Source: an uncultured Coriobacteriia bacterium (GTDB taxonomy: Bacteria; Actinomycetota; Coriobacteriia; Anaerosomatales; PALSA-660). From it: a stretch of DNA of 64,000 nucleotides. Numbering within the stretch: position 1 is the stretch's first letter; each line of letters starts with the position of its first letter. The notes below the pieces were generated by a model, which did no database searches, was not told where the DNA came from, and worked only from the letters and a program-made list of their open reading frames with translations. The position numbers and the translations under genes were made by a program. This document shows positions 1 through 64,000 of this stretch, piece by piece. The stretch is from positions 129,021 through 193,020 of the forward strand of contig CAVSCJ010000007.1 in assembly GCA_963726435.1 (NCBI GenBank). The letters are read 5' to 3'.

Positions 1-3
1 GGC

Positions 4-1050
4 GTGCGACTCGACGCGAGCCTGCGGCAGAGGGCGGAGCGCGCGGCGCAACGGGTCGCGCGCGTTCGCGGGAACGCCGGCCTTCCCGACGATTCTCGCA
101 TCATCGAGGGTGGGCGTGTCATCGCCGGCGGCGAGCAGACGGCGGGTATCACGGAGCTCGGCCCGCTGGCAGGCTTCGGCTACGTCGACTCGACGCAGGG
201 GCGACTGCGTGTGTACGCGGTCGCTCTCGGCGATGGCCGGAGCGTGCAGCTGGCCGACGCCGCGCGCCCCGCGATGACCGACAACGCGGGAACCGCACTC
301 GAACTGCTCGTTGTCGCGGCGCTGGTGGGCGTCGTGACGTACTTCCTCGGCTTGCGGTTCTCGAGAAGGGCGCTCGCCCCGGTCCACGAGAGCATCGCGC
401 GTCTCGAGCGCTTCACCGCGGACGTCGGGCACGAGCTTCGGACTCCTCTGGCGTCGGTTCGGGCGTCACTGGACGTCGCTGAGAGGACCGGTGACTGGAA
501 TGCGGCAGTCGACCGGGCGCGTGCCGAACTCGATCGAGCCTCCGCGCTCGTGGACCGGCTTCTGGAGCTGGCGCGCCTCGATCCGTCCGCCGTCGTGCTC
601 GAGACCGTGGATCTTCACGATGCGCTGGTGCGCGTTGTCGGTCTGTGTGCGCCGATGGCCGAGGAGCGCTCGATCGCCGTCAACGTTGTCGGGATGTCGG
701 GGAAGGTGTCGGCCGACCCGGTGCTGCTCGAACGGCTCGTGGCGAACCTGCTCGCGAACGCGATCCGCTTCGGCGATCGCGGATCGACCGTCACGCTCAG
801 CTTCTGCGACGAATCGATCGAGGTGCACAACGTCGGCGAGGCGATCCCGCCGGAGGATCTGCCGCACGTCTTCGAGCCCTTCTACCAGGCCGATCGTTCT
901 CGCACGGGCGAGGGTTCCGGGCTGGGTCTTGCGATTGCAGCCGTGATAGCGCAGGCGCACAGTTGGTCGCTTGGCGCGGCCAGCTCGCCGGGAGCAGGGA
1001 CCACATTCGTGGTCACGGTCCGCGCAGGCAAGGCGACCCATCGGCCTTAG
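4..1050 (+). CDS. Sensor histidine kinase (HisKA + HATPase_c); 5' end may lie outside the window
   Basis: H-box FTADVGHELRTPLASV. N/G boxes (LLANAIRFGD, GSGLGLAIA). One TM segment LLVVAALVGVVTYFLGL. The ORF opens at the window edge. Confidence 0.85.
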   Translation: MRLDASLRQRAERAAQRVARVRGNAGLPDDSRIIEGGRVIAGGEQTAGITELGPLAGFGYVDSTQGRLRVYAVALGDGRSVQLADAARPAMTDNAGTALELLVVAALVGVVTYFLGLRFSRRALAPVHESIARLERFTADVGHELRTPLASVRASLDVAERTGDWNAAVDRARAELDRASALVDRLLELARLDPSAVVLETVDLHDALVRVVGLCAPMAEERSIAVNVVGMSGKVSADPVLLERLVANLLANAIRFGDRGSTVTLSFCDESIEVHNVGEAIPPEDLPHVFEPFYQADRSRTGEGSGLGLAIAAVIAQAHSWSLGAASSPGAGTTFVVTVRAGKATHRP

Positions 1051-1115
1051 CCGGTTCTTATGCGAGGGCGGGCCACAGTCGTGTCACAGGCATCCATTCG
1101 AAGGGAGGTGGCACG

Positions 1116-1532
1116 ATGAAGAGATTCCTGCTCCCGATGCTGGCGATAGCGATACTGCTTGGAACGGCTGCGACGGCGTACGCCGTCACGATGACACTCG
1201 CGGAGGCCAAGAGCGCTCCCGCAGACACCGTTGTGACGGTCAGCGGCGAGATCACGGCCGCCGACGGCAACGACTACACCCTGTCCGACGGGACGGACAG
1301 CATCATCGTCGGCTTGGGTCCTACCTGGAACACGGTGGTCGGTCTGGCGGTGGGTGACAAGGTGACGGTCGAGGGCGAGATCGACAAGGGCAAGGACGGC
1401 AGCAAGGCGGCCGCGATCGACGGGTTCTCGGCCACGAAGGCCGACGGCACGAAGGTGACTGTCCGGACGGGCCCCGGCAAGCCCCCGTGGGCGGGTCGCG
1501 GAGGTCCGAAGGGCAAGGGCCCCAAGAAGTAG
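1116..1532 (+). CDS. Secreted OB-fold-like protein (signal peptide, Lys/Gly-rich tail)
   Basis: ATG at 1116 preceded by AAGGGAGG (1101-1108). N-terminal signal MKRFLLPMLAIAILLGTAATAYA. The longer ORF 645..1532 has no support upstream of this start. Confidence 0.6.
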   Translation: MKRFLLPMLAIAILLGTAATAYAVTMTLAEAKSAPADTVVTVSGEITAADGNDYTLSDGTDSIIVGLGPTWNTVVGLAVGDKVTVEGEIDKGKDGSKAAAIDGFSATKADGTKVTVRTGPGKPPWAGRGGPKGKGPKK

Positions 1533-1579
1533 ACCGGTGAAGGGCTCTCTCGCCCGGCCCCGGCGGGTGCACGGCAGAT

Positions 1580-1611
1580 GGGTCCCGGCTCCGCTCGTGG
1601 AGCCGGGACCC
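1580..1611 (+). terminator. GC-rich hairpin after the OB-fold gene
   Basis: GGGTCCCGGCTCC-GCTCGT-GGAGCCGGGACCC, a perfect 13-bp stem. The downstream T-tract is weak. Confidence 0.5.
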
Positions 1612-1654
1612 GGTCTTGCGCGCCCGGCGGGCCGCGTGTATCCTCCCACCTAAT

Positions 1655-1962
1655 CGAATCGAGCGTGCGCCAGTGACGGGGAAGAGTACCCCGATCGTCA
1701 AGCCCAGAGAGCCGGTGGTTGGTGGAAACCGGCGTGAGCGATCGGTGAGAATGGTCCCCTGAGGCTCCGGAGCAAAGGCCGCTAGGCGGGCTGACTAGTT
1801 CCGGCGGATTCCCACCGATACAAGGGACCGGATATCGGAGACGAGTTCCATCTCCCGTATCTCGGACACAAAGTGGGCTCGCCGCACCTATGGGCGGGTC
1901 AACAAGGGTGGTACCGCGAGAGAGTCTCTCGTCCCTTGGGGATGAGGGGCTTTTTGTGTTCC
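1655..1962 (+). promoter_or_regulatory. T-box riboswitch leader, Trp (UGG) specifier, with terminator/antiterminator
   Basis: Stem I elements AGAGAG and CCGG-TGGTTGGTGGAAA-CCGG. Specifier-loop context GAGAA-UGG-U (UGG at 1752-1754). Canonical T-box sequence AACAAGGGTGGTACCGCGAG at 1901-1920. This is followed by hairpin CTCGTCC-CTTGG-GGATGAG and GGGCTTTTTGTGTT. The leader lies directly upstream of trpE. Confidence 0.85.
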
Positions 1963-2040
1963 CGGGCACTCTCCGGGAGCGCGGGAGGACCCAAGGCGCG
2001 CGCCGAGAGCGTTCGGCCACGAGAAGAGAGCAAGGCCAAG

Positions 2041-3546
2041 ATGTTGCTGCCAGACAAAGAGGAGTTCATCGGGCTCGCCGCAGCTCACGACATCGTGCCG
2101 GTCGCGCGCGAGGTCTACGCCGACCTGGCCACGCCGATCTCCGCGTTCCTGGCGCTGGCGGAGGGCGCGCCCTTCGCGTTCCTGCTGGAGAGCGTGGTGG
2201 GAGGCGAGCGGCTCGGCCGCTACAGCTTCCTCGGGATCGGCGCCGATCGCGTCGTGACCGTGCGCGACGGCGTGGCCGAGATCACAGACGGGCCGTCGCA
2301 TCGCCGGATGCCGGCTCCCGATCCGCTCGAAGCGGTCGCCGGGCGCCTGAAGGCGGGGAGCGTCGCCCGGGTGCCCGGTCTGCCGCTCTTCATCGGCGGC
2401 GCGGTCGGATTCGTCGGCTACGAGGCCGCGACGGGGTTCGAGCCCACGATCCCCAGGCATCCCGTCGACGAGCTGAACGTCCCGGACGCCGCCTTCATGT
2501 TCACGTCCACGGTGGTGGCGTTCGACCACGCCCGCCGAGTCCTGCAAGTGATCGCGCCGGTCCGGCCGGGGACGGATCCGGGCGAGGACTACGACGACGC
2601 CGTCCTTCGGATCGACCGCGTACTCGAGACCCTGCGCACAGGATGCCCGTCGGCCCCGCTGGGCGAGGTCGGCGCGAGCGCCGAGGTCCCGCTGCGCGCC
2701 CACACCTCCCACGAGGACTTCGTCGCCTCCGTGAGCGCCGCCAAGGAGCACATCGCCGCCGGCGACTGCTTCCAGATCGTGCTCTCGCAACGCTTCTCGG
2801 CGCCCCTCGAAGGTGACGGACTCGACCTCTACCGGGTCCTGCGCGCCGTGAACCCGAGCCCGTACATGTTCTACCTGCGCACTCCCGAGGTGACGCTGGT
2901 CGGTTCCAGTCCCGAGCCGCTCGTCCGCGTCGAAGGCGATCAGGTGCTCACGCGCCCGCTAGCGGGCACGCGCCCGCGCGGGGCGACCGCGCTCGAGGAC
3001 GGGTGCCTGCGCGCGGACCTGCTCGCCGACGAGAAGGAGCGCGCCGAGCACGTCATGCTCGTGGACCTCGGGCGCAACGACCTTGGTCGCGTCAGCGTCG
3101 CGGGCAGCGTGCGCGTCGACGAGCTCATGGAGGTCGAGAACTACAGCCACGTCATGCACATCGTGAGCAACGTCACCGGCACGCTGGCGCCGGGCTGTGA
3201 CGCCTTCGACGCGCTCCGCGCCACGTTCCCGGCCGGAACGGTGAGCGGAGCGCCGAAGATCCGCGCGATGCAGATCATCCGCGAGCTGGAGCCTGCGGCG
3301 CGCGGGCCCTACGCGGGCACCGTCGGCTACATCGGAGCGGACGGTGCGATGGACATGTGCATCACGATCCGCACTTTCATCCTCACCGGCGGTCGCGCTT
3401 ACCTCCAGTCGGGAGCCGGGATCGTGTCCGACTCCGACCCGGAGAAGGAGTACGAGGAGACCCTGCACAAGGCCCGCGCTCTGCACAACGCGCTGGAACT
3501 CGCGGCCGGCTTGCGGGCGCGGCCCGAAGTGGCGGTGGTGGCGTGA
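2041..3546 (+). CDS. trpE: Anthranilate synthase component I
   Basis: Full-length TrpE-like translation ([62 protein letters not shown]). Start set to the first ATG after the T-box terminator. Confidence 0.9.
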
Positions 3547-5228
3547 TACTCGTCATCGACAACTACGATTCCTTCACCTACAACCTCGTGCAGCTGCTCG
3601 GGCTGCTCGGAGCGGAGGTGCGCGTCGAGCGCAACGACAGCGTCTCGGTCGGCCAGGTGCTCGCGATGGCGCCGAGGGGCATCGTCGTATCGCCGGGTCC
3701 GGGAACGCCGGACGCCGCCGGCGCGAGCGAGGCCATCGTTGCCGCGGCCGCGGAGGCGGGAATCCCGCTTCTGGGCGTGTGCCTCGGCCACCAGGCGATC
3801 GCCGAGGTCTTCGGAGGGCACGTGATCCGAGCCGACGAAGCGGTGCACGGCAAGACCTCGACCGTGAGGCACTCGGGCAAGGGCCTGATGGCAGGTATGC
3901 CGCCGGAGTTCACCGCCACGCGCTATCACTCGCTGATCGTGGAACGTGACAGTCTGCCGGAGTGCATGGAGGTCACCGCGGAGACCGCGGATGGGCTGAT
4001 CATGGCCATGCAGCACGCCGACAAGCCCGTCTTCGGTGTCCAGTTCCATCCCGAGTCGGTCCTCACCCCTGAGGGCGCCATCCTGATGCGCAACTTCCTC
4101 CAGCTTGCGGGCGAGGTGGAGCGCGCGGAGGAGCCGGAGGGTTCGGCCGGTCCCAAGGTGATCGCGGAGGGCGACGAGGTGACCGTTCCCGCAGCCATCG
4201 GCGTCGCCGCCTCGGGAGGGTCGCTCACCGAGGAGCAGGCCACCGAGGTGATGGGGCGCGTCATGGACGGCGAGGCCACTCCCGCGCAGATCGCCTCTCT
4301 CGTGACCGCGATGCGGATGAAGGGGGAGACCGTCGCGGAGATCACCGGCTTCGCGCGCGCGATGCGCGCCCGGGCCACCGTAGTGCGGCCGCGCGCGGCG
4401 GGGCTGCTCGACACCTGCGGCACCGGTGGCGACGGCCTTGCGACCTTCAACATCTCTACGACGACCGCCTTCGTGGTCGCGGGCGCGGGAGTGCCCGTTG
4501 CCAAGCACGGGAACCGGGCCGTGTCCTCGAGGTCGGGGAGCGCGGACGTGCTGGAGGCGCTCGGCGTGCGGATCGACGTCTCTCCCGAGGACATGGCTCG
4601 CTGCATCGACGAGGTCGGAGTGGGCTTCCTGTTCGCCATGGCCCTGCACGCCTCGATGCGCCATGCCGGCGGACCCCGCCGCGAGATCGCCATCCGTACG
4701 GTGTTCAACATCCTCGGCCCGCTCACGAACCCGGCGGGTGCGAAGCGCCAGCTGCTCGGCGTCTACGACCCCACGCTGGCGCCCGTCATGGCCGAGGTGG
4801 CCGGGCGTCTGGGGGCCGAGCGCGTCATGGTCGTGCACGGCCACCCGGGTATGGACGAGGTGTCCGCCTCCGGTCCGACGACAGTCGCCGAGTTCGTCGA
4901 CGGGGCCGTGCGCACCTACACCATCGAGCCCGAGACGGTCGGCATCGCCGCCGTCTCGCCCCGCGCCGTGGCAGGTGGAGACGCCGCCGCCAACGCGCGG
5001 ATCCTTCGCGACGTGCTCGAAGGCGTCCACGGAGCGCCGCGCGACACCGTGCTCATCAACGCCGCCGCAGCCCTGATGGTCGCGGGCCGTGCCGCCGACC
5101 TGGCTGAAGGCGTCGCCCTGGCGCGCCGCAGCATCGACTCGGGCAACGCGCTCGCCTGCCTGGAAGGTCTGGTCTCCCTCACCGCGCGTCTCGGCGCCGA
5201 GGCGGACGCGGCGAAAGCGGTGGTGTAG
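3543..5228 (+). CDS. trpGD: Bifunctional anthranilate synthase component II (glutamine amidotransferase) / anthranilate phosphoribosyltransferase
   Basis: GTG at 3543 overlaps the trpE stop (GTGA). N-terminal GATase ([34 protein letters not shown]). C-terminal TrpD ([38 protein letters not shown]). Confidence 0.9.
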
Positions 5229-6047
5229 GTGATCGCCGTCACAACCAGCTTCCTGGGCCGCATCGTGGAGGTCCGGCGCGCGGAGGTCTCCGCCACCTGG
5301 GGAAGGCTCGCGCCCGCTGACCTCGAGCGCCTCGCCTGCTGCGCGAGAGCGCCGCGCGACTTCGAGGCGGCCTTGCGCGACACGCTGGCGGTCGCCGTGA
5401 TCGGCGAGGTCAAGAAGGCCTCGCCCTCATCCGGCCCGATAGCGCCCGACATCGACGCCTCCAAGCAGGCGATGCATTACCAGAATGGCGGAGCGGCGGC
5501 CATCAGCGTGCTCACCGAACCCAGCGAGTTCCTCGGGTCCTTTGCCGACCTGTCCGACGTGGCGGACGCGGTGGACGTGCCTGTGCTTTGCAAGGACTTC
5601 GTGGTCGACCCCTTGCAGCTCTTCGTCGCGCGCGGGCACTGCGCCGATGCGGCGCTGCTGATGGTCAGCGTGCTCGGCGACGAGATCCGCGCCTATATGG
5701 ACCTCGCCTCGACCCTGCGGCTGCAGTGCCTGGTGGAGGTGGTGTCCGAGTGCGAGCTCGAGATAGCTCTGCGCGCGGGCGCCTCCATGATCGCTGTGAA
5801 CGCCCGTGACCTGCACTCGCTTCAGGTGGACCTTGCGGCGGCCGGCCCGGTGATCGCACGGGCGAAGCACCACGGGATGACGGTCGTCCACGCGAGCGGC
5901 GTGCGCTCGCGAGCCGATGTGGAGGAAGCCGCGGCGGCAGGCGCCGACGCGGTGCTCGTAGGGGAGGCGCTCATGCGCGCGCCCTTCCCCGAAGACGTCC
6001 TGGCGGATCTGACGGGTGTGGCGAAGGCCGTGCCCGTGATCGGATAG
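5229..6047 (+). CDS. trpC: Indole-3-glycerol phosphate synthase
   Basis: GTG immediately after the trpGD stop. Motifs AVIGEVKKASPSSG, ISVLTEP.F.GS, CKDFVVD, LVEV, IAVNARDL. Confidence 0.85.
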   Translation: MIAVTTSFLGRIVEVRRAEVSATWGRLAPADLERLACCARAPRDFEAALRDTLAVAVIGEVKKASPSSGPIAPDIDASKQAMHYQNGGAAAISVLTEPSEFLGSFADLSDVADAVDVPVLCKDFVVDPLQLFVARGHCADAALLMVSVLGDEIRAYMDLASTLRLQCLVEVVSECELEIALRAGASMIAVNARDLHSLQVDLAAAGPVIARAKHHGMTVVHASGVRSRADVEEAAAAGADAVLVGEALMRAPFPEDVLADLTGVAKAVPVIG

Positions 6048-6113
6048 AGGACGACACGTTCGAGCGGACGGTCCACGACAGACGACAGCACCACGAAGAA
6101 GGGAGCTACGCCG

Positions 6114-7481
6114 ATGTCATCCGACAAGACGAGGTTCGGACTCGACGAGACCAGGATCCCGGAGGCCTGGTACAACATCATGCCCGACCTGAAGAACCCA
6201 CCGGCACCGCCGAAGGCGTTCGCGCCGGACGGCACCGAGCTGGGGCCTGACCAGATCGGCGAGCGTCTCGCCTCGCTCTTCCCGATGGAGGTTCTCAAGC
6301 AGGAGATGTCGTCCGACCGCTGGATCGACATCCCCGGCGCGGTGATCGACGTCTACAAGACGTACCGCCCGTCGCCTCTGCTGCGCGCCCGCCAGCTCGA
6401 GCGCGTCCTCGGGCTGCCCGACGGGGTGAAGATCTTCTACAAGTACGAGGGTGTCAGCCCCGCGGGTTCGCACAAGCCCAACACCGCGATCCCGCAGGCC
6501 TACTACAACAAACAGGAGGGCATCACCAAGATCTCCACCGAGACCGGCGCGGGCCAGTGGGGCAGCGCGCTGTCGATCGCCGGCGCGCTGTTCGGGATCG
6601 ACGTCGAAGTGTTCATGGTCAGGGTGAGCTACGAGCAGAAGCCGTATCGCCGCATCCTGATGGAGACCTACGGAGCGACGGTGCACGCCTCGCCGACCAA
6701 CCTCACCGACGCCGGGCGCCACGTTCTGTCGATGGACCCGGACTCGACCGGTTCTCTCGGCATCGCCATCTCCGAGGCCGTCGAGGTCGCCGCGAAGGAC
6801 GCGGACACGCACTACTCGCTGGGGTCCGTGCTCAACCATGTGTGTCTGCACCAGACGATCATCGGTCTCGAGGCCATCGAGCAGATGGCGTTGGCAGAGG
6901 AAGAGCCCGACGTCGTCATCGCATGCGTCGGCGGAGGCTCCAACTTCGCCGGGATCGCGTTCCCGTACTACCATCGCAAGCTGCAGGGCAAGAGCAATGC
7001 GCGTCTGCTCGCCGTCGAGCCGAAGGCCTGCCCGACGCTCACGGCCGGCGAATATCGGTACGACCTCGGCGACGAGGCGGGCATGACGCCGCAGATGCTC
7101 ATGTATACGCTCGGCCACGACTTCGTCCCCGCCGGCATCCACGCGGGCGGACTGCGCTACCATGGCGACTCGCCGCTGGTGAGCCAGCTCGTACACGAGG
7201 GCGAAGCCGAGGCGATCGCCGTCGATCAGATCGCGTGCTTCGCCGCGGCCGTGCAGTTCGCGCGCGCCGAGGGCATCCTGCCCGCGCCGGAGAGCAGCCA
7301 TGCCATCCTCGCCGCGATCAACGAGGCGAAGGCGGCCCAGGCAGCCGGCGAGGACAGGACGATCCTGTTCAACCTCTCGGGTCACGGTCACTTCGACCTG
7401 GCCGCGTACGCCGCATACAACAACGGCGAGTTGAAGGACTTCGACTTCGCCGCAGGCTCGACCCTGTGTGAAGCCGAGTAG
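6114..7481 (+). CDS. trpB2: TrpB2-type tryptophan synthase beta-like PLP enzyme
   Basis: 455 aa. N-terminus IPEAWYNIMPDL and GSHKPNTA, GAGQWGSAL, GGGSNFAGI are typical of the long TrpB2 clade. RBS GAAGGGAG lies upstream. Confidence 0.8.
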   Translation: MSSDKTRFGLDETRIPEAWYNIMPDLKNPPAPPKAFAPDGTELGPDQIGERLASLFPMEVLKQEMSSDRWIDIPGAVIDVYKTYRPSPLLRARQLERVLGLPDGVKIFYKYEGVSPAGSHKPNTAIPQAYYNKQEGITKISTETGAGQWGSALSIAGALFGIDVEVFMVRVSYEQKPYRRILMETYGATVHASPTNLTDAGRHVLSMDPDSTGSLGIAISEAVEVAAKDADTHYSLGSVLNHVCLHQTIIGLEAIEQMALAEEEPDVVIACVGGGSNFAGIAFPYYHRKLQGKSNARLLAVEPKACPTLTAGEYRYDLGDEAGMTPQMLMYTLGHDFVPAGIHAGGLRYHGDSPLVSQLVHEGEAEAIAVDQIACFAAAVQFARAEGILPAPESSHAILAAINEAKAAQAAGEDRTILFNLSGHGHFDLAAYAAYNNGELKDFDFAAGSTLCEAE

Positions 7482-7491
7482 GAGAGACGCG

Positions 7492-8152
7492 ATGACGGTG
7501 CCCCGGACGAGGGTGAAGGTGTGCGGCCTCACGCGCGTGAGCGACGCGCGCGAGGCCGCACGCGCGGGCGCGGACGCGCTCGGCGTCATCCTCGCTCCGG
7601 GGCACCGGCGTTCTCTGACGATCGGCGACGCAGCCGCCGTGTTCGCGGGCGCGCCGCCTGAAGCGACGAGGACCGGTGTGTTCGTGGACGCCCCTCTCGC
7701 CGAGGTGATCGAGGCCGTCTCGCGGCTCGGTCTGACCGAGGTGCAGTTGCACGGGTCGGAGGACCCTGCCTACTGCGCGCGGGTGCCGGTGGCTGTCGTG
7801 AAGACGTTCCACATCGGCGCGGGAGTCGACGCGCCGGCGATCGAGCGCTACCGCGGCGCCGTGTCAGCCGTGCTGCTCGACACGCTCGTGGAGGGCGAGG
7901 TGGGAGGCAGCGGGTGTGCCTTCGACTGGGGTCTTGCGAGCGCAGTCCCCGATGTCGCACCGGTCTACCTGGCCGGCGGCCTGACTCCCGACAACGTCGG
8001 CGAGGCCGTGCTGCGCGCGCGTCCCGCCGGCGTGGACGTGTCCTCCGGCGTCGAGGAGTCGCCCGGGCATCAAGAACGAGGCGAAGATGGAGCGGTTCGT
8101 CGAGGCGGTGCGCGCTGCCGACCGCGCGTACGAGGAGGTGGCGGCAAGATGA
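7492..8152 (+). CDS. trpF: Phosphoribosylanthranilate isomerase, frameshifted near its 3' end
   Basis: RBS AGGAGAG then ATG 7492. RVKVCGLTRVSDAREAARAGADALGVIL. After VSSGVEESPG the expected C-terminus IKNEAKMERFVEAVRAADRAYEEVAAR* is in the +1 frame. The shift is at the CCCGGG run, 8062-8067. That frame stops at TGA 8150-8152, overlapping the trpB ATG. Confidence 0.8.
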
Positions 8153-9369
8153 GCGACCTCCTCCCGAGCGCCGGGACCGCCTACCGCGGTGCCGACGCAC
8201 AGGGCTTCTTCGGCCCCTACGGCGGTTCTTTCGTGCCCGAGACCGTGGTGCCCGCTCTGCAGGAGCTCACTGCCGCCTTCGAGGCGCGGGACGAGGACTT
8301 CGAACTCGAGTTGGCGGGCCTGCTGCGCGACTACGTCGGGCGTCCGACCCCACTGACGAGGGCGGACAACCTGGCGGCGGCGACCGGGCTCGGCCGCGTC
8401 TACCTCAAGCGCGAAGACCTCGCGCACACCGGCGCGCACAAGATCAACAACACCCTGGGCCAGTGCCTGCTCGCGAAGCGCATGGGAAAGCGACGGGTGA
8501 TCGCCGAGACAGGCGCCGGCCAGCACGGTGTGGCGACCGCCACGACCTGCGCGCTGCTCGGGCTCGAGTGCGCCGTGTTCATGGGGGTCGAGGACATCCG
8601 CCGCCAGTCGCTCAACGTCTACAAGATGCGGCTGCTGGGCGCGGAGGTCGTACCGGTCGAAGAGGGGAGCGGCACGCTCGCCGACGCCGTGACCGCAGCG
8701 CTGCGCCACTGGGTCGAGCGGGTCGAGGACACGTTCTACTGCATCGGCAGCGCGGTCGGACCCCATCCATACCCGACGATGGTGCGCGAGTTCCAGAAGG
8801 TCGTCGGCGAGGAGACCATCGCACAGCTGCAAGTGAAGGGGGTCGGCCGAGTGGACGCGGTCGTCGCGTGCGTGGGTGGCGGCAGCAACGCGATCGGCAC
8901 GTTCTACCCGTTCGTGGCGGGGATCCCGGCAGTCGAGCGACCCCTGCTCGTGGGCGCCGAGGCCGCCGGCCTGGGCCTCGACACCGACAGGACCGGCGCG
9001 TCGATCACTCTCGGGACGCCCGGCGTGATGCACGGCTTCTACAGCTATCTGCTGCAGGACGGGGCCGGCAACCCGCTCGAGGCCTACTCCATCTCGGCCG
9101 GGCTGGACTACCCCGGAGTAGGTCCGGAGCACGCCTACCTGAAGGACGAGGGGCTCGTGCGCTACGAGGCGGTGACGGACGCCGAGGCGCTCGAGGCGTT
9201 CGCCCTGCTCACCCGGTGTGAGGGCATCATCCCCGCGATCGAGTCGGCACACGCTCTCGCCCTGCTGCCCCGGCTGGCCGCCGAGTTCGGGCCAAGGGCC
9301 ACTGTGGTGGTCACCGTGTCGGGCCGCGGCGACAAGGACATCGACATCGTCCGGGAAGCCGGGCTCTGA
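8149..9369 (+). CDS. trpB: Tryptophan synthase beta chain (TrpB1 type)
   Basis: ATG 8149. FGPYGGSFVPETV, HTGAHKINN, ETGAGQHGVATA, GGGSNAIG, SAGLDYPGVGPEH. As read, it is in frame with the shifted trpF tail (ORF 7468..9369). Confidence 0.9.
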   Translation: MSDLLPSAGTAYRGADAQGFFGPYGGSFVPETVVPALQELTAAFEARDEDFELELAGLLRDYVGRPTPLTRADNLAAATGLGRVYLKREDLAHTGAHKINNTLGQCLLAKRMGKRRVIAETGAGQHGVATATTCALLGLECAVFMGVEDIRRQSLNVYKMRLLGAEVVPVEEGSGTLADAVTAALRHWVERVEDTFYCIGSAVGPHPYPTMVREFQKVVGEETIAQLQVKGVGRVDAVVACVGGGSNAIGTFYPFVAGIPAVERPLLVGAEAAGLGLDTDRTGASITLGTPGVMHGFYSYLLQDGAGNPLEAYSISAGLDYPGVGPEHAYLKDEGLVRYEAVTDAEALEAFALLTRCEGIIPAIESAHALALLPRLAAEFGPRATVVVTVSGRGDKDIDIVREAGL

Positions 9370-9371
9370 CC

Positions 9372-10175
9372 GTGGACCGAGGCGGACCCCGCGCGCTCCG
9401 CTCCGCGTTCGGCAAGGGGCATCCCGCGCTCATCACCTACCTGATGGCGGGGTACCCCGACAGGGCCGGTTCGATCGCCGCCATCGTCGCCGCGGCACGA
9501 GCGGGGGCCGACCTCATCGAGCTCGGAGTCCCGTACGCCGATCCCCTCGCCGACGGTCCGACGATCGTGGACGCGGCCGACGTCGCGCGCTCGGCGCCGG
9601 GCGGCTTCGGGCTCGCCGAGACGCTCGGGATCGCACTCGATCTGGCCGGCGACGAGCCGCTTCCCCCCATCGCGCTGATGACCTACCTCAACCCGATGCT
9701 CTCCTACGGGTTCTCACGCCTAGTCGCCGATGCCGTCGCCGCGGGGGTCGGCGGCTTCATAGTCCCCGACATGCCGCACGACAGCCCGATGGCCTCCCGC
9801 TGGCTCGACGCTTCGCGACGGCTCGGCCTCGAGACCGTGTTCCTAGTGGCCCCGACCTCCACTCCCGAGCGGATCCGTGCGGTGGTCGCGGCCTCGGAGG
9901 GGTTCGTCTACGTCGTTTCCAGGGTCGGAGTGACCGGCGAGAGGGGACACCTGCCCGATGGGCTTTCCCATCTCGTGGAACGCGTACGGGCGGTGGCGCC
10001 CTCAGGGCTGCCTGTCGCAGTGGGATTCGGCATCTCGACGCCCGAGCAGGCAGCCGCCGTTGCCGGCATCGCGGACGGGGTCATCGTCGGAAGCTCCATC
10101 GTGAACCGTCAAGGCGAGCCCGAGGAGGTCTCGGCCTTCGTGGCGGAGCTTGCGACCGCCGTGCACCTCTACTGA
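9372..10175 (+). CDS. trpA: Tryptophan synthase alpha chain
   Basis: GTG 9372, 2 nt after the trpB stop. LITYLMAGYPD, IELGVPYADPLADGPTI, GFIVPD, VGFGIS. Confidence 0.88.
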   Translation: MDRGGPRALRSAFGKGHPALITYLMAGYPDRAGSIAAIVAAARAGADLIELGVPYADPLADGPTIVDAADVARSAPGGFGLAETLGIALDLAGDEPLPPIALMTYLNPMLSYGFSRLVADAVAAGVGGFIVPDMPHDSPMASRWLDASRRLGLETVFLVAPTSTPERIRAVVAASEGFVYVVSRVGVTGERGHLPDGLSHLVERVRAVAPSGLPVAVGFGISTPEQAAAVAGIADGVIVGSSIVNRQGEPEEVSAFVAELATAVHLY

Positions 10176-10277
10176 GGGCACCTCGCGTGCCGCAGGCCGC
10201 TTACACTTTTGCGCCCCGGCGGGCTACTATTCGGTGTGAGCCGCGCCTCCACGGCGCCCATGAAAGGGGGGCTCGAC

Positions 10278-10895
10278 ATGCAGTACGTGCGCATGGCACA
10301 GAACAAGTTCTGGGGCTGGGTCGTCGCCTCGACACTCCTGGGATTGGCCATCGGGCTGGTCATCATGTTCTTGAGCGGTGCCTCCGCCACCAACCGGATC
10401 GCCGCTCTGCAGACGCAGCTCGCCAGCGCCAGCACCGACTCCAGCGCCGCGCTGGCCGGAGCCGAAGCCCGCGCCGCGAGCGCGGAGGCCTCGGTCGCGT
10501 CCTTGACGGACCAGGTGGCTCAGCTGACCGCCGACCTTGCGGCGGCTCAGAACGGCGGTACCGTCGTGCCGTCGACTCCCGCCACGCCCACTCTGGTCAT
10601 AGTCTCGCGGACGATCACCCCGGGCACCGTGGACGCGTCCCACACCATCACGATGACAGCGAAGGTCAAGGGCAGCCCCTCGAAGGTGACCATGCGCGTC
10701 TACAACGCCTCGAAGAGCTACGACAAGACGTTCACGCTGCACAAGGTGTCCACCTCTGGGGGGACCCAGACCTGGCGCGCGACGGCGAAGGCGCCGGCGA
10801 CTCCAGGGACCTACAAGTACTACTCGACGGCCACAAAGGGCTCGGTGAAGGTGACGATGCCGGGTCACTTGCCTTCCACGCTGAAGGTGCAGTAG
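10278..10895 (+). CDS. Membrane-anchored hypothetical protein (N-terminal TM, Ala-rich coiled segment, beta-rich C-terminal domain)
   Basis: ATG 10278. TM WGWVVASTLLGLAIGLVIMFL. No family recognised. Confidence 0.5.
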   Translation: MQYVRMAQNKFWGWVVASTLLGLAIGLVIMFLSGASATNRIAALQTQLASASTDSSAALAGAEARAASAEASVASLTDQVAQLTADLAAAQNGGTVVPSTPATPTLVIVSRTITPGTVDASHTITMTAKVKGSPSKVTMRVYNASKSYDKTFTLHKVSTSGGTQTWRATAKAPATPGTYKYYSTATKGSVKVTMPGHLPSTLKVQ

Positions 10896-10924
10896 CGGGG
10901 CGCTCGGTCGAAGCGCGACGAACC

Positions 10925-10958
10925 AGTGAGACCCGGCGATCGGTCGCCGGGTCTCACT
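10925..10958. terminator. Bidirectional hairpin between convergent genes
   Basis: AGTGAGACCCGGCGA-TCGG-TCGCCGGGTCTCACT, a perfect 15-bp stem between the 10278 gene (+) and hsp20 (-). Confidence 0.6.
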
Positions 10959-10987
10959 GTCGGTGGGGGGAGCGGCGGATCCGAGGG

Positions 10988-11470
10988 CTACTCGCCTTCC
11001 ATCGCCTTATGCTCGCCCGACTTCAGCGTGATATGCCGGGTGCGCCTCTCGTGCATGGCAGCGGCCTTCGGCACCACGACCTCGAGGACTCCGTCCTCGT
11101 ACTTCGCGACGATCGCGTCCGGGTCGATCCCGGACGGCAGCGACATGCTGCGTTCGAAGCTGCCGTGGAACGACTCGCGGACCAGGTAGCCGCCCTTCTC
11201 CGTCGTTTCGGTCTCCTCGGCGCGCTTCCCGGTGATCGTCAGGATGTCGTCCGTGACCGAGATGTCGATGTCGCTCTCCGTGACTCCGGGGAGCTCGACG
11301 CGCACGACCATGTCGTCACCGCGCGTGAGGACGTCGGTCGTGGGCGCGAACAGGCCGATCTCGGTACGGCCCTCCTTGGTCGTGGGCGCGAACATCCTCG
11401 ACCACAGGCGGTCCGCGTCACGCTCGAGCGCACCCAGACCCACGAACGGGTCCCACCTCTGCATAGCCAT
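10988..11470 (-). CDS. Hsp20/alpha-crystallin small heat-shock protein
   Basis: WDPF N-terminus. ACD core VRVELPGVTESDIDISVTDDILTITGKR ... GSFERSMSLP ... GVLEVVVPK. Confidence 0.88.
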   Translation of the reverse strand: MAMQRWDPFVGLGALERDADRLWSRMFAPTTKEGRTEIGLFAPTTDVLTRGDDMVVRVELPGVTESDIDISVTDDILTITGKRAEETETTEKGGYLVRESFHGSFERSMSLPSGIDPDAIVAKYEDGVLEVVVPKAAAMHERRTRHITLKSGEHKAMEGE

Positions 11471-11606
11471 GGTTTCCTCCTTTATCGCATCCAGCCGGTA
11501 TCCGCCGGCTCCGTGACTCCGCCGACATGGATACCCGCCTCACGCAGGAGGCGTGCGTAGACGGTGTGGATTCCGACGAGTGAGGGAGAGCCCTCGACGG
11601 GCGGTG

Positions 11607-12230
11607 TCAGGCGGGCGGCAGCCGTTGCGGCTCGGGCTCCGGCAGGTCCGTCACGACCGCCGGTCCCTCCTTCGGCAAGCGCCTGGCGGCCAGACCGAGT
11701 GCCACGGTCGTCGCTCCGATCAGCGCGAGCCATATGCCGAGCAACAGGCCGGCTGTGACCGCGCCCGCCGTCGGCAGCAGGAACACCAGCACGCCGACGC
11801 CAGCGACGAGAAGCCCCCGAAGCAGCCGCAGCCACCACGCGTTGAAGAACGAGCGCCACCGCCAGGACGCGATCATGTCGGCGAGCCCCCAAACCACCGC
11901 GATCGCACCCGCGGCACGGAAGAGGAACTCAGCGAGCGCCTCCGGGCGCAGCAGCGCGTAGGCTCCGAACACCAGAAGCAGCACGCCGGGGATGAAGGAG
12001 ATGGTCCACCAGCCTCCTGTGGCGCGGCGGAGAGAGACCGCCCACGAGATCCAAACGAGGCCCGCTATGGCCGATCCCAGGCCGGTCAGGAACACCAGGA
12101 CGCTCGCCGTCAGCCCGGGGAACCCGGCGACGACTATCCCCACGGCGGCCACCAGGGTTCCCCACACGACGAGCGGGACCCACGTCCGGCGTAGAGAGCC
12201 CGCATCCGAGGTATAGAAGACCGAGGCCAT
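11607..12230 (-). CDS. HdeD/DUF308-like integral membrane protein
   Basis: Six predicted TM segments with repeated W-G/W-x-I signatures. Assignment is by pattern only. Confidence 0.55.
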   Translation of the reverse strand: MASVFYTSDAGSLRRTWVPLVVWGTLVAAVGIVVAGFPGLTASVLVFLTGLGSAIAGLVWISWAVSLRRATGGWWTISFIPGVLLLVFGAYALLRPEALAEFLFRAAGAIAVVWGLADMIASWRWRSFFNAWWLRLLRGLLVAGVGVLVFLLPTAGAVTAGLLLGIWLALIGATTVALGLAARRLPKEGPAVVTDLPEPEPQRLPPA

Positions 12231-12340
12231 CGCGCACCACCCTTCGTCACAGGAGCATGTACCCGTCCGATGGGAGTTCCTGGTGCGAATGCTACGCTTG
12301 GCCGGATCCGTAAGCGCAGCCAGTAGGAGATGACCCGCAA

Positions 12341-13936
12341 GTGGCCCGCATCGCGCTCGCGCAGATCGACTGCACGGTGGGCGACGTCACCGGCAACGCC
12401 GGACTCGTCATCGATGCCGTGAGGGCGTCCATCGCTCGCGACGCCGACATTCTCCTGGTCCCCGAGCTGGCGCTCGCCGGCTATCCGCCCGAGGACCTCG
12501 TCGGCAAGGACCACTTCGTCGACGACGTCCGCCAAGCGCTCGCGCGAGTGGCGTCCGCCTGCGAGGGGATCACCGCGGTGGTGGGCTTCGTGGAGTCCGA
12601 CGGCAAGGTCCTGCACAACGCTGCCGCCGTGTGCTCGGGCGGCGAGGTCGAAGTCTACCGGAAGCGGCGCCTTCCCAACTACGGTGTCTTTGACGAAGAG
12701 CGTTACTTCGAGCCGGGCACGGAGCCTCTGCTGCTCGAGGCCGCCGGCGAGGTATTCGCGGTGACGATCTGCGAGGACGTTTGGGTCCCCGAACTCGTGG
12801 CAGAGGCCGCCAGGGCGGGCGCCACCGTCGTCCTCAACATATCCGCCTCGCCCTTCCACGCGGGGAAGGGCAGCGAACGCGAGGAGATGCTCTGCGACCG
12901 CGCGCGCGACAACGGAGTGTACCTGGCGTACTGCAACCTCGTCGGGGGCCAGGACGAGCTCGTATTCGATGGGCGCTCGTGCGTGATCCACCCCTCAGGT
13001 GAGGTGATCGCGCGCGCGGCCGCGTTCCGGCCCGACCTCGTGGTGGCCGAGGTGCCGGCGGCACCGATCACCGCCCACGAGCACGCTATCCTCGGCGGCC
13101 ACGAGGAGATATGGAGAGCCCTCGTACTGGGACTGAAGGACTACCTCGGCAAGAACGGGTTCTCGGACGCGGTGGTCGGGCTCTCGGGCGGGATCGACTC
13201 CGCTCTGACCGCCGTTCTCGCCGTCGACGCCCTCGGCCCCGAGCACGTCCACGGGGTCGCGATGCCGTCGCGCTACTCGTCCGAGGGAAGCGTGACGGAT
13301 GCCGAGGCCTTGGCACGCAACCTCGGGATCGACTTCCGGACCCTCTCCATCGAGGCCTCGTTCTCGTCCCTGCTCGACACTCTCGCACCCTCCTTCGACG
13401 ATCTGCCTCAGGACGAGACCGAGGAGAACCTCCAGGCGCGGGTGCGCGGGGCGCTGCTGATGGGGCTGTCGAACAAGTTCGGCTGGATCGTCCTGGCCAC
13501 CGGCAACAAGTCGGAGCTGTCGGTCGGCTACTCGACCCTGTACGGGGACATGGTCGGAGGGTTCGCGCCGATCAGGGACCTGTACAAGACGCGCGTCTAC
13601 GAGCTGGCCCGCTGGCGCAACCTCTCCGGGGAGGTCATTCCCGCGGCCACCATCGAGAAGCCCCCGTCGGCGGAGCTTCGGCCCGACCAGGCGGATACGG
13701 ATTCGCTCCCTGAGTACGCGCTGCTCGACCGCGTTCTCGAGGCCTATGTGGAGAACGACCAGTCTATCGACGAGATCGCCGAAGGGGGAGTGCCGCGGGA
13801 GCTCGCGGCGCGCGTCGCGCGTCTCGTGGACGCCGCCGAGTACAAGCGCCGTCAGGGGCCGCTCGGGATACGCGTCACCCCGCGGGCCTTCGGCAAGGAC
13901 CGCCGCATGCCCGTGACCAACCGCTACCGGGGATAG
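12341..13936 (+). CDS. nadE: Glutamine-dependent NAD+ synthetase
   Basis: N-terminal nitrilase/CN-hydrolase domain (IALAQID, ICEDVW). C-terminal NAD synthase (GLSGGIDSAL, ATGNKSELSVGYSTLYGD, EKPPSAEL). Confidence 0.9.
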   Translation: MARIALAQIDCTVGDVTGNAGLVIDAVRASIARDADILLVPELALAGYPPEDLVGKDHFVDDVRQALARVASACEGITAVVGFVESDGKVLHNAAAVCSGGEVEVYRKRRLPNYGVFDEERYFEPGTEPLLLEAAGEVFAVTICEDVWVPELVAEAARAGATVVLNISASPFHAGKGSEREEMLCDRARDNGVYLAYCNLVGGQDELVFDGRSCVIHPSGEVIARAAAFRPDLVVAEVPAAPITAHEHAILGGHEEIWRALVLGLKDYLGKNGFSDAVVGLSGGIDSALTAVLAVDALGPEHVHGVAMPSRYSSEGSVTDAEALARNLGIDFRTLSIEASFSSLLDTLAPSFDDLPQDETEENLQARVRGALLMGLSNKFGWIVLATGNKSELSVGYSTLYGDMVGGFAPIRDLYKTRVYELARWRNLSGEVIPAATIEKPPSAELRPDQADTDSLPEYALLDRVLEAYVENDQSIDEIAEGGVPRELAARVARLVDAAEYKRRQGPLGIRVTPRAFGKDRRMPVTNRYRG

Positions 13937-13951
13937 GCGCGGACGGAGCCG

Positions 13952-14431
13952 ATGTCCGCTTCCCGCGAGCTGCTCCGCCGCGATGACGGCGTCGTCGTGC
14001 GCATCGTCGAGGGCACGGATCCGCTGATGCGCGACGTCGCGGACCTGTGCTACGAGACGCTTCACCGGCCCTTCGGCGTCCCTCGCGACGATTCCTGGAA
14101 CGAGACCGACCCAGCCTCGACCCACATGCTGGCCCTCGAGGGCGGCCGCCTCGTCGGGTACGCGCGCCTCATACTCGAGCCAGCCGGGGGCCACATCCGG
14201 CAAGTCGTGGTCGCCCAGGATAGCCGCCGCAGGGGGATAGCCGAGACGCTCGTCTCGGGTGCGCTCGCGCGGGCGCGCGAGATGGGGGTGGGCGTGGCCT
14301 TCCTCAACGCGCGCGCGAACGCCGTCGGGCTCTACGAGCGGCTGGGCTTCCGGGTCGTCGAAGGGCCGTTCCGGATGGGTAGGACTTACTTGAAGCACGT
14401 GCGGATGGAGAAGGTCCTGCCGGCGCGGTGA
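13952..14431 (+). CDS. GNAT family N-acetyltransferase
   Basis: Motif A VVVAQDSRRRGIAETLV, and LYERLGF. Confidence 0.75.
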   Translation: MSASRELLRRDDGVVVRIVEGTDPLMRDVADLCYETLHRPFGVPRDDSWNETDPASTHMLALEGGRLVGYARLILEPAGGHIRQVVVAQDSRRRGIAETLVSGALARAREMGVGVAFLNARANAVGLYERLGFRVVEGPFRMGRTYLKHVRMEKVLPAR

Positions 14432-14530
14432 GTGGTGTGGAAAAGACTGCCTCATTCACCTACGCTGTGCAGGTGCTTCGTGACGGGGGGCGAACACGCC
14501 GCCCGCAAGAGGTTTCGAGGAGGGAACCGC

Positions 14531-15469
14531 ATGCCCAAGATCACAGCTGAGCAGGTGCGCGTGCCGGCCGACGTACCGGCCGCCGCGCGAGAGGTCTACG
14601 TCGAGAACTACCTCAAGGCGACGCGCGGCACCGGCCGCCTCATGCTGTTCGCCTGCGACCAGAAGATCGAGCATCTCAACGACGACTTCTACGGCGAGAA
14701 CATCGCCGAGGAGGATGGCAGCCCCCTGCACCTGTTCGAGATAGGCTCGAAGGGCTGCATAGGCATCTTCGCCGGGCAGCGCGGCCTGATCTCGCAGTAC
14801 GCGGCCGACTACCCCGAGATCAACTACCTCGTGAAGATGAACAGCAAGACCCACCTCGTGAAGACCTCGCAGGAGGACCCGTACTCGCCGCAGCTCTACG
14901 ACATCCAGACCGTGCTCGACCTCGTCGACAACGGCGTGAACGTGGTCGGGATCGGCTACACGATCTACCTGGGCAGCGAGTACGAGGCACAGATGATGAC
15001 CGAGGCCGCCCAGCTCATAGCGAACGCGCACGCCGAGGGCCTGCTGGTCGTGACGTGGATCTACCCGCGCGGCAAGGCCGTGGCCGACGAGAAGGACCCG
15101 CATCTGATCGCGGGAGCCGCCGGCGTGGCCTGCTGTCTCGGAGCGGACTTCGTGAAGGTCAACCCGCCCAAGAAGACGGAGGCCGCCTCCTCCGCCGCTC
15201 TGCTCGTCGAGTGCACGAAGGCCGCCGGGCGCACCGGCCTGGTGTGCGCCGGAGGGTCGACCGTCGACGCCGAGGTCTTCCTGAACCAGCTCTGGGAGCA
15301 GATCCACCTAGGCGGCGCGATCGGCAACGCCACCGGGCGCAACCTTCACCAGCGACCGCTGCAGGAGGCCATCCGCCTGACCAAGGCGATCAGCGCCATC
15401 ACTCTCGGGGACACGGGTCTGGCCGAGGCCGTCGCGGTCTTCAAGGGCGAGAAGGACTTCTCGATCTAG
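14531..15469 (+). CDS. Class I (DhnA/DeoC-LacD type) fructose-bisphosphate aldolase-like enzyme
   Basis: RBS GAGGAGGGA then ATG 14531. GRLMLFACDQKIEH, DFVKVNPP (Schiff-base Lys context). The ORF-track start 14432 overlaps the upstream gene. Confidence 0.7.
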   Translation: MPKITAEQVRVPADVPAAAREVYVENYLKATRGTGRLMLFACDQKIEHLNDDFYGENIAEEDGSPLHLFEIGSKGCIGIFAGQRGLISQYAADYPEINYLVKMNSKTHLVKTSQEDPYSPQLYDIQTVLDLVDNGVNVVGIGYTIYLGSEYEAQMMTEAAQLIANAHAEGLLVVTWIYPRGKAVADEKDPHLIAGAAGVACCLGADFVKVNPPKKTEAASSAALLVECTKAAGRTGLVCAGGSTVDAEVFLNQLWEQIHLGGAIGNATGRNLHQRPLQEAIRLTKAISAITLGDTGLAEAVAVFKGEKDFSI

Positions 15470-15634
15470 GGCTCCAACCGCCCCGGAAGCAGGTTTCGCG
15501 GCCCGCGGGCGAAGGCGCCGGCGGGCCGCTCGGCCTCCCGGCGCGAGGGCTCGGATCGCGGTCACGGTGGTATCATCGTGCGGTCCGCCTGCCTCGCGTG
15601 GCGGGCCGAATCCACGACTCTAGAGACGGACAGA

Positions 15635-16507
15635 ATGCCCATCTCCGATTGGTTCAAGGCGCGCGAGCAGCGCAACTACACCACGCCGACCGAGACCAGC
15701 ACGCCTTCCGACGTGCCCGACGGAGTGTGGGTCCGCTGCGAGGGGTGCAAGCACACCCTGTACATGGGCGACCTCGAGCGCGATCTGATGGTCTGTCCCC
15801 ACTGCGGGAGGCACCACGACCTCGCCGCACCCGAACGTCTCGAGATGATGGTCGACGAAGGCTCGTTCGCTGCGATCGACGAGGGGCTGACCACTGTCGA
15901 TCCGCTGAAGTTCACCTCGGGCAAGGTCTACGCGGAGCAGGTCGCCTCTGCCGTGGAGCGCACGGGCCTGGAGGAGGCGATCGTCACTGGGCGGGCCACG
16001 ATCGGCGGCCACGCCGTCATCATCGGCGTGATGGACTTCCGCTTCATCGGCGCCTCGATGGGCTCTGTGGTGGGCGAGAAGGTCGCCCGCGCTCTGGAGC
16101 TCGCGCTGGCCGAGCGCACGCCGCTGGTGTTCGTGACCGCCTCGGGCGGCGCTCGCATGCAGGAAGGCATGCTCTCGCTCATGCAGATGGCCAAGACGGC
16201 CGCCGCGGCCGAGCGGCTGTCCGAGGCGGCCGTGCCCTACATCGTCGTTCTCACCAATCCGACCATGGGGGGCGTCACCGCCTCATTCGCCACGCTGGGC
16301 GACGTGCTCATCGCCGAGCCGGGCGCCCTGATCGGGTTCGCCGGTCCGCGCCTCGTGGAGCAGACGATCCGCAAGAGCCTGCCCAAGGGCTTCCAGAGCG
16401 CCGAGTTCCTGCTGGAGCACGGCATGATCGACATGGTGGTGGACCGCCGCGAGCTCAAGGACCGTGTGGCGCTGCTGCTGGCATGCCTGGCGCCCGGGGA
16501 TGAGTGA
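15635..16507 (+). CDS. accD: Acetyl-CoA carboxylase carboxyltransferase beta subunit
   Basis: Zn ribbon CEGCKHTLY...CPHCGRHH. GGARMQEGMLSLMQMAKT, PTMGGVTASFA. Confidence 0.88.
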   Translation: MPISDWFKAREQRNYTTPTETSTPSDVPDGVWVRCEGCKHTLYMGDLERDLMVCPHCGRHHDLAAPERLEMMVDEGSFAAIDEGLTTVDPLKFTSGKVYAEQVASAVERTGLEEAIVTGRATIGGHAVIIGVMDFRFIGASMGSVVGEKVARALELALAERTPLVFVTASGGARMQEGMLSLMQMAKTAAAAERLSEAAVPYIVVLTNPTMGGVTASFATLGDVLIAEPGALIGFAGPRLVEQTIRKSLPKGFQSAEFLLEHGMIDMVVDRRELKDRVALLLACLAPGDE

Positions 16508-16526
16508 CGTGGCGAGGAGATTCGTT

Positions 16527-17477
16527 ATGGAGTTCGAGCGGCCGCTCGTCGAACTCGAGGAGAAGCTTGTCTCACTCAAGCGTCTCGACGTGTCCGAGCA
16601 GCCCGAACTGGCGGCCGAGATCGCCGAGCTCGAGGCCGAGATCGGCCGGCTGCACGAGACCCTCTACGCGGCGCTGACGCCCTGGGAGCGGGTGCAGGTC
16701 TCACGTCATCCCGAGCGCCCGAAGACCGATGACTACCTCCAGGCCCTCTTCACCGACGTGGTCGAGCTGCACGGCGACCGGCTGGCCGGCGACGACGAGG
16801 CGATGTTCGCGGGTCTGGCGGCGTTCGACGGGCGGCGCGTGGCTGTCCTTGGCCACCGCAAGGGCAAGAACACGAACGAGAACGTCCGGCGCAACTTCGG
16901 ATCCCCGCATCCCGAGGGCTTCCGCAAGGCGGAGAGGGTCATGCGTCTCGCGGACCGGTTCGGGCTCCCGATCGTCACGTTCCTCGACACCGCCGGCGCC
17001 TATCCAGGCATCGAAGCGGAGGAGCGAGGACAGGCCGTCTCCATCGCCGGCTGCCTCGCGACGCTGTCGGCGGTCAGGGTCCCGGTGATCGTCGTGGGCA
17101 TCGGAGAGGGCGGGAGTGGCGGCGCTCTCGCCATCGGCTTCGGTGACCGGCTCATCATGCTCGAGAACGCCTATTACTCGGTGATCAGTCCCGAGATGTG
17201 CGCGACGATCCTGCACAAGGACGCCCGCCGTGCTTCGGAGACCTCGGCCTGCCTGCAGCTCACGGCCCAGGACCTTCTGCGGCTCGGCTTGGCCGACGCG
17301 CTCGTCGCCGAGCCGCGCGGTGGCGCGCATCGCGATCCGGGAATGGTCTACGAGGGAGTGCGCGAAGCGCTCTCGAAGGCATTGGACGAACTCGCCGATG
17401 TGGACGCCGCGACGCTGCCGGGGGCGCGCTACGAGCGGCTGAGGAAGACGGGAGTGTTCGCAGAGGGGGAGCGATGA
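16527..17477 (+). CDS. accA: Acetyl-CoA carboxylase carboxyltransferase alpha subunit
   Basis: RBS GGCGAGGAGA then ATG 16527; an alternative ATG at 16500 overlaps accD. FLDTAGAYPGIEAEERGQ, GEGGSGGALA. Confidence 0.85.
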   Translation: MEFERPLVELEEKLVSLKRLDVSEQPELAAEIAELEAEIGRLHETLYAALTPWERVQVSRHPERPKTDDYLQALFTDVVELHGDRLAGDDEAMFAGLAAFDGRRVAVLGHRKGKNTNENVRRNFGSPHPEGFRKAERVMRLADRFGLPIVTFLDTAGAYPGIEAEERGQAVSIAGCLATLSAVRVPVIVVGIGEGGSGGALAIGFGDRLIMLENAYYSVISPEMCATILHKDARRASETSACLQLTAQDLLRLGLADALVAEPRGGAHRDPGMVYEGVREALSKALDELADVDAATLPGARYERLRKTGVFAEGER

Positions 17478-18724
17478 GCGGCGCATCCGTGATCAAGCGC
17501 GTCGGGATGATCTTCTCCGGGGGACCTGCTCCCGCTGCCAACGCGGTCATCTCCGCCGCGGCGCTGAACTTCCTCAACTGCGGTGTGCACGTGATCGGCT
17601 TCCTCGACGGATACGAGGACCTCGAGCAGTACTCGCCCGAGCGCCCACTCCTGATGGGAGAGCACTACCTGGACCTGTCGATCGACGACGTGTCGGGCAT
17701 CCGCAACCGCAAGGACATCATCCTGCGGACGTCGCGGGCGAATCCGGGCCAGGCGATCACGTCTCTCGCGGACCTGAAGGACCCCGAGAAGAACTCGAAG
17801 CTCATGACGGTCTACCGGGCCCTCGAGTCCCTCGAGATCGACGGCCTGATATCCATCGGCGGCGACGACACCCTCAAGACCGCCAACTACATCTACGAGA
17901 TGCAGCATGTGGTCCCGGGATTGCGCCCCATCTCGGTCGTGCACCTCCCGAAGACGATCGACAACGACTACTACGGTATCGACTGGACCTTCGGGTTCAC
18001 GTCGGCGGCCCACTTCGCGGCGATGGAGATCGTCAACATCGGCGCCGACGCGAAGTCCACGAAGTCCTGGTACGTCCTCGAGCTCATGGGGCGCAAGGCA
18101 GGCTGGCTGACGTACGCCGCCGGCATCGCGGGCGAGGCCACGCGCATGCTCTCGGTCGAGGACGTGGACGGTACCTGGGACCTCGAAGGGTACGCGGAGG
18201 AGATGGTCGAGCTCATGCTCGTGAGGGCGGCGGACCACCGCGAGTACGGCGTCATCTGCGTGGCCGAGGGGCTGGCGGAGCGGCTCCCGCCGGACCAGCA
18301 GCCGCGCGAGGTCGACACGCACGGCAACTCCCTGCTCGGCTCCGCCAGGATCGGGGACCGGCTCAGCGTCGCAATGGAGAAGGCGTACAAGGAGCGGACC
18401 GGGATCGCGATCAAGGTACGCAGCAAGCAGATCGGCTACGAGGCTCGCTGCGCATCGCCGATCGCCTTCGACATCCTTCTCGGCAGCCAGCTCGGCGTCG
18501 GCGCGTATCGCGCGCTCGCGATCGAGTGCCTGAGTGGCCACATGGTCTCGGTGCGCGACCAGCTGCAACTGGTCTACGTGCCCTTCGGCGACCTGATCGA
18601 CCCGGAGACCCTGCACACCCGTGTGCGCTTCATCGAGAGGGACTCCGACTTCTACCGGCTTGCGCGGGCGCTCGAGTACGGCCCCTCGGAGGTCGTCGTT
18701 CCCAGACGCCGCCGCAACGACTAG
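17474..18724 (+). CDS. Phosphofructokinase, PPi-dependent type (GGDDT motif)
   Basis: ATG 17474 overlaps the accA stop. IFSGGPAPAANAV, SIGGDDTLKTA, PKTIDND, ELMGRKAGWL. GGDD rather than GGDG suggests PPi dependence (inference). Confidence 0.8.
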   Translation: MSGASVIKRVGMIFSGGPAPAANAVISAAALNFLNCGVHVIGFLDGYEDLEQYSPERPLLMGEHYLDLSIDDVSGIRNRKDIILRTSRANPGQAITSLADLKDPEKNSKLMTVYRALESLEIDGLISIGGDDTLKTANYIYEMQHVVPGLRPISVVHLPKTIDNDYYGIDWTFGFTSAAHFAAMEIVNIGADAKSTKSWYVLELMGRKAGWLTYAAGIAGEATRMLSVEDVDGTWDLEGYAEEMVELMLVRAADHREYGVICVAEGLAERLPPDQQPREVDTHGNSLLGSARIGDRLSVAMEKAYKERTGIAIKVRSKQIGYEARCASPIAFDILLGSQLGVGAYRALAIECLSGHMVSVRDQLQLVYVPFGDLIDPETLHTRVRFIERDSDFYRLARALEYGPSEVVVPRRRRND

Positions 18725-18811
18725 GCGCCACCGGGCGCGTGGTGCGGTTCGCTCGCGGGAATGGCACGACGCTTGTTGTATGGTCGCCGGCCGACCCGCG
18801 TCTGGAGGGGC

Positions 18812-19198
18812 ATGAAGCGTCTCGTAGCCATCCTCACGACCGCACTGCTGGTACTCGCGATGTCCGCGGGACCCGCTTTCGCGTACTCGTGCTCCGGTGA
18901 CGCGTGCTGCACCGGCGCCGGGTGCGCTCCCAAGGCCTCGCCCTCGTGCGAGCCTTCGATCGTCCCCGCGTGCCCGATGGCGGGCGGCGGACGAGCCGTG
19001 AGCAACGCCGGGTGCATGCACGGAGGAGAGCACGAGCCGTACGGCGCCACTTCCGCTCGGGCGGACGCGGCCCCGGCGGCACTCAGCGTCTCGGCGGTCG
19101 CCGTTCCGGGCGCGCGCCTGCTGGCTGCCCTGCACTGCGAGGGATTCGCCCCTGACGCCCGCGGTGCGCCCCACCTCACAACGGTCATCCGTATCTGA
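18812..19198 (+). CDS. Small secreted Cys-rich protein (8 Cys after the signal peptide)
   Basis: ATG 18812. Signal MKRLVAILTTALLVLAMSAGPAFA, then YSCSGDACCTGAGCAPKASPSCEPSIVPACPMAGGG...GCMHGGEH. It lies at the head of the copper cluster. Confidence 0.55.
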   Translation: MKRLVAILTTALLVLAMSAGPAFAYSCSGDACCTGAGCAPKASPSCEPSIVPACPMAGGGRAVSNAGCMHGGEHEPYGATSARADAAPAALSVSAVAVPGARLLAALHCEGFAPDARGAPHLTTVIRI

Positions 19199-19344
19199 TC
19201 CCTCTCATCCCGCCGGTCCGCGGCAGCAGTAGCCCGCTGTGCCGACCGTCGACCGGGCGCGCCTGCGCGCCCCGGGTCCGCTTCCCTTCGGCGTGCTCGC
19301 GCGCGCACTATGGGAACCGCAACGGATGAGAGGTCTCCAAACAC

Positions 19345-20628
19345 GTGAATCTGTTCCCGACGCTCTTCGCTGTCGGTCTGGTGACGAGCATCCACTGCAT
19401 CTTCATGTGCGGCGGGCTCGTGCTGACATACGCCGTCAAGGGCACCGAGACGGGGCCTTGGTACCGGCGGCTCGCGCCGCACCTCGCGTACCAGGGCTCC
19501 AAGATCTTGAGCTACGCGACCGTCGCGCTGATCCTGGGCGGGATCGTCGTGCTGCTCGGGCGCGCCGTGGACATCACACCCTTCCGTAACTGGCTCATGG
19601 TCGTGGCCGGCGTGTACATGCTGCTGCTCGGCATCTCGATGACCGGCAAGGTCAAAGCGCTGCGCTACCTGACGCCGAGGCCGCCGAAGTTCCTAGTGAC
19701 CGCGCTCTCGCGCAACCGCAAGAAGGCGACGGCGGACGCCGCAGAAGGTCACGCCTCGCTCGCCACCCCGATCATGTTCGGCCTGCTCACAGGCCTGATG
19801 CCCTGCGCTCCGCTCATAGCGGCGCAGGCGTCGGCTATGGCCTCGGGCTCTCCGCTGCTCGGCGCGTGGGGCATGGTGGGCTTCGGCCTCGGCACAATGC
19901 CGCTCATGCTGGTCTTCGGCTTCGCCTCGTCTCTCCTGTCCCGCCGCTTCCAAGACAAGCTGCAGGTCGTCGCCGCTGCCGCCGTGATGATCTTCGCGGT
20001 CGTGATCCTCAACCGCGGCCTCATGCTCGTCGGATCGCCCGTCACCTTCGACAGCGTTCGCGCGGCGGTGGTCGGAACCTCGGCCTCCCCGCCGCAGACG
20101 CAGTACGCCACCGGGGGCGACGGCGTCATCGAGGTCCCGCTGGTGATCGAGAACACCCGGTACGTCCCGCAGACGGTCACCGTCCCCGCGGACACTCCGT
20201 TCCGGCTCGTCGTCGACAGGCGCGAGGCCGACGCGTGCTCCGCGCAGATCTCCGTCCCCGATGCGGGCGTGCTGGCCGACCTGAAGGACAACGCCGTCAC
20301 CACGGTCGATGTCCCTCCGATGAGCGCCGGGACCCACACGCTCACATGCGGCATGGGCATGATGTCGGGAAGCATCGTCGTCGGGGCGTCATCCGCTTCG
20401 ATCGGTGGCGCAGGCATCCCGATGCTGCTCGCTCTCGGACTCGCCGTTCTCGCATTGGCCGGGTACGGCGTCTACCACCACCGGAAGCGCATCGCCGCGC
20501 ATCCGAACGCTGCGCGCTCATCGGACGGCACGCTGTGGGGATTCACGCCGATCGAGTTCATCGTCGGCACCACGATCATCCTCGCGGCCGTCGTCATCGG
20601 ACTGTTGTCCGGAGGCTTCTTCCGCTAG
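19345..20628 (+). CDS. DsbD_2/TauE-like polytopic membrane protein fused to a cupredoxin-like domain
   Basis: N-terminus FAVGLVTSIHCIFMCGGLV (Cys pair within a TM). C-terminal beta domain VIENTRYVPQTVTVPADTPFRLVV...AGTHTLTCGMGMMSGSIVV, then two more TM segments. Confidence 0.75.
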   Translation: MNLFPTLFAVGLVTSIHCIFMCGGLVLTYAVKGTETGPWYRRLAPHLAYQGSKILSYATVALILGGIVVLLGRAVDITPFRNWLMVVAGVYMLLLGISMTGKVKALRYLTPRPPKFLVTALSRNRKKATADAAEGHASLATPIMFGLLTGLMPCAPLIAAQASAMASGSPLLGAWGMVGFGLGTMPLMLVFGFASSLLSRRFQDKLQVVAAAAVMIFAVVILNRGLMLVGSPVTFDSVRAAVVGTSASPPQTQYATGGDGVIEVPLVIENTRYVPQTVTVPADTPFRLVVDRREADACSAQISVPDAGVLADLKDNAVTTVDVPPMSAGTHTLTCGMGMMSGSIVVGASSASIGGAGIPMLLALGLAVLALAGYGVYHHRKRIAAHPNAARSSDGTLWGFTPIEFIVGTTIILAAVVIGLLSGGFFR

Positions 20629-20683
20629 CACACACACCGCCGCAGGCGACGTTCGCCGGCGGCACCCGAAAGGACTCCAGAAC

Positions 20684-21308
20684 ATGAGCAAGAACCACAA
20701 CAAGACGGATCAGGCCAAGAAGGCCCCCGAGGCCGCCAAGGCCGTCGAGGTCGCCAAGAACGCCTCTGCCGCCAAGCCGGCGGGCACGTCTCCTGTCGCA
20801 CGCTGGGCGCTCGTCCTGACTCTCGCGATCCTGGCCTTCTCCGCGACCTACGGATACGCGATCGCGCGCGGATCCGGCGCTCCCGCCCCGGTCACATACG
20901 CCGCGGCGACGGCACCCGTCACTCCGCTCGGCACGGCTCCCGTGGCCGGCTCGACCGCGCCCAAAGTCCGGCGGCGCGGGCTGCGCATGCTGCGGCGGCG
21001 CGAAGGCTCCGGCCGGTGCGCAGACGAGCAAGCCGGCCGAAGTGGCCGGCAACGTTCAGAAGATCACCGTGGACACTTCCAAGGGCTACTACGACCCGTC
21101 CACGGTACAGTTGAAGGCGGGCATCCCCGCGGAGATCACATTCACGCAGGCGTCGGGGTGCCTCCAGTACGTGGAGTCGGCCGATCTCGGCTTCTCCGAG
21201 GACCTGAGCGGCGGCCCGAAGACCATCAAGGTCGGCCCGCTCGCAGCAGGTACGTACGGCTTCAACTGCGGGATGCAGATGCAGTTCGGCTCCATCGTCG
21301 TGAAGTAG
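20684..21308 (+). CDS. Membrane-anchored cupredoxin-like protein, frameshifted
   Basis: ATG 20684. [23 protein letters not shown] in frame 2. From about 20960 (CCCAAA) the sense frame is frame 0: [16 protein letters not shown]...[30 protein letters not shown]...[19 protein letters not shown]. Confidence 0.7.
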
Positions 21309-21318
21309 GCGCCTCCAC

Positions 21319-23933
21319 ATGACAGACACCAACCAGACACCCGCGCCGGTCGCACCTGCCGCGCTGCGTGACGCCACGTTCGGCATCACCGGGATGACCT
21401 GCTCGTCGTGCGCCACCGTCATCGAGAAGGTGGTCGGCAAGCTCCCCGGAGTCGCCTCAGCCAACGTGAACCTGGCGATGGAGCGCCTCTCGGTCTCCTA
21501 CGACCAGGCCGTGGTCGACGAAGCCGCCATAGTCGACGCCGTCACGCGAGCCGGCTACGGCGCGCTGCCACTCGGGTCGGGGGCGGAGGCCCCTGCGAAG
21601 GCGGCGTCGGCCTCCTCGCAGGCGAGCGTCACGTTGGGCATCGTGGGCATGACGTGCTCGTCGTGCGCCCTGGTCATCGAAAAGACTCTGAACCGCCTGC
21701 CCGGGGTCGCTTCGGCGAACGTCAACCTCGCGACCGAGATCGCCACCGTCATGTTCGACCCCGCCGTTCTCGGCATCGACGCTCTCATCGAGGCCGTGCG
21801 CGGCGCGGGATACGATGCGATGCTCCGCGTGGAGGAGCCGATCGCCGGCGAGGACCCGAACGACGCGCAGCGCCAGGCCCAGGAGCGTCATTGGCGGCTG
21901 GAGCGGCGTCTGTTCGTGTTCGCGCTCGTGCTGTCCGTGCCGGCCGCCGTCATCTCGATGGTCCCGCCGTTCATGACGAGTGTGCCGACGGCCGTCGCCA
22001 CATGGTTGGCCAACGCCATAGGCGGCGCCTGGGACCCCATGATGGTCGGCAAGTACATCGCGTTCGCCCTGGTCACGCCGGTGCAGTTCATCGCAGGCGC
22101 CCAGTTCTACCGCGGCTTCTGGCACGCGTTGAAACGCCGAAGCGGCAACATGGACACGCTGATCGCCATCGGCACCTCGGCGGCGTACTTCTACAGCGTC
22201 GCGGCCACGTTCATCCCGTCGCTGGAGGGCGAGCCGGTCTTCTTCGAGACGTCCGCCCTGCTGCTGACCTTCGTGATCTTCGGCAAGCTGCTGGAGGCCC
22301 GCGCGAAGGGCCGCACCGGTGACGCCATCAAGAAGCTGATGGGACTCGCCGCCAAGACCGCGCGCGTCGTGCGCGACGGCTTGGAGACCGATGTCCCTAT
22401 CGAGCAGGTCGTCGCAGGCGACGTGGTCGTGGTCCGCCCCGGCGAGAAGGTGCCTGTGGACGGGCTGGTGGTCGAGGGCCGCAGTAGCGTCGACGAGTCG
22501 ATGCTCACCGGCGAGTCCATCCCGGTGGAGAAGAACGTCGGCGACACTGTCATCGGCGCGACGATGAACAAGCTCGGGCTCGCTCAGGTTCCGCGCCACC
22601 AAGGTCGGCCGCGACACCGCGCTCGCGCAGATCGTGCGGCTGGTGGAGGAGGCGCAGGGCTCCAAGGCGCCCGATCCAGCGCTTCGCGGACCGCATCTCC
22701 GCGGTCTTCGTGCCCGCGGTCGTGGGCGCAGCCCTGCTGACCTTCCTTGTCTGGCTGTTCGCCGTCCCGAACTTCGTGGACGCGGCGACGTTCTACGCCG
22801 CCGCCACCCCCTTCGTCAAGGCGCTGCTCGCCGGCACCGCGGTCGTCGTCATCGCGTGCCCGTGCGCGCTCGGGCTCGCCACGCCGACCGCCATCATGGT
22901 CGGCACGGGCAAGGGCGCCGAGAACGGCATCCTGATCAAGAGCGGCGAAGCGCTCGAGACCGCCTACAAGATCAAGGCGATCGTCTTCGACAAGACCGGC
23001 ACGCTCACGCATGGCAAGCCCGTGGTGACCGACATCGAAGCAGCCGAGGGCCAGGATGCCACCGGCGTCTTCACCTTCGCGGCAGCGCTGGAGCGCAACT
23101 CCGAGCACCCGCTGGCGGAGGCGATCGTCGCCCGCGCGAAGGCCGACGCCATCGAGATCCCCGAGGTCGTGGGGTTCGAGGCCATCCCCGGGCACGGCGT
23201 CGAGGGAACGGTCGGTGGAGTGCGCGTCGCGTTCGGCAACCGCCGCCTGATGGTCCGCGAAGGCATCGACATCTCAGGATCCGAGGACCGCATCGCGCAG
23301 CTCGAGAGCGAGGGCAAGACGGTCATGCTCGTCGGGGTCCGGGATTCCGGGCTCGCCGGCATCGTCGCCGTGGCCGACACCCTCAAGGACAACTCGAAGG
23401 AGGCCGTTGCGACCCTGTCGAAGATGGGCGTCGCCGTCTACATGATCACGGGCGACAACAGGCGCACCGCCGAGGCCATCGCGGCTCAGGCGGGTATCGA
23501 GCCGGGCAACGTGCTGGCCGAGGTGCTCCCGGAGAACAAGGCCGAGGAGGTCGCCAAGCTCCAGGACAGGGGGCTGATCGTCGCGATGGTCGGCGACGGC
23601 ATCAACGACACGCCCGCGCTCGCGAAGGCCGACGTCGGCATCGCCATGGGCGCCGGCACGGACGTTGCGATGGAGACCGGCGGCATCGTGCTCATCAAGA
23701 ACGATCTGCGCGACGTCGTCACCGCCATCGAGCTCTCCCGCGCCACGATGCGCAAGATCCAGCAGAACTTCTTCTGGGCGCTCGGATACAACACGCTCGG
23801 CATACCGATCGCAGCGCTCGGTCTGCTTCGGCCGGAGCTCGCCGGCGCGGCGATGGCGCTCTCCAGCGTCAGCGTCGTGACCAGCTCGCTGCTGCTGCGC
23901 AGGTTCGTGCCCAGCTTCTCGAGGGTCTCGTAA
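21319..23933 (+). CDS. copA: Cu+-type P1B ATPase with two N-terminal HMA domains; two +1 frameshifts
   Basis: [13 protein letters not shown] and [45 protein letters not shown]. The frame changes at GGG 22576-22578 and at CCCG 22670-22673. The three ORFs 21319.., 22634.. and 22710.. join into one protein. Confidence 0.88.
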
Positions 23934-23960
23934 CCGGCACGCATCGGCGCCGTTCGTGAG

Positions 23961-23986
23961 CGCGGAGGAGGGCCCCTCCTCCGCGG
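23961..23986. terminator. Palindromic hairpin between copA and the convergent regulator gene
   Basis: CGCGGAGGAGGG/CCCTCCTCCGCG perfect palindrome. Confidence 0.5.
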
Positions 23987-24028
23987 TTCGTGCTCGCGCT
24001 GCCTTCACGTTAGTCGGCCGTGCATGCC

Positions 24029-24685
24029 TCACCCTGACCCGCAGCACCCCGGCTTCCGCGGCGCCGAGGCGGCGAGCGCCTTCAGCGAACAGGGGATGCG
24101 GAAGTAGGTGACCTGCATCCCCTCAGGATGATGCGGGCGCAGGACCGGCGTGAGCATGAGCGCCGCGTCGATCCCGGCCGCGTGCGCGGCGTCGAGCGTC
24201 CCTGCGACCGCGCCAGGCTCGCACGCGATGAGGACCACCGAGGCCAAGGCACAGCCGTTGGCCACTGACAGTTCCGAGAGCGGTCTGACCTCGATCCCGC
24301 TCACGACGAGACCCGCGTCGGCCTCGCGCTCGGAGAAACACGCGACCATGCGCATCCCGAACTCCTCCGCCGGGAAGATCCTCGTCAAGGACTCGAGTAT
24401 CGCGGCGCTTCCGATGGCGATGAACGGGTACTCGGACGAAAGCCCCAGATACTCCTCGAGCGCGTCGTAGAGCGTCGAAGGATCGTATCCGGCGCCGGGG
24501 CGGCCCTCAGCTTCGACGAACGACAGGTCGCGACGCACGGTCTCCTCGGCTACGCCGAGCTCGTCGGCGATCTCGTGCGACGTCAGCCGCCCCATCTCCT
24601 CGTCGCGAAGGCGCGCTCCGACGAGACAGTGGTACCTCGACAGACGGAGGATGGTCGCCTGCGGTGCCCGCTCGGATCCAGCCAT
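24029..24685 (-). CDS. Rex-family (redox-sensing repressor-like) transcriptional regulator with a C-terminal Cys-rich tail
   Basis: RBS AGGAG then ATG (complement of 24683-24685). Winged helix ATILRLSRYHCLV...EIADELGVAEETVRRDLSFVE..GRPGAGY. The Rossmann-like C-domain lacks a clear GxGxxG (IAIGSAAILESL). The tail is RIPCSLK...PGCCGSG. Confidence 0.65.
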   Translation of the reverse strand: MAGSERAPQATILRLSRYHCLVGARLRDEEMGRLTSHEIADELGVAEETVRRDLSFVEAEGRPGAGYDPSTLYDALEEYLGLSSEYPFIAIGSAAILESLTRIFPAEEFGMRMVACFSEREADAGLVVSGIEVRPLSELSVANGCALASVVLIACEPGAVAGTLDAAHAAGIDAALMLTPVLRPHHPEGMQVTYFRIPCSLKALAASAPRKPGCCGSG

Positions 24686-24770
24686 GTGTATCACTCCTGA
24701 GTTCTCGAGTGAGGGAGCGCGTGTCAACTCTACACCGAGGGCGGAGCGCTCCAAAGGAGGTCGGGCCACT

Positions 24771-24815
24771 CGTTCGAGGACGAACGGAATAGGGTAATAC
24801 GTTCGCGAGTGAACG
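24771..24815. promoter_or_regulatory. Two related inverted repeats in the divergent promoter region (candidate operators)
   Basis: CGTTCG-AGGA-CGAACG (24771-24786) and CGTTC-GCGAGT-GAACG (24800-24815). They lie between the Rex-like gene (-) and the cupredoxin lipoprotein gene (+). Confidence 0.4.
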
Positions 24816-24846
24816 AAGTCTTCGGCGACATAAGGGAGGGTCACGC

Positions 24847-25396
24847 ATGGAACGGTCGGGGGTCTCTGCACCTTGGGCTATCGCGCGTCGGGTTCTGCCG
24901 CTCGTGGTGTGTTTGGGCGCTGCCGCGTTGGCGCTGTGCGGATGTGGGACGAGCACCTCGGCGATGAAGCCCGCCAGTGGCGAGTCTGCGATGTCCGCGG
25001 CGGCCACCGGCAGCATGGCCGGCATGTCCGCGGTGGCCACAGGTTCGTCCGATCCTGATGCGCAGGGCTGCGCCGAGTGCGGTGGCCATGGAACGCCCAA
25101 GGAGACCACAGGGGCCGCCGATTCTCGAGAATGGCGTCCAGGTGATCTCGATAGCCGTCGACGGCGGCTACTACGTTCCGAACACTGTCACGGCCAGCGC
25201 CGGCACACCCATCAAAGTCGTCTTCACCGGCAAGGCCAAGGGCTGTGTCGCCAAGCCGACGTTCAAGTCGTTGGGCAAGAGCGGCGATCTCACGGGTACC
25301 GGGAAGGCGACCATCGATCTCGGCACGCTCGCGCCGGGAGTGTACGAGTTCACCTGCTCGATGGGCATGAACACCGGGACGATCACCGTCGAGTAG
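24847..25396 (+). CDS. Cupredoxin-like lipoprotein, frameshifted
   Basis: Lipobox LALCGCGTS. Met-rich linker, then GCAECGGHG. After about 25111-25121 the sense frame shifts +1: ILENGVQVISIAVDGGYYVPNTVTASAGTPIKVVF...GVYEFTCSMGMNTGTITVE. Confidence 0.7.
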
Positions 25397-25477
25397 CGAT
25401 GCGCCGGTCCTGTCGGCTCGCCCGTCGCCGTCCTACCGCTATGATCGACACGCTAGGGGACTCTCGTGGGAAGGACG

Positions 25478-26437
25478 ATGGTGCTCGCACAGGTGCGGCG
25501 CATCGGAGCCATAGCCGCCGCGGTAGTCGCGGCTCTCTCTCTCGCCGTCTACTCGTACGCATCCACGCGCAGTCCGCTGCAGATGGTAGGCGTCATCGCC
25601 GCGCCGGGGAGCGCCGCCATCGAGGCCAAGGACCAGGTCGGTCCCCCCGACCGGGTCGCGGTCCAGCGCGTGGTGGCTCCCGGTGACTCGTGGGTCGTCG
25701 CCTACATCGCCGGTCCGAACGGAACGCCCGGCGAACGGGTCGGAATGGCACGCGTGGGCGCGGGTGAGTCGCGCGACGTCGTTGTGCAGCTCAGCGCTCA
25801 CGTCGCCATGAGCCAGAAGCTGGTCCTCGTCCTGCACGCCGATCGCGGGGTGCGCGGGCTGCTGGAGTTCGACCCGGCGCGTTTCGAGTCGAGTCCCGAC
25901 AAGCCCTACTACGTCGATGGCTCGGAGGTCCTGGTGTCGCTCAGCAAAGACACGCAGGTCGCGGAACTCGAGGGGTCCGGTCTTACCGCCGAGGCGCAGG
26001 GCGTCGATGCACCGCCGGGGAGCGCGGTTCTCGAGGTCGGAGGCCGGATCTCCGTGATCGACCGCCTGGTCGTGGATCGCGTCGTGGCCCCGGCCGCTTC
26101 CTGGGTCGCGGTGTACCTTGTGGGTGACGACGGCGCGCCGACGGAACGCATCGGAGCGGTGCGGGTGGCTGCCGGCGAGACCCTGGGAGTGGTCGTCCCG
26201 ATCGACCCGCAGCAGCTCCTCACCGAGAAGGTCCTGGTGGCGCTGCAGGCCGATCTCGGCAAGGCCTCGGTCTTCGAGTTCGACGTGGCGCAGCCGAGTG
26301 CGGGCGTGGACGCGCCCTATGTGACCGAGGGCGTCGAGGTATCGACGGCGGTGTTCGTGCGACCATATGGCATGAGCGCCGACAACATGGCCGGTAGCGG
26401 CGGCGGAATGGGCGGCGGGATGCCGGGAACGCCGTAG
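25478..26437 (+). CDS. Membrane-anchored protein with two tandem about 110-aa repeats and a Met/Gly-rich C-terminus
   Basis: RBS GGAAGGA then ATG 25478. Repeat 1 is DRVAVQRVVAPGDSWVVAYIAGPNGTPGERVGMARVGAGE... Repeat 2 is DRLVVDRVVAPAASWVAVYLVGDDGAPTERIGAVRVAAGE... The tail is MSADNMAGSGGGMGGGMPGTP. Confidence 0.6.
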   Translation: MVLAQVRRIGAIAAAVVAALSLAVYSYASTRSPLQMVGVIAAPGSAAIEAKDQVGPPDRVAVQRVVAPGDSWVVAYIAGPNGTPGERVGMARVGAGESRDVVVQLSAHVAMSQKLVLVLHADRGVRGLLEFDPARFESSPDKPYYVDGSEVLVSLSKDTQVAELEGSGLTAEAQGVDAPPGSAVLEVGGRISVIDRLVVDRVVAPAASWVAVYLVGDDGAPTERIGAVRVAAGETLGVVVPIDPQQLLTEKVLVALQADLGKASVFEFDVAQPSAGVDAPYVTEGVEVSTAVFVRPYGMSADNMAGSGGGMGGGMPGTP

Positions 26438-26454
26438 CGAGAGGGCCGCAGCGC

Positions 26455-27015
26455 ATGTTCGAGCAGTTCGCATGGGTGGGAAGCGACCTCTACACCTCCG
26501 GCGCCGTCTCCAGCCACGGTGGCAACCTTTCGGTGCGCCTGGACGACCAGCGCATGCTCATCACCCGGACCGGGTCGATGCTCGGCCGGCTCACCGAGGC
26601 CGACATCATCGAGACCACTCTCGCCGACGTCGGCGACCCGCGCGACAAGGACTGCTCCGTGGAGCTCGTCGTCCACCGCGCGATCTACGCGGCCACGGGC
26701 GCGCGCGCGATCGTGCACGCGCACGCGATCCACACGGTCACCCGCTCCCTGTTCGAAGACGTCATCGTCCCGCCCGACTCCGAGTCGAAACTGCGCCTGA
26801 TCGACGTGCCGGTCGTCACGTCGGCCGTCCCGGTCGGGTCCCGGGAGGCGGGGGAGAAGCTCGCAGCGGTCCTGGAGGAGCGCCGGGTCGCCGTCCTGCG
26901 GGCCCACGGCCCCTTCGCGCGCGGAGAGTCGCTCGAGGACGCCTACCAGGCTGTCTCCTGCCTGGAGGCGAGCTGCAAGATCCTGAACCTGCTCGACTCG
27001 ATGGGGCGCAGCTGA
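26455..27015 (+). CDS. Class II aldolase/adducin-domain protein
   Basis: SSHGGNLSVR, LITRTGSMLG, ELVVHRAIY, AIVHAHAIHT. Confidence 0.75.
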   Translation: MFEQFAWVGSDLYTSGAVSSHGGNLSVRLDDQRMLITRTGSMLGRLTEADIIETTLADVGDPRDKDCSVELVVHRAIYAATGARAIVHAHAIHTVTRSLFEDVIVPPDSESKLRLIDVPVVTSAVPVGSREAGEKLAAVLEERRVAVLRAHGPFARGESLEDAYQAVSCLEASCKILNLLDSMGRS

Positions 27016-27025
27016 GCCGCGCCGG

Positions 27026-28036
27026 TCAGCGAGCCGCGACCTCCAGCTCGGTCAGCAGCTCCGCCTTGCGGAAGTCGTCCGCGAACGAGCCTTCGATGGC
27101 GTTGCGCGCCAGCGCCACCAGCTGCGCCTCGCTCAGCTCGAGCGCCTCGGATACCGCGCGGAAGTTGTCGCCCACGTATCCGCCGAAGTAGGCGGGATCG
27201 TCGGAGTTGACGGTCACCGCGAGCCCGGCCTCGAGCATGGTGCGAAGCGGATGGTCCTCGAGGCGGTCGAACACCTGCAGCGCCACGTTGCTCAGGGGGC
27301 ACACGGTCAGACACACGCGACCGCGAACCAGTCGCGTCACGAGCGCGCGGTCGTCAAGGCATCGCACTCCGTGGTCGATCCTCTCGGCGCCGAGCAGGTC
27401 GAGCGAGTCCGTGATGTAGGAGGCAGGGCCCTCCTCGCCCGCGTGGGCCACGGCGTGCAGGCCTGCTGTGCGGGCCCTGGCGAACACCTCAGCGAACTTC
27501 GAAGGCGGGTTCCCGATCTCACCGGAGTCGAGGCCGATGCCGTCGACCGGCGTCCCGTCGCCGAGCGCCTCCACGAGCGTGGCCATCGCGCTCTCCGCGC
27601 TCAGGTCGCGCAGCACGCACAGGATCAGCCGTGACGTGATCCCGTACCGGCCGCGGGCCTCGTCGAGAGCGCGACGGATGCCTGTGACCACTTCGCGGTA
27701 GGGGACTCCGCGCGCCGTGTGAGTCTGCGGGTCGAAGAACGGCTCGACGTGGCGTACGTTGTCCGCCGCGGCTCGCGCGAGATAGGCCCGTGTGAGGTCG
27801 AAGAAGTCGGCTTCGGTCCGCAGCACGGAGCACGACGCGTAGTAGATCTCGAGGAAGGACTGCAGGTCGGCGAAGCGGTAGGCGGCCCGCATGGCCTCCG
27901 CGGACGCGTAGGGGAGGGGGATGCCGTTGCGCCGGGCCAGCTCGAACGCCATCTCCGGCTCGAGCGTCCCCTCGACGTGAAGGTGCAGTTCGACCTTGGG
28001 AAGCCGGGTGATCAGGGCCGAGCGCGTCATCCGCAT
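27026..28036 (-). CDS. Adenosine/adenine deaminase
   Basis: LPKVELHLHVEGTL, AHAGEEGP, VNSDDPAYFG: the metal-dependent deaminase signature. Confidence 0.88.
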   Translation of the reverse strand: MRMTRSALITRLPKVELHLHVEGTLEPEMAFELARRNGIPLPYASAEAMRAAYRFADLQSFLEIYYASCSVLRTEADFFDLTRAYLARAAADNVRHVEPFFDPQTHTARGVPYREVVTGIRRALDEARGRYGITSRLILCVLRDLSAESAMATLVEALGDGTPVDGIGLDSGEIGNPPSKFAEVFARARTAGLHAVAHAGEEGPASYITDSLDLLGAERIDHGVRCLDDRALVTRLVRGRVCLTVCPLSNVALQVFDRLEDHPLRTMLEAGLAVTVNSDDPAYFGGYVGDNFRAVSEALELSEAQLVALARNAIEGSFADDFRKAELLTELEVAAR

Positions 28037-28184
28037 CCGTTTCCGCGACCAGGGAGTCTTTGACAGGTCAATACCCCAACCCGGCTGCCGCCCACTAGGC
28101 GGAAACGCGCGTCGATGCGGGGTCAGGCGGCCCCGGATGGGGGTAAGAACCGAGCGTCAGCGTGCCCGACCGGAGGGGGAGGCA

Positions 28185-28691
28185 ATGGACACCGGAACTC
28201 GTGGTCCCCGGCAGCCGTCGTATCTCGGTTCCGTGCCGCGGGATCCCGCCGCGGTCATCAGCGCGGCGACGCACGGGTATCTGCTGGGCGACGGGGAGCG
28301 CTACGTGGGCCAACTCCTGACGCTTCTCGACAACATCGAGCCGTCGGTCCGGTCGGAGGCCGCGACGGTTCTGGGCGTGATCGGCGACGAGCGCGTGCTC
28401 CCATCCCTCCGCTCGGCCACCGAGGACAGCGACGCGTCGGTCGCCGCCGCAGCCGCGCTCGCGCGCGCGCGGCTGGGCGACAACTCAGCTCTCCAAGACG
28501 CGTGCGAGCGCCTCTCCGTTCAACTGCGCTACGGCGATTCGGAGCAGAGAGCGCTCGCGGCGCGAGCTCTGGGCGCGCTCGGGCTGCACGACGCCTGCGG
28601 CCCGCTGGCCGATGCTCTGCGGGACTTGGATCCGGACGTGCGGATCGACGCCCGAGACGCCTTGGACCGGCTCGTCGCCACGGCGCACTAG
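28185..28691 (+). CDS. HEAT-repeat (PBS-lyase type) protein
   Basis: RBS GGAGGGGGAGG then ATG 28185. Repeated units VRSEAATVLGVIGDERVLPSL, AAAAALARARLGD, QRALAARALGALG, DVRIDARDALDRL. Confidence 0.65.
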   Translation: MDTGTRGPRQPSYLGSVPRDPAAVISAATHGYLLGDGERYVGQLLTLLDNIEPSVRSEAATVLGVIGDERVLPSLRSATEDSDASVAAAAALARARLGDNSALQDACERLSVQLRYGDSEQRALAARALGALGLHDACGPLADALRDLDPDVRIDARDALDRLVATAH

Positions 28692-28723
28692 AGGGGTCGT
28701 CCCTTCTCGACTAGCGACAGCGA

Positions 28724-28757
28724 AGAGGGGCCGGGGCGTTCGTGCCCCGGCCCCTCT
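28724..28757. terminator. Bidirectional GC hairpin
   Basis: AGAGGGGCCGGGGC-loop-GCCCCGGCCCCTCT between convergent genes. Confidence 0.55.
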
Positions 28758-28781
28758 CATGCGCCTTCAGTCAGCCCGCGC

Positions 28782-29546
28782 TCAGACGGCGGACCATCCG
28801 GCGTCGGCGGGGACGATCGCTCCATTGATGTGGATCGCCTCGTCGGAGGCCAGGAACAGGGCGAGGTAGGCGATCTCGATCGGCTTGAGGGCCGCCGGCA
28901 TGACAGCGTGCCACTTGCCGAGGACCGCCATCGCCGCCATGTCGATCTTCGTCTGGTCCACGCTGTTCATGATGTTGGTCTCGACGCCGCCGCAGGCCAT
29001 GGCGTTGCAGCGGATGCCGTCCAGGGCGTAGCGGTACGCCGTGTTCTTCGTGAGTCCCACGAGTGCGTGCTTCGACATCGTGTACGCGGCTCCGGCTGCG
29101 GCGCCGCCCATGCCAGCCGCCGAGGCGGTGTTGACTATCGAGCCGCCTCCGGCCTTGATCATGATCGGGATGGCTAGGCGGGACAGATTGACCGGGCCGC
29201 GGACATTGACGCTGAATACGCGGTCCATGGTCGCATCGTCCATCTCGGCGACACCCGAGAACAGATCCATGATCCCGGCGTTGTTGCACAGGATGTCGAG
29301 CTTGCCGTAGGTGTCGATAGCGCCGGCGACCATCTTGGCGCAGTCATCGACCTTGGAGACGTCTCCGCCGACACCCAGGATCTCGCCGCCGGCGGCGCGG
29401 GTCATGTCGCAGGTCTCCTTCAGGGTGTCCGCGTTCCACTCGCCTGCCACGACCTTGGCGCCCTCCTTCGCGAAGAGCTGAGCCATCTCGCGTCCCATCC
29501 CCGATCCTGCGCCGGTGATGAGCGCGACCTTGCCTTCGAGCCTCAT
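28782..29546 (-). CDS. Short-chain dehydrogenase/reductase
   Basis: RBS GAAGGAGGAT. MRLEGKVALITGAGSGMG, NNAG, Y..SK (YTMSKHA). The longer ORF-track call 28782..30536 is a read-through of the shadow frame. Confidence 0.85.
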   Translation of the reverse strand: MRLEGKVALITGAGSGMGREMAQLFAKEGAKVVAGEWNADTLKETCDMTRAAGGEILGVGGDVSKVDDCAKMVAGAIDTYGKLDILCNNAGIMDLFSGVAEMDDATMDRVFSVNVRGPVNLSRLAIPIMIKAGGGSIVNTASAAGMGGAAAGAAYTMSKHALVGLTKNTAYRYALDGIRCNAMACGGVETNIMNSVDQTKIDMAAMAVLGKWHAVMPAALKPIEIAYLALFLASDEAIHINGAIVPADAGWSAV

Positions 29547-29737
29547 GTGGATCCTCCTTCCGCGCGACACGGGAGCGTCGCGCCGTACGCTGCGGGGTGT
29601 CTGCCGGGACCCCGCGCGGATATGGGCGACGTGCAGGGCAGATTCGACCGCACGCCATGCACGGAGGAATGTACCCGTTAGCCGGGCGGTGCAGATGGGC
29701 GGCGGGCCCCCGCAGGGTCGGCTGAACAGGTCGGCGA

Positions 29738-30499
29738 CTACTGAGCGGTATAGCCGCCATCGACCGGAAGCGCGATCCCGGTGACGAAGGACGCCTTGTC
29801 CGAAAGCAGCCACACCACCGCCTCCGCGACCTCCTCGGGGAGCCCGAAGCGGTTCATGGCGTGCTTGGAGGCGATGAAGTTGTAGGTGTCGTCTCCCTTG
29901 TTGATGCCGGCCTTGCCCATCAGCGGCGTATCGATGAAGCCCGGGTTGATGGCGTTGACGCGGATGTTCTGCTGGCCGTACTCGATCGCGGCCGTCTGCG
30001 TCAGGCCGACCACGCCGTGCTTGGCCGATGTGTACGCGGAGGCCGTGCCGAACCCGACGAGCCCGAGGATCGAGCTGATGTTGACGATGGACCCGCCGCC
30101 TGAGGCGAGCATGGCAGGGACCTCGTAGCGCATCGAGTAGAAGACGCCGTCGAGGTTGATGCCGATCACCTTGCGCCAGCCCTCGGGGCTGTAGTCGCCC
30201 ACTAGGTTGGCCTCGCCGCCGATGCCGGCGTTGTTGACCGCCAGGTGCAGCCCGCCGAACGCGTCGACACTCGTCCTGACGGCGGTTTCGACCTGAGCGG
30301 GGTCCGCGACGTCGGCCTTGACGAAGATGGCCTTGCCGCCGGCGTCTTCGATCATCTTGACGGTCTCTTCGCCGCCGGCGACGTCTACGTCGGCCACGAC
30401 GACCTTGGCTCCCTTGCGCGCCATCAGAAGGGCGCACGCGCGGCCGATGCCGCTGCCTGCCCCCGTGACCAGCCCTACCTTGCCTTCGAGCTTGCTCAT
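29738..30499 (-). CDS. Short-chain dehydrogenase/reductase
   Basis: RBS GAAGGAGGC. MSKLEGKVGLVTGAGSGIG, NNAGI, YTSAKHGV. Confidence 0.85.
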   Translation of the reverse strand: MSKLEGKVGLVTGAGSGIGRACALLMARKGAKVVVADVDVAGGEETVKMIEDAGGKAIFVKADVADPAQVETAVRTSVDAFGGLHLAVNNAGIGGEANLVGDYSPEGWRKVIGINLDGVFYSMRYEVPAMLASGGGSIVNISSILGLVGFGTASAYTSAKHGVVGLTQTAAIEYGQQNIRVNAINPGFIDTPLMGKAGINKGDDTYNFIASKHAMNRFGLPEEVAEAVVWLLSDKASFVTGIALPVDGGYTAQ

Positions 30500-30608
30500 G
30501 AAGAGCCTCCTTCGTGGACGGGATGCCGAAAGGCATCTCCTCTCACGGAGCAGACTTTGTGCCATGCAGTTACAAGGCGGACGTGATGCAGTGAGTCGAG
30601 AGGAAGCG

Positions 30609-30694
30609 TGGTGCCCGGGGAGGGATTCGAACCCTCACGTGGTTTCCCACAAAGGCTTTTGAGGCCTCCGCGTCTGCCGTTCCGCCACCCGGGC
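30609..30694 (-). tRNA. tRNA-Leu (anticodon CAA), CCA encoded
   Basis: The reverse complement reads GCCCGGGTGGCGGAACGG...GAGGC-CUCAAAA-GCCUU...long variable arm...GAGGGTTCGAATCCCTC-CCCGGGC-A-CCA. The acceptor, anticodon and T stems all pair. Confidence 0.9.
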
Positions 30695-30927
30695 GCTGCA
30701 GCCATGCGGGCGGGCTCTGCCCGCCGTCAGCGCGCCGATTATAGGCGAAGCGGACCGGCCGACCAGCCTTCGCGGGCCGGCCACCTCCGTCCGCACCCCG
30801 CCGGGCAGCTGCACGCCCCGCTGGAGGGCGCGGCGCCAGGCTTCCGAGCGCCTACGGCGCAGGTTTCTGCGGGGTCGCGAGAGCGGAGCGCTCGAGGGCG
30901 GCGTAGCTGCTGGGATAGAATCGCCGC

Positions 30928-32331
30928 ATGGATACTTCCGCCGATCCGACGCCGGCACTCCCCGAGAAGGCACGCGCGCACCTCGACAACGTCGCGCGCA
31001 ACCTTCAGTTCGTGGCCGACCTCGGGTACGGGGACGTCGCGCTCGCCGTCCGGACCGGGCAAGGGGCGCTCGCCGTGGTGGCCGATGCGCGGCCGATGAC
31101 GGCCGTGGCCGCGGTGGCATCAAGCCGGGCGGGCACGGTCCTGTCCGAGAGCGACGAGCCCGAGGCGTACGAGGCGCTGGGATCGGGCGAGGTCGCCGCC
31201 GGGAAGCGAAGGCGCACCACGCGCGGCATGCAGTACGTGACCTCGGCGTACCCGGTGGGAAGCCCGGCCTTCGCGGTGGTCCTGCGCGACCTCACGCAGC
31301 AGGTGGTCGACGCCCCGGGGACCATGGAGCGGCAGTTCATGGCCCTTGCCGAGGACCTGATCGAGATGATGCGCAAGGGGCCGCTCTCCGAGGTGGAGAC
31401 CGGTCTGCCGTTCTCGACGACGCGCCGCGCGGGTGACGGCGTGATGCGCGTGGACGCCGAGGGCCTGATCGCCTACGCCAGCCCCAACGCCGTCAACATC
31501 CTGCGCCTCGCAGGGGTCGAGCGCCCGCTCACGGGCACGCGCGCGGTCGAGATCCCCGGAGGCGCCGAGGCTATCGGACCCGTGCTCTCCTCCGCGGGAG
31601 CCCTGCAGCGGGAGGTGTCGGTCTCCGGTCGCGTGCTGCTCTACCGGACGGTGGCTCTCAAGACCGGTGCCGCGGTCCTCGTGGAGGACATCACTGACGC
31701 TCGACGCCGCGACGCGGAGCTCAAGGTCAAGGAAGCCACCATCCGCGAGGTGCACCATCGCGTGAAGAACAACCTGCAGACGATCTCGTCTCTTCTGCGG
31801 ATCCAGTCGCGCCGCTCGGACTCGGACGAGACGAAGCGCTCGCTGGCCGAGGCGGTCGAGCGGGTCGGCTCGATGGCGGTCGTGCACGAGATGCTGTCGA
31901 CCTCCACCGATGAGACCGTGGACTTCGGCGAGGCGGCGCGCACAGTCGTCGACATGGTGTGCCAGGGGCTCGCGGGCCGTGCGGGCCAGATCGAGGTGGA
32001 GGTTTCCGGGACGCTGGGCAGCGTGCCGGCATCGGTCGCGACGTCGCTGGCACTGGTGACCGCCGAACTCGTCCACAACGCCATCGAGCACGGGATCGGC
32101 GAGCAGGGCTCCGGGCTCGTGACGGTGAAGATGCGCCGCCAGCCCGACGAGCTGCAGCTCTCGGTCCGCGACGACGGGCTCGGGCTGCCCGCCGGGTTCG
32201 ACCCTGCGTCGTCGGCGAACCTCGGGCTGGCCATCGTGCGCACCATCGTGGAGGACGATCTGCGTGGTACCCTCACGTTCCGCGGCGGTCGGGGCACGAC
32301 CGTCGCCATCAGCGTCCCTCTGGAGGAGTGA
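30928..32331 (+). CDS. pdtaS: PdtaS-like sensor histidine kinase (GAF/PAS + HisKA_2 + HATPase)
   Basis: H-box IREVHHRVKNNLQTISSLLRIQ. ATP-binding region LVTAELVHNAIEHG ... DDGLGLP ... LGLAIV. It is adjacent to an ANTAR response regulator. Confidence 0.8.
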   Translation: MDTSADPTPALPEKARAHLDNVARNLQFVADLGYGDVALAVRTGQGALAVVADARPMTAVAAVASSRAGTVLSESDEPEAYEALGSGEVAAGKRRRTTRGMQYVTSAYPVGSPAFAVVLRDLTQQVVDAPGTMERQFMALAEDLIEMMRKGPLSEVETGLPFSTTRRAGDGVMRVDAEGLIAYASPNAVNILRLAGVERPLTGTRAVEIPGGAEAIGPVLSSAGALQREVSVSGRVLLYRTVALKTGAAVLVEDITDARRRDAELKVKEATIREVHHRVKNNLQTISSLLRIQSRRSDSDETKRSLAEAVERVGSMAVVHEMLSTSTDETVDFGEAARTVVDMVCQGLAGRAGQIEVEVSGTLGSVPASVATSLALVTAELVHNAIEHGIGEQGSGLVTVKMRRQPDELQLSVRDDGLGLPAGFDPASSANLGLAIVRTIVEDDLRGTLTFRGGRGTTVAISVPLEE

Positions 32332-32342
32332 TCCCGCCGAAC

Positions 32343-32912
32343 ATGCGCGTGCTCATCGCCGAGGACGAAGCGCTCATCCGCATGGACATGCGGGAGATGC
32401 TCGTCGAAGAGGGTCACGAGGTCGTCGGCGAGGCGCGCGACGGCGCCGAGGCGATCGAGCTGGCGCGCGCCCTTGCGCCCGACGTCATCTTCATGGACGT
32501 GAAGATGCCGGGCATGGACGGCATCGAGGCCGCGCAGGTGATCGGCGCGGAGAAGATCGCGCCGGTGGTGATGGTGACCGCCTTCTCGCAGGCCAGGTAC
32601 GTGGAGGACGCATCCGCGGCCGGCGCGATGGGGTACCTGGTCAAGCCGTTCTCGAAGAAGGACATCCTTCCGGCGATGCAGGTCGCCGTGGCGCGGTTCG
32701 CGGAGGCACGCGCGCTCGAAGAAGAGGTCGCCGGCCTCGAGGACCGGCTCGAGACGCGCAAGGTCGTCGAGAGGGCAAAGGGTTTGCTGATGCTGCGGGG
32801 GATGACCGAACCCGAGGCGTTCGGCCGCCTGCAGAAGCTCGCGATGGACCGCCGCAAGACTCTTCGCGAGGTGGCCGAAGCCGTCCTGCTCGCGTCCGAG
32901 GCGCAGGAGTAG
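32343..32912 (+). CDS. pdtaR: ANTAR-domain response regulator (PdtaR-like)
   Basis: REC domain MRVLIAEDEALIRMDM...DVIFMDVKMPGMDG...GYLVKPF. ANTAR region LETRKVVERAKGLLM...EAFGRLQKLAMDRRKTLREVAE. Confidence 0.88.
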   Translation: MRVLIAEDEALIRMDMREMLVEEGHEVVGEARDGAEAIELARALAPDVIFMDVKMPGMDGIEAAQVIGAEKIAPVVMVTAFSQARYVEDASAAGAMGYLVKPFSKKDILPAMQVAVARFAEARALEEEVAGLEDRLETRKVVERAKGLLMLRGMTEPEAFGRLQKLAMDRRKTLREVAEAVLLASEAQE

Positions 32913-32931
32913 GACGACCGAAAGGACCACC

Positions 32932-33582
32932 GTGCTCGACCGGCTCGACTCCGTCTCCGACCGCGCCGCCTACCTGATCGCCGCTCTCGGCCTGGGTGTC
33001 TCGCTCGTGGCCGCGTTCATGGCGCCGCAGGAAGCGCAACTGGGCGCGTGGGTGCGCCTCGTCATCTGGCACGGCATGCTCAAGTGGGCCTGCATCGTCG
33101 GCATCTTCGGGATGGGCGCGATCGCGGTGGCGTACCTCGCGACCGGTCGCGATCGCCTCTACGAGTGGGCGCGGGCGCTGCAGGTCGCGCTGCTGCCGCT
33201 GTGGGTGCTCGCGGTGCTGATCGGCGCGGTTGCCGCGCGCCTCGTGTGGAACTCCTGGAACCTGACCGAGCGGCGCATGATCATGAGCATCGCGTACACG
33301 ATCGTGGCCGCGATCGCGCTGATGCTCGCGCTGTTCTGGGACAAGCGCCGCGTGGGAGCTGTCGGGCAGGTCGTGACCGCTCTCGCGATGGCGATCGGCC
33401 TGGCTTGGATCGAGCTGGGCCCTGCAGGTGACGACGTGCACCCCGCGTCCGCCGTGCTGTCGTCGCCCGACATCGCGTTCAAGGTCTACGCGGCAGTGAT
33501 GATGGCCGGCTGCCTGCTCACCGTGCTGGCGCTCGCTGTGCCGGTGCGGCGATGGCTCAAGCACGCCGAGGCCGGCGCCTAG
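32932..33582 (+). CDS. Polytopic membrane protein, unknown function
   Basis: GTG 32932. Six hydrophobic segments. No motif recognised. Confidence 0.5.
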   Translation: MLDRLDSVSDRAAYLIAALGLGVSLVAAFMAPQEAQLGAWVRLVIWHGMLKWACIVGIFGMGAIAVAYLATGRDRLYEWARALQVALLPLWVLAVLIGAVAARLVWNSWNLTERRMIMSIAYTIVAAIALMLALFWDKRRVGAVGQVVTALAMAIGLAWIELGPAGDDVHPASAVLSSPDIAFKVYAAVMMAGCLLTVLALAVPVRRWLKHAEAGA

Positions 33583-33984
33583 CCACCCTGGCGGGAACGC
33601 AGGTACTCGCCCGGCAGCGCGATCCGGACCCCGTCGATCGTGCGTCCGAGGCACCCGCTGAAGTGGGTCAGATCACCTGTGAGCAGGTAGTCCGCCTTGC
33701 AGACGATGGCCGCCAGCAACACCGGACGGTCCTTCGCCGGCAGTCCGGTGTCGTCGGGCAGCTCGAAGTCGGCCGGCTCGGCCGGCAGCAGCGCGAGGTC
33801 GGCGACCAGGGTCTCGAGTCGTGCCGCGGCGGTCGGGTCGGACACGTTGCGCCGAGCCTCGGCCACCACGTACGGGGACCCGAGGAGGCGGACTGCCGTC
33901 GAGGCGCCACAGCCCGGCGAGCAGAGAATCGGGCTTCAGGGCCGCCGATACCAGTACGTTCGCGTCGAGGAACAGGCGGTCCAT
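33579..33984 (-). CDS. PIN-domain toxin (VapC-like), frameshifted
   Basis: N-terminus MDRLFLDANVLVSA (ORF 33673..33984). It continues in the +1 frame as VRLLGSPYVVAEARRNV...DRPVLLAAIVCKADYLLTGD (ORF 33579..33869). The shift is near 33890-33900. Confidence 0.7.
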
Positions 33985-34278
33985 CTAGGCGAGGGGCCTG
34001 GTTTGATGGGGGATCGCGTCCGGGTCCAGTCCCATGGCGCGCACTTCGACGAGTGCGGCGTCGAACTCGGCGGCATCCACGGCGTTGTTCAGCATGAACT
34101 CGGCCGAGCGCTCCGGGGTGTAGACCTCCAGCTCGTAGGCGCGCAGCGGCTTGAGCAGGAGGCCCTGAGCGGAATCCTCCATAACGAGCATGTCGCCCTC
34201 TTCGAAACCGTAGCGGCGTCGAGCTTCCGCTGGGATGACGAGCGTCCCCCGCTTGCCGACGCGCACGTATTCGGCCAT
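33985..34278 (-). CDS. AbrB/SpoVT-fold antitoxin
   Basis: RBS GGAGG. MAEYVRVGKRGTLVIPAEARRRYGFEEGDMLVME. Its stop abuts the PIN gene start. Confidence 0.75.
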   Translation of the reverse strand: MAEYVRVGKRGTLVIPAEARRRYGFEEGDMLVMEDSAQGLLLKPLRAYELEVYTPERSAEFMLNNAVDAAEFDAALVEVRAMGLDPDAIPHQTRPLA

Positions 34279-34405
34279 GCCGATCACCTCCGATGTCGTT
34301 CTCAGTATATCAGAATGTCTGACATACCGACGCATCGAGAAGGGTGCGGCAGGCGCCAACCAGCTGGAGCATGCGAGCGAGCGGCGTCTAGCTCCCCGCA
34401 GGCCC

Positions 34406-34804
34406 TTACGGCCTCCGCCGCGACCCGAACAGGTTCCCGGCCACGATTCCCGCGCCGATCACGATCAGGATGGCGGGCCACCACATGTCCCACGACAGGT
34501 TGAAGAAGAGGATCGTGGCGACGACCGTGAGGACCAGCCCCCAGATGAGCGACCCGGTGGCGGACGGTCCGAACCTCCCCGCAGCGCGGTAGGCGCGCCA
34601 GACGTTCGCGAAGCACGCGACCGCGGCCAGGTAGATGAACAGCGCCCACCAGTTCTCCGTGAGGACGAAGTAGCCGGCCCGCTCGGCCAGGAACGCGACG
34701 CCGAGCACGATCAGGACCACGCCGGCTATCCAGTTCGAGCCCCGCCGGTCGTGCCGCGGCCACTGAGTGGGAGTGCCGCTCGGATCCGGTGTCATGTCAC
34801 TCAT
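34406..34804 (-). CDS. Small four-TM membrane protein
   Basis: An ORF with four clear hydrophobic segments. No family recognised. Confidence 0.5.
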   Translation of the reverse strand: MSDMTPDPSGTPTQWPRHDRRGSNWIAGVVLIVLGVAFLAERAGYFVLTENWWALFIYLAAVACFANVWRAYRAAGRFGPSATGSLIWGLVLTVVATILFFNLSWDMWWPAILIVIGAGIVAGNLFGSRRRP

Positions 34805-34836
34805 CGATCCTCCTAACGTTGTACCTTACGGATAGC

Positions 34837-36294
34837 CTACAGCAGGTTCGACGCGAGCCGGGCCGCGGAGTTGCGGAAGCGCCTGAATCGGCTCCACGAA
34901 GCGATGTCCTCGAGCGTCACCTCGACGCACTTCGCCAGGTCGGCGTCGAAGATCTCCTCCTGGCGGCGCGCCACGCTCTCGTCGTAGATCCACACCATGA
35001 GCTCCTGATTGAGCCGCAGGCTCCGGATGTCGAGGTTCATCGTCCCGACGGCGCTGACCTGCCCGTCGACGGTGATCGACTTGGCGTGCAGGAACCCGGC
35101 CATGTACAGGTAGACGTGGCCTCCCGCCCTCAGCACCGGCTCCCAGTACGACTGCGCGGCGTGGAAGGCGAGCTTCTTGTCCGGCACGCCGGTCATCATG
35201 AAGCGCACCTCCACGCCGGAGAGCGCCGAGTTGATGAAGGCGTCGAGCATCGTCGGGTCGGGCACCCAGTACGGCGACTGGATGGAGACGCGCTCGTGGG
35301 CGCCGGTGATCGCGATCTCGTGGGCCCGCGTCGACGAGGACCAGAACTCCTCGACGCCCTGCGCGACCACCTGGGTCATGATCGGCGCCTCGACGACCGG
35401 GGTGTCGGCCGGCGGGAAGTACCTCTCGTCGAACAGGTTCTCCCGGTACACCTCGTACCAGCGCTCGGCGAACAGCTTCTGCAGCTCGGCCACGGCCGGG
35501 CCCGTGAACCGCACACCGGTGTCGCGCCAGCTCGCGAACTTCGAGCCCCCGTCGATGTACTCCTGACCGATGTTGACGCCGCCGCTGTGGCCGATCACGC
35601 CGTCGATCACGGTGATCTTGCGATGGTCCCGGTAGTTGAGCTTGCGCACCTGCGTCACGTCCGAGCCGACATGCGCGCCGGCCGCCTTCAGCGCCCTCAG
35701 CTGGTCCTTGCCGTAGCTGAGGCTGCCCAGGAAGTCGTCGAGGATGCGCACCTCGACGCCGGCACGGACCCGCTCCTCGAGCGCGGCGCAGATCTTGGTG
35801 GTCAGCTCGTCTCGCTCCCAGACGTAGTACTGCATGTGGATGAAGCGCTTCGCCTTCGAGATGTCGTCGATCAGATGCGGGAAGTACTCCGCGCCGTCGG
35901 GCCAGATCTCGAGGTCGTTGGCGGGCAGCGGCACGTTGCCGCGCTCCCGGGAGACGGCGCGGATCAGGCGCTCGACCGACGTGCCGCGGTACTGCGCGGC
36001 GATCGCGTCCGAGTAGCGCGCGGTATCGGGCGTAGATCGGCTCCATGAACGGCTCGCGGAGTCGCGCGGAGGTCCTTGACCCAGCGCTGCCGCGGGTGGA
36101 TCCGCTTCCAGTCCCTGCCCGCGAAGAAGTAGATGAGAAGGCCCACGCCCGGCAGGGCCACGAGGATGATCAGCCACAGCAACGTGACCGTGGGCTCGCG
36201 GTCCATGCCCACGATCGTCACCACGACCGCGACCCAGTAGAGGACCAGGAGCACAGGCGCCCAGCCAGTAGTAGTGCGCGATCGACTGCGCCAC
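34837..36294 (-). CDS. cls: Cardiolipin synthase (PLD superfamily, two HKD motifs); three +1 frameshifts in the first about 290 nt
   Basis: HKD motifs YRDHRKITVIDG and FLHAKSITVDG. The N-terminal TM region LLWLIILVALPGVGLLIYFFAGRDW is in a second frame (ORF 35964..36971). EPFMEPIYARY is in a third frame (ORF 34826..36046). Shifts lie near 36255-36265, 36055-36075 and 36010-36035. Confidence 0.8.
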   Translation of the reverse strand: MAQSIAHYYWLGACAPGPLLGRGRGDDRGHGPRAHGHVAVADHPRGPAGRGPSHLLLRGQGLEADPPAAALGQGPPRDSASRSWSRSTPDTARYSDAIAAQYRGTSVERLIRAVSRERGNVPLPANDLEIWPDGAEYFPHLIDDISKAKRFIHMQYYVWERDELTTKICAALEERVRAGVEVRILDDFLGSLSYGKDQLRALKAAGAHVGSDVTQVRKLNYRDHRKITVIDGVIGHSGGVNIGQEYIDGGSKFASWRDTGVRFTGPAVAELQKLFAERWYEVYRENLFDERYFPPADTPVVEAPIMTQVVAQGVEEFWSSSTRAHEIAITGAHERVSIQSPYWVPDPTMLDAFINSALSGVEVRFMMTGVPDKKLAFHAAQSYWEPVLRAGGHVYLYMAGFLHAKSITVDGQVSAVGTMNLDIRSLRLNQELMVWIYDESVARRQEEIFDADLAKCVEVTLEDIASWSRFRRFRNSAARLASNLL

Positions 36295-36325
36295 GTGCCC
36301 CCCTTGTGAGTCGCGGTGCCTCGGG

Positions 36326-36643
36326 CTAGCTCGCGTACCGCCGCTGATACTCGCGGCCGCTGCCTCCGTGGGTGCCGAGGTCGAACAGCAGGGCGATGAC
36401 GAGGATCACCCAGTCGAGTGTGGTGAGCCCGCCGGGAGAGAGGAACACGTAGGCTATCGTCGTCCACGGCAGCACCAGGAAGCCGGCCAACGGCCAGACC
36501 CACACCGGGAACGTGATGGTGCCCAGAGTCGTCGCCCAACCGGTGAACGCGGTGAGGATGCGCACGGGGTCGTAGAACCACCACACGAGCAGCGCGATGC
36601 GAGGTGCGCCTGCCAGCAGCAGGACTCCCAGACAGCAGCCCAT
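36326..36643 (-). CDS. Small membrane protein
   Basis: 105-aa ORF with three hydrophobic segments. Confidence 0.45.
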   Translation of the reverse strand: MGCCLGVLLLAGAPRIALLVWWFYDPVRILTAFTGWATTLGTITFPVWVWPLAGFLVLPWTTIAYVFLSPGGLTTLDWVILVIALLFDLGTHGGSGREYQRRYAS

Positions 36644-36755
36644 CGAAATGCCCCTTCCGCCCCGAGTGATCTCCGTCGGTACTGCTTTCCCGGAGGGCGG
36701 TGCGAGGAATCAGGGCAAGAACTGAAGCGAACACCGTCGATGGAGACTCACGCCG

Positions 36756-37514
36756 ATGGATGCTTTCGTCGTCACGTTCCGCGAGGGGATCGAAGCTGTC
36801 CTCGTGATCGGCATCACGGTCGCATTCCTCCGGAAGTCGGGGAGGGGCGAGCTGGTCAAGCTGGTCTTCTTCGGCGCGGGGGCGGCGATCGCCTTCAGCG
36901 CCGCAGCCGCGCTGGCGCTCCAGTCGGTGGGCGTCACCGCGGACAACCCCGTGCCAGAAGGCATCCTCCACCTCCTGGCGGCCGTCGCGGTACTCACCAT
37001 GGTGGTCTGGATGCTTAGGACCGGGCGGCGGATGAGAGAGGGAATCGAGTCGCGCGTGGGAGGGATGCTCGGCAAGGAACGCAGCGCGTGGGCGATCGGT
37101 CTGGGCCTGTTCGCGCTCGCCTTCTTCGTCGTCGCACGGGAGGGCGTGGAGGTGATCCTGTTCCTGGCCGCGCTCGCCATCGGCCGGGCGTCGAACACGC
37201 TCCTGCTGCTCGGCGCCCTCGCGGGACTCGCGTTCGCGCTCGGATACGGCTTCCTGTTCCTGCGCGGGAGCGCGCGGATCGACCTTCGACTGTTCTTCAC
37301 GCTCACGGCCGGCGTGCTGATCCTGCTATCGCTGCAGCTGCTGGGCGGGAGCATCCACGAGTTCGAGGAGGCGGGGCTCATCCCGATGAGCCCGACGATG
37401 GCGGGCATCTTCGACTGGATCGCCACGAACACCGTTATCGACTGGCTGTTCCTCGCGGGGCTCACGGTCCCGCTTCTGGCGCCGTGGCTGAGGCGGCCCC
37501 AGAAGGCGTCCTAG
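36756..37514 (+). CDS. FTR1/EfeU-family iron permease
   Basis: Two REGxE motifs in TM helices (FREGIEAVLV, AREGVEVILF). Confidence 0.8.
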   Translation: MDAFVVTFREGIEAVLVIGITVAFLRKSGRGELVKLVFFGAGAAIAFSAAAALALQSVGVTADNPVPEGILHLLAAVAVLTMVVWMLRTGRRMREGIESRVGGMLGKERSAWAIGLGLFALAFFVVAREGVEVILFLAALAIGRASNTLLLLGALAGLAFALGYGFLFLRGSARIDLRLFFTLTAGVLILLSLQLLGGSIHEFEEAGLIPMSPTMAGIFDWIATNTVIDWLFLAGLTVPLLAPWLRRPQKAS

Positions 37515-37580
37515 TTCGACGCGAACCCCCGCGAATCGTAGGCTAGTCTGCGCAACGGACGATCCACTGGAGGGGGAGAC

Positions 37581-38159
37581 GTGACGCTCCAAGAGGCGCA
37601 GCGGGACATGCGGTTCGGCATGATGGGCGGGTTCATGGGGCAGCTGGTCTCAGGCGTCCTGTGGCTGGCCTCGGCGGCGCTCGCGACCTGGAGCACGCCT
37701 GCCAACGCGATCACACTGCTGGTGGTGGCCGGCATCTTCATCTTCCCGCTGACGAAGCTGGGGCTGAAGGCGATCGGGCACCGGTTCTCGGTGTCGAAGG
37801 GCAATCCCCTCAACGAACTGGGGATGCAGGCCGCGTTCGTGCTCCCGCTGTGCCTTCCGCTGGTGGGCGCCGCCGCGCTCTACCGGCTCGAATGGTTCTA
37901 CCCGGCGTTCATGATCGTGCTGGGCGCCCACTACCTGCCGTTCGTGACCCTCTACGGGATGCGCATGTTCTACGCGCTCGGAGCGGTGCTGTTCTCAGCC
38001 GGCGTGATGCTCGGGCTGTACGTGCGCCTGCCGTTCGCGGCGGGCGCTTGGTTCACAGCCGCCGTGTTGTTGGCATTCGCCGTCTTCGGAGGGTGGCTGG
38101 TGCATCGCGAGGCGGGTGCACCCGAGGCGAGCGCGATGCCGCCCGAGGCGTGGTCGTGA
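37581..38159 (+). CDS. Polytopic membrane protein, unknown function
   Basis: GTG 37581. Six hydrophobic segments. Confidence 0.45.
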   Translation: MTLQEAQRDMRFGMMGGFMGQLVSGVLWLASAALATWSTPANAITLLVVAGIFIFPLTKLGLKAIGHRFSVSKGNPLNELGMQAAFVLPLCLPLVGAAALYRLEWFYPAFMIVLGAHYLPFVTLYGMRMFYALGAVLFSAGVMLGLYVRLPFAAGAWFTAAVLLAFAVFGGWLVHREAGAPEASAMPPEAWS

Positions 38160-38788
38160 CGCTGCCAGCCGCGTTTCTGCGGGCGCTCGGGTTCGGGCTG
38201 CTCGTCGCCATGCCGGTGGGCGCGATGTCGCTTCGGTGCATCGAGCGCACGCTCGCGCGCGGGCGCGCGAGCGGGTACGCGACCGGAGCGGGGATCGCGA
38301 CCGCGGACACCTTCTACGCGTCGCTCGCCGCGTTCGGGCTGACCGCGCTCACCGGAGCGCTCACGGGCGCGGTGGGATGGGTGAGACTGCTTGGCGGCGC
38401 GTTCCTCGTGTACCTAGGCGTCCGGTCGATGCTGACGAAGGCCCGGCGATGCTCCGAGGAGGGTGGGGCGGCGCCGCTGCTCGGCGTGTACGGCTCCGCG
38501 CTCGGTCTCACGCTCGCGAACCCGCAGACGATCCTCACCTTCGCCGCCATCTTCGCGGGCGCAGGTCTGGCCGTATCGGGCGGTGGCTGGGGGATCCCGG
38601 CGGCCGCGGTGGCCGGGGTGTTCTGCGGCTCGATGGGCTGGTGGCTCGTCATCGTAACGCTGGTCGGCGGCGTGCGAGAGCGCGTCGGGGAGCGAGCGCT
38701 CACGTGGGTGACGCGGGTGTCGGGCGCCGCGATCGCCCTGTTCGGGGTGCTCGCGATGTGGGCGGGGATCGCGACGCTGGCAGGGTAG
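38156..38788 (+). CDS. LysE/RhtB-family amino-acid exporter
   Basis: GTG 38156 overlaps the upstream stop. FGLLVAMPVGAMSLRCI, ANPQTILTFAAIF. Confidence 0.7.
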   Translation: MTLPAAFLRALGFGLLVAMPVGAMSLRCIERTLARGRASGYATGAGIATADTFYASLAAFGLTALTGALTGAVGWVRLLGGAFLVYLGVRSMLTKARRCSEEGGAAPLLGVYGSALGLTLANPQTILTFAAIFAGAGLAVSGGGWGIPAAAVAGVFCGSMGWWLVIVTLVGGVRERVGERALTWVTRVSGAAIALFGVLAMWAGIATLAG

Positions 38789-38880
38789 AGGCGAGTGGGC
38801 GGGTGGACTCCAGACGCTGGTGACGGACTGTTAAGCGTACGGTAAGATGTAAGCCGTAGCGTCTTTCTCAGGAGGTCACC

Positions 38881-39162
38881 ATGGCAGCGTTTCGCCCCTC
38901 AACCGACGTACTTCCCGTGACGGAGTTCCGGGCAAACACGTCTTCGATGCTGACACGACTCCAAGCGACCAAGCGCCCCGTTGTGCTCACGCAGCACGGG
39001 CGGGGGGCCGCAGTGGTCATGGACGTGAGCGTCTACGAGGACATGCTCGACGAGATCGCCATCCTGAGGGACATCCGCGTCGCCGAGGATCAGATCGACC
39101 GCGGCGAGGTCATCCCGCATGAAGAAGCCGTGGCGCGGCTGAAGGCAAAGCTGATCAAGTGA
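38881..39162 (+). CDS. Phd/YefM-family antitoxin
   Basis: VLPVTEFRANTSSMLTRLQATKRPVVLTQHGRGAAVVMDVSVYE. RBS AGGAGG. Confidence 0.85.
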   Translation: MAAFRPSTDVLPVTEFRANTSSMLTRLQATKRPVVLTQHGRGAAVVMDVSVYEDMLDEIAILRDIRVAEDQIDRGEVIPHEEAVARLKAKLIK

Positions 39163-39455
39163 ACGTTGTCTGGACCGCGCTGGCGGAGGACCAGGTTGCA
39201 GATGCCTTCGCCTACATCGCGGCGGAACGTCCGTCTGCGGCCGTGAAGTGGTTCGAACGGCTCGTGGAGAGCGTCGGCTCACTCTCTCTGCTGCCGGATC
39301 AGGGTCGCATGGTCCCTGAGGCCGATCGCGAGTCGATCCGAGCGGTGCTCGTGCAGCCGTACAGGGTCGTCTACCGTTGCGACGACGGCGCGGTCGTCAT
39401 CCTCACGGTGCAGCACGAGCGGCGCGACTTGGATCTGTCGGAGGCTGACGCCTGA
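39159..39455 (+). CDS. ParE/RelE-family toxin
   Basis: 4-nt overlap with the antitoxin gene. The pattern is ParE-like: 'A..D......YIA...P.AA..W...L......L...P..G...PE' and 'YRVVYR'. Confidence 0.8.
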   Translation: MNVVWTALAEDQVADAFAYIAAERPSAAVKWFERLVESVGSLSLLPDQGRMVPEADRESIRAVLVQPYRVVYRCDDGAVVILTVQHERRDLDLSEADA

Positions 39456-39484
39456 AGTGGTTCGACCAAGCAGCAGGGGGAAAC

Positions 39485-40300
39485 GTGGACACACACAAGG
39501 TTCGACTCACCGAGGAGAAGGAGACCCTTCTCGTCCCGCTCCTGGGCAAGGCCTTGGAGAGCAAGCAGCCTCATCCGATCATCGTCGACCCCAAGGCCGA
39601 GGAGATCCTCGAGAACATCGATTACGACTTCAGGCAACTGAACGCTCCGAGGAAGACCCTCGTCATGCTCGCGATGCGAGCGAAGCAGCTCGATTCCTAC
39701 ACGCGGGACTACCTGAAGCGCAGTGACGATCCCGTGGTGCTGCACCTGGGATGTGGCCTCGACAGTCGCGTGCTTCGCGTCGGGTTCGACAGGGGCGCGT
39801 GGTACGACGTCGACTACCCCGATGTCATCGAATTGCGTCGGCAGTTCTACACCGAGACGGAGTCCTATCACATGATCGCGTCATCGGTGACGGAGCGAGG
39901 CTGGCTCGACCAGGTGGCACAGCCCGACGGCCCCGGCTTCATCGTGGCAGAGGGACTGCTCATGTACTTGCACGAAGACGAGGTGAAGCGGCTCTTCCTC
40001 GATCTGCAGAGCCGTCTGCCCGGCAGCGAGATCGTCTTCGATGCGTTCAGCACCTTGACCGCCAAGGGCGCGAATCGTCATCCGTCCATCAAGAAGACGG
40101 GGGCGCACATCTACTGGGGGATCGACGATGCGCGGCAGATCGAGCAGTGGAGCCCCGGGATCAAGCTTCTCGAAGAGTGGTTCTTCACCGACTCGGAGGA
40201 CATCCCTGCGCTCGGATTGGGAGATCGCCTCATGTTCAACGTCATGGGGACGTTGCGCATGGCGAAGCAGGCCCATCGCGTTCTTCGCTTTCGCCTGTAG
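39485..40300 (+). CDS. Class I SAM-dependent (Leu carboxyl/TcmP-like) methyltransferase
   Basis: VVLHLGCGLDSR, AEGLLMYL. 271 aa. Confidence 0.7.
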   Translation: MDTHKVRLTEEKETLLVPLLGKALESKQPHPIIVDPKAEEILENIDYDFRQLNAPRKTLVMLAMRAKQLDSYTRDYLKRSDDPVVLHLGCGLDSRVLRVGFDRGAWYDVDYPDVIELRRQFYTETESYHMIASSVTERGWLDQVAQPDGPGFIVAEGLLMYLHEDEVKRLFLDLQSRLPGSEIVFDAFSTLTAKGANRHPSIKKTGAHIYWGIDDARQIEQWSPGIKLLEEWFFTDSEDIPALGLGDRLMFNVMGTLRMAKQAHRVLRFRL

Positions 40301-40664
40301 CGGGTGCGCTTGCGGCTGAGGCGCTGACAAGCGGATCGAGCAGACTCCCTTGGCTCGCAACTGGAACCGGATCGGGGAGGAATCCAGTTTCCAGCCTAGA
40401 ATATGCAGCGGGGGTGGAGACATGTCCCAGCGCGATCGAGGAGGGAGGCGTCGCGGGACCCGGGATCCGTCGACGGTCGACAACCTGGAGGCGCTCGATG
40501 ACGCGGTGCGCTTCGGGGCCTGGAGTCGGTGCTGCGGCTCACGACGCGAAGTCTCCTGGGACGGAGGAGCGTGGGACGAGCTGTCGGCAAGCTCTCGCAC
40601 CGGTTCCTTCGTGGTCAATCGGGATCTGGTGCGTGTGCGATCTGGTGGAGCGACCCGGTGGCGG

Positions 40665-41175
40665 ATGTCGGCGAGCATCATCCCGATCGGCAAGGACCTG
40701 TTGGGCGCATTGACCGTGCCGTCGGTAGCCCTGGGGGCGTTCGGGCCCGCGGTGGGAGCGTTCTACTGTCTGCGGACATTGCGCGGCAAGGGCGCCATCC
40801 GACAGTACCTGCGCGGCCTGCTCGACCTTCGCTTCGGCTGGTGGGGCTGGTTCGCGCCTCCGCTGGTGCTCGGCGGGACAACTTGGCTTGCGTGGATACT
40901 GCCGGAGCTATGGGGGGAACCGCGCCTGCCGATGCTCCTGCCCTCGGTGTGGGTCTTCCTGCCAGTCCTGCTGCTCATGGTCTTTGTTGGTGGCGGGCAG
41001 GAGGAGCTGGGTTGGCGAGGCTACATCCTGGACCCGCTCGAGGAGCGACTGGGGCCCTGGCTGGGCAACATCGTGCTCGGGGTGGTCTGGTCCGTGTGGC
41101 ATCTGCCGCTGTTCTTCGTACAGGGAACCACTCAGAGGTTCATGCCGTTCCTCGGGTTCACGCTGTATCTGACGA
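40665..41175 (+). pseudogene. CPBP (CAAX/Abi) intramembrane protease remnant
   Basis: GGGQEELGWRGYILDPL and VVWSVWHLPLFF are present, but the ORF then runs into unrelated sequence. The N-terminal region upstream is not coherent in any single frame. Confidence 0.55.
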
Positions 41176-41289
41176 GACACTGCCGCTTCTGCTCGAACAC
41201 ACGAAGGACGACAAGTTCATCACCACGCGACAGTGCCTCCAGAACATCTGGAAGGTCGCTGCCGCTGACGCCCTCTCTCAAGGAGAGCG

Positions 41290-41895
41290 TGCTCGCGCAT
41301 CTGGAGGAGCGGTACTCGGTCTACAACTACACGTACTACGTCCTCGGTGCCGCCCTGAACGTGTTCTTCGCCGTGTACGTGCTTGCCTTCGTCGTCTCCG
41401 CCGCATCACTGATCCTCGGTCTCGTGGGCAGACGCGGCGAAAGCCGCGAAGGCCTTCTCGGGCAACACTGCTCCGCGGATCATTGGCGGCTACTACGCCC
41501 TCTTTGCAGCGGTCCTTTCGGTGGTCTGGCTGGGCACGTGGGCCGCGTACGTGTTCGCGGGTCGCCCGACACCGCTCGAGACAGAGGCCTTCCACCTTGT
41601 TGCTGCCCTCGACATGACTCTCATGGTTCCAGTCCTGATGACCGCCGGGGTACTCCTGTGGCGACGCAGGCCATGGGGTTATGTCATTGCAGCGGTAGCG
41701 GGCATCCAGGCGTCGCTGTATCTGCTGGTCCTATCAGTGAACTCCGTGGTCGCTATCAGCCGCGGTCTCGCTGCCGCCCCGGGGGAACTCCCGATCTGGG
41801 GCACGCTCTTGGTGCTCACCTTCGCGGTTACGGCCTGGTTGGTGCGTGCATGCGATGCGCCTAACAGGGGCATCGAGCAGAACGCCGCAAGCTAG
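41290..41895 (+). pseudogene. Frameshifted paralogue of the 43158..44001 membrane protein
   Basis: YSVYNYTYYVLGAALNVFFAVYVLAFVVSAASL (frame of 40350) plus ORF 41521..41895. The latter carries LLWRRRPWGYVIAAV, compared with LWIWRRRAWGYVIGGM in the 43264 ORF. Confidence 0.5.
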
Positions 41896-41954
41896 ACTGC
41901 CCGAATTACGCATGCGGGTCTGCTCATGCCCAATACGTTGAACGGACGGAACCA

Positions 41955-42520
41955 GTGGACATGCTCCAGCAGCTCGCCTTCCAGCAAGTCCTGTCGCTCC
42001 AGCCACGTCCGACGTCCCTGCTCGAGGTCGGTTGCGGTGACGGCCGCTTCCTCCAGCGTCTCGCCGACTCGCTGCCGCTGGCCGACATCGTCGGGGTGGA
42101 CGTGTCGGAGGAGCGCCCTCGGCTAAGGCGGCGCGAGCGCTCGAAGGCCGGCCACGCGTACGAGTCATCAATGCGGCCGCGGAGCACCTGCCGCTGCCGT
42201 CGGACGGGTTCGACGTCGTGGTCGCGAACAAGTCGTTCCATCACTGGCGTGACTGGGGAGCCGGACTTCGCGAAGCGAACCGTGTCTTGCGGCCGCGCGG
42301 AGCTCTCATAATCGCGGACGCTCTCGCTGCCGGCGCGATCCGCCGTCCCTGGGTCAAGCGGGTGGTGGAGCTCATCGACGGCGGGCGTATCGTCGATGAG
42401 GCGACGTTCGATGCGCATGCTCGGCGCGGCGGGGTTCGCCACCGTCCGACGGATCCCGGATCCCACATCGAGCGGGATGCGGTTCGTCACCGTGGCGACG
42501 CCTTCGAAGGAGGCCTGATG
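41955..42520 (+). pseudogene. Class I SAM-dependent methyltransferase, multiply frameshifted
   Basis: LLEVGCGDGRFL (frame of 41955), DGFDVVVANKSFHHW...LRPRGALIIAD (frame of 42218) and MLGAAGFATVRRIP...SKEA* (third frame). Confidence 0.6.
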
Positions 42521-43123
42521 AGGTTGCGCTTCGGTCCCATCCCGGACGACCCGGGCTTCGCGCCGGAGGACGGGGACTGGGTCAAGCTCAGGGAGCCCTC
42601 GTTCGGCCGGATGCTGCTTCTGGCGCTCCCTCTGTCGGTGCTTCTCGTGATCGGTATCTGGATGGCTTGGGGAGCTGTCGCGTGGTTGAGGGGTATCGAG
42701 GGTGAGTCCGGCGGCGCGGTGACACTCGGGACCGCGCTTTCGTATCTGGGTGCGTTCGTCGCCCTGCTCTTCGTGCACGAGCTGCTGCACGCCGCTGCTC
42801 TGCCCGCCGCCGGTCTGAGCGCGGCCACGACGCTGGGGTTCTGGCCCAAGACGCTCACTCCGTACGTATCCTACGAGGGGGAGCTGTCGCGGACTCGGCA
42901 CGTCCTGGTGGGTGTCACGCCGTTTCTCGTCCTGTCGATCGTGCCGATCCTTGTCGGTCTGTGCTTCTCCGTGGTGCCCCCATGGGCGGTGGCTATCGGC
43001 GTGGTCAACGCGTTCGGTGCGTCCGGCGACCTGATCGGCGTGGGCGTTCTCGTGTCCCAGGCCCCGTCGTCGGCCGTCGTTCGCAGCAAGGGCCAGGAGA
43101 CGTGGTGGCGTCGAGCGGCGTAG
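42518..43123 (+). CDS. DUF3267-like putative membrane zincin peptidase
   Basis: ATG 42518 follows GAAGGAGG. HELLHA motif at the end of a TM segment. Four TM segments. Confidence 0.6.
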   Translation: MRLRFGPIPDDPGFAPEDGDWVKLREPSFGRMLLLALPLSVLLVIGIWMAWGAVAWLRGIEGESGGAVTLGTALSYLGAFVALLFVHELLHAAALPAAGLSAATTLGFWPKTLTPYVSYEGELSRTRHVLVGVTPFLVLSIVPILVGLCFSVVPPWAVAIGVVNAFGASGDLIGVGVLVSQAPSSAVVRSKGQETWWRRAA

Positions 43124-43157
43124 AGATCGAATCGTAGGATCGGGACTGGGGGTTTCC

Positions 43158-44001
43158 ATGAAGTCGTCAGAGTCACCTGCGCTCGGCCGCGCCACCTACG
43201 CCGTGTCGGCCGCCCTCGCGGCAGTCGCCGCGCTGACCTCGGGCGCCAGCTTCTTCTTCTGGCATGTGTTTGCGGCGCGATGTGCCGATGACGGTGGGCA
43301 ACATGAGGGGTACCGCCCTGGCCGTGCTCGTCATAGCGGTGCCACTGCTCGTCGGCTCGATGATGCTGTCCTCGCGCGGGTCTCTGCGGGCCCGGTTCGT
43401 CTGGCTCGGGGCTGTTGCCTACATCGCCTACAACGCGGTCATGTTCTGCTTCGCGCTGCAGTTCAACTCGTTCTTCCTGCTGTTCGCCGCGCTGCTGGCG
43501 CTGTCCTTCTGGGCGTTGGTGACGCTGCTCGTGCGATTCGACCTTGCCGCGGCGTCGGCAGGCGGGGCGGGCGTTCCGGCCCGCACCATCGCCGTGTACA
43601 TGCTGGTGTGCCTCGCTCTGTTCGCCATGATGTGGTTGCGTGACATCATCCCGGCGACAATCGGCAACGTCCTTCCGGCCGCCTTCAAGGGGACCGGCCT
43701 CACCCAGAACCCGATATATGTGCTCGACTTCGCGTTCACTTTTCCGCTGCTTGCCGTCGGCGCGCTGTGGATCTGGCGACGGCGCGCATGGGGCTACGTG
43801 ATCGGCGGGATGATGGTCGTCTCGCTGACGATCGAGACGGCGGGCATCGCCATCGACCAGTGGTTCGGGAACCTGCACGACCCGTCGGCCCCGCTCGACG
43901 CCGTGCCGATCATGGGCGTGCTCACCGTCGTCGGGCTCGTGTTCTCGGCGCTGTTCCTGCGGGGGATGAGTGCCAGACGGGATGTCCCACTCCGAGACTG
44001 A
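43158..44001 (+). CDS. Polytopic membrane protein, frameshifted near 43265-43275
   Basis: The N-terminus (ORF 43158..) and the body (ORF 43264..44001) are in adjacent frames. It has a paralogue at 41290-41895. Confidence 0.55.
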
Positions 44002-44055
44002 CGCTTGTGGGTGCCTGCAGGCCACCGGACACACCCCGGCGCCCAGTTGCGACGC

Positions 44056-44158
44056 GGGGCGGGAGTTGCGACGCTAGCGGGGCAGCGAGAGTCGGTGGGT
44101 AGTACGATGAATCGAGGGATCTGCGGCGCTATACAGACCGCTGAATGACTGGTTAGGC
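44056..44158 (+). repeat. About 105-bp repeat, copy 1, ending in a GTTAGGC core at a cassette boundary
   Basis: Aligns with 48068-48176. Shared core GTACG.TGA.TCGAGGGATCTG.GG.GCT..CAGACCGCTGAAT.AC..GTT.G. It is preceded by the direct repeat AGTTGCGACGC x2 (44045-44055 and 44064-44074). Confidence 0.7.
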
Positions 44159-44210
44159 GGACAGGGGTTTGGAGCAAACCTCAGCCGGGACCGATTGAAG
44201 GGACTCGGCC

Positions 44211-44817
44211 ATGCGTGAGCTGATCGTCACAACCTTCCTGACCCTCGACGGAGTCATGCAAGCTCCGGGTGCACCGCACGAGGACGAGGAGAGAGGTTTC
44301 GCCCTTGGTGGCTGGCAGGCCAGCTACCCGGACGACGTGGGGGCAGCGGTGTTGGCGGCCTTCATGGAAGAGCCGTTCGACCTGCTGCTGGGACGCAAGA
44401 CCTACGACATCTTCGCTGCTTACTGGCCCTACCACGTTGATGGATCGATTGGAAGGAAGTTCGGAGAGGCCACCAAGTACGTGGCGTCGCGCGGCGCTCC
44501 GGGCTCTTCCGTGGGAGCGGTCGGTGCTACTCGAGAACGATGTCGCCCAATCCATCGCGGAGCTGAAGAGTCAAGACGGTCCGCAGCTGCACGTCTACGG
44601 CAGCGGCGACCTCATACAGACCCTCAGAGTTCACGATCTTGTCGATCGCTATCTGCTGTGGATCCATCCAGTCGTACTCGGATCCGGAAAACGTCTCTTC
44701 CCCGAGGGCACCTGCCCGGGTGCGCTACGGCTCGTGGACAGTCAGGTATCCACGACCGGGGTCATGATCGGCAGCTATGAGCCGTCCGGCGAGGTCGTTA
44801 CTGGGACGATTGAGTGA
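44211..44817 (+). CDS. RibD C-terminal-domain (dihydrofolate reductase-like) protein, frameshifted near 44480-44500
   Basis: MRELIVTTFLTLDGVMQAPG...LLLGRKTYDIF (ORF 44211) continues as LHVYGSGDLIQTLRVHDLVDRYLLWIHPVVLGSGKRLF (ORF 44269). Confidence 0.75.
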
Positions 44818-44834
44818 ACCTGCACGCGGGTGCC

Positions 44835-44938
44835 GCCTAACCAGCGCTTCCAGCAGACAATACGCCGCCAGCAGGGTAGGTTCGGGCACTACGCGCAGCT
44901 CGGCGGCGTATTGCAGCTGAAGCGCAACAACGTCAGGC
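44835..44938 (+). repeat. attC site
   Basis: R'' GCCTAAC (44835-41). Inner arms GCGCTTCCAGCAGACAATACGCCGCC / GGCGGCGTATTGCAGCTGAAGCGC with bulges. R' GTCAGGC (44932-38). CCGCCTAAC is the complement of the cassette start GTTAGGCGG at 44152. Confidence 0.85.
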
Positions 44939-44987
44939 CGACAGAGGGAGCCCCGCGCGCAAGGCCGTCCGAGAAGGGGTTGGCGCC

Positions 44988-45605
44988 ATGAGACGCGTCT
45001 TGGCCTGGGCCAGCATCATCGGCGCATCGTTCTTCCTTGTCGCAGCCGTCGCTCTTCACATTCTGGCGCCGGAGGTCGATCCGATGCGCTATGGGTTGAG
45101 CTTCTACGCGCACTCGCGCTTTGGCTTCCTGATCGATCTTGCGATCGTGCTCATGGGCGTCTCGGCAATCACCCTGGCGCTTGCCTTGTGGCCGGCCAAG
45201 CCGTCAACCGCGGGCCGCCTCGGGTTGCTTCTCCTCATGGCCTTCGGGGTCACCGAGTTCGTGGCGGGCTTCTTCCCGGTTGACGCGCCGGGGGCTTCTC
45301 CAAGCCTCGCAGGTTCCATCCACAGCATCGCGGGCTACAACTTCCTTCTTGTTGTCGCTGCTGTCCTGCTCGTCGAGAAGAGTCGTTCCACGGACGGCGA
45401 CCCCGGTCATCCACGGCCGATCACTGTCCTGTTCGCGTGGCTCTTTCTCGCCTCCACGGTGCTCCTCTTCACGTTCAACGGCCCCCTCGTGGCGCTCGGC
45501 ATCGGGGGCGCCATTCAGCGCGTGTTCTTCGTGGTGCTGATCGCGTGGATCCTGCTCAAGGCCATGCCGCTTGTGCGGACTGAGGCGCCAAACTTGGCCG
45601 CCTAG
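44988..45605 (+). CDS. DUF998-like polytopic membrane protein
   Basis: 205-aa ORF with six hydrophobic segments. Family assignment is by pattern only. Confidence 0.5.
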   Translation: MRRVLAWASIIGASFFLVAAVALHILAPEVDPMRYGLSFYAHSRFGFLIDLAIVLMGVSAITLALALWPAKPSTAGRLGLLLLMAFGVTEFVAGFFPVDAPGASPSLAGSIHSIAGYNFLLVVAAVLLVEKSRSTDGDPGHPRPITVLFAWLFLASTVLLFTFNGPLVALGIGGAIQRVFFVVLIAWILLKAMPLVRTEAPNLAA

Positions 45606-45961
45606 TCCCGGGCGGCTTGACCAGCGGTCGAAGTGGGCGACCTCGCGGACACGTTCATCGAGGGACGGAAGCAGCCCGCGAGCGTCTTCTTCGAGACCGC
45701 GTGCGGCTATTCCCGTGGGGGCACGGTTACCTACACCAAGGACGGGATCGTCGCAGCGACGATCTACATCGCCCCGCCCGCCGGGCCCTAGCCGGGACGG
45801 GCCGTCGCCAGCGGGATCGCGGCGCCCCGGCGGCCGGACCGCCGTGGGTGATCGCCGATGGCTCCGCTCGCTCGGCACGCATCGAGGGCGGGGAATCGTC
45901 GGGGGACGGTTCGGCTCGTGTCAGGCCCGCGCGCGACGCTGAACTCGGCGGTCGTCCGCGT

Positions 45962-46000
45962 GGGTTGTCACTTGACAACCCACTCTAGGCCGCGTAGCCT
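45962..46000 (+). promoter_or_regulatory. Sigma70-like promoter embedded in a perfect palindrome
   Basis: GGGTTGTCA-CT-TGACAACCC (45962-45981) contains TTGACA (45972-77). After a 17-nt spacer comes TAGCCT (45995-46000). It lies 22 nt upstream of the 46022 ORF. Confidence 0.55.
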
Positions 46001-46021
46001 CCGGAAAGGGAACGAGCACAC

Positions 46022-46285
46022 GTGGCCAGAAGGCGACATCCCGATCCCCACATAGAAGGCGCCCTGCGACATGCGGAGCGGAAGGGCTGGCGGGTCGAGC
46101 CGACGGGCAAGAGCTCGCACGCGTGGGGTCGACTCTACTGCCCGCACAACGATCCCTACTGCCGGTGTGGCGAGTTCTGTGTGACGAGCATCAGCGGGAC
46201 GCCGCGCGATCCCGAGAACCAGGCCCGGCAGATCGTGCGCAGGGTCGACGCCTGCAGTGGCGGCAAGTCCGCTGAAGAGGACTGA
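46022..46285 (+). CDS. Small Cys-rich HicA-like protein (putative toxin)
   Basis: KGWRVEPTGKSSHAWGRLYCP...CRCGEFCV. The resemblance to the YcfA/HicA fold is by motif only. Confidence 0.45.
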   Translation: MARRRHPDPHIEGALRHAERKGWRVEPTGKSSHAWGRLYCPHNDPYCRCGEFCVTSISGTPRDPENQARQIVRRVDACSGGKSAEED

Positions 46286-46294
46286 GAGCGGGAG

Positions 46295-46834
46295 GTGCAA
46301 GGACCGATGAAGGAATACGAGTTCACGCTGCGCTTCACGCTGCCCTCGGTCGATGGCGACCTCGATGATCTCGTCGAGCGACTCGGCGAGGGCGGATGCG
46401 ACGACGCTCTCGTCGGCATCGGGCATCCGGGGCGCATCGCCCTCGACTTCACCCGGAACGCGGATTCGGCTTCCGAGGCCGTCTTCAGCGCTGTCGCCGA
46501 TGTCTCGCGTGCGTTGCCCGGCGCGACGCTTGCGGAGGTCGCGCCCGACCTGGTCGGCATCACGGACGTGGCGGATCTGGTCGGCTGCTCGCGGCAGAAC
46601 ATCCGGCAGATGATGATCGCCGCCGGGTCCGGGGCGCCGGTGCCGGTCCATGAGGGCAGCCCGTCCGTGTGGCATCTCGCGCCCGTGCTCAGCTGGCTCG
46701 CGCTCGCGAAGGGCTATCGAGTCGAGCAGTCGCTGCTGGACGTCGCGTCGATCGCGATGCAGCTCAACCTCGCCATCGATGCCCGCTGCGCCGACTCCGT
46801 GGTTCAGGAACAGATCCGGACGCTTCTCGCGTAG
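46295..46834 (+). CDS. DNA-binding protein (HicB-like N-terminal half plus excisionase-type HTH), putative antitoxin/regulator
   Basis: KEYEFTLRFTLP... then ITDVADLVGCSRQNIRQM. It starts 9 nt after the preceding ORF. Confidence 0.5.
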   Translation: MQGPMKEYEFTLRFTLPSVDGDLDDLVERLGEGGCDDALVGIGHPGRIALDFTRNADSASEAVFSAVADVSRALPGATLAEVAPDLVGITDVADLVGCSRQNIRQMMIAAGSGAPVPVHEGSPSVWHLAPVLSWLALAKGYRVEQSLLDVASIAMQLNLAIDARCADSVVQEQIRTLLA

Positions 46835-46988
46835 GCGTGCTGCGGTCCGCGCTTCACTCGTTTCCCTGCGCCACGCACGCCATCTCCGTTTCTTCACCAA
46901 ATCTCGGACAAATAGCATATTCTGGTACACGGACCGGAGCGGGGAGGACTTCGGCCTTCAGTCGAATATGCGAAATGTGAGGTGGACT

Positions 46989-48044
46989 ATGCCCCCAAGA
47001 CTGTCTGCCCAGGCGCCCCGAGAGTGGATCGCGCGCCATCCGCTGGCCAGCTTCATCGTCTTGGCCTACGCGATCTCCTGGACAGCGTGGCCGCTGTCGT
47101 ACGTGTTCGATCTCGGTGTGAGCAACGGGTTCGGCATCATCGGATCACTCGGCCCCGCGCTGGCTGCAGTGATCGTCTGCGCCCTGGCGAGTTCCGAGAA
47201 GTCGGAGCCCAGTCGTAGCAGGTGGTGGCTGTTCGCGGGTGCCGGCGCGTTCGCCTTGGCGGTCATGGTGCTGCGCAGACTGTGGATCACCCCGGCATGG
47301 TTGGCTGTCGCCGGCAAGGTCACGACCACGTCCGCCTTCCCCACGCCGATGGCCCTGCCCGTCGATGTGCTGGCCGCGGTCGCCGTGGCACTCATCATCT
47401 CGGGAGTCCGCTCCCGGCGACCGGGCGTCCGTGGCCTTCTGCGCTCACTCGACCTGCGCGCCTACCCCGTGAGGTGGTACTGGTGGGCCATCGCGATAGG
47501 GGCGTACCCGGTCGTCATGGTCGTGAGTGCAGCCGCCTCGTCACAGCTCGGGCTGCCCGTGTCGGTCCCGCAGCTGTCCGGAGTGTGGTACCTGCTCGCG
47601 CTGGATGTGGTCCTGACTCTTCTGTACCTCATGATCGGCGGAGGCGGTCTCGAGGAGCCGGGGTGGCGCGGCCTCGCGCTGCCCTTGCTGCAGAAGCGCA
47701 GTCGGCCCTTGCGCGCCAGCCTCATCCTGGCTGTGATCTGGGCGCTGTGGCACTTGCCGTTGCTGCTGCTCGAGGGCGCTTCGCCGGTCGCCATCGTTCC
47801 CTACCTGCTGCTGGAAGTCGTCCCGCTCGCGATCCTGTTCACCGCGGTGTTCGGCCTGACCAAGGGCAGTCTCCCGGTGGTCATCCTGCTGCACGCCTCG
47901 ATCAACGTCGCGCCGATCTTCCTGCCGACCGCAGGGATCGGGACGATCGTGTTCCTGGTTCTCATGATCGGCGTGGCGGTCTGGATGTGGCGATCTCCCC
48001 AGACGTTCGCGGCAGGCGGATCGAGTGTTGCCCTGCAAGACTGA
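46989..48044 (+). CDS. CPBP (CAAX/Abi-type) intramembrane metalloprotease
   Basis: GGGLEEPGWRGLALPLL, IWALWHLPLL, LLHASIN. ATG 46989. Confidence 0.75.
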   Translation: MPPRLSAQAPREWIARHPLASFIVLAYAISWTAWPLSYVFDLGVSNGFGIIGSLGPALAAVIVCALASSEKSEPSRSRWWLFAGAGAFALAVMVLRRLWITPAWLAVAGKVTTTSAFPTPMALPVDVLAAVAVALIISGVRSRRPGVRGLLRSLDLRAYPVRWYWWAIAIGAYPVVMVVSAAASSQLGLPVSVPQLSGVWYLLALDVVLTLLYLMIGGGGLEEPGWRGLALPLLQKRSRPLRASLILAVIWALWHLPLLLLEGASPVAIVPYLLLEVVPLAILFTAVFGLTKGSLPVVILLHASINVAPIFLPTAGIGTIVFLVLMIGVAVWMWRSPQTFAAGGSSVALQD

Positions 48045-48067
48045 CGAGCGAGATCCGCCACGGCGGA

Positions 48068-48176
48068 GGGGCGGGTCTGCGTCGTGTAAGGCTAGCCGGG
48101 TAGTGAGAGTGGGCTGGTGGTACGCTGAGTCGAGGGATCTGGGGTGCTGCGCAGACCGCTGAATCACCAGTTGGAG
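48068..48176 (+). repeat. About 105-bp repeat, copy 2, ending in GTTGGAG at a cassette boundary
   Basis: See copy 1. The terminal GTTGGAGCG matches the complement of CGCTCTAAC (48656-64), the attC start of the next cassette, with one mismatch. Confidence 0.7.
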
Positions 48177-48189
48177 CGAATGGGATGAC

Positions 48190-48663
48190 GTGGCGGGTGT
48201 CGAGATACGAGCTGCCAGCGCTTCGGAGGCATGCGCGCTGACAGAGCTCGCGCAGGCAGCGAAGGCTCACTGGGGATACGAGCCGTCGCTGCTCGACCTG
48301 TGGGCCCCGCAACTCACTCTCACGCCGGACTACATCTGCGCTCATGATGTCTGGGTTGCGTCCATGGGGGATGGTGCCGTCGGATTCTACGCACTTGAGT
48401 CGCGCGACAGTGTCATGGAGTTGGAGCATCTGTGGGTGAATCCGCGCTGGATGGGGCAGGGGATCGGGCGCGCGCTGTTCGAGCACGCCGTCCTGCGAGC
48501 GCGGGCGGCATGCGCGGTGCAACTGCGTGTCGTGTCGGACCCGAACGCGGAGAGGTTCTACCTGCGGATGGGAGCGCGCCGCGTCGGTCAGCAGGAGTCG
48601 ACGCCTAAGGGTCGACAGCTACCGGTGCTGCTGCTCGACCTTGCCGGTGGCCCATCGCTCTAA
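48190..48663 (+). CDS. GNAT N-acetyltransferase (cassette)
   Basis: LWVNPRWMGQGIGRALFEHAV, FYLRMG. The stop codon TAA lies inside R'' of its attC. Confidence 0.8.
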   Translation: MAGVEIRAASASEACALTELAQAAKAHWGYEPSLLDLWAPQLTLTPDYICAHDVWVASMGDGAVGFYALESRDSVMELEHLWVNPRWMGQGIGRALFEHAVLRARAACAVQLRVVSDPNAERFYLRMGARRVGQQESTPKGRQLPVLLLDLAGGPSL

Positions 48664-48755
48664 CACGCGCATCCAGCAGACTCGGCGCTCGCAATGTAGA
48701 CTCGGCTCGACAGCGGATCGCTGCGCCTCGCAGCTGATGCGCTACAACGTCAGGC
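48658..48755 (+). repeat. attC site
   Basis: CTCTAAC...GCGCATCCAGCAG / CGCAGCTGATGCGC...GTCAGGC. Confidence 0.8.
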
Positions 48756-48778
48756 CGAACGACCAGGCAGGTTGCTGA

Positions 48779-49330
48779 GTGAGCATCCGAATCTCTAATC
48801 CAGATGAGACTCTGCGCGACGCGTTCCTGCGCATGCTCGACGACTACGATGCCCGTGATGCGCTCAACTCCGAGCGCTTCTCGAGTGCGCGTTCCGACTT
48901 CAGCGCATACGTAACGGGTCTGCGGGATGAGGAACGCGGACTTGGACTGGAAGACGGTTTCGTGCCCTGTTCTCATCGATGGCTGCTGGATGAGCAGGGC
49001 GAGCTTGTTGCCATCGTGCGTGTCCGGCACAGCCTCGACCACCCGTTTCTGGCCGAGCAGGGCGGACATATCGGCTATGACGTTCCCCCGTCATCGCGCG
49101 GGCGCGGCCATGGTAGCGCAGCTCTTCGAGCTGGATTGGCACGAGCGCACGAGCTTGGTCTGACGCGTGTGCTTGTGTGTGCTTCGGCGAACAACTCAGC
49201 GTCGTGCGCCGTGATCGAGAGTTGCGGCGGACTACTCGAGAGGGAACTCCATTCGGACCATTTCGGCTGCGTTGTCCGCCGGTACTGGATTGAGCTCTTG
49301 CCAACGGCGAGCAGCGGCGAGCCGGCCTAA
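48779..49330 (+). CDS. GNAT-like acetyltransferase (cassette), paralogue of 50832..51377
   Basis: GGHIGYDVPPSSRGRGHGSAAL. The TAA stop lies inside R''. Confidence 0.7.
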   Translation: MSIRISNPDETLRDAFLRMLDDYDARDALNSERFSSARSDFSAYVTGLRDEERGLGLEDGFVPCSHRWLLDEQGELVAIVRVRHSLDHPFLAEQGGHIGYDVPPSSRGRGHGSAALRAGLARAHELGLTRVLVCASANNSASCAVIESCGGLLERELHSDHFGCVVRRYWIELLPTASSGEPA

Positions 49331-49412
49331 CAGGCGGATCAAGCTGGCGGCCAGGAGGTGTACGCTCTGAGAGAGGCGGAGAAGCCGCAGCTTATCCGCT
49401 AGCACGTTAGGC
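49325..49412 (+). repeat. attC site
   Basis: GCCTAAC...GCGGATCAAGCTGGCGGC / GCCGCAGCTTATCCGC...GTTAGGC, with two bulged bases. Confidence 0.85.
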
Positions 49413-49449
49413 GGTCGCCGCCAAGCGGCGTTGAGTCGGGGAGGGCACG

Positions 49450-50715
49450 ATGAGGACGGCTAAGGCGGCACTGGCCATTCCAGCGGACCCAACTGTGTCG
49501 CCGGGTCCTGGGCGCCTCGTGTTCATAGACAACCTTCGCTACCTCATGGTGGTGTTGGTCGTCGTGTTCCACTCCGTGGCAGCGTACGCCGTCATCGCGT
49601 CGCATTGGCCGGTCCACGACACCACGGCCATCGCCGCGACCGTCATCCGCGAGTTCCTCGACGTGTTCTTGATGCCCGTGATGTTCTTCGCTGCCGGCTA
49701 CTTCGCGCTGCCCTCACTTCTCAAGCACGGTCAGCTGGAGTTCCTCAAGGACAAGGTGCGTCGGCTGCTCGTCCCATGGGCGCTCGCGGTCTTCGTCGTC
49801 CTGCCTCTCGTGCTCTACGGCAACCAGACAGCGACGGTCATTCGGCCTTTCCGGCGGTACTGGCTTACGTACGTGGCCAGCTTCCAGACGCGTCTCCGCC
49901 CCTCTGCGGTAACGGTGGGAATCACGACCCAGGCGGTCTACTGGTTCATCTCGCTGCTGTTCGCGTTCTTCGCCGGATTCGCGCTGATTCAGCTGATGAG
50001 AAGCCGGATGCGCGGCGGCGACACGGTTACCGATCACAGGCCGAATCCGGTTTGCTCCGTGTTCGGGGCGCTGGTCACCTTCGGGTTGGTGACCTCGGCC
50101 GCCTACTTCGCGCTCCTGCTCGTGGTCCCCGATTCGAGCTGGTTCACGCTCTCCGCGTTCCTCGAGTTCCAGGTGACGAGGCTGGTGCCTTTCGTCGGCT
50201 GTTTCGCGCTCGGCGTTTGGGCGCAATCGCACCGCTGGTTCGCCTATCGAAAACCGCTGGGTTCTCTCGCCGTCTGGGGCGCGGTCAGCGTGGTGCTCTC
50301 CGCGGCGTATCTCTGGTTCGGCCAGCCCATGTTCGCCGACGTGTCGGGGACCGCTCACTTCTCGGTCGGCTACCTGCTGGGCTTCGCCTTCCTGCGGTCG
50401 TTCCTGGTGTTGTCGCTGCTCGTCTTCCTCGTCTCGTTCGGCGTGGGCAACTGGGATCAGGCGAGCCGTGTCGACCGACAACTAGCGTCGTCGTCGTACG
50501 ACGTCTACTTGGTCCACTTCCTCATCGTGGTAGCGCTCCAGGAGGCGCTTGTGGAGTGGGTGGGCGGCCCGGTTGCGGCGAAGGCCGCGATCGTGTTCGT
50601 TGCCTCGCTCGGGCTTAGCGTCGCGATCAGCCGATGGATCCTTGCGCGGCACTCCCGCGCCTTCGCGGTCGCGATCCTGGCGCTGTTCGCGTTCTGCCTC
50701 GTTGTTCGTCCTTAG
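49450..50715 (+). CDS. Acyltransferase family 3 (OafA-like) membrane protein (cassette)
   Basis: FIDNLRYLMVVLVVVFHS. About 10 TM segments. Confidence 0.75.
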   Translation: MRTAKAALAIPADPTVSPGPGRLVFIDNLRYLMVVLVVVFHSVAAYAVIASHWPVHDTTAIAATVIREFLDVFLMPVMFFAAGYFALPSLLKHGQLEFLKDKVRRLLVPWALAVFVVLPLVLYGNQTATVIRPFRRYWLTYVASFQTRLRPSAVTVGITTQAVYWFISLLFAFFAGFALIQLMRSRMRGGDTVTDHRPNPVCSVFGALVTFGLVTSAAYFALLLVVPDSSWFTLSAFLEFQVTRLVPFVGCFALGVWAQSHRWFAYRKPLGSLAVWGAVSVVLSAAYLWFGQPMFADVSGTAHFSVGYLLGFAFLRSFLVLSLLVFLVSFGVGNWDQASRVDRQLASSSYDVYLVHFLIVVALQEALVEWVGGPVAAKAAIVFVASLGLSVAISRWILARHSRAFAVAILALFAFCLVVRP

Positions 50716-50730
50716 GGTGGAAGCCGCGCT

Positions 50731-50817
50731 GCCCAACAAGCGCTTCCATCTGACGGCCAGAAGCGCTAGCTTCGAAGTGAGGCGCAAGGCCGCAGCTGAA
50801 GCGCAACCACGTTAGGC
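50731..50817 (+). repeat. attC site
   Basis: GCCCAAC...GCGCTTCCATCTGACGGCC / GGCCGCAGCTGAAGCGC...GTTAGGC. Confidence 0.85.
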
Positions 50818-50831
50818 CGACTGACATAGAG

Positions 50832-51377
50832 GTGAGCACGGGCATGCTGCGCGTCTCCCCACCTGATAAGGCGTACTCGGAAGCGTTCATTCGGATGTTG
50901 GATGACTACGCCGCGAATGATCCCGCGCCCGGGGAGCAATTCTCGGCTGGACGGCTCGACTTCGGAGCGTACGTCGCGAAGTTGCGCGACGAGGAGCGCG
51001 GCGTTGGGCTGCCGGACGGCTACGTGCCCTGCTCTCACCGTTGGCTGATCGACCGCGGGGAGATTGCGGGCGTCGTGCGCGTTCGGCACAGCATCGCTCA
51101 CCCGCTACTGTCGCAAGAGGGCGGTCACATCGGATACGACATTCCGCCGTCGTGCAGGCGTCGCGGCAACGGGTTGGCCGCCCTCGTCGTCGGGCTGGAC
51201 CATGCGAGTGAGCTTCGGCTTACCCGCGTACTACTGTGTGCGGCCGCGAGCAACACGCCGTCGCGCGCAATCATCGAAAGGTGTGGCGGGCGGCTCGAGA
51301 GCGAGCACTACTCGAGACGCCTCGGGTGCGCAGTCTGCCGATACTGGATCGACGTACCGCAATCCCCAGCGGCCTAA
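50832..51377 (+). CDS. GNAT-like acetyltransferase (cassette), paralogue of 48779..49330
   Basis: GGHIGYDIPPSCRRRGNG. Collinear similarity to the 48779 product. The TAA stop lies inside R''. Confidence 0.7.
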   Translation: MSTGMLRVSPPDKAYSEAFIRMLDDYAANDPAPGEQFSAGRLDFGAYVAKLRDEERGVGLPDGYVPCSHRWLIDRGEIAGVVRVRHSIAHPLLSQEGGHIGYDIPPSCRRRGNGLAALVVGLDHASELRLTRVLLCAAASNTPSRAIIERCGGRLESEHYSRRLGCAVCRYWIDVPQSPAA

Positions 51378-51433
51378 CAAGCGCATCATTAGTGTCACTC
51401 TGCCCCCGTCGGGATGCCTGACGTTCGTCAGGT
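51372..51433 (+). repeat. attC site, either left portion or a complete 62-bp site; its relation to the IS is ambiguous
   Basis: R'' GCCTAAC (51372-78; CGGCCTAAC is a 9/9 complement of the cassette start GTTAGGCCG at 50811). L'' AAGCGCATC ... GATGC. GTCAGGT at 51427-33. Confidence 0.6.
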
Positions 51434-52737
51434 AGCCTCGGTCTCGACGGCGGGGTGACCCGAATCGGATCTGTCGCCTTCATGGCTGACTTTCAGGTGT
51501 TATGTCCCCTGCCGCCGGGAACCGAGGGGTCGTCGTCGTGACCTGATAGGAGCCTGGCCTAGAGGCCCCAGCTAAGGCGTGTCCGCCGACGATCCCCGAG
51601 CTCGGATGCCTCCGACGGAAGGGGACGGTCATGATCGTAGTCGGGATAGACCCGCACATGAAGACCCACACGGCGGTCGCCGTCGATGCGGTTACGGGCG
51701 TGAGCATCGCCGAGAGGACCGTCACCTGTGACGGTACCGGGCACGACGAGCTGCTCGCCTGGGCGAGGGGTCTGGATGCGGATCGCCGCTTCGCTATCGA
51801 GGACTGCCGACACGTTTCGGGAAGGCTCGAGCGCCACCTGCTCCCAAGGGGAGAGCGGGTGGTGCGTGTGCCGCCCAAGATGATGGCAGGGGCGCGTTCC
51901 TCAGCACGCACCTACGGCAAGTCGGACCCGATCGACGCGGCGTGCGTGGCTCGCGCCGCGCTGCGTGAGCCCGATCTGCCAGAAGCTGTGCTGACGGGTC
52001 CCGAACACGACGTGCGCCTGCTCTCCGACCACCGCGACGACCTCGTTGACGAGCGCAAACGCATCCAGAAGCGCCTGAGGTGGAACTGCCACGACCTCGA
52101 GGTGGGACTCGAGCTGCCGCCGAGGGTGCTGGACCGCTACGTGTGGCTGGACCGGCTGGAGGCGGCGCTGCGCGCATTGCCGCAGACCATGCGCCGGCGT
52201 GTCGCGCTCGACCAGCTCTCGCGCTGTCGCGAACTCACGAGAGAGATCCGCTCGCTCGAACGCGAGATCCGCGGGCTCATGCGTGACCTCGCACCCGACC
52301 TGCTCGCCATCCCGGGCTGCTCGGCCCTTTGCGCCGCCCAGCTCGTCGGGCAGACCGCGGGGGCCTCGCGCTTCAGAAGCGAGTCCGCCTTCGCGATGCA
52401 CACGGGATGCGCACCGCTGCCGGTGTCCTCGGGCAAGTCGACGCGCCACCGCCTCAATCGATGCGGAAACCGACGCCTCAACTCCACGATCCACATGATC
52501 GCGGTAACCCAGGCCAGGATGCACCCGCCTGCGATCGCCTACATGGAGCGCAAACAGGCCGAGGGGATGAGCTACCGAGAGGCACTGCGCTGCCTCAAGC
52601 GACACATCGCCCGGGTGGTCTTCAAGACGATGCAGCGAGCGGAGCACCTGCAGGCGGGGGAGGTCGATATCGGCAACCTTCCGCCCAAGTTCTATCGCCG
52701 TTGCCGTGTAGGATTGACATAGGAGCAACACCTGACG
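51417..52737 (+). mobile_element. IS110-family insertion sequence (ends approximate)
   Basis: The DEDD/Transposase_20 gene is flanked by the 7-nt direct repeat CCTGACG (51417-23 and 52731-37). The left end has about 208 nt of non-coding sequence and the right end about 10-15 nt. TCAGGTGTT (about 51492) and AACACCTGA (52727-35) form an inverted pair. Confidence 0.7.
51631..52722 (+). CDS. IS110-family (DEDD) transposase/recombinase
   Basis: MIVVGIDPHMKTHTAVAVD. C-terminal LLAIPGCSALCAAQLVGQTAGASRFRSESAFAMHTGCAPLPVSSGKSTRHRLNRCGNRRLN. Confidence 0.9.
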   Translation: MIVVGIDPHMKTHTAVAVDAVTGVSIAERTVTCDGTGHDELLAWARGLDADRRFAIEDCRHVSGRLERHLLPRGERVVRVPPKMMAGARSSARTYGKSDPIDAACVARAALREPDLPEAVLTGPEHDVRLLSDHRDDLVDERKRIQKRLRWNCHDLEVGLELPPRVLDRYVWLDRLEAALRALPQTMRRRVALDQLSRCRELTREIRSLEREIRGLMRDLAPDLLAIPGCSALCAAQLVGQTAGASRFRSESAFAMHTGCAPLPVSSGKSTRHRLNRCGNRRLNSTIHMIAVTQARMHPPAIAYMERKQAEGMSYREALRCLKRHIARVVFKTMQRAEHLQAGEVDIGNLPPKFYRRCRVGLT

Positions 52738-52772
52738 CGCTTCGCTCGCAGGTTATCCGTAAGCCGTTAGCC
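52738..52772 (+). repeat. attC right portion with R' GTTAGCC
   Basis: GCGCTT (complement of AAGCGC at 51379-84) ... GTTAGCC (52766-72). GTTAGCCAG is a 9/9 complement of CTGGCTAAC at 54182-90. Confidence 0.55.
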
Positions 52773-52785
52773 AGAGGGGGGACGC

Positions 52786-53508
52786 ATGGGGATTCTCTAC
52801 CCTGCGATGAAACGTTGTCCGGAATGCGGGCAAATTGCCGTAGCACCGGATTACTTCCACGATGGTGACTACTGCTTCCCAAGTCACGGTGGTTGCGGCC
52901 ACCATTTCCCCAATTTGACCATCACAGCAGACGGCCTCACGAAGGGGATGGCACTTGACCCCTACAAACACCCCGGCTCCGGCTATTCCTTCTTTGGCGG
53001 GTTGGTTCACGAGCTCAAGTACTACACCACTCTGTCCAACGCACAGAAACGCGCCCTAGTCCATAAGGCCGTTGTCGAGATCGGGAGACGGGGGGCCGTC
53101 GAGACCCTGGTCGGGAACGCCAGGAACTTGCTAGTTGTTCCAGCACCATCTTCTAAGCACAGGACTGTTCAGCACGTGTATGAGATAGCCAGGGGCGTAG
53201 CTGGCTCGCGGTATCAGTACCTTGAGGCTCTAGTGAAGTCCACGAGTACTGAGTCAAAGACCATGACGCACGGCGGCAAGTACCAGAGAGGGGACTTCCG
53301 CTGCAACTACCTCTTGAATGGTTACTCAGTTCTCATTGTTGATGATACGTATGGAGAAGGCGCAACTCTGGAGGCTTGCATAGACGTGCTGCGCACATCA
53401 AAGGCCGACGACGTCTACTTCCTGTCACTCTGCAAAAACATGGGCGGCGGTATCAAACAGTCGGACGCGAACCCAGGCATCATCTTCGATGACGATGTCC
53501 CGTTCTGA
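52786..53508 (+). CDS. ComF-like phosphoribosyltransferase-domain protein with an N-terminal zinc ribbon (cassette)
   Basis: CPECG...C..SHGGCGHH. VVPAPSSKHR. PRT loop VLIVDDTYGEGATL. RBS AGAGGGGGG. Spot count 53 G+C in the first 100 nt. Confidence 0.7.
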   Translation: MGILYPAMKRCPECGQIAVAPDYFHDGDYCFPSHGGCGHHFPNLTITADGLTKGMALDPYKHPGSGYSFFGGLVHELKYYTTLSNAQKRALVHKAVVEIGRRGAVETLVGNARNLLVVPAPSSKHRTVQHVYEIARGVAGSRYQYLEALVKSTSTESKTMTHGGKYQRGDFRCNYLLNGYSVLIVDDTYGEGATLEACIDVLRTSKADDVYFLSLCKNMGGGIKQSDANPGIIFDDDVPF

Positions 53509-53538
53509 TTCGTCACGGCTCTAGTAGCGGGAGCAACA

Positions 53539-54171
53539 ATGGCTGTTGTGTTCATCAGCGGGTCAAGAACGATTCCGTACCTGCCAGCAGAGGTCCAGGC
53601 AAGAGTCGACAACATGATCGACAACGGGCTGCACATCGTTGTCGGAGACTCAGAGCGAGGCGTGGACAATCTGATCGTGTCGTACCTCTACGATCGCGGC
53701 TACATCAACGTCTCCATCTACTCGGTCCACTCCAAGAGCAGAATTGGGCGGCTGCTGCCGGATTGGTCATTCCAGCGGATTGCTCCCGACATCCTCGCTC
53801 GACAGGACAAGAACGGGAACACCACGAATCGTCGCGAGCTCGAAACGTACAAAGACAGGGCCATGTGCGATGTGTGCAACTTCGCTCTCGTGATATGGCA
53901 GGACACCTACACGAACCCTAGATTCGGGCAGACATCGGTCAGCGCAGGCAGTCTCAGGAATGCAGTCCAGCTCTTGCTCGCCGGGAAGCCTGTCACCATG
54001 TACCACAGGAGCGAAGGCGACATGCTTGAGGAGGACTTCACACATCGCGAATTCAGATCGATCTCCGCATTGGAGGAGTTCGTGAAGAGTCTGGACGGCA
54101 TCGTGCAGGCGAGGTTCTCGAAGATGCTGAAGGACGAGTCGAAAATGGAGCAGCAGCATTTGGACCTCTGA
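53539..54171 (+). CDS. SLOG/DUF2493-like (DprA/LOG-type Rossmann) protein with a helical C-terminal extension (cassette)
   Basis: VVFISGSR...HIVVGDSERGVDNL...NFALVIWQD...SAGSLRNAVQLLLAGKPVTMY matches the 'GSR / GGA.GAD / WDG.S.GT / gKpV' pattern of that fold. Assigned by motif only. Confidence 0.5.
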   Translation: MAVVFISGSRTIPYLPAEVQARVDNMIDNGLHIVVGDSERGVDNLIVSYLYDRGYINVSIYSVHSKSRIGRLLPDWSFQRIAPDILARQDKNGNTTNRRELETYKDRAMCDVCNFALVIWQDTYTNPRFGQTSVSAGSLRNAVQLLLAGKPVTMYHRSEGDMLEEDFTHREFRSISALEEFVKSLDGIVQARFSKMLKDESKMEQQHLDL

Positions 54172-54183
54172 TGTTGGGGCCCT

Positions 54184-54243
54184 GGCTAACAATGAGATCG
54201 AGCGGCCTCACTGCGTTCGCCGCTCATCTCAAACACGTTAGGT
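54184..54243 (+). repeat. attC site (60-bp class)
   Basis: GGCTAAC...GAGATCGAGCGGC / GCCGCTCATCTC...GTTAGGT. Same class as 56484-56543. Confidence 0.88.
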
Positions 54244-54317
54244 GCGACGTTCGCCCTGGCGTACACGAGGCTTGTGACAGGGTAGTATCCTTGTCGCAGC
54301 CCAGATGGAGGGAATGC

Positions 54318-54530
54318 ATGTCGGTTTCACTGCTGATTGAACTGGAGCAGGAGAATGACGGCCGCTGGATTGCGGAGGTCGCCGATCTTCCTGGCGTCTT
54401 GGCATACGGCTCGACTCACGACGAAGCCATCGCACACGTTCAGGCACTCGCCCTCAGAGTGATCGCTGACCGCCTTGAGAACGAAGAGGCCGGGCGCGAG
54501 TATCTCAGCATCTCCTTCAACGCCGCGTGA
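54318..54530 (+). CDS. hicB: HicB-family antitoxin (cassette)
   Basis: LIELEQENDGRWIAEVADLPGVLAYGSTHDEAIAHVQAL. Confidence 0.85.
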   Translation: MSVSLLIELEQENDGRWIAEVADLPGVLAYGSTHDEAIAHVQALALRVIADRLENEEAGREYLSISFNAA

Positions 54531-54739
54531 GTGACTGGCCAAGCAGCAGCGCGAAGAAGGTTCTCGCCGCACTGCTCCGAATCGGATGGACGGTCAAACG
54601 CCAGACAGGTTCCCATCGCGTCCTTAGCCGCCCCGGTTGGTCCGACTTTGTCTTCGCATTCCACGATCGGGAACCGATCGGCCCGCGGATGCTCGCCCGA
54701 ATCGCAAAACACACTGGCCTCACACCAGACGACTTGTAG
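54527..54739 (+). CDS. hicA: HicA-family mRNA interferase toxin (cassette)
   Basis: AKKVLAALLRIGWTVKRQTGSHRVLSRPG. GTG overlaps the hicB stop. Confidence 0.85.
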   Translation: MSDWPSSSAKKVLAALLRIGWTVKRQTGSHRVLSRPGWSDFVFAFHDREPIGPRMLARIAKHTGLTPDDL

Positions 54740-54753
54740 CAGGCCTTGCGCGC

Positions 54754-54854
54754 ACCTAACCAGCGCGTCAAGTCGGACGGCGCGCCCTGGGAGCTAGAAT
54801 CGAAGGGCCGGGCGGCGAAAAGCGCGCCGCCGCTTACGCGCAACACCGTTAGCC
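54754..54854 (+). repeat. attC site (about 100-bp class)
   Basis: ACCTAAC...GCGCGTCAAGTCGGACGGCGCGCC / GGCGCGCCGCCGCTTACGCGC...GTTAGCC, with three bulged bases. CGCACCTAAC is a 10/10 complement of the cassette start at 54237. Confidence 0.9.
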
Positions 54855-54888
54855 AGACAGGGGACTGCGAGCGAGGGAGGAGAACGAA

Positions 54889-55281
54889 GTGTCACTGCAA
54901 TCATGTCGTGAATGCGGGAAGGACGTTTCCACGGAGGCGGCAGCGTGTCCGTACTGCGGGGCTGCAGCACCGACGCGGGAGAAGTCCGGCGACTGGGTAC
55001 CATGTCCCAACTGCGGCAGCTCGAATACACGCAGGATCGGGCCCGGCATCATGGGTTTCGCGTCGCTGGTGATGGGCAGTTGTCTGCTGTGGATTCCCGT
55101 CGTGGGTTGGGTCCTCGGACCAATCATGATTCTGGTGGCCGTAGCGTTCTGGGTTTCCGCTCTGATTCCGCGAGGCAAGATCTCGTTCCAATGCCAATCG
55201 TGCAAGAAGTGGTTCACTGTGCCCAAAGCTGACTTGATCAAGCCCTCGCAGGAAGCCTCCGCGATTGACGCGGGGGACTGA
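54889..55281 (+). CDS. Triple zinc-ribbon membrane protein (cassette)
   Basis: CRECG..(11)..CPYCG, CPNCGS, two TM segments, CQSCKKWF. RBS GGGAGGAG. GTG start. Confidence 0.6.
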   Translation: MSLQSCRECGKDVSTEAAACPYCGAAAPTREKSGDWVPCPNCGSSNTRRIGPGIMGFASLVMGSCLLWIPVVGWVLGPIMILVAVAFWVSALIPRGKISFQCQSCKKWFTVPKADLIKPSQEASAIDAGD

Positions 55282-55388
55282 CGGACGTCTCATCTCTCGC
55301 GCTGCCAAGCGGTGCCCCGGGCTCCCCGGCCGCTTAGCGAGACGATATGGGAACGCCAGATTGGGCGAACATCGGCTCAGCCGCTGCT

Positions 55389-55489
55389 GGCTAACAACGG
55401 CGTCAAGTCGGACGGCGCGCCCTGAGAGCTAGAATCGAAGGGCCGGGCGGCGAAAGGCGCGCCGCCGCTTACGCCGAACACCGTTAGCA
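55389..55489 (+). repeat. attC site (about 100-bp class)
   Basis: GGCTAAC...GTCAAGTCGGACGGCGCGCC...GGCGCGCCGCCGCTTACGCC...GTTAGCA. Near-identical to 54754-54854. Confidence 0.9.
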
Positions 55490-55611
55490 CCACCCTCGCA
55501 ATTCCGGCTCGCTCGCATGTGGGGTGCTGACCTCGCGATTCAGGCTCGGCGACTCATGTGCTTCATGTATCATTCGCGTGGCCGCAAGTGACCTGCTACG
55601 GAAGGACTTCG

Positions 55612-55821
55612 ATGAACACGGCAAACCCCAACGGACGCGAGCTTTGGCAAATGATGCTCGAGACCGATCCCGGCCTCACCGATGGTGATTCGCGCACGTA
55701 CTGGAAGATGAACGCGGCGATCCAGGCGGTCGCAAGCAGCATCGACGCGTCGTCGGACGCGGTGCGCGAGGTCCTCGGCAACTACGATCCAGCAACCGAT
55801 GAACTGGATCCTGGTGAGTAG
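55612..55821 (+). CDS. Small acidic hypothetical protein (cassette)
   Basis: RBS GGAAGGA then ATG 55612. 69 aa. Confidence 0.45.
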   Translation: MNTANPNGRELWQMMLETDPGLTDGDSRTYWKMNAAIQAVASSIDASSDAVREVLGNYDPATDELDPGE

Positions 55822-55906
55822 ACTGCGCGAACGCGTACGGCCGGTTCTTGGCAGTCCGTGCCCGGCCATCAGCGGAAATGCCATCTGCGCCTGAGGAGCG
55901 GACAAA

Positions 55907-56476
55907 TTGATCCTACGAACCCTGCTCATCGCCTCTGTGTTGTGCCTCGTTCTCGTGACCGGTTGCGCAGGCAGCAGAAGCCAATCGGCTGAACAACCTG
56001 TCACGAGCCAGGCGGCTCCAGCCGCCGCCGCGCCAGATCCCCTGGCGCCCATTTCTGCCTACATGGCGGACGCAAACAGGCTCATCAAGGAGCAGGAGAA
56101 GGCGATAGGCGATTGCACCCGCCTCTTGCTCAAGTACGAGCAACTCTCTTCCTACGACAAAGAGTCGCTTCACTTCGCGCTGAACGAGGTTGATTCTGCG
56201 ACTTCCTCATACGCGTCTCTGGCGCCTCCATCCTCTCTTGCCAAGGTGCATGGTCTAAACAGGCAGGCGATGGCCCAACTGGGAATCGCCCTGCGAAGTT
56301 ACAACCTCTACTTAGCCAGCAATCGCGTCATGCCTAGCGACATGAAGGCGGCGGAATCCAACTTCGCCGGCGCTGCCCTCTATCGCGACAAGGCGAACGA
56401 GGAGCTGCAGCGCGTCAGCAGCGACCTCGGGATTCAGCTCCGACCTTTCGCGGTGATTGACGTTGGTCAGTTCTAG
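55907..56476 (+). CDS. Lipoprotein, helical (cassette)
   Basis: RBS GAGGAG then TTG 55907. Lipobox LVTGC. Confidence 0.55.
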   Translation: MILRTLLIASVLCLVLVTGCAGSRSQSAEQPVTSQAAPAAAAPDPLAPISAYMADANRLIKEQEKAIGDCTRLLLKYEQLSSYDKESLHFALNEVDSATSSYASLAPPSSLAKVHGLNRQAMAQLGIALRSYNLYLASNRVMPSDMKAAESNFAGAALYRDKANEELQRVSSDLGIQLRPFAVIDVGQF

Positions 56477-56483
56477 AGGGGTG

Positions 56484-56543
56484 TGCTAACCAAGAGATCG
56501 AGCGGACTCACTTCGTTCGCCGCTCATCTCTAAACCGTTAGGT
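56484..56543 (+). repeat. attC site (60-bp class)
   Basis: TGCTAAC...GAGATCGAGCGGA / GCCGCTCATCTC...GTTAGGT. Confidence 0.88.
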
Positions 56544-56709
56544 GAGAGCTTACACGCGGTCTTGCGCGTATCAGGAGATACGCGCCTGAACGGTTCATCG
56601 GCGGTCTGACAACAGGGTGTAGAGGGAAGGGCAGGCCGGTCCTCTCCCGGGGTCCGATCCACTCGATTTCGCGCACCTGAGCAGGGCTGACGCACAGTCC
56701 CGTGGCCTC

Positions 56710-56808
56710 ACCTAACAATCGCGTCAAGTCGGACGGCGCGCCTGAAGTCTAGAATCGAAGAGCCGGGCGGCGAAAGTCGCGCCGCCACTTACGCGAAAGA
56801 CGTTAGGC
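56710..56808 (+). repeat. attC site (about 100-bp class) of an ORF-less cassette
   Basis: ACCTAAC...GTCAAGTCGGACGGCGCGCC...GCGCCGCCACTTACGCG...GTTAGGC. CTCACCTAAC is a 10/10 complement of the cassette start at 56537. Confidence 0.88.
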
Positions 56809-56832
56809 GGAACGCTACCAAGAGGGGGCTAC

Positions 56833-57168
56833 ATGGCAGGACAATTCCTTCCCATCATCAAGGCAGTCGCACCATATCTGACGCAGATTGCCTCCACAGC
56901 GATTCCTGCCTTCACCTCGAAACCCGCAGCAATCGCGAAGGAAGACCCCGTCATCGCCAAGCAGATCGAGGAACTGCAGACAGCCGCGACCCAGAACGCG
57001 GAGTCCGTTCGGGTTCTGGCCGAGAACCTTCAGCAAGCCATACAAGGCATCGAGACAGCAGCACAGGAGGCGAACAGGCGGGCCGCTACCCTCAGAGCGA
57101 TGCTCTTCATCGCACTCGGCCTCTCAGGACTGTCTCTGCTGCTCAGCGTCTATCTGCTCGCCATGTGA
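56833..57168 (+). CDS. Small helical protein with a C-terminal TM anchor (cassette)
   Basis: 111 aa. C-terminal MLFIALGLSGLSLLLSVYLLAM. Confidence 0.5.
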   Translation: MAGQFLPIIKAVAPYLTQIASTAIPAFTSKPAAIAKEDPVIAKQIEELQTAATQNAESVRVLAENLQQAIQGIETAAQEANRRAATLRAMLFIALGLSGLSLLLSVYLLAM

Positions 57169-57286
57169 TGCCCAAGAACTTGCTAAGTCTTGTAGGGTCG
57201 GAGAGTGCGACTACGGTCTGCCCGCGCGTAGACGGCGCGCGCTCTCGAGCTTTCGCCAGATGATTTACTCTAGCGAGCCGTTGTCC

Positions 57287-57387
57287 GCCTAACAAGCACT
57301 TCGACCCGAAGACCTCGGCAAGTAAGCTTGCGCTTCCTCCGAGGCTCTGCGAGCCTCGGTCTCGGGTCAAGTGCAACACCGTTCGAT
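57287..57387 (+). repeat. attC site
   Basis: GCCTAAC...GCACTTCGACCCGAAGACCTCGG / CCTCGGTCTCGGGTCAAGTGC...GTTCGAT. Confidence 0.85.
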
Positions 57388-58189
57388 GGAACTTGAGACA
57401 ATGGACGACAGCAGTGCCTATCGATCCGTCGAGCTCGCCGCACTCTACGATGCCGTGTACGCAAACTGGGGTGACATCGCCTTCTGGCAAGTGATGGTTG
57501 CGGACGTGCAAGACGGTCCGCTCCTCGAGCTGGGCTGCGGAACCGGCCGCGTCCTATTACCCCTCGCGCGAGCTGGCCACAGGGTCACCGGTCTCGATCT
57601 CGGGACGCACATGCTTGCGCGCTGCCGCGCCAAGCTTCTAGCAGAACAGCCTGGTGTACGCGAGAGGGTGATGCTGCTCGAAGCAGACATGACGTTGTTC
57701 GACCTCGATTGCCGTTTTGCCAGCATCTACTGCTCATGCGGCACGTTCCACCACCTCAGCACGAAGGAGCAGCAGCTGGCGTGTCTCGAACGGTGCAGGC
57801 ACCATATGCTGCCGCGTGGAACGCTGGTTCTCGATCTCTTCAATCCCGTTCCCGCGCGCAGCAGGGTCAGCGGCGACGAGCCAGCCAGCGGCGGCGCTGA
57901 GGTGGTCGACTGGACCGATGGTCGGCGTGTCCGCAGCACAGCGACTGTGTTTGACTGCGGGGGACCACAACAGTGGAACGACTGCGAGGTGATCTACGAG
58001 ATTCTCGAGGCAGACGGCACCGCGAGTCAGGTCATTGAGACGTTTCCAATGCGCTTCGTGTTCCGGCAAGAACTCGAGCATCTCCTGGCCCGCTGCGGCT
58101 TCCACATCGTCGCCCTGTATGGCGACCATGATCGATCGGAGTACACCGACGAGTCACCCGGCATGATCGTCGTTGCCACGCCTGACTAG
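57386..58189 (+). CDS. Class I SAM-dependent methyltransferase (cassette)
   Basis: LLELGCGTGRVLLPLA, VTGLDL, LVLDLFNP. ATG 57386 overlaps the R' core GTTCGAT. An alternative ATG is at 57401. Confidence 0.75.
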   Translation: MELETMDDSSAYRSVELAALYDAVYANWGDIAFWQVMVADVQDGPLLELGCGTGRVLLPLARAGHRVTGLDLGTHMLARCRAKLLAEQPGVRERVMLLEADMTLFDLDCRFASIYCSCGTFHHLSTKEQQLACLERCRHHMLPRGTLVLDLFNPVPARSRVSGDEPASGGAEVVDWTDGRRVRSTATVFDCGGPQQWNDCEVIYEILEADGTASQVIETFPMRFVFRQELEHLLARCGFHIVALYGDHDRSEYTDESPGMIVVATPD

Positions 58190-58255
58190 CCATCGGGGCT
58201 CGCCCAAGGGCAGAACGTCGCTCGTGCAACGGGGAGGTTGGAATGGACCGCGTCC

Positions 58256-58343
58256 ATCGAACAAGGGCGTCAAGCAGACGCGCACAGACCGCGCGTAGAA
58301 TGCAGCGCGGCGGGCGCGCTGCTTACGCCCAACCACGTTAGGC
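58256..58343 (+). repeat. attC site
   Basis: ATCGAAC...GGGCGTCAAGCAGACGCGC / GCGCGCTGCTTACGCCC...GTTAGGC. TCCATCGAAC is a 10/10 complement of the cassette start at 57381. Confidence 0.88.
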
Positions 58344-58427
58344 AGAAAAGGGTGGGGCGGAGTGGTCGGCGCGTCTAGGGTGTTCGCGTCAGTCGGCCTC
58401 GTCGCCTGAGTGTGAGAGCGGGCATCC

Positions 58428-58964
58428 GTGAAGTACGTCGCGCTGCTGCGTGGGATCAATGTCGGCAAGGGTGCTCGCGTGCCCATGAAGGCCCTGAAGG
58501 CTCTTCTCGAGGGGCTCGGGCTCAGCGACGTCACCACCTATCTGAACTCGGGCAATGCGATATTCAGTTCATCTCTGAGCGTCCTCGACCTGACGCGTCA
58601 GCTCGAGGACGAGCTTGAGCGGGCGTTCGGCGAGAAGATCCCGACTTTGGTCAAGACGTCAACGGAGGTCATCGCGATCGCGGAGTCGATACCGAGCGAG
58701 TGGGGAAGCGGCGAGGATGAACAGACCTATGTCGCGTACCTGTTCAATGACGTCGACCAGCCGGGTCTAGTTCCGGAGCTGCCGGTCAAGATGGAGTTCA
58801 TGTCCATTTTCTACACACCTGGGGCAATCGTCTGGAACATCAAGCGAGAGAACTACAATCGCAGCCACATCACCAAGATCGTGGAACACAGCTCCTACGC
58901 TCGGATGACCACAAGGAACGTCAACACGGCGAGGAAGCTTGCTGCGCTTTGTGCTGAGTCCTGA
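58428..58964 (+). CDS. DUF1697-family protein (cassette)
   Basis: MKYVALLRGINVGKGARVPMKALKALLE.LG...V.TYLNSGN is the characteristic N-terminus of that family. Confidence 0.7.
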   Translation: MKYVALLRGINVGKGARVPMKALKALLEGLGLSDVTTYLNSGNAIFSSSLSVLDLTRQLEDELERAFGEKIPTLVKTSTEVIAIAESIPSEWGSGEDEQTYVAYLFNDVDQPGLVPELPVKMEFMSIFYTPGAIVWNIKRENYNRSHITKIVEHSSYARMTTRNVNTARKLAALCAES

Positions 58965-58980
58965 CCGCGACGCCGCTGCC

Positions 58981-59078
58981 CAGCAACGGCGTCAAGTCGG
59001 ACGGCACGCCGTTCAAGATAGAATCGAAGGGCCGGGCGACGAAGGGCGCGCCGCCGCTTACGCCGAACAACGTTAGAC
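58981..59078 (+). repeat. attC site (about 100-bp class, degenerate R'')
   Basis: CAGCAAC...GGCGTCAAGTCGGACGGCACGCC / GGCGCGCCGCCGCTTACGCC...GTTAGAC. Confidence 0.8.
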
Positions 59079-59169
59079 AGACGCGGCGTCGGTGTCCCGG
59101 TGACCAAGTCAGTGGCTCCGCCGTCTTCTCTGTGTATGCTTGAGGCATCCGTATCGCGGAGGGGGCGAC

Positions 59170-59873
59170 ATGGAACGGCCAGCACCTGGACTGAGAGAAC
59201 GTGTTTGGGACCTTCTTGAGGTCACCGAAGACAGGGAGACCGGCAAGGTCAACTGGGACTGGGTCGACGTCTTCCTTCTGGTTCTTATCCTGGCGAGCGT
59301 CGTGGTGGTCATCCTCGAGACGGTTGAGAGCCTGGTCCGCCAGTACGCCGGCTTCTTCTTGGTGTTCGACATCTTCACCGTCGCGGTCTTCACAGTGGAG
59401 TACATCGTCCGGATCTGGGCGTGCACGGCAGATCCCAGGTACGAGGAGCCCTTCCGCGGGAGACTCCGGTACGCGACCAGCTTCTATGGAGTGATCGACC
59501 TACTCGCGGTGCTGCCCTTCTACGCGGCCCTTGTTCTCCCCGTCACCCTGCTCGATCTCCGCTTTCTCAGAATCCTTCGCTTGATGCGATTCGCTCGCGT
59601 GTTGAAGATCGGCCGCTATTCGGAGTCGTTGGACCGCCTGAAGGACGTCTTCAGCTCGAAGAAGTCGGACCTGGGGGTCGCGTTTGTCGGCGTGCTCGTC
59701 GTCTTGGTGTTCGCATCGAGCGTCATGTACCACGTGGAGAACGCGGCCCAGCCCGATTCGTTCTCCAGCATTCCCGCTTCCATGTGGTGGGGGATATCGG
59801 CATTGACCACCGTCGGCTACGGCGACATCCAGCCAATCACCCCGTTCGGTAAGGTGCTGGGAGGCCTCATTCA
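59170..59873 (+). CDS. Voltage-sensor-containing K+ channel, truncated just after the selectivity filter
   Basis: S4-like LRFLRILRLMRFARVLKIGR. Filter TTVGYGD. After GKVLGGLI the reading frame runs into lower-GC unrelated sequence. Confidence 0.75.
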
Positions 59874-60042
59874 GCTAAAGTATCATCTGCCCATGAACGA
59901 TGAAAAGATTAAGAAAATCGCGTTGCTTGGCGTCAGCGGGCTCAAAAGGGTCATTGTCGATAGCATCGGCCAGGAGATGAGCGAATCCAAGCAAGAGATG
60001 TTCTCCTCGGCCGATGAAGCCAAAGAGTGGCTGGTGTCATAA
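59874..60042 (+). other. C-terminal fragment of a STAS/SpoIIAA-like protein (in frame with the truncated channel)
   Basis: ...KKIALLGVSGLKRVIVDSIG...FSSADEAKEWLVS*. Low-GC codon usage. Fold assignment is tentative. Confidence 0.35.
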
Positions 60043-60127
60043 ATGGCGATTTTCACAAATTATCAAAAATAGGGTATTATTAGTGGTATTGAGATACATA
60101 TCTCAATCAAACTGAAAGGGAGGAACA

Positions 60128-60320
60128 ATGGCTTTCAAGTATAAGAATTCGAAAGGCGTCACCTATATTCTGCACGGCAAAGACCGTGTCACATCTACTG
60201 GCAAGAAAGCAACCCTGTACTTTTTCTCGAAAGAGGAAAAGGAAGGTGCGTTGGATGCAGGTGCCTTGCTACCAAGTTGCTGAAACCGCCAACGGCTTGT
60301 TAGTCTTAAAGAAGAAATAA
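60128..60320 (+). CDS. Small conserved hypothetical protein, frameshifted near 60255-60262
   Basis: RBS AAGGGAGG then ATG 60128. MAFKYKNSKGVTYILHGKDRVTSTGKKATLYFFSKEEKEGALDA, then in another frame VPCYQVAETANGLLVLKKK*. Confidence 0.5.
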
Positions 60321-60330
60321 ATATGTGTTA

Positions 60331-60373
60331 GCTACGGGCTTGCCTGGACGTTCTTTCCAGGCAGACCCGTAGC
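60331..60373 (+). terminator. Hairpin terminator after the small ORF
   Basis: GCTACGGGCTTGCCTGGA-CGTTCTT-TCCAGGCAGACCCGTAGC, then GTTTCAAAA. Confidence 0.55.
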
Positions 60374-60600
60374 GTTTCAAAATGGACCTCGCAGGGTGAA
60401 TATTCGGAAGTAAAAATGAGGTCCAGCCCTTTTTTGATACTTTAGTTATTTTTGTATCTCCCCCCCTTTTATGTTATTTTGTAATTACTCAGCCCTACCA
60501 GGCTGGAAGTATGAATTGCTCCCTTCGGACCCTACAGGGCCCTTCGGGAGCATAATGAGGGGATCTGCGAGTTTTTTTTCAGGCGGGCGAAGCCCGCGAT

Positions 60601-61053
60601 TTAGAAAAAGCCATTGCGGCTGAGCAATAACGTTATTTTATTGTTGCACAATGTGCAACAATAAAATAACGTTTCCCGGATGTCATTCCGGGCGCAGCCT
60701 GCGGGGATGAGTGCATTTAAAGCCGCCAAAATAGCCTCAGGCGGTTCTGCCTTGCTGACGAAAGCATCCGCGCCGGCGGCCAGCGCAGCCTGGCGGGCTT
60801 CGAATTTACTGCTTAAAGCAATCACCTTCAAGTTGGGACAGCAACAAAGCAGATCCTTAGATAGTTTGCTTTCATGCAGACCCGGCAATTCCCAATCGAT
60901 CAGGACAACCAGTGGGCAGTCTTTTTTCAGATGTTCTATCAAACCCGGCATATCAGAAACCTCAGATACCTCTATCTGATGCGACTCTTGCTCCAACAGC
61001 AAGCGCAGGGCAGAACAGACTTCATGGTTGTCATCGGCCAGTAATATTCTCAT
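60601..61053 (-). CDS. Single-domain response regulator (REC)
   Basis: MRILLADDNHEV...LIDWELPGL...VIALSS...AGADAFVSKAEPPE. The 3' tail overlaps a 22-bp perfect palindrome, so the true stop is uncertain. Confidence 0.7.
   Translation of the reverse strand: MRILLADDNHEVCSALRLLLEQESHQIEVSEVSDMPGLIEHLKKDCPLVVLIDWELPGLHESKLSKDLLCCCPNLKVIALSSKFEARQAALAAGADAFVSKAEPPEAILAALNALIPAGCARNDIRETLFYCCTLCNNKITLLLSRNGFF
60629..60673. repeat. Perfect 22-bp-arm inverted repeat
   Basis: AACGTTATTTTATTGTTGCACA-A-TGTGCAACAATAAAATAACGTT. Confidence 0.9.
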
Positions 61054-61458
61054 CCGTAGCTCTCTCTTAGCTTCTATCCGAAAATTATTTTGCAGAGAAC
61101 TATTTTTCGGATAGGCTCTCAATAATCATTTAATCGGGTTAAGCATAAGACTTCCCTTCCAACTGCACATCGGATGACTGGTGAGATAAATACTGGACGT
61201 TTAGGGGGGCTTTTTCCTGGTCAAGCGGCCAGGTGGTATTTTATTTAAGGATGCTACACTGTAGTGGCAGGCAAACCTTTAAACCGTTTTAAGATATATG
61301 TCATTTTCCAAGCAGATCAAGTATGCCTTTTTCTTTGAATGGCAATCATGTACTATTAAAATGTTAAAACTGGTCCCCTACAGGGCCCTTCGGGGCACAT
61401 GATGGTCATTTTGTGATGGAATTTCCATCACAAAATAAAGCTTCATATAAAGTGCACA

Positions 61459-62113
61459 TTGGAAGGACGAGAATATGGTGAGAATAAAGCAATTCGCGTG
61501 GTCATCGTTGACGATCACACTGTGGTTCGCAGCGGTCTGAGCGCCTTTTTAATGGTTTTCGATGACCTGGATTTCGTGGGCGAAGCCGGCAGCGGCGAGG
61601 AAGCGATTCGCGTCTGCAAGGCGCTGAAACCGGACGTGGTGCTGATGGATCTGATCATGCCGGGTATGGATGGCGCCGCCGCCACGCGTGAAATCCGGGC
61701 GTGCTGCGCCGATACGCAGGTCATTGCTTTGACCAGTTTTAAAAGAACAGGAATTAGTCCAGGGGGTCTTGCAGGCCGGGGCGATTGGATATTTGCTCAA
61801 AAACGTCAACGCGGATGAATTGGCAAACGCCATCCGCGCCGCGCATGCCGGGCGGCCGACCCTGGCCCCCGAGGCCACCCATGCCCTGATCCACGCCAGC
61901 CAAAACCCGCCCGCGGTTGGCGCCGACCTGACTGCACGCGAACGCGAAATCCTCTCCCTTATGGTTTCAGGTCTTTCCAACCCTGAAATTGCGGATCAAC
62001 TGGTGGTAAGCCGCTCCACGGTAAAATTTCACGTCAGCAGCATCCTCTCCAAGCTGGCTGTGAACAGCCGTACGCAGGCCGTCAGTGTGGCTCTGCAAAA
62101 CAAGCTGATATGA
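61459..62113 (+). CDS. NarL/FixJ (LuxR-type HTH) response regulator, frameshifted at the AAAA run near 61741
   Basis: [16 protein letters not shown]...[14 protein letters not shown]...VIALTSFK, then +1 [21 protein letters not shown]...[40 protein letters not shown]. The start is uncertain: TTG 61459, or ATG 61475 with another shift. Confidence 0.8.
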
Positions 62114-63481
62114 TACGAAAACAGCGCCAGGGTCAAAGCCCGGCAAGGTTTTTTCATTCCCGGCGTGATTTCCTTAAACTCATGGGGACGGCGGCCGGCG
62201 TTTCTTTTATTGAATGCCTGCGCGCCCTTTCTGAGCACCCCAACCGCCACCAGCACGAACGAAGTGCAGCTGGTCTATCAAGATTGGAGTACCGAATGGT
62301 TCCCCCCCATGACCCAGCAGATGCTGGCCCATTTATGCCGCCCATCCCGACATTCACGTCTTCTACGTGCCTGATCCGGTGGACGTCGAAGACAGCCTGC
62401 TGGAAGATATGAAGGCCTGCGTCGCGCCGGATGTCTTTGCCGCGTGCTGTTCCTTCTTCCCCATCCTGGCACAGGAAGGTCAAACGCTAAACCTGCGCCC
62501 ATACATCGAATGGACCTGGATCAAGAAACCATTCAGGATTGGGACCCGGCGCAATACCAGGCGTATCTGACCCGCGGCGGGGAACAGTATGGGCTGCCAA
62601 AGTATCACGGCGCATTGGCGCTGTACTATAACAAAGACCTGTTCGACCAGTACGGTGTGGATTATCCGGATGGCACCTGGGACCACGACGATTATCTGGC
62701 TGCCATGAAACGCCTGACCCACGATCAAAACTCGGATGGACGGATCGACCTGTGGGGGAGCATTGTAGATATATCCTGGGACCGCATCCAGGTATATGTC
62801 AACGCCTGGGGAGGCCATTTTGTCGACCCCGCGGATTCCACGCGCAGCCGCATCAGGGCGATGCGCCAGCCTTAGAGGCCATGGGATTGGCTGGCGCAGC
62901 GCGCATGTGGGATGACCAGGTGATGGCCAGGCCGCTCGATGTGCAGAATATGGGGCCGTTGCAGGCCTTTATATCTCAGAAAGTCGCCATGGCCGAGGAT
63001 GGTTCCTGGGCGCTCAAAGACATTTTGAGCAAGGCCGATTTCAGAATTGGCGTGGCCCCGCTCCCTATCTGGTCCCGCCCGGCGGGTCACCATCGCGACC
63101 ACGGATGGTTTTGGTATTTACCGGGGCACCCGCTACCCGCAGGCCACCTGGGAACTGATGAAATTTTTGATCAGCAAAGAATACGGTCTGGCCATGGCTC
63201 GGGCCAATTTCCTCCAACCGGCGCGGGCTTCTCTGGTGCAGGACTGGGTTGGGTTCATTCGCCAGGAATATCCTGAAAAAACCCGGGATATGGATATTGC
63301 CGTATTTGCCGAAGGGCATACCCGGGGATATTCTGTCGTGGCGGAAATATTCCAAAACATGGTCGAAGCCAAACGCATCGTTTACGCCGCCTGGGACCAA
63401 ATTTACCTGCTGGGAGAACAACCCGTATCGTTGATGAAAGACGTTTCGCTCCAGGTAGAAAAAGCGCAAAAGGCATCCTAG
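62110..63481 (+). pseudogene. ABC-transporter extracellular solute-binding protein (family 1, sugar type), broken into at least 6 frame segments
   Basis: Tat signal SRRDFLKLMGTAAGV. YGLPKYHGALALYYNKDLF. ORFs 62110, 62165, 62367, 62444, 62752 and 63047 are collinear pieces of one SBP. Confidence 0.7.
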
Positions 63482-63485
63482 TCGC

Positions 63486-64000
63486 ATGAAAAGACTCTTC
63501 CAACGCCAGGGACTGCGCACCAAAATCATTATCTGGTCTTTTGTACCCACGCCGTCATTCTGGCAGCCGTGGCCCTGATCACCTATGCCGCCTACCAAAG
63601 CGTTACCGATGACCTGGTCCTGGCCAAAAACCAGGAAGTAACTCGCCTCTCGGCGGGCCAGCTTTCGGCAGAGTTGAAGACCTACACCGAATTGCTGGCC
63701 GAAATCGCAAACAACACCGATATGCGCCAGGTCAATCCGGTTTTGCAGCACATCACCCTGCAGCGTTACAGCAATCGCCTGATCATTTTCGATGGCGGCG
63801 TTTTCATCCTGGATAATTTTGGCACGCTGATTTCAGCCCTGCCCGAAAGGCCGGGCGATCTAGGGCAGGTCTGGTTTTACTGTGAGTATTTCCGCCAGAT
63901 CGTGCATGGTTCCCGGCCGGTATTTTCGAATATCCTGGCAGATGGCCCGCAGCAAACGGATGTCATCGTTGCAGCCGTGCCCATCCTGGGCAATCAGGGC
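63486..64000 (+). CDS. Sensor protein N-terminus (TM plus Cache-like periplasmic domain), partial and frameshifted near 63550
   Basis: MKRLFQRQGLRTKIIIWSFVPT, then +1 VILAAVALITYAAYQSVTDDLVLAKNQEVTRLSAGQL...VIVAAVPILGNQG. It runs off the window end. Confidence 0.55.

Follow-up and report, generated by a model that had tools for sequence, protein, structure and literature searches.

The question raised by this locus is whether co-oriented genes set between palindromes, in a 64-kb stretch of DNA (the window; 68% GC), make up an integron cassette array, and how such an array could stand without an integrase. We conclude that positions 38,830-59,078 are very probably a chromosomal array of integron cassettes with no integrase of its own, that is, a CALIN, a cluster of attC sites lacking integron-integrase (Cury et al. 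2016, PMC4889954), in the genome of an uncultured member of the Actinomycetota. The array measures about 20 kb and holds at least 14 attC sites: 13 complete ones of 60-104 nt each between 41.86 and 59.08 kb, all intergenic and on the + strand, and one split by an insertion sequence (IS). The preliminary description had recognised an integron-type array of about 15 kb with at least 13 sites at 44152-59078. The array is real and every palindrome of 60-104 bp then listed is present, but the range was too short: the array reaches upstream to 38,830, and one of the 13 complete sites (41859-41943) lies outside the earlier limits, in addition to the IS-split site. The 5' start is G 38,830, just past a LysE gene whose stop codon, 42 nt 5' of the first cassette junction, marks the boundary; on the 3' side an abrupt GC break at 59,866, within an ORF, cuts the array off. 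Because of this break and the many split ORFs in the contig, the assembly quality must be considered imperfect. The cargo comprises toxin-antitoxin pairs, acetyltransferases, methyltransferases, small membrane proteins and defence candidates.

The features are given below, with complete attC sites delimited from the start of R'' to the end of R'. Bit scores come from R1, a covariance model trained on the 13 complete sites and then scored on those same sites, which it places at 47-83 bits (best other match in the 64 kb, 17 bits); z refers to folding against shuffles.

38156..38788, +, chromosomal LysE-family transporter gene (Pfam LysE)
38760..38836, +, first anchor, attI-like, ...CAGACGCTGGTGACGGACTG before and TTAAGCG after the junction (sequence)
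38881..39455, +, Phd/YefM-ParE toxin-antitoxin pair, first cassette-like unit (Pfam PF02604, PF05016)
39485..40300, +, LCM-type methyltransferase gene (Pfam PF04072)
40318..40403, +, eroded attC keeping the R''/L'' half (GCGCTGACAAGCGGATCGAGCAGAC) and a TAGAAT box (sequence); no L'/R' half, unscored by R1
40433..41864, +, CPBP (Rce1-like) membrane protease region with apparent frameshifts (Pfam PF02517, ORF pattern)
41859..41943, +, attC, 85 nt (58.4 bits, z -3.1)
41955..44001, +, methyltransferase fragment, DUF3267 gene (42508-43134) and membrane protein gene (Pfam); no recognisable attC in this multi-gene stretch
44057..44158, +, internal anchor D7a, non-palindromic, CAGACCGCTGAATGACTGG before and TTAGGCGG after the junction, cassette from 44153 (direct repeat D7)
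44153..44938, +, cassette, ORF 44211-44817 frame-split and without a Pfam match, attC 44835-44938, R' GTCAGGC (70.6 bits, z -5.7)
44988..45605, +, DUF998 membrane protein gene (Pfam PF06197)
46022..46834, +, candidate anti-phage gene pair PDC-M06A and PDC-M06B (PADLOC E 4.8e-36 and 7.4e-71)
46989..48044, +, CPBP (Rce1-like) membrane protease gene (Pfam PF02517)
48078..48176, +, internal anchor D7b, CAGACCGCTGAATCACCAG before and TTGGAGCG after the junction (79% identical to D7a)
48190..48755, +, GNAT acetyltransferase cassette, attC 48658-48755, R' GTCAGGC (Pfam, 66.1 bits)
48779..49412, +, GNAT cassette, attC 49325-49412 (Pfam, 73.8 bits, z -3.4)
49450..50817, +, Acyltransferase_3 cassette, attC 50731-50817 (Pfam, 72.3 bits)
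50832..51389, +, GNAT cassette and 5' attC half 51372-51389, GCCTAACAAGCGCATCAT (Pfam, junction 9/9)
51390..52740, +, IS110-family (RNA-guided transposase) element within attC, right end approximate (Pfam, NCBIfam NF033542)
~52740..52772, +, 3' attC half of a type differing from the 5' half (..GGTTATCCGTAAGCC GTTAGCC), crossover G 52766 (sequence, next-attC junction 9/9)
52786..54243, +, two-gene cassette encoding a PRTase-like protein (weak ShosT/PsyrT matches) and a 210-aa protein with no PADLOC or Pfam match, attC 54184-54243 (50.6 bits, extrahelical G at bottom-strand position 45)
54318..54854, +, HicB-HicA toxin-antitoxin cassette, attC 54754-54854 (Pfam, 82.4 bits)
54889..55489, +, zinc-ribbon membrane protein cassette, attC 55389-55489 (Pfam, 83 bits)
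55612..56543, +, cassette with two ORFs of unknown function, attC 56484-56543 (46.9 bits)
56544..56808, +, ORF-less cassette, attC 56710-56808 (79.6 bits, junction 10/10)
56833..57387, +, small membrane protein cassette, attC 57287-57387, R' GTTCGAT (58.7 bits, z -4.6)
57401..58343, +, SAM methyltransferase cassette, attC 58256-58343 (Pfam, 68.3 bits, junction 10/10)
58428..59078, +, DUF1697 cassette, attC 58978-59078, the last site (Pfam, 75.6 bits)
59140..59866, +, ion-transport protein gene broken at residue ~242 by the GC break (Pfam PF00520 residues 41-237, GC profile), either a further cassette or chromosomal flank

As hairpins with AAC...GTT ends are common in a window of 68% GC, a generic scan for them was non-specific, and the support for attC rests on covariation, junction logic and cross-locus validation. 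The bottom-strand hairpin has the canonical form of R-box, asymmetric spacer and L-box with 1-3 extrahelical bases. Across the 13 sites pairing in the L-box helix reaches 99%, and 8 of its 10 pairs show compensatory changes, altered on both sides, counts that are partly dependent because several attCs come from near-identical families; the observed pairing or covariation was matched by none of 500 shuffles. The bulged C on the top strand, which is the extrahelical G on the bottom strand, is invariant. In bottom-strand DNA folds the bulges are confined to one arm, the extrahelical G among them, and 11 of the 13 sites fold better than shuffles (z -2 to -5.7). The fold of 54754-54854 is weak (z -0.87), and that of 48658-48755 is no better than shuffles (z 0.0). 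The RYYYAAC and GTTRRRY ends described previously hold in part: R'' ends in AAC at all 13 sites, but R' begins with GTT at only 11, the crossover being GTC at 44932 and 48749. The last site has a poor R'', and the R'' of 58256-58343 (ATCGAAC) matches the unusual R' of the preceding attC.

Counted from TT, 10 of the 15 cognate junctions are complementary over an unbroken 7-9 nt, while non-cognate combinations (n=223) mostly give 1-5 nt; the complementary cognate junctions include the atypical pair GTTCGATGGA / TCCATCGAAC. The matches given in the preliminary description were all reproduced on recomputation, both those at 9/9 (44152/44833, 50811/51370, 52766/54182, 54848/55387 and 56802/57285) and those at 10/10 (54237/54751, 56537/56707 and 57381/58253). 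However, 44152, taken there as an attC end, in fact closes a non-palindromic element that is attI-like. The complementarity shows that the cassettes were inserted singly, as circles opened between G and TT.

The first anchor, which takes in the last ~30 nt of LysE, is homologous to the left parts of D7a and D7b (local alignment 33 and 30 vs 18 +/- 2.8 for shuffles). Neither D7a nor D7b gives a hairpin on folding (z ~0), and the D7a junction matches the next attC at 9/9. Since two further anchor copies lie inside the array, it is made up of three sub-arrays or segmental duplications. The motif [CG][AG]GACYGYWGAA-N3-8-GTT occurs six times in 620 kb (both strands), and each time it borders a first cassette on the 5' side (loci L003, L004, L028 and L088, D7a and D7b), the L088 match having been obtained after the pattern was fixed. 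From this 12-nt motif and their position, we describe the anchors as attI-like. An alternative is IntI-mediated insertion at a secondary, attG-type site after LysE (Loot et al. 2024; attG integration is also cited in PMC13323075), with the anchors being chromosomal sequence hit by chance and later duplicated. This would fit the lack of an adjacent integrase, the LysE nucleotides within the anchors and the failure of a profile of three attI regions to retrieve D7. We nevertheless consider it unlikely, because the motif and its spacing to GTT are common to the intI-side sites of L003, L004 and L028 and to the panD-side array start of L088, and because only ~0.1 match would be expected by chance in the searched data, as estimated from base composition.

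The named NadE relatives and the near LysE relatives are all from Actinomycetota MAGs, and attC-pattern matches fall in MAGs titled Actinomycetes and Actinomycetota; on these relatives we assign the host to the Actinomycetota, a high-GC Gram-positive phylum. The preliminary description gave integrons as rare or absent in high-GC Gram-positive lineages in surveys of complete genomes, and this was correct: complete Actinobacteria genomes yielded just 'a few CALIN' and not one complete integron (PMC9024848), and a 'virtual absence' of integrons in Actinomycetota has been reported (PMC13323075, 2026). The array is thus notable for its host, a phylum described in surveys as almost devoid of integrons. 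Public Actinomycetota MAGs do, however, carry integron integrases with cassette arrays (two annotated as Thermoleophilia), so the host context is rare and under-described, not unprecedented. Relatives have LysE orthologues that are 75-86% identical, with the same DUF7010-LysE synteny. In L085 (where a LysE 3' fragment lies ahead of the array), L086 and L088, LysE or such a fragment is followed by an array whose attCs belong to the same family. The LysE-array linkage is seen again in three independent assemblies; L090/L091 has no such array. The motif-bearing array start of L088 follows panD, not LysE. Furthermore, the DUF3267 gene has 88% DNA identity to a gene downstream of LysE in the relative L087.

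No integrase or remnant was detected in the 64-kb window by tblastn with an IntI from one related MAG and with IntI1 (best E=0.049), and Pfam found no recombinase among the upstream ORFs, which extends to the whole window the earlier statement that 38-60 kb holds no tyrosine recombinase. Genuine integron integrases (TIGR02249) do stand beside leuCD in Thermoleophilia-labelled MAGs, co-oriented with the cassettes, and R1 sites lie directly 3' of them in L003 and L004. R1 also found nine co-oriented sites in L001, an Actinomycetes MAG locus with an attC 78% identical to 41859-41943, one site beside an intI pseudogene in L002, and 13 matches beside unrelated metagenomic intI genes, each in one of two known layouts. 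Both layouts have intI at the attI end of the array. The window HicAB cassette has 71% DNA identity to that of the intI-linked array of L003. The integron-type nature of the array is thus backed by attC architecture with a bottom-strand extrahelical G, by cassette-circle complementarity and by co-oriented sites beside integron integrases elsewhere.

Could this still be a complete integron, its integrase lying just beyond the true 3' end or elsewhere on the 193-kb source contig, and the CALIN label an artefact of the window? It is true that the GC break truncates the 3' end within an ORF and that related MAGs carry intact or decayed intI beside cassettes of the same attC type. However, we judge this improbable, because the attI end, where intI would be placed in either layout, here adjoins LysE, with 42 nt to spare and no intI remnant, and because the L085 and L088 arrays also begin at this locus without intI. 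The array had been called either a CALIN or cut off from its platform; the CALIN reading stands, whereas a 5' cut-off is unlikely since the array adjoins conserved chromosomal LysE here and in relatives, and truncation applies to the 3' end, at 59,866. It is extremely improbable that the palindromes are attC-like intergenic repeats (REP-like, terminators) or that foreign DNA was mis-joined to an actinobacterial contig. Such readings could point to the frequency of generic AAC...GTT hairpins at this GC content and to the split ORFs and compositional break of the contig, but repeats leave unexplained the cassette-specific junction complementarity, strict co-orientation, conserved bulged base, identical site types beside TIGR02249 integrases and attC-specific IS insertions, and a mis-join conflicts with the LysE-array linkage in three independent assemblies and with the array gene 88% identical to its LysE-adjacent counterpart in L087.

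Returning to the CALIN, its units, each a promoter-poor gene or gene pair closed by attC, were added one after another as circles opened between G and TT. The array is anchored directly downstream of LysE, where the site is non-palindromic and of attI type. Recombination was probably carried out by an integron integrase from the family that adjoins leuCD in related MAGs; it may be encoded elsewhere in the genome and act in trans, or may since have been lost. Transcription of the cassettes may start at a TANNNT (-10-like) box, a candidate promoter element at a fixed place in the loop of long attCs. Every one of the 11 long attCs in the window has this box, as have 21 of the 33 sites in all, at top-strand position 33-43 (shuffles 3.7 +/- 1.8); a sigma-70 two-hexamer scan gave no match. 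The upstream third (38.8-44 kb) is eroded, with a half attC, attC-less multi-gene stretches and split ORFs, and the GTC for GTT at two sites is a further sign of decay. The downstream part, with attCs intact and partly near-identical, could still be mobilisable.

What the array shares with other CALINs is at least two attC sites in one orientation, spaced by less than 4 kb and lacking a neighbouring intI, together with marks of erosion (half sites, GTC cores, split ORFs) and a cassette content typical of chromosomal arrays. It differs in its host phylum, given the 'few CALIN' of complete Actinobacteria genomes (PMC9024848), in its extent (~20 kb and at least 14 sites, with three attI-like anchors kept) and in that the same chromosomal locus is occupied in several relatives. 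The co-oriented ('inverted') integrase layout of sedentary chromosomal integrons, described in PMC13323075 citing IntegronFinder 2.0, is approached by L002, L003 and L004, where intI lies on the cassette strand at a fixed place after leuCD; their attC types and one HicAB cassette (71% DNA identity) are common to the window, which by contrast lacks intI and has its array at another locus, after LysE. Finally, the IS1111-attC group comprises attC-targeting insertion sequences (PMC11187229), and here too an IS110/IS1111-superfamily element occupies one exact attC position in at least two independent cassettes: the L088 copy, 78% identical to the window element, has the same left end at the same attC position. 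Unlike that group, the window element has an IS110 layout, with a long non-coding leader (240 nt) before the transposase gene (51631-52722), and its product matches the NCBIfam 'IS110 family RNA-guided transposase' (NF033542) at 188 bits vs a cut-off of 140.

The main finding of the preliminary description, that a high-GC Gram-positive lineage carries a cassette array of integron type without an integrase, proved to be correct, as judged by covariation within the attC sites, by the cassette junctions and by the behaviour, beside intI genes elsewhere, of R1, a covariance model trained on the attC sites of the window. Reading of the sequence from 36.3 to 60.7 kb fixed the coordinates of 13 complete attC sites of 60-104 nt; all of the palindromes listed at first were present, and the attC at 41859-41943 is additional to them. 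The pattern RYYYAAC...GTTRRRY is evident in that a 7-mer with a terminal AAC opens 13/13 sites, and the R' box is GTTNNNN in 11/13 and GTCAGGC in 2/13. When the 13 sites were aligned, 99% of the cells of a 10-bp L-box helix were paired, compensatory two-sided changes were found at 8/10 of its pairs, and column 16 was invariably C and unpaired. In 500 column shuffles the observed pairing or covariation was never attained, and shifting the partner by 1-3 columns lowered pairing from 91% to 20-35%. Furthermore, the bottom strands, folded as single-stranded DNA, have a common architecture: an R box that pairs if its halves are cognate, then an asymmetric internal loop, then an L stem with 1-3 single-base bulges, always on the same arm and including an extrahelical G, such as that at bottom-strand position 45 in the 54184-54243 site. 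The L''/L' palindrome is therefore conserved in structure over sequence, with its extrahelical bases on the bottom strand. Fold z-scores of the bottom strand were -2.0 to -5.7 in 11/13 sites; the site at 48658-48755 folded no better than shuffles (z 0.0) and that at 54754-54854 was weak (z -0.87). The sites include one family of four (~100 nt, 85-93% identity) and one of two (60 nt, 87% identity), and the rest are more diverse.

A generic scan for AAC...GTT hairpins was dropped as a test, as it gave matches throughout the GC-rich core genome. In the array, no Rfam family reached the gathering threshold, and none matched 38-60.1 kb at E<=1. As Rfam has no attC family, R1 served as a substitute for the attC covariance model of IntegronFinder and was tested on sequence outside its training set. 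It scored 47-83 bits on its 13 training sites, and nothing in the remainder of the 64 kb exceeded 17 bits.

The cassette boundaries lie at G|TT: 10/15 cognate junctions complement their own R'' flank over 7-9 contiguous nt, and the run is <=5 nt in 197/223 non-cognate combinations. The 9/9 and 10/10 junction matches reported initially were all reproduced on recomputation, and the atypical pair GTTCGATGGA (57381) and TCCATCGAAC (58253) is among the 10. For the cassettes starting at 41937 and 44932, a search for the cognate R'' returned degenerate candidates only, such as GGCGGCTTGAC at ~45615. After the DUF998 gene, 45597-45645 may be a very degenerate short attC (GGCGGCTTGACCAGCGGTCGAAGTGGGCGACCTCGCGGACACGTTCATC), with an R'' cognate, in that case, to the 44932 junction; R1 does not score it.

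A pattern taken from the commonest attC core matched two GTDB genomes, an 'uncultured Actinomycetes bacterium' (L001) and an 'uncultured Actinomycetota bacterium' (L002). L001 contains nine co-oriented R1 matches spaced 0.2-1.5 kb apart, and several of its attC types correspond to those of the window. In L002 there is one near-identical attC (R1, 73.5 bits) with an integron integrase directly upstream of the cassette; this pseudogene retains the IntI-specific LPDALDRKYPKTPAEWGWQWAFPQ segment and still attains the TIGR02249 cut-off. Among the intact proteins related to it are two from NCBI with the annotation 'MAG: integron integrase [Thermoleophilia bacterium]', which score 412 and 457 bits (cut-off 265). 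Complete integrons are present in two related loci from other assemblies, L003 (GCA_054603895.1) and L004, where TIGR02249 scores 412 and 391 bits against the same cut-off of 265. The integrase regions of these loci are as follows:

L002, 1020-1700, minus strand: intI, a frameshifted, 3'-truncated pseudogene directly after leuC-leuD, co-oriented with the cassettes
L003, 7934-10933: intI, intact, directly after leuC-leuD, co-oriented with the cassettes
L004: intI, co-oriented with the cassettes, following housekeeping genes other than leuC-leuD

R1 locates attC sites in the arrays downstream of intI in both L003 and L004, and the HicAB cassettes of L003 and the window have 71% DNA identity. Over 52 unrelated metagenomic intI loci, R1 gave 13 matches at E<=0.001; each fits one of the two known integron layouts, with the site either downstream of intI and on its strand or upstream of it and on the other strand.

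The proposed lack of an integrase was borne out across the whole 64-kb window. Pfam found no recombinase among the ORFs at 37.6-44 kb, and tblastn over the window with the L002 IntI and with IntI1 (an approximate query sequence) gave nothing better than E=0.049. The combination that defines a complete integron, a TIGR02249 intI by attI with at least one attC, is thus not found within the 64-kb window; it holds at least two attC sites <4 kb apart with no integron integrase within 4 kb and, as there is no IntI-like sequence in the 64 kb, the array fits the definition of a CALIN, a cluster of attC sites lacking an integron integrase. A search for intI remnants at the array starts of L001 and of L085-L091, loci from other assemblies, found none.

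The array reaches beyond the 44152-59078 originally proposed, as it takes in the attC at 41859-41943, an eroded half site at ~40318-40345 and cassette-like genes. Its 5' junction, ...GGACTG|TTAAGCG, is at 38,830, 42 nt past the stop codon of LysE. The window is at ~68% GC up to 59.87 kb, with a gradual fall to ~60% from ~38.8 kb, from where the likely genes are all on the plus strand; it includes ordinary chromosomal genes, among them one tRNA. A T-box leader (1664-1939, 99 bits) lies upstream of the anthranilate synthase/trp operon. LysE is a chromosomal gene, and orthologues with 75-86% identity occur in matching DUF7010-LysE synteny. Arrays with strong R1 matches (52-59 bits) start after a LysE 3' fragment in L085 and L086, and in L088 (GCA_025361505.1) the array starts after LysE-panD; L090/L091 has no array. 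A DUF3267 gene within the window array is 88% identical to the LysE neighbour in L087. The synteny, the arrays in L085, L086 and L088 and the DUF3267 match together indicate that the linkage of array and chromosome is real, and the LysE region is, on this sequence comparison, a recurrent array site in the lineage.

Several genes are split across frames at 40350-44817 (a CPBP protease, a methyltransferase and the 44211-44817 ORF); either the older array section has decayed or the long-read assembly contains indel errors. The ORF that follows the last attC has an Ion_trans domain that breaks off at 59,866, where GC drops abruptly from ~60% to ~48%; in the remainder of the window (59866-64000), frameshifts split the response-regulator, LuxR and solute-binding genes. 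The break probably marks a foreign insertion or a chimeric join in the assembly, so that the 3' end of the array in the window may not be its true one. For the host, NadE has relatives with 97% and 91% identity, and its named relatives (64-70% identity) are all from Actinomycetota MAGs, several times 'Coriobacteriia bacterium' and once 'Actinomycetota bacterium'; the nearest named relatives of LysE (58-75% identity) are 'Coriobacteriia bacterium' MAGs. Judged by these relatives, placement in the phylum Actinomycetota is secure and placement in a class is not.

One boundary was not as first described. Position 44152, taken previously as the end of an attC, closes an 82-nt element, of which a second copy (79% identity) lies at 48091-48172. 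These two elements, D7a (ending at 44158) and D7b (ending at 48176), were rejected as divergent attC sites, as neither strand folds better than shuffles, and with no Rfam match they are not a known RNA family. Both terminate exactly at the G|TT where the cognate cassette starts. On the left they are homologous to the sequence around the LysE stop codon and the 38,830 junction (33 and 30 in local alignment versus 18 +/- 2.8 shuffled), and their right ends are CAGACCGCTGAAT...GTT, a motif and spacing that recur, in L003 and L004, at the sites separating intI from the first cassette. When a regular expression fixed from these four sequences was run on both strands of 620 kb, it gave only two further matches, one downstream of intI in L028 and one at the exact array start of L088, the latter found after the pattern had been fixed. 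As an nhmmer profile of three attI regions gave no significant match to D7 in the window, the attI reading depends on the short motif together with position and junction. The elements are non-palindromic, have the correct junction and share their motif with the attI of L003, L004 and L028, with no adjacent intI. We read the anchors as putative attI-type sites, at which an integrase would bind and recombine. The presence of three anchors, counting the 38,830 junction, suggests that the array is composite or contains segmental duplications.

A single TANNNT hexamer, in most cases TAGAAT or TAGACT, is present at top-strand position 33-43 in each of the 11 long attCs in the window (11/11), for example:

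54795-54800, 55430-55435, 56750-56755, 59019-59024, 41893-41898 and 48697-48702, top strand: TANNNT boxes

Across all loci the hexamer is found in 21/33 attC sites; 1000 shuffles gave 3.7 +/- 1.8 and never more than 12, and the opposite strand has 8. The consensus for -10 elements of actinobacteria is TANNNT. A sigma-70 two-hexamer scan found no sites in the array. The box may be a putative outward -10 promoter element for the next cassette.

One attC of the array is interrupted:

51390-52740: RNA-guided transposase element of the IS110 family, interrupting an attC after AACAAGCGCATCnT

The DEDD transposase scores 188.4 bits with NF033542 (cut-off 140) and contains PF01548 and PF02371. A copy in L088 (12804-14148) has the same left end at the equal attC position, and the left end is also matched in L086 (16745-16865). 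Insertion has thus occurred at one attC position in at least two different cassettes of different assemblies, and the element looks like an attC-targeting lineage. The attC halves that flank it in the window are of different types, which suggests loss of an adjacent cassette. Its leader (51390-51630) may be a source of guide RNA, with AACAAGCGCATC as the candidate target.

The cassettes carry toxin-antitoxin pairs (Phd/ParE and HicAB) and enzymes (three GNATs, an acyltransferase, methyltransferases and CPBP proteases). In PADLOC, a two-gene unit in the array at 46022-46834 matches PDC-M06, a candidate defence system (A, E 4.8e-36; B, E 7.4e-71); the pair has no recognisable attC of its own. 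The cassette at 52786-54171 encodes a phosphoribosyltransferase-like protein, with weak matches to ShosT and PsyrT, and a 210-aa protein with no PADLOC or Pfam match. The latter looks SLOG/DprA-like, so that the cassette is a possible ShosTA-like toxin-antitoxin or defence pair.

A wider reading can be put forward tentatively, in which an Actinomycetota lineage would have its own integron system, overlooked by genome surveys; that its three parts should all hold together seems to us rather doubtful. First, the co-oriented integrase of the leuCD locus would service, in trans, integrase-less arrays at attI-type anchors (the LysE/panD locus). Second, each long attC would have a built-in -10 (TANNNT) promoter, with cassettes expressed independently of Pc, which, if true, would suit organisms using -10-only promoters. 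Third, a dedicated RNA-guided IS110 lineage would parasitise attC sites.

The locus and its relatives show that sizeable cassette arrays and genuine integron integrases are maintained in uncultured Actinomycetota lineages, which have attC families of their own. These loci supply concrete sequences for testing integron recombination in high-GC Gram-positives, which bear also on cassette expression there and on the servicing of integrase-less arrays in trans, and they flag attC families whose detection by standard pipelines is uncertain. Our literature search found no description of the attC family of the window or of the integrons of these Actinomycetota MAGs. In the survey of Cury (2016), Actinobacteria were without a complete integron (PMC4889954); Ghaly and colleagues list Actinobacteriota among the phyla with detections (PMC8618304); and why integrons are nearly absent from Actinobacteria, Firmicutes and Alphaproteobacteria is a question that the literature itself names as open (PMC4889954, PMC9024848, PMC13323075). 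In comparison with sedentary chromosomal integrons, the locus is common to L085, L086 and L088 and empty in L090, its attCs belong to several families, and the window contains no integrase. The array itself is of a known type; what is notable is its host phylum, its connection with an undescribed Actinomycetota integron family, and its candidate anchor, promoter-box and IS features.

Follow-up and report, generated by a model that had tools for sequence, protein, structure and literature searches.

Bridge recombinases of IS621 and the IS110 group have been described by Durrant et al. 2024 (PMC11208160) and Hiraizumi et al. 2024 (PMC11208158; PDB 8wt6), and the concept of a handshake segment in their guide RNA is taken from PMC11208158. 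Insertion sequences (ISs) that target the attC sites of integrons are known as the IS1111-attC group (ISPa21, ISPst6, ISKpn4, ISPa25), which was treated by Tetu & Holmes 2008, as far as later papers report that work, and by Post & Hall 2009. These elements insert near the attC 5' end, antisense to the cassette genes (PMC3001079), and a seekRNA has been shown for ISKpn4 and ISPst6 (PMC11187229). Every published attC-targeting IS that we found in the literature is a member of the IS1111 group, where the RNA is 3' and the orientation antisense. The natural targets of ISPpu10, a member of the IS110 family, are repeated hairpin-forming intergenic sequences, and a stem-loop in the target DNA is reported to be necessary beside RNA complementarity (bioRxiv 10.64898/2026.03.19.712850). 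Surveys of RefSeq genomes list Actinobacteria without a complete integron (PMC4889954, PMC9024848).

The window analysed here, a stretch of 64,000 nt, comes from a metagenome-assembled Coriobacteriia genome. It contains an element that is very probably an intact IS110-group insertion sequence with a bridge RNA encoded in its left end, inserted in sense orientation in an attC site and with guides tuned to attC. The genome holds a single copy of it. The element, its gene and the two parts of the interrupted site are located as follows.

51389..52729, + strand: IS110-group insertion sequence, 1341 bp, with ends defined from copies and intact sites
51631..52722, + strand: recombinase gene, 363 aa, with a DEDD RuvC-like domain and a Tnp domain
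51372..51388, + strand: 5' part of the split attC (left target), with GCCTAAC as R'' box at 51372-78 and AAGCGCATCA as the beginning of the inner arm
52730..52772, + strand: 3' part of the split attC (right target), comprising what remains of the inner arm (ACCTGACG..), the loop, the other inner arm (CAGGTTATCCG) and, at 52766-72, the R' box GTTAGCC

The open reading frame had been assigned to an IS110 (DEDD) recombinase in the preliminary description, and this assignment holds, with matches to PF01548 (DEDD_Tnp_IS110, 2.6e-17), PF02371 (7.9e-18) and NF033542 ("IS110 family RNA-guided transposase", 188 bits vs a cut-off of 140). The DEDD residues D7, E57, D99 and D102 were located by motif, and S267 aligns with the catalytic S241 of IS621. 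Although the domain pair and the catalytic residues are like those of IS621, the similarity between the two proteins is distant, with a match to structure 8wt6 (E=3e-7) over the C-terminal domain only. Among proteins encoded on plasmids, IS110 transposases of actinobacteria are the closest relatives, with an identity of 47-55%.

With the IS removed, GCCTAAC and GTTAGCC are 60 nt apart, and the 60-nt attC is split between ..AAGCGCATCA and ACCTGACG.., 10 nt past the R'' box. A single mismatch interrupts the pairing of the inner arms, CGCAT-C-AACCTG with CAGGTT-ATCCG. The split site has what defines an attC, namely the boxes R'' (RYYYAAC) and R' (GTTRRRY) around an imperfect palindrome, within an array; neighbouring sites in the array fold as canonical attC, GCCTAAC occurs 10 times vs 2.8 expected, and the same contig carries an integron integrase gene. 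The upstream GNAT cassette ORF has its stop codon in the R'' box; the element joins this cassette to a downstream two-gene cassette, and the recombinase gene shares its strand with the cassette ORFs. The earlier view of an IS110-family element lodged in an attC site holds, and this site belongs to a cassette array. A hybrid attC, with halves from different sites, was suggested by an apparent 23-nt spacer and was rejected, as the true ends give an attC of the normal 60 nt.

The ends of the element were obtained from 46 distinct related copies with flanks, in which homology begins with TTAGTGTCAC (51389) and stops at ..GGAGCAAC (52729), while outside both ends the flanks are unrelated. Four identical copies in one array (L014, L015, L016 and L031) differ in the bases directly beyond the ends, and IS-only contigs measure 1347-1358 bp. 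A left end at GCCTAAC (51372) was rejected, though BLAST matches and IS-only contigs begin nearby, because copies that are identical elsewhere differ in those 17 nt, which also covary with the guide; judged from the sequences, the 17 nt from 51372 are target and not element.

As in IS621, no target is duplicated: the left flank plus the right flank equals the intact attC sequence, both in the same genome and in relatives. An intact attC of the same genome (L098) continues from the same 25 nt straight into ACCTGACG, and at least three of this genome's attC sites contain AAGCGCATCA+ACCTGACG unbroken. In many relatives, 60-nt attC sites free of an IS carry the 43-nt right flank with an identity of 85-97%. 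The empty-site comparison rests on these paralogous intact sites; at the orthologous position, the GNAT cassette has a relative of only 68% in one genome (G019), with no recognisable attC after it there.

These comparisons decide against the anatomy first proposed for the element, which ran from about 51417/51424 to 52730/52737, was bounded by 7-nt CCTGACG repeats, and was set in the inner stem at GATG/GCGCTT. The motifs on which it was built do lie where they had been placed (GCCTAAC and GTTAGCC as above, and CCTGACG at 51417-23 and 52731-37), and GATG+CGCTT is a 9/9 complement of AAGCGCATC. However, the copies stay homologous for 28 nt further left, to 51389, the intact attC has ..ATCA directly before ACCTGACG, and CCTGACG is common in the window, with 13 matches vs 17 expected. 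Its left copy is one arm of a covarying hairpin within the element, conserved in all related elements, and its right copy is attC sequence, present in intact IS-free sites. Judged by the aligned copies, the proposed left end was off by 28-35 nt and the proposed right end by 1-8 nt. A 7-nt duplication is absent, and the uninterrupted attC copies in this genome and in relatives have a junction that differs from the proposed one. The apparent restoration of the stem by GATG and GCGCTT is coincidental, as one half of it is IS sequence and the other comes from the attC loop; what the element targets is the R''-proximal arm ..GCGCATCA/ACCTGA.. (here and below, a slash within a sequence marks the junction). 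The intact sites and the alignment of copies already refute this anatomy, and we give it next to no chance of being correct.

Inside the true ends, 242 nt of non-coding DNA precede the start codon and 7 nt follow the stop codon, giving a long left end and a very short right end, as in IS621. The earlier observation that nearly all non-coding DNA lies upstream of the gene is therefore retained, while its length of 208 nt, counted from 51424, is replaced by 242 nt (51389-51630). Three short motifs lie near the termini.

51393..51397, + strand: left subterminal inverted repeat TGTCA, read in the sequence and kept in all copies
52715-52719: right subterminal repeat TGACA, partner of TGTCA, kept in all copies
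52714..52719, + strand: TTGACA of the right end, overlapping the last codons of the gene and kept even in the sister clade

The TGTCA/TGACA pair encloses a 14-nt donor core (TAGGAGCAAC + TTAG), which corresponds to the short subterminal repeats around a 14-nt donor core in IS621. Repeats of 11-13 nt are absent from the element, whose repeats are of 5 nt, with extensions of 4 nt and 10 nt. The predicted RE-LE circle junction is ..ATAGGAGCAAC/TTAGTGTCA.., and TTGACA may serve as the -35 box of a promoter at this junction, junction promoters being known in this transposase family (PMC11187229). A consensus scan of 51300-52850 returned no promoters or terminators.

Given an attC target, the element might be taken for a member of the IS1111-attC group, in which the seekRNA is encoded downstream of the transposase gene, and a likeness to that subgroup had been drawn before. 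Both aim at the 5' (R''-proximal) end of attC (PMC3001079) in an orientation-specific manner, both use RNA-guided transposases (the RNA being putative here) of the same DEDD superfamily, and the likely consequence in both is a split attC with neighbouring cassettes fused. However, the non-coding DNA, and with it the putative RNA, lies upstream of the gene here and downstream there, and 5-nt repeats around a 14-nt donor core stand in place of long subterminal repeats that measure 11-13 nt and have 7/3-nt extensions (PMC11187229). Relative to the cassettes, the gene here runs in sense and the IS1111-attC elements run antisense. The guide order, with the bottom-strand match first, is that of IS110 and the reverse of that in the IS1111 group. 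The nearest relatives are actinobacterial IS110 elements, a separate protein lineage, and the hosts are environmental Coriobacteriia instead of Proteobacteria. Membership of the IS1111-attC group is almost certainly wrong, and the origin of the lineage is independent of that group.

The predicted RNA of the left end has the same parts as that of IS621, a 5' hairpin, a target-binding arm and a donor-binding arm.

51389..51630, + strand: left-end non-coding region, putative bridge RNA, 242 nt, conserved across copies
51415..51434, + strand: 5' hairpin, holding the left CCTGACG and the palindrome CCTGACGTTCGTCAGG, in consensus and minimum free energy (MFE) folds
51438..51525, + strand: target-binding arm with basal stem, internal loop and distal hairpin, in consensus and MFE folds
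51526..51596, + strand: donor-binding arm with basal stem (51526-38 with 51584-96), internal loop and distal hairpin, from inverted repeat I25 and the MFE fold

The consensus fold contains 11 pairs with compensatory changes. In the numbering of alignment A1, pair 32:44 of the 5' hairpin is altered on both sides in four sequences, and the target-binding arm has compensatory changes at pairs 56:140 (8 sequences), 91:105 (6) and 94:102 (4). In the donor-arm stem, 10/11 positions are able to pair in at least 16 and up to all 27 of the 27 sequences, varying between GC/GU/AU and between UA/CG, and the position 157-211 pairs in only 3/27. The single-sequence MFE fold of 51415-51600 yields a hairpin and two arms, with a z-score of -3.57. 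A scan of 50800-53300 against Rfam 15 (E<=10) gave two chance matches (snoZ278 and CRISPR-DR20) and no bridge-RNA family, a null result that is uninformative because, to our knowledge, Rfam 15 holds no such family.

The loops of the two arms contain segments that match the target and the element's own ends.

51463..51471, + strand: left target guide AAUCGGAUC, same sense as left flank positions -10..-2, with a 7/9 match here
51493-98, + strand: right target guide UCAGGU, complement of the right flank ACCUGA, 6/6 here
51499-501, + strand: G-UU after the right target guide, complementing the element's last bases AAC, with GUU nearly invariant
51546..51553, + strand: left donor guide AUAGGAGC, same sense as the right-end ATAGGAGC (52718-25), read from the sequence
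51572-75, + strand: right donor guide CUAA, complement of the element's first bases TTAG
up to 51577, + strand: GG after CUAA, complementing the target bases immediately left of the insertion point

As in IS621, each loop's 5' side has the same sense as the left half-site (target 9 nt, donor 8 nt) and its 3' side complements the right half-site (target 6 nt, donor 4-6 nt). In both systems, additional bases located 3' of the right-hand guides match the other partner, and the G-UU at 51499-501 looks like a handshake segment.

The guides vary together with the DNA that they match. Flank position -4 and column 51469 have a mutual information of 1.03. On average, 7.35/9 positions of the left target guide agree with the element's own flank vs 5.95 in shuffled pairings, the values for the right target guide are 4.83/6 vs 4.29, and the right donor guide follows left-end positions 3-4 (AG/AA/GG/GA) at 1.89/2 vs 1.24, with 0/5000 shuffles as high in each case; these tests overstate significance because the copies are related. 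The left donor guide and its right-end counterpart form an invariant 8-nt match in nearly all copies, and hence present no covariation to test. The independent retargeting cases are a stronger argument than the shuffle tests. Guide variants are mirrored in the flank for CAGCGGCTC (L027), GCGCGTG (L008, L026 and L049) and AACCG (L027), and in L065 the variant AACGGCGUC faces the flank AAGGGCGTC. In the sister clade, which occupies non-attC sites, the equivalent position of the RNA holds same-sense matches of 8-9 nt to the left flank of the respective copy.

These cases weigh against an explanation in which the protein reads attC sequence or shape, the left end serves as promoter and 5' UTR only, and the guide-flank matches stem from shared ancestry. 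Such an explanation would draw on the conservation of the attC arm, whereby related copies in related sites match without RNA guiding, and on the phylogenetic kinship of the copies, which inflates the shuffle statistics. Yet separate sub-lineages pair different guide variants with corresponding flank variants, the sister clade does so at unrelated targets, the right donor guide follows changes in the element's own first bases, and RNA guiding has been experimentally demonstrated for this protein family (PMC11208160, PMC11187229). We consider recognition by the protein alone highly improbable. The folds and the guide-flank covariation agree with the earlier suggestion that the 5' arm behaves as a bridge RNA with a target loop matching attC.

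The crossover is flush and differs from that of IS621. The donor junction is ..AAC/TT.. and the targets are ..TC-N/A... To the left of the crossover, the donor has C and the targets have C/G/A/T in 28/11/4/1 cases; to the right, the donor has T and the targets have A in 34/34. A core dinucleotide identical in target and donor was not found at these junctions, where at most one base (C) is shared and 16/44 insertions are mismatched, in contrast with the CT core of IS621. Models in which target and donor share a 2-nt core were tried with the core at several distances from the crossover, and misfit the junctions. In addition, the left guides end 1 nt (target) and 3 nt (donor) before the crossover, whereas those of IS621 cover the core, and the target is a structured attC site, a feature that IS621 does not share. 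A rather speculative reading is that the lineage may recombine without a matched core dinucleotide, and that the attC hairpin might also gate target choice, as reported for ISPpu10, an element with repeated hairpin-forming targets of its own.

We propose a mode of action by analogy with IS621, in which the production of the RNA, its exact ends, the cleavage positions and the current activity of the element are predictions. Two observations call for caution over current activity in this genome: in the present copy only 7/9 positions of the left target guide agree with the flank, and the element is a single copy. Among sequencing runs, none of RNA is listed as containing the stretch, and the best DNA runs contain 10% or less of its sampled words. 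The left end would yield an RNA of ~180 nt, consisting of the 5' hairpin and two arms with an internal loop in each. The first loop would read the target, and the second would read the ends as they are joined in the excised circle (..ATAGGAGCAAC/TTAG..). A recombinase tetramer would then swap strands between the circle and attC, without duplication, and the few bases 3' of each right-hand guide would pair with the other partner after the exchange, as a handshake.

The preference for attC extends beyond this copy. The attC-associated copies form one clade with a support of 100/100, and when attC-type sequence is judged by a looser criterion, it surrounds every flanked member of the 23-row clade, except that L026 lacks AAC. 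The sequence ..AAC is at the expected distance in 38/41 copies with enough left flank. The clade-wide target is the conserved R''-proximal attC arm AAC-NN-GCGCWTC-N/A-S-C-N-GA. Given that the whole clade keeps guides tuned to this arm, the lineage is a parasite specialised on the integron cassette arrays of environmental Coriobacteriia.

The mechanism was known before, and the advance is incremental. If recombination without a matched core were true, it could mean a cleavage stagger other than that of IS621, or a single-strand-exchange intermediate resolved by replication; if gating by the attC hairpin were true, the element would be a structure-plus-sequence reader of integron sites. With the published IS1111 group and the IS110 group described here, specialisation of RNA-guided IS110-family elements on integron attC sites has arisen at least twice. 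The lineage is a natural data set of dozens of insertions in which guides and targets vary together, and this set is a rule book for reprogramming a bridge recombinase that is distantly related to IS621. For the integrons that carry them, the splitting of attC by such elements probably freezes or fuses cassettes.

A protein-level search that covered each species by one genome yielded 61 related loci, nearly all in metagenome-assembled genomes of Coriobacteriia/Actinomycetota; a search with the DNA detected copies in 21 of 40 relatives from the host's order. After duplicates were removed, 46 distinct copies with flanks remained. The sequence common to all copies runs from TTAGTGTCAC.. (51389) to ..TTGACATAGGAGCAAC (52729), and no further. 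L014, L015, L016 and L031 are copies of identical sequence from a single 20-kb array; the base directly left of TTGG/TTAG differs among them, as does everything right of ..GCAAC, and IS-only contigs of 1347-1358 bp are consistent with these end positions. Given the shared homology, the differing flanks of identical copies and the IS-only contigs, the element is 51389-52729, 1341 bp. The four identical copies, which belong to a related element, lie on contig CAVYJL010000002.1 (172-197 kb), each in a different attC of one cassette array within about 20 kb, which looks like a recent transposition burst within an integron. Two IS-only contigs (L007, 1358 bp, and L010, 1347 bp) were binned in MAGs labelled Gammaproteobacteria; a mis-binned repeat contig is likelier here than a real host range.

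The insertion site was located from uninterrupted attC sites. Many relatives contain the 43 nt of the right flank (52730-72) at 85-97% identity with no IS present, and there RYYYAAC-AAxCGGATCA directly precedes these 43 nt. In the window's own genome, the left and right flanks are joined (AAGCGCATCA+ACCTGA) at three attC sites beside the integrase gene, one of which has the same 25 nt spanning the junction. Therefore, the IS lies between ..ATCA (51388) and ACCTGACG.. (52730), 10 nt after the R'' AAC, with no duplication. The site belongs to a 60-nt attC class of the form R''-AAxCGGAT-C-AACCTG-loop-CAGGTT-ATCCG-spacer-R' (L083-L096; window 52730-52772), whose loop ..ACCTGACTCGCTTCGCTCGCAGGTT.. 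is almost invariant. Many genera of the order share this class at 85-97% identity; such conservation of attC sites across different genomes is unusually high. At another locus of this class (L093, G015 contig 6, ~2350-2700), the attC is abutted 8 nt further in, at TCGCTTCGCTCGC, by an IS110-like right end of another kind (..GATATAGGAGCATC), which may represent a second element that enters such sites at its own position.

The preliminary description had the motifs and the gene right: GCCTAAC (51372-78), CCTGACG (51417-23 and 52731-37), GTTAGCC (52766-72) and the ORF 51631..52722 are all present as described. Its junctions, marked by the CCTGACG pair, fall because of the intact attC sites and the element ends: uninterrupted attC sites in the own genome and relatives show a different junction and no target duplication. 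The left CCTGACG forms one arm of a hairpin within the element that is conserved and covarying, the right one is attC sequence, and the motif is as frequent as chance (13 in the window vs 17 expected). Likewise, the proposed restoration of an inner stem from GATG and CGCTT joins IS sequence to attC loop sequence.

The ORF product has 363 aa, with domains PF01548 (DEDD_Tnp_IS110) and PF02371, and scores 188 bits against NCBIfam NF033542, 'IS110 family RNA-guided transposase' (cut-off 140). The closest named relatives reached are actinobacterial IS110-family transposases of Rhodococcus/Streptomyces/Mycobacterium plasmids (47-55% identity); IS621 is related more distantly (E=3e-7), and the catalytic serines align. 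The element is present once in its own genome (2.0 Mb, 7 contigs).

The element is embedded in a genuine cassette array. Between 41.8 and 58.3 kb, GCCTAAC is found 10 times, counting both strands, vs 2.8 expected, and neighbouring sites adopt canonical attC folds, in which R'' and R' boxes accompany an unpaired spacer of 5-6 nt. The same contig carries a gene for an integron integrase (TIGR02249, 397 bits), ~142 kb upstream of the element and outside the window (G000 contig 7, 37533-38478; L002:1320-2283). Near L002:1505 its coding sequence passes from one reading frame to another, owing possibly to a frameshift or to an indel in the assembly; attC-type sites follow it on the same strand within 1.3 kb, from contig position 39766 onward. 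Kinship to a named MAG places the genome among environmental Coriobacteriia; RefSeq surveys report no complete integron in Actinobacteria (PMC4889954, PMC9024848). Downstream of the element (window 53000-64000), G+C drops from ~0.66-0.70 to 0.47-0.62 in the rest of the array and beyond.

The left end was folded as a consensus of 27 diverse copies and as a single sequence (51415-51600; -90.4 kcal/mol, z = -3.57). Both folds agree on three parts, within which the candidate guides lie:

Predicted parts and candidate guides of the left-end RNA
51415-34, 5' hairpin
51438-51525, first arm, with internal loop and distal hairpin
51463-71, left target guide AAUCGGAUC, 5' side of first loop, same sense as left flank -10..-2
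51493-98, right target guide UCAGGU, 3' side of first loop, complement of right flank
51526-96, second arm
51546-53, left donor guide AUAGGAGC, 5' side of second loop, equal to right-end sequence ATAGGAGC
51572-75, right donor guide CUAA, 3' side of second loop, complement of the element's first bases

In the basal stem of the second arm, 10 of 11 positions are able to pair in 16-27 of the 27 sequences, with some covariation, and the remaining position pairs in only 3. Compensatory changes occur at 11 pairs, some of which flank the first internal loop on either side; in the alignment of copies (A1), 8 sequences show them at pair 56:140 and 6 at pair 91:105. In the consensus fold, first bases of the left end (51394-51405) also pair, with little covariation, with a purine-rich stretch just upstream of the start codon (51617-51626), a predicted pairing that might couple RNA folding to translation. 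A promoter scan around the element found nothing.

The target guides were compared with their partners by exchanging flanks among the copies, which are related to one another, in 5000 shuffles. The left target guide matches its own flank at a mean of 7.35 of 9 positions vs 5.95 shuffled (0/5000 as high), and flank position -4 shares 1.03 bits with column 51469. The right target guide reaches 4.83 of 6 vs 4.29 (0/5000), with 6/6 in the window. The right donor guide tracks the first-base variants TTAG, TTAA, TTGG and TTGA (1.89 of 2 vs 1.24 shuffled; 0/5000). The left donor guide and the right-end sequence that it equals are both invariant and so offer no covariation. Since the copies are related, separate retargeting cases are more telling than the shuffles:

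Copies in which guide and flank have changed together
L027, left guide CAGCGGCUC, flank CAGCGGCTC
L008, L026, L049, guide ..GCGCGUG, flank ..GCGCGTG
L065, guide AACGGCGUC, flank AAGGGCGTC
L027, right guide complementary to AACCG, flank AACCG

The bases that follow each right-hand guide fit the opposite partner: behind the right target guide, G-UU complements AAC, with which the element ends, and behind the right donor guide, GG complements the target C-C left of the crossover, which resembles the 'handshake guides' of IS621 (PMC11208158). Unlike IS621, the element shows no shared core dinucleotide: none common to donor and target is seen at the junctions, and no 2-nt core model could be fitted to them. 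The donor reads ..AAC/TT.. and the targets ..TC-N/A.. (slash, crossover), where N is C (28 targets), G (11), A (4) or T (1), and position +1 is always A.

The attC-targeting IS found in the literature are all of the IS1111 group. These elements enter attC close to its 5' end and in antisense orientation to the cassettes (PMC3001079), and two of them, ISKpn4 and ISPst6, use a seekRNA encoded downstream of the gene (PMC11187229). The present insertion is also near the attC 5' end. However, the element is not a member of this subgroup, with which the preliminary description compared it: the putative guide RNA is upstream of the gene, the guides are in IS110 order, the subterminal repeats have only 5 nt and bracket a 14-nt donor core, and the orientation is sense. 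The element is of the IS110 group in all features compared except the core dinucleotide. Our literature search found no published description of IS110-group (5'-RNA) elements targeting attC.

Left flanks of 18 nt or more are available for 41 copies, and 38 of these have ..AAC at the expected distance; where the right flank is long enough, the complementary inner arm and GTT box often follow. A maximum-likelihood tree groups the attC-associated copies into a single clade (23 rows, 100/100 support). In the sister clade (7 rows; ~50% identity), from Acidimicrobiia, Dormiibacterota and others, the element ends are unchanged but the insertions are in unrelated sequences, and the equivalent RNA segment again has an 8-9-nt match to the left flank of the copy concerned. 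In the family member L055 (L055:2249 onward), left target guide (UAGUCU..) and left flank (TAGTCT..) have both changed in a non-attC context, a natural retargeting away from integrons. The earlier reading is supported in part: the element is of IS110 type, sits in attC and has a putative 5' bridge RNA directed at attC, but the target bases differ from those proposed. From strong comparative evidence we infer that the element's mechanism is RNA-guided.

Follow-up and report, generated by a model that had tools for sequence, protein, structure and literature searches.

In this work, we describe a two-gene integron cassette from a 64-kb stretch of DNA (hereafter, the window), which probably represents a mobile toxin-antitoxin or abortive-infection module of the PsyrTA-ShosTA type cut to its two core domains: a ComF-like phosphoribosyltransferase (PRTase), encoded by gene 1, and a SLOG-type Rossmann protein, encoded by gene 2. 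The cassette is a stripped-down, unannotated relative of PsyrTA and ShosTA and not a new kind of system. Both ShosTA and PsyrTA (RqlHI) consist of a toxin with a PRTase domain and a DprA-homologous antitoxin (Millman et al., bioRxiv 10.1101/2022.05.11.491447), the same architecture being described in PMC11961720 and PMC12961424, and both have been shown to defend against phages (bioRxiv 10.1101/2022.05.11.491447; PMC11961720). The preliminary description of this DNA had presented the pairing as undescribed and without a named defence system. This claim had to be abandoned, since gene 1 matches the PADLOC models of ShosT and PsyrT, and genes related to gene 2 directly follow those of a true PsyrT (PADLOC 8e-218) and of its orthologues. 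What is new is the minimal, reduced variant, which current models do not call; the pairing itself had already been published.

The cassette and its place in the attC array

The two-gene unit is a real integron gene cassette of 1,471 bp. It extends from T52767, which is the cassette start by integron convention, to G54237, after which the recombination point of its own attC lies, and it is placed inside an attC array, between the GTTAGCC at 52766 and its own 60-bp attC (Table 1). The GTTAGCCAG at 52766 and the CTGGCTAAC at 54182 are exact reverse complements of one another at 9/9 positions. An integron cassette opens with bases complementary to the R'' box of its own attC, so that this complementarity is the expected signature of a cassette and not a chance match. 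The start sequence is conserved: a homologous cassette at another locus, L001, opens with the same GTTAGCCAGGGGAGGG. The cassette's own attC possesses the R'', L'', L' and R' boxes; its imperfect inverted repeat forms a 13-bp stem with one bulged (extrahelical) base, and the bottom strand folds into a hairpin (z = -2.3). A near-twin attC, also 60 bp long, is located at 56484-56543, and the other attCs of the array measure 87-101 bp. From 49.3 to 56.8 kb, the array comprises at least seven sites, all of them co-oriented on the + strand, and matches to the R-box heptamer widen this range to about 41.9-58.3 kb. The boundary match, the hairpin fold and the array bear out the cassette as it had been delimited in the preliminary description, including its length, the 9/9 complement and the 60-bp attC.

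Table 1. Positions of the cassette features and of the neighbouring transposase gene in the window
Feature	Position	Strand	Remarks
IS110-family transposase gene	51631..52722	+	Pfam DEDD_Tnp_IS110 2.6e-17, Transposase_20 7.9e-18
R' core site (GTTAGCC) of the upstream attC	52766..52772	+	read from the sequence; agrees with the core-site pattern
Shine-Dalgarno-like GAGGGGGG	52774..52781	+	4 nt before the gene 1 ATG; read from the sequence
Gene 1	52786..53508	+	240-aa ComF-like zinc-ribbon phosphoribosyltransferase, presumed toxin
Four-cysteine zinc ribbon (C11, C14, C30, C37)	52816..52896	+	4/4 Cys invariant in 32 homologues
ComF-type segment VVPAPSSKHR	53134..53163	+	P119, P121, R126 invariant and S122, S123 nearly so in the homologue alignment
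PRPP-binding loop VLIVDDTYGEGATL (D186, D187)	53329..53370	+	conserved in homologues
C-terminal acidic tip DDDVPF of gene 1	53488..53505	+	on a disordered linker; resembles the SSB C-terminal hexapeptide DDDIPF
Shine-Dalgarno-like GGGAG	53529..53533	+	5 nt before the gene 2 ATG; read from the sequence
Gene 2	53539..54171	+	210-aa Rossmann protein of the SLOG type (DprA/DUF2493-like), ending in a helical tail; presumed antitoxin
Cassette's own 60-bp attC	54184..54243	+	R'' GGCTAAC 54184-54190; R' GTTAGGT 54237-54243

The base composition also sets the cassette apart. The G+C content of the interval 52773-54243 is 55.8% vs. 66.0% for the whole window, 68.5% for the region 1-41000 and 59.9-67.3% for the other cassettes, and the first 100 nt of gene 1 contain 53.0% G+C, just as had been indicated (53%).

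A six-frame motif search of the 64-kb window revealed no tyrosine-recombinase box motifs, and a Pfam scan of 20 long ORFs between 32.6 and 51.4 kb turned up no integrase; therefore, the array may be devoid of an integrase, or the integrase may lie beyond the 64 kb. A consensus scan detected no sigma-70-like promoter inside the cassette, the sigma-70 consensus being uninformative on the 56-66% GC DNA of a high-GC organism. Exact-sequence look-ups of the window's own proteins provided neither names nor added context.

As to the surroundings, an IS110 element lies in or beside the attC that precedes the cassette, outside the module, and is flanked by a GCCTAAC R''-like box (51372) and by the GTTAGCC R' box (52766). 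Attempts to rebuild a single attC split by this element were unsuccessful: no deletion end-points gave a good hairpin, and the halves pair poorly. The left and right attC halves around the element look like different attC types. Immediately downstream of the cassette, the window bears HicA.

A ComF-like phosphoribosyltransferase and a SLOG protein encoded side by side

The cassette carries the two tightly spaced ORFs that had been noticed earlier, of 240 and 210 aa and separated by 30 nt. All the peptide motifs quoted at that time are present in the two proteins, most of them being conserved in homologues, and the description of gene 1 as a ComF-like PRTase with a zinc ribbon and of gene 2 as a SLOG/DUF2493-like Rossmann protein agrees with the results of the fold comparisons given below.

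In profile searches, gene 1 matched PADLOC ShosT (1.1e-6, profile positions 90-211 of 237) and PADLOC PsyrT (9.7e-6, profile positions 528-685 of 689). Its match to NCBIfam comF (TIGR00201; 1.6e-5) scored 24.9 bits vs. a cut-off of 233.55, which leaves gene 1 outside the ComF family proper, and that to Pfam Pribosyltran (4.4e-4) was under the cut-off. The family profile of gene 1 recognizes the PRTase end of three PsyrT proteins. The AF2 model of the protein (pLDDT 84.4) gave as its top Foldseek match the H. pylori ComFC, 7p0h (E 3.5e-6), a protein with a zinc finger and a PRTase domain, followed by ShosT (8zvb/8zvc/8zvd; TMq 0.47-0.50, ~200 columns). ComFC has a four-cysteine zinc finger at the position corresponding to the zinc ribbon (PMC9005727). 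By analogy, the VVPAPSSKHR segment may be assigned as the PPi-binding loop. In the PRPP loop, DDTYGEGATL, the 32 homologues show no variation at D186, D187, T188, Y189, G192, A193, T194 and L195. The known toxins require the equivalent aspartates: D331A/D332A, the equivalent substitution in ShosT, abolishes toxicity (PMC11961720), and so does D663A, which changes the equivalent PRTase aspartate of RqlH (PMC4670107). Neither a helicase nor a pyrophosphatase/hydrolase domain was detected in gene 1, and the cassette contains no helicase gene. The sequence search of solved-structure chains with gene 1 returned weak APRT matches only (E about 0.5), and the search of these chains with the family profile (A2) was swamped by Sel1 repeats. 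An identity as a type III-A retron was considered and rejected: the match to PRTase_III-A is weak (E 0.055), and there is no reverse transcriptase near the window cassette. Nor does the neighbourhood of L007 argue for a retron, the reverse transcriptase there being Drt2 (8e-142), a separate single-gene system.

The gene 1 protein ends in an acidic tip similar to the SSB-Ct motif as quoted in PMC5872125. The residues 225-240 are modelled with a pLDDT below 50, and the tail carries a charge of -4 vs. a pI of 8.6 for the body. An ending of the form [DE][DE]x[ILVM]PF was found in 9 of the 12 short-form homologues of gene 1, and 14 of the 20 long-form homologues, which contain Sel1, end in DDDI[HY].

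Gene 2 had no match in Pfam, NCBIfam, PADLOC or PHROG, the PADLOC models of PsyrA and ShosA both remaining silent. Its AF2 model (pLDDT 90.7) begins with strand 1 at residue 3, and both an N-terminal SAM-like domain and an HTH are absent. The top Foldseek match in the PDB was ShosA, 8zva (E 2.3e-3, a modest TMq of 0.44); further matches were the SLOG domain of ThsA, TRPM channels and LOG (5its, 5zbl, 2a33), and the top viral matches were DUF2493, YAcAr and phage DprA-like proteins. The predicted Rossmannoid fold, together with the GSR loop and the GxxxGxD helix cap, places gene 2 in the SLOG (SMF/DprA/LOG) superfamily. The GSR, GDSxxGxD and SxGSLRN...PV motifs are conserved in homologues, and in an alignment of 23 sequences R10, D37, D43, R68, K105, D106, R128 and R140 are invariant, E39 being kept in at least 90%. 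The protein is mildly acidic (pI about 6). In an hhalign comparison, the gene 2 family had no significant match to E. coli DprA, Smf (probability 0.12, E 0.48), and the GSR and GxxRGxD motifs were aligned in register. Gene 2 was therefore not taken for DprA proper (Pfam PF02481), as the Pfam model did not match and the comparison with Smf was not significant. A sequence search of solved-structure chains with gene 2 gave nothing, and its profile (A1) gave chance matches only.

Relatives of the pair and the comparison with known systems

The gene 2 family comprises 1,314 representative clusters at E ≤ 0.001. When 149 family representatives were scanned, the only recurring PADLOC matches were PsyrA (13) and ShosA (7), and the recurring Pfam matches were DprA (10 members) and YAcAr (4), weak matches being to DprA, YAcAr and YpsA. 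The PsyrA matches that were inspected (P0062, P0065) fall inside an N-terminal extension, gene 2 itself being unmatched. That a family of this size is missed by Pfam, NCBIfam, PADLOC and PHROG in the case of gene 2 points to a gap in the detection models, and PsyrTA-like systems are probably under-counted by defence annotation pipelines. Close relatives are uncommon in reference genomes, since the genome scan with the closer alignment found only five species loci.

A gene 2 homologue with 34% identity over 96% of the query lies directly downstream of the full-length PsyrT mentioned above, and more relatives are found immediately 3' of PsyrT orthologues that are 49-55% identical to that protein. 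The same SLOG domain is present in long forms of 390-606 aa (gene 2 family profile, about 1e-40 to 1e-49), two of which are directly downstream of PsyrT orthologues (Enterococcus, Basilea). The order of PRTase followed by SLOG, with the genes adjacent, was observed in the window, L001, L006, L007/L008/L011, L009/L010 and L012; at L002-L005 and L013-L015, the short PRTase is replaced by PsyrT, the order and the adjacency to SLOG being kept. The co-occurrence of the two genes' homologues as neighbours elsewhere, proposed as a check in the preliminary description, was thus confirmed: every examined locus carrying a gene 1 relative has the two genes side by side in this order. At least one gene 2 relative, P0078 of Erysipelothrix, stands alone, with no PRTase neighbour. 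The pair is present outside integrons too, with Drt2 encoded next door at L007; at the Enterococcus locus, the neighbour of the PsyrT-linked gene 2 relative is QatB/TatD.

Just as in PsyrTA, the cassette encodes a ComF-like PRTase domain with a hood-plus-core layout immediately upstream of a SLOG/DprA-like partner; the PRPP-loop aspartates (DD186/187) of gene 1 are those of the PsyrT C-terminal domain, and the gene 2 family is homologous in sequence to the proteins directly downstream of true PsyrT. In contrast, PsyrT has about 690-710 aa and an N-terminal RecQ-like SF2 helicase, in place of which gene 1 bears the four-cysteine zinc ribbon, and the acidic C-terminal tip is absent from the three PsyrT sequences that were read. 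The partner is reduced as well: RqlI/PsyrA, of about 400 aa, also possesses an N-terminal region and an HTH region (PMC4670107), whereas the 210-aa gene 2 protein is a SLOG core with a helical tail.

The likeness to ShosTA, a type IV toxin-antitoxin system, lies in the joining of a PRTase toxin to a DprA-like antitoxin; no solved structure matched gene 2 better than ShosA. ShosT (424 aa), however, begins with a pyrophosphatase-like hydrolase domain and lacks a zinc ribbon (PMC11961720), and gene 1 matches its PRTase part only; in ShosA, a SAM domain at the N-terminus precedes a nine-stranded Rossmann domain, whereas gene 2 has no SAM domain and matches with the Rossmann core alone. With ComFC, its best structural match, gene 1 shares the four-cysteine zinc finger and the PRPP-binding PRT domain, and gene 2 resembles DprA in its SLOG Rossmann core and in the register of the GSR and GxxxGxD motifs. 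Yet the scores of both genes fall far short of the family cut-offs, gene 2 is devoid of the SAM and C-terminal domains of DprA, and the pair resides in a mobile low-GC cassette with no competence genes seen nearby.

Both genes have relatives, adjacent and in the same order, in four-gene operons coding for a helicase, a coiled-coil protein, a Sel1-zinc ribbon-PRTase and a SLOG protein (L006, L009, L010). Among the more remote relatives, theirs are the nearest to both genes (40-45% and about 46% identity). The operons differ from the cassette by two extra genes, one for a DUF559 + DpdF/PsyrT-like helicase of 1,091-1,130 aa (PsyrT helicase part, 5.6e-64) and one for a coiled-coil membrane protein of 226 aa. 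Their PRTase carries a Sel1 repeat at the N-terminus, and its last residues are DDDI[HY], vs. DDxxPF in the short form.

Proposed function and its alternatives

We infer that gene 1 is the toxin of the pair. The analogy with RqlH/PsyrT and ShosT suggests that this PRPP-binding type-I phosphoribosyltransferase of the ComF/PsyrT/ShosT clade would harm the cell through its PRTase site (D186, D187), whether by genotoxic stress or by upsetting purine/DNA metabolism. Gene 2, expressed from the same transcript, would keep the toxin harmless, either by binding it directly, as RqlI does with RqlH and ComFC with DprA, or indirectly, through ssDNA/RecA, as for ShosA. Presumably, phage infection or the loss of the cassette would halt the synthesis of the partner or titrate it; the PRTase would then act, and the cell would die or stall. 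Where the pair sits in an integron array, this dependence on the partner would also stabilize that array. The contexts of the relatives, rich in defence or TA genes, argue for such a role. Several features argue against it: gene 1 has neither the assisting pyrophosphatase of ShosT nor the helicase of PsyrT, so that its toxicity might be weaker or different; the acidic pI of gene 2 is unlike that expected for an ssDNA-binding antitoxin; the PADLOC models of PsyrA and ShosA miss gene 2, the structural match to ShosA is modest and the comparison with Smf is not significant; finally, P0078 stands alone, and no promoter was found in the cassette, by a scan of little value in high-GC DNA.

The pair might instead be purely an addiction (stabilization) module, which prevents the loss of cassettes from the array and plays no part against phages or plasmids. 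Its occurrence as a self-contained cassette in two genomes would fit, as would the abundance of classical TA cassettes in the host arrays (L001; HicA beside the window cassette). We consider this unlikely as the whole explanation, for the pair is also encoded outside integrons, next to the defence gene Drt2, the PsyrT-linked gene 2 relatives adjoin Qat genes, and PsyrTA and ShosTA are known to defend against phages; moreover, the two roles are compatible. Still less probable is a purely catalytic control, in which the PRTase would make an unusual or toxic ribonucleotide, or phosphoribosylate a DNA base, and the SLOG protein would cleave the product. Pairs of a YpsA-type SLOG protein and a PRTase were noted earlier (PMC6459960). 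The fold of gene 2 also matches the LOG enzymes (5its, 5zbl, 2a33), which are phosphoribohydrolases, and the protein is not basic and has a conserved set of polar residues. However, the LOG catalytic motif PGGxGTxxE is absent from gene 2, where the equivalent segment is SAGSLRN, which we take to be closer to the DprA pattern. Furthermore, the closest solved structure is the non-enzymatic ShosA, and we know of no product of a defence PRTase.

The structural proximity of gene 1 to ComFC and the DprA-like fold of gene 2 raise one more alternative, namely that the pair handles incoming ssDNA during transformation or conjugation and is no conflict system; in some species, ComFC binds ssDNA and interacts with DprA (PMC9005727). 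This seems very improbable in view of the 24.9 bits of gene 1 with the comF model, the failure of the DprA Pfam model and of hhalign to recognize gene 2, the lack of competence genes seen nearby, the low-GC, mobile nature of the cassette in a TA-rich array, and the PsyrT toxins that partner the nearest relatives of gene 2.

Within a module of the PsyrTA-ShosTA type, the tip of gene 1 deserves separate consideration. Resembling the SSB C-terminus, it might perhaps replace the fused helicase of PsyrT as a link to ssDNA or SSB, or else fold back as an auto-inhibitor. A wider and rather doubtful proposal starts from this conserved, disordered tip. The tip would plug the PRTase toxin into the SSB interactome, docking on SSB-client proteins (RecQ, PriA, RecO) or on the partner helicase in the four-gene relatives; alternatively, it would lie folded onto the basic, ComFC-like ssDNA-binding body of gene 1 until displaced by ssDNA. 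The cassette could then, on its own, sense abnormal ssDNA or replication intermediates, with an SSB-tail mimic in place of the RecQ-like helicase, and the acidic SLOG partner would neutralize the toxin by direct binding rather than through DNA repair. The tip thereby offers a concrete hypothesis with a testable link to phage escape mutants.

With 240 + 210 aa, the cassette is the smallest natural version of the PRTase + DprA-like module that underlies PsyrTA and ShosTA, and this small size makes it a convenient system for asking what defence PRTases phosphoribosylate and how the SLOG protein counters them. At least two genomes, both from a high-GC lineage, carry the module as a single cassette, while relatives occur in Gram-positive bacteria; this supports the notion of integron arrays as banks of small TA or defence modules. 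Apart from the window, the pair was found as a self-contained cassette in L001, whose array also holds HigB, YoeB, HicA, HepT/MNT and ParE cassettes.

The cassette and its place in the array

The two ORFs, encoding a zinc-ribbon PRTase (gene 1) and a SLOG protein (gene 2), were found where the preliminary description had put them, with a spacing of 30 nt. They clearly form an integron cassette, as had been proposed: it starts with a core site, ends with its own attC and belongs to a co-oriented attC array. The 9/9 complement reported between 52766 and 54182 is also present, and it is not a matter of chance, since cassette circularisation usually yields such a match. Folding showed that the 54184-54243 attC hairpin is formed by the bottom strand (z = -2.3).

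The G+C content of the cassette interval 52773-54243 (55.8%) is the lowest in the array, the values being 59.9-67.3% for the remaining cassettes, 68.5% for region 1-41000 and 66.0% for the whole window. Its 60-bp attC has a near-twin at 56484-56543 with an almost identical layout and the same bulged base, whereas the attCs in the rest of the array are 87-101 bp long. The low G+C and the unusual attC point to a foreign origin of the PRTase-SLOG cassette. The near-twin closes a cassette with a 189-aa ORF at 55907-56476; given the alike 60-bp attCs, the two cassettes may share a foreign source.

At least seven attC sites lie in the same orientation at 49.3-56.8 kb, and R-box heptamers extend the range of the array to 41.9 and 58.3 kb. 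The window yielded no integron integrase: tyrosine-recombinase (IntI) box motifs are absent in all frames of 1-64000, and none of the long ORFs that precede the array on its left side (LysE, FTR1 and Rce1-like products) encodes one. The array may lack its own integrase, or the gene may lie beyond the window. The IS110-family element sits between a GCCTAAC R'' box (51372) and the GTTAGCC R' box (52766) that opens the cassette. The attC halves on either side fail to pair and look like different attC types; the arrangement suggests an IS110 insertion followed by rearrangement or deletion at the split attC (51372-52772). The stretch 44986-52772 comprises three attC-bounded units (44986-49412, 49413-50817 and 50818-52772), all close to the host G+C.

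Features of the cassette array and of a related operon (window positions unless a locus is named)
Feature	Position	Strand	Remarks
DUF998 gene	44988-45605		unit 44986-49412 (4.4 kb)
Rce1-like CAAX protease gene	46650-48044		unit 44986-49412
GNAT acetyltransferase gene	48779-49330		unit 44986-49412
Acyl_transf_3 membrane acyltransferase gene	49450-50715		unit 49413-50817
Second GNAT gene	50832-51377		unit 50818-52772, ahead of IS110 element
IS110-family transposase gene	51631-52722	+	upstream of cassette
Core site GTTAGCC	52766	+	cassette start
Gene 1 ORF	52786-53508	+	240 aa; Shine-Dalgarno-like site
Gene 2 ORF	53539-54171	+	210 aa; Shine-Dalgarno-like site
Cassette's own attC, 60 bp	54184-54243	+	GGCTAAC ... 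GTTAGGT; imperfect inverted repeat, one bulged base
Next cassette, HicB-like + HicA toxin-antitoxin pair	54244-54854		101-bp attC
HicB-like gene	about 54318-54530		next cassette downstream
HicA gene	54527-54739		Pfam HicA_toxin 7e-12
Four-gene operon	L006:1017-6607; L009 and L010:903-6624		

Folds and conserved residues of the two proteins

No curated model in Pfam, NCBIfam or PADLOC matched gene 1 at its own cut-off. The weak matches all indicate a ComF-like type-I PRTase: NCBIfam comF (1.6e-5), Pfam Pribosyltran (4.4e-4) and Zn_ribbon_3 (0.033), and PADLOC ShosT (1.1e-6), PsyrT (9.7e-6) and retron PRTase_III-A (0.055). A search of 5.8 billion clusters gave 32 homologues, and their alignment showed a conserved active site: Cys 11, 14, 30 and 37 and the PRPP loop DDTYGEGATL are invariant, as are P119, P121 and R126 of the strongly conserved segment VVPAPSSKxR, in which S122 and S123 are almost invariant. 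The structure closest to the AF2 model (pLDDT 84.4) in Foldseek was H. pylori ComFC (7p0h, E 3.5e-6, TMq 0.51), followed by a run of HPRTs and then by ShosT (8zvb, 8zvc and 8zvd; TMq 0.47-0.50 over 198-213 columns). The ComFC match and the four invariant cysteines bear out the earlier call of a ComF-like PRTase with a zinc ribbon.

Gene 2, which has 25 close relatives, gave no match at E ≤ 0.01 in Pfam, NCBIfam, PADLOC or PHROGs. The best solved Foldseek match of its confident AF2 model (pLDDT 90.7) was ShosA from E. coli APEC O1 (8zva, E 2.3e-3, probability 1.0), and further ones were the ThsA SLOG domain, TRPM N-terminal domains and LOG enzymes; the top viral matches were DUF2493, YAcAr ("YspA cpYpsA-related SLOG") and "DprA-like" phage proteins. 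The SLOG/DUF2493 assignment therefore holds at the fold level. The family profile collected 1,314 representative clusters among 1.84 billion (E ≤ 0.001). In a scan of 149 representatives, the sole recurring matches were DprA (10/149) and YAcAr (4/149) in Pfam, and PsyrA (13/149, best 2.7e-9) and ShosA (7/149) in PADLOC. The profile comparison with E. coli Smf was not significant, so that gene 2 was not filed under DprA proper.

The pair in other genomes

A check of co-occurrence, proposed earlier, clearly showed that the adjacency and order of the pair are strict: in every locus read that carries a gene 1 relative, a gene 2 relative lies directly downstream. The neighbourhoods are often rich in defence or toxin-antitoxin genes. 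In L001 the pair belongs to an integron-like array rich in TA cassettes, opening with the same GTTAGCCAGG core. In an Actinomycetes MAG (L007:2994-5899, also L008 and L011) it directly follows a Drt2 reverse transcriptase (PADLOC 8e-142), and in a Lactobacillales MAG (L012) it has a housekeeping context. In L006, L009 and L010 the pair, here a Sel1-ZnR-PRTase followed by a SLOG protein, makes up genes three and four of an operon whose first two genes encode a DUF559 + DpdF/PsyrT-like helicase (1,091-1,130 aa) and a coiled-coil membrane protein of 226 aa. This four-gene operon looks like a split, expanded PsyrTA.

The gene 2 family is homologous to the partners of PsyrT. In Collinsella and Enorma, the genes of more distant relatives (full length, 34% identity) immediately follow the gene of a 708-aa protein that aligns with the PADLOC PsyrT model over the whole length (8e-218). 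Long forms of 390-606 aa carry the gene 2 domain at the C-terminus (about 1e-40 to 1e-49 with the family profile), and the two looked up, from Enterococcus and Basilea, are each encoded immediately after a PsyrT orthologue (49-55% identity); the Enterococcus locus adjoins QatB/TatD genes. The scan of GTDB species genomes found a PRTase-bearing gene immediately upstream in 5/5 loci. The family is not always PRTase-coupled, since P0078, a short relative of 238 aa from Erysipelothrix inopinata (L020:5001-5717), is flanked by dus and grpB-like genes and has no PRTase in its neighbourhood.

Several minor features of these loci may be added. The six attCs of the L001:1-3550 array are 84-87 bp long and very regular (CTAACAAGCGCATCCAGCGGACGGCC...). 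They open with bases (GCCTAACAAGCGCATC) that agree with the left half of the IS-split attC at 51372, suggesting that the two host organisms are related. A 37-aa ORF overlaps the PRTase start in L007. On an IMG/VR phage contig (L022:4986-5399), the VFISGSR / GDxxGAD start recurs in a SLOG protein of 137 aa; as annotated by eye, it has an intein-like, large ribonucleotide-reductase-like ORF next door and no PRTase neighbour.

Relation to ShosTA and PsyrTA

The preliminary description took the pairing to be unnamed, which is wrong. ShosTA and PsyrTA (RqlHI) combine a DprA-homologous antitoxin with a toxin bearing a PRTase domain (Millman et al., bioRxiv 10.1101/2022.05.11.491447), and a PRTase / YpsA-type SLOG gene pair was noted computationally earlier (PMC6459960), so that the pairing was already known. 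In RqlHI, genotoxicity resides in the PRTase domain and is lost in D663A, and RqlI has a DprA/MoCo-carrier-like region (PMC4670107). ShosT is a pyrophosphatase-PRTase fusion detoxified by D331A/D332A (PMC11961720). ShosA, an ssDNA binder with SAM and DprA folds, binds RecA and does not bind ShosT; phages with mutated SSB or primase-helicase genes escape ShosTA.

The module in the window differs in having a ComFC-like zinc ribbon in place of the PsyrT helicase or the ShosT hydrolase domain, a gene 2 reduced to a SLOG core and a helical tail, with neither SAM-like N-terminal domain nor HTH, and carriage as a single integron cassette. Current PADLOC models would miss it because gene 2 has no match. 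What is new here is a minimal, integron-borne form of a known defence/TA architecture, undetected by current models.

Taken together, the results are best explained by a toxin-antitoxin / abortive-infection module of the PsyrTA/ShosTA type, a reading we consider probable. We infer that gene 1 is toxic, that gene 2 neutralises it, and that the pair responds to a trigger and acts against phages. An addiction-only role for the pair seems unlikely, an enzyme with its counter-enzyme is still less probable, and a competence-like pair handling ssDNA is the least credible of all. Within the toxin-antitoxin reading, the mild acidity of gene 2 and the reported interaction of ComFC with DprA (PMC9005727) incline us to neutralisation by direct binding, as with RqlI, rather than by the indirect route of ShosA. 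The conserved C-terminus of gene 2 (...QQHLDL; ...QATLDLG in PsyrT-linked relatives) could be a degron, given that the reported instability of ShosA depends on its C-terminus.

Gene 1 ends with a linker and DDDVPF (residues 235-240, 53488-53505), a tip on which the preliminary description was silent and which resembles the SSB C-terminal hexapeptide DDDIPF, a conserved ligand of many genome-maintenance proteins (PMC5872125). The fused PsyrT proteins examined and the L012 homologue have no such tip. Following a variable linker, [DE][DE]x[ILVM]PF terminates 9/12 short-form homologues, and DDDI[HY] terminates 14/20 Sel1-containing long forms from the helicase operons. This putative SSB-tail mimic is a lead rather than a finding. 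Residues 225-240 are predicted to be disordered (pLDDT below 50), and the tail carries a charge of -4 on a basic protein body (pI 8.6).
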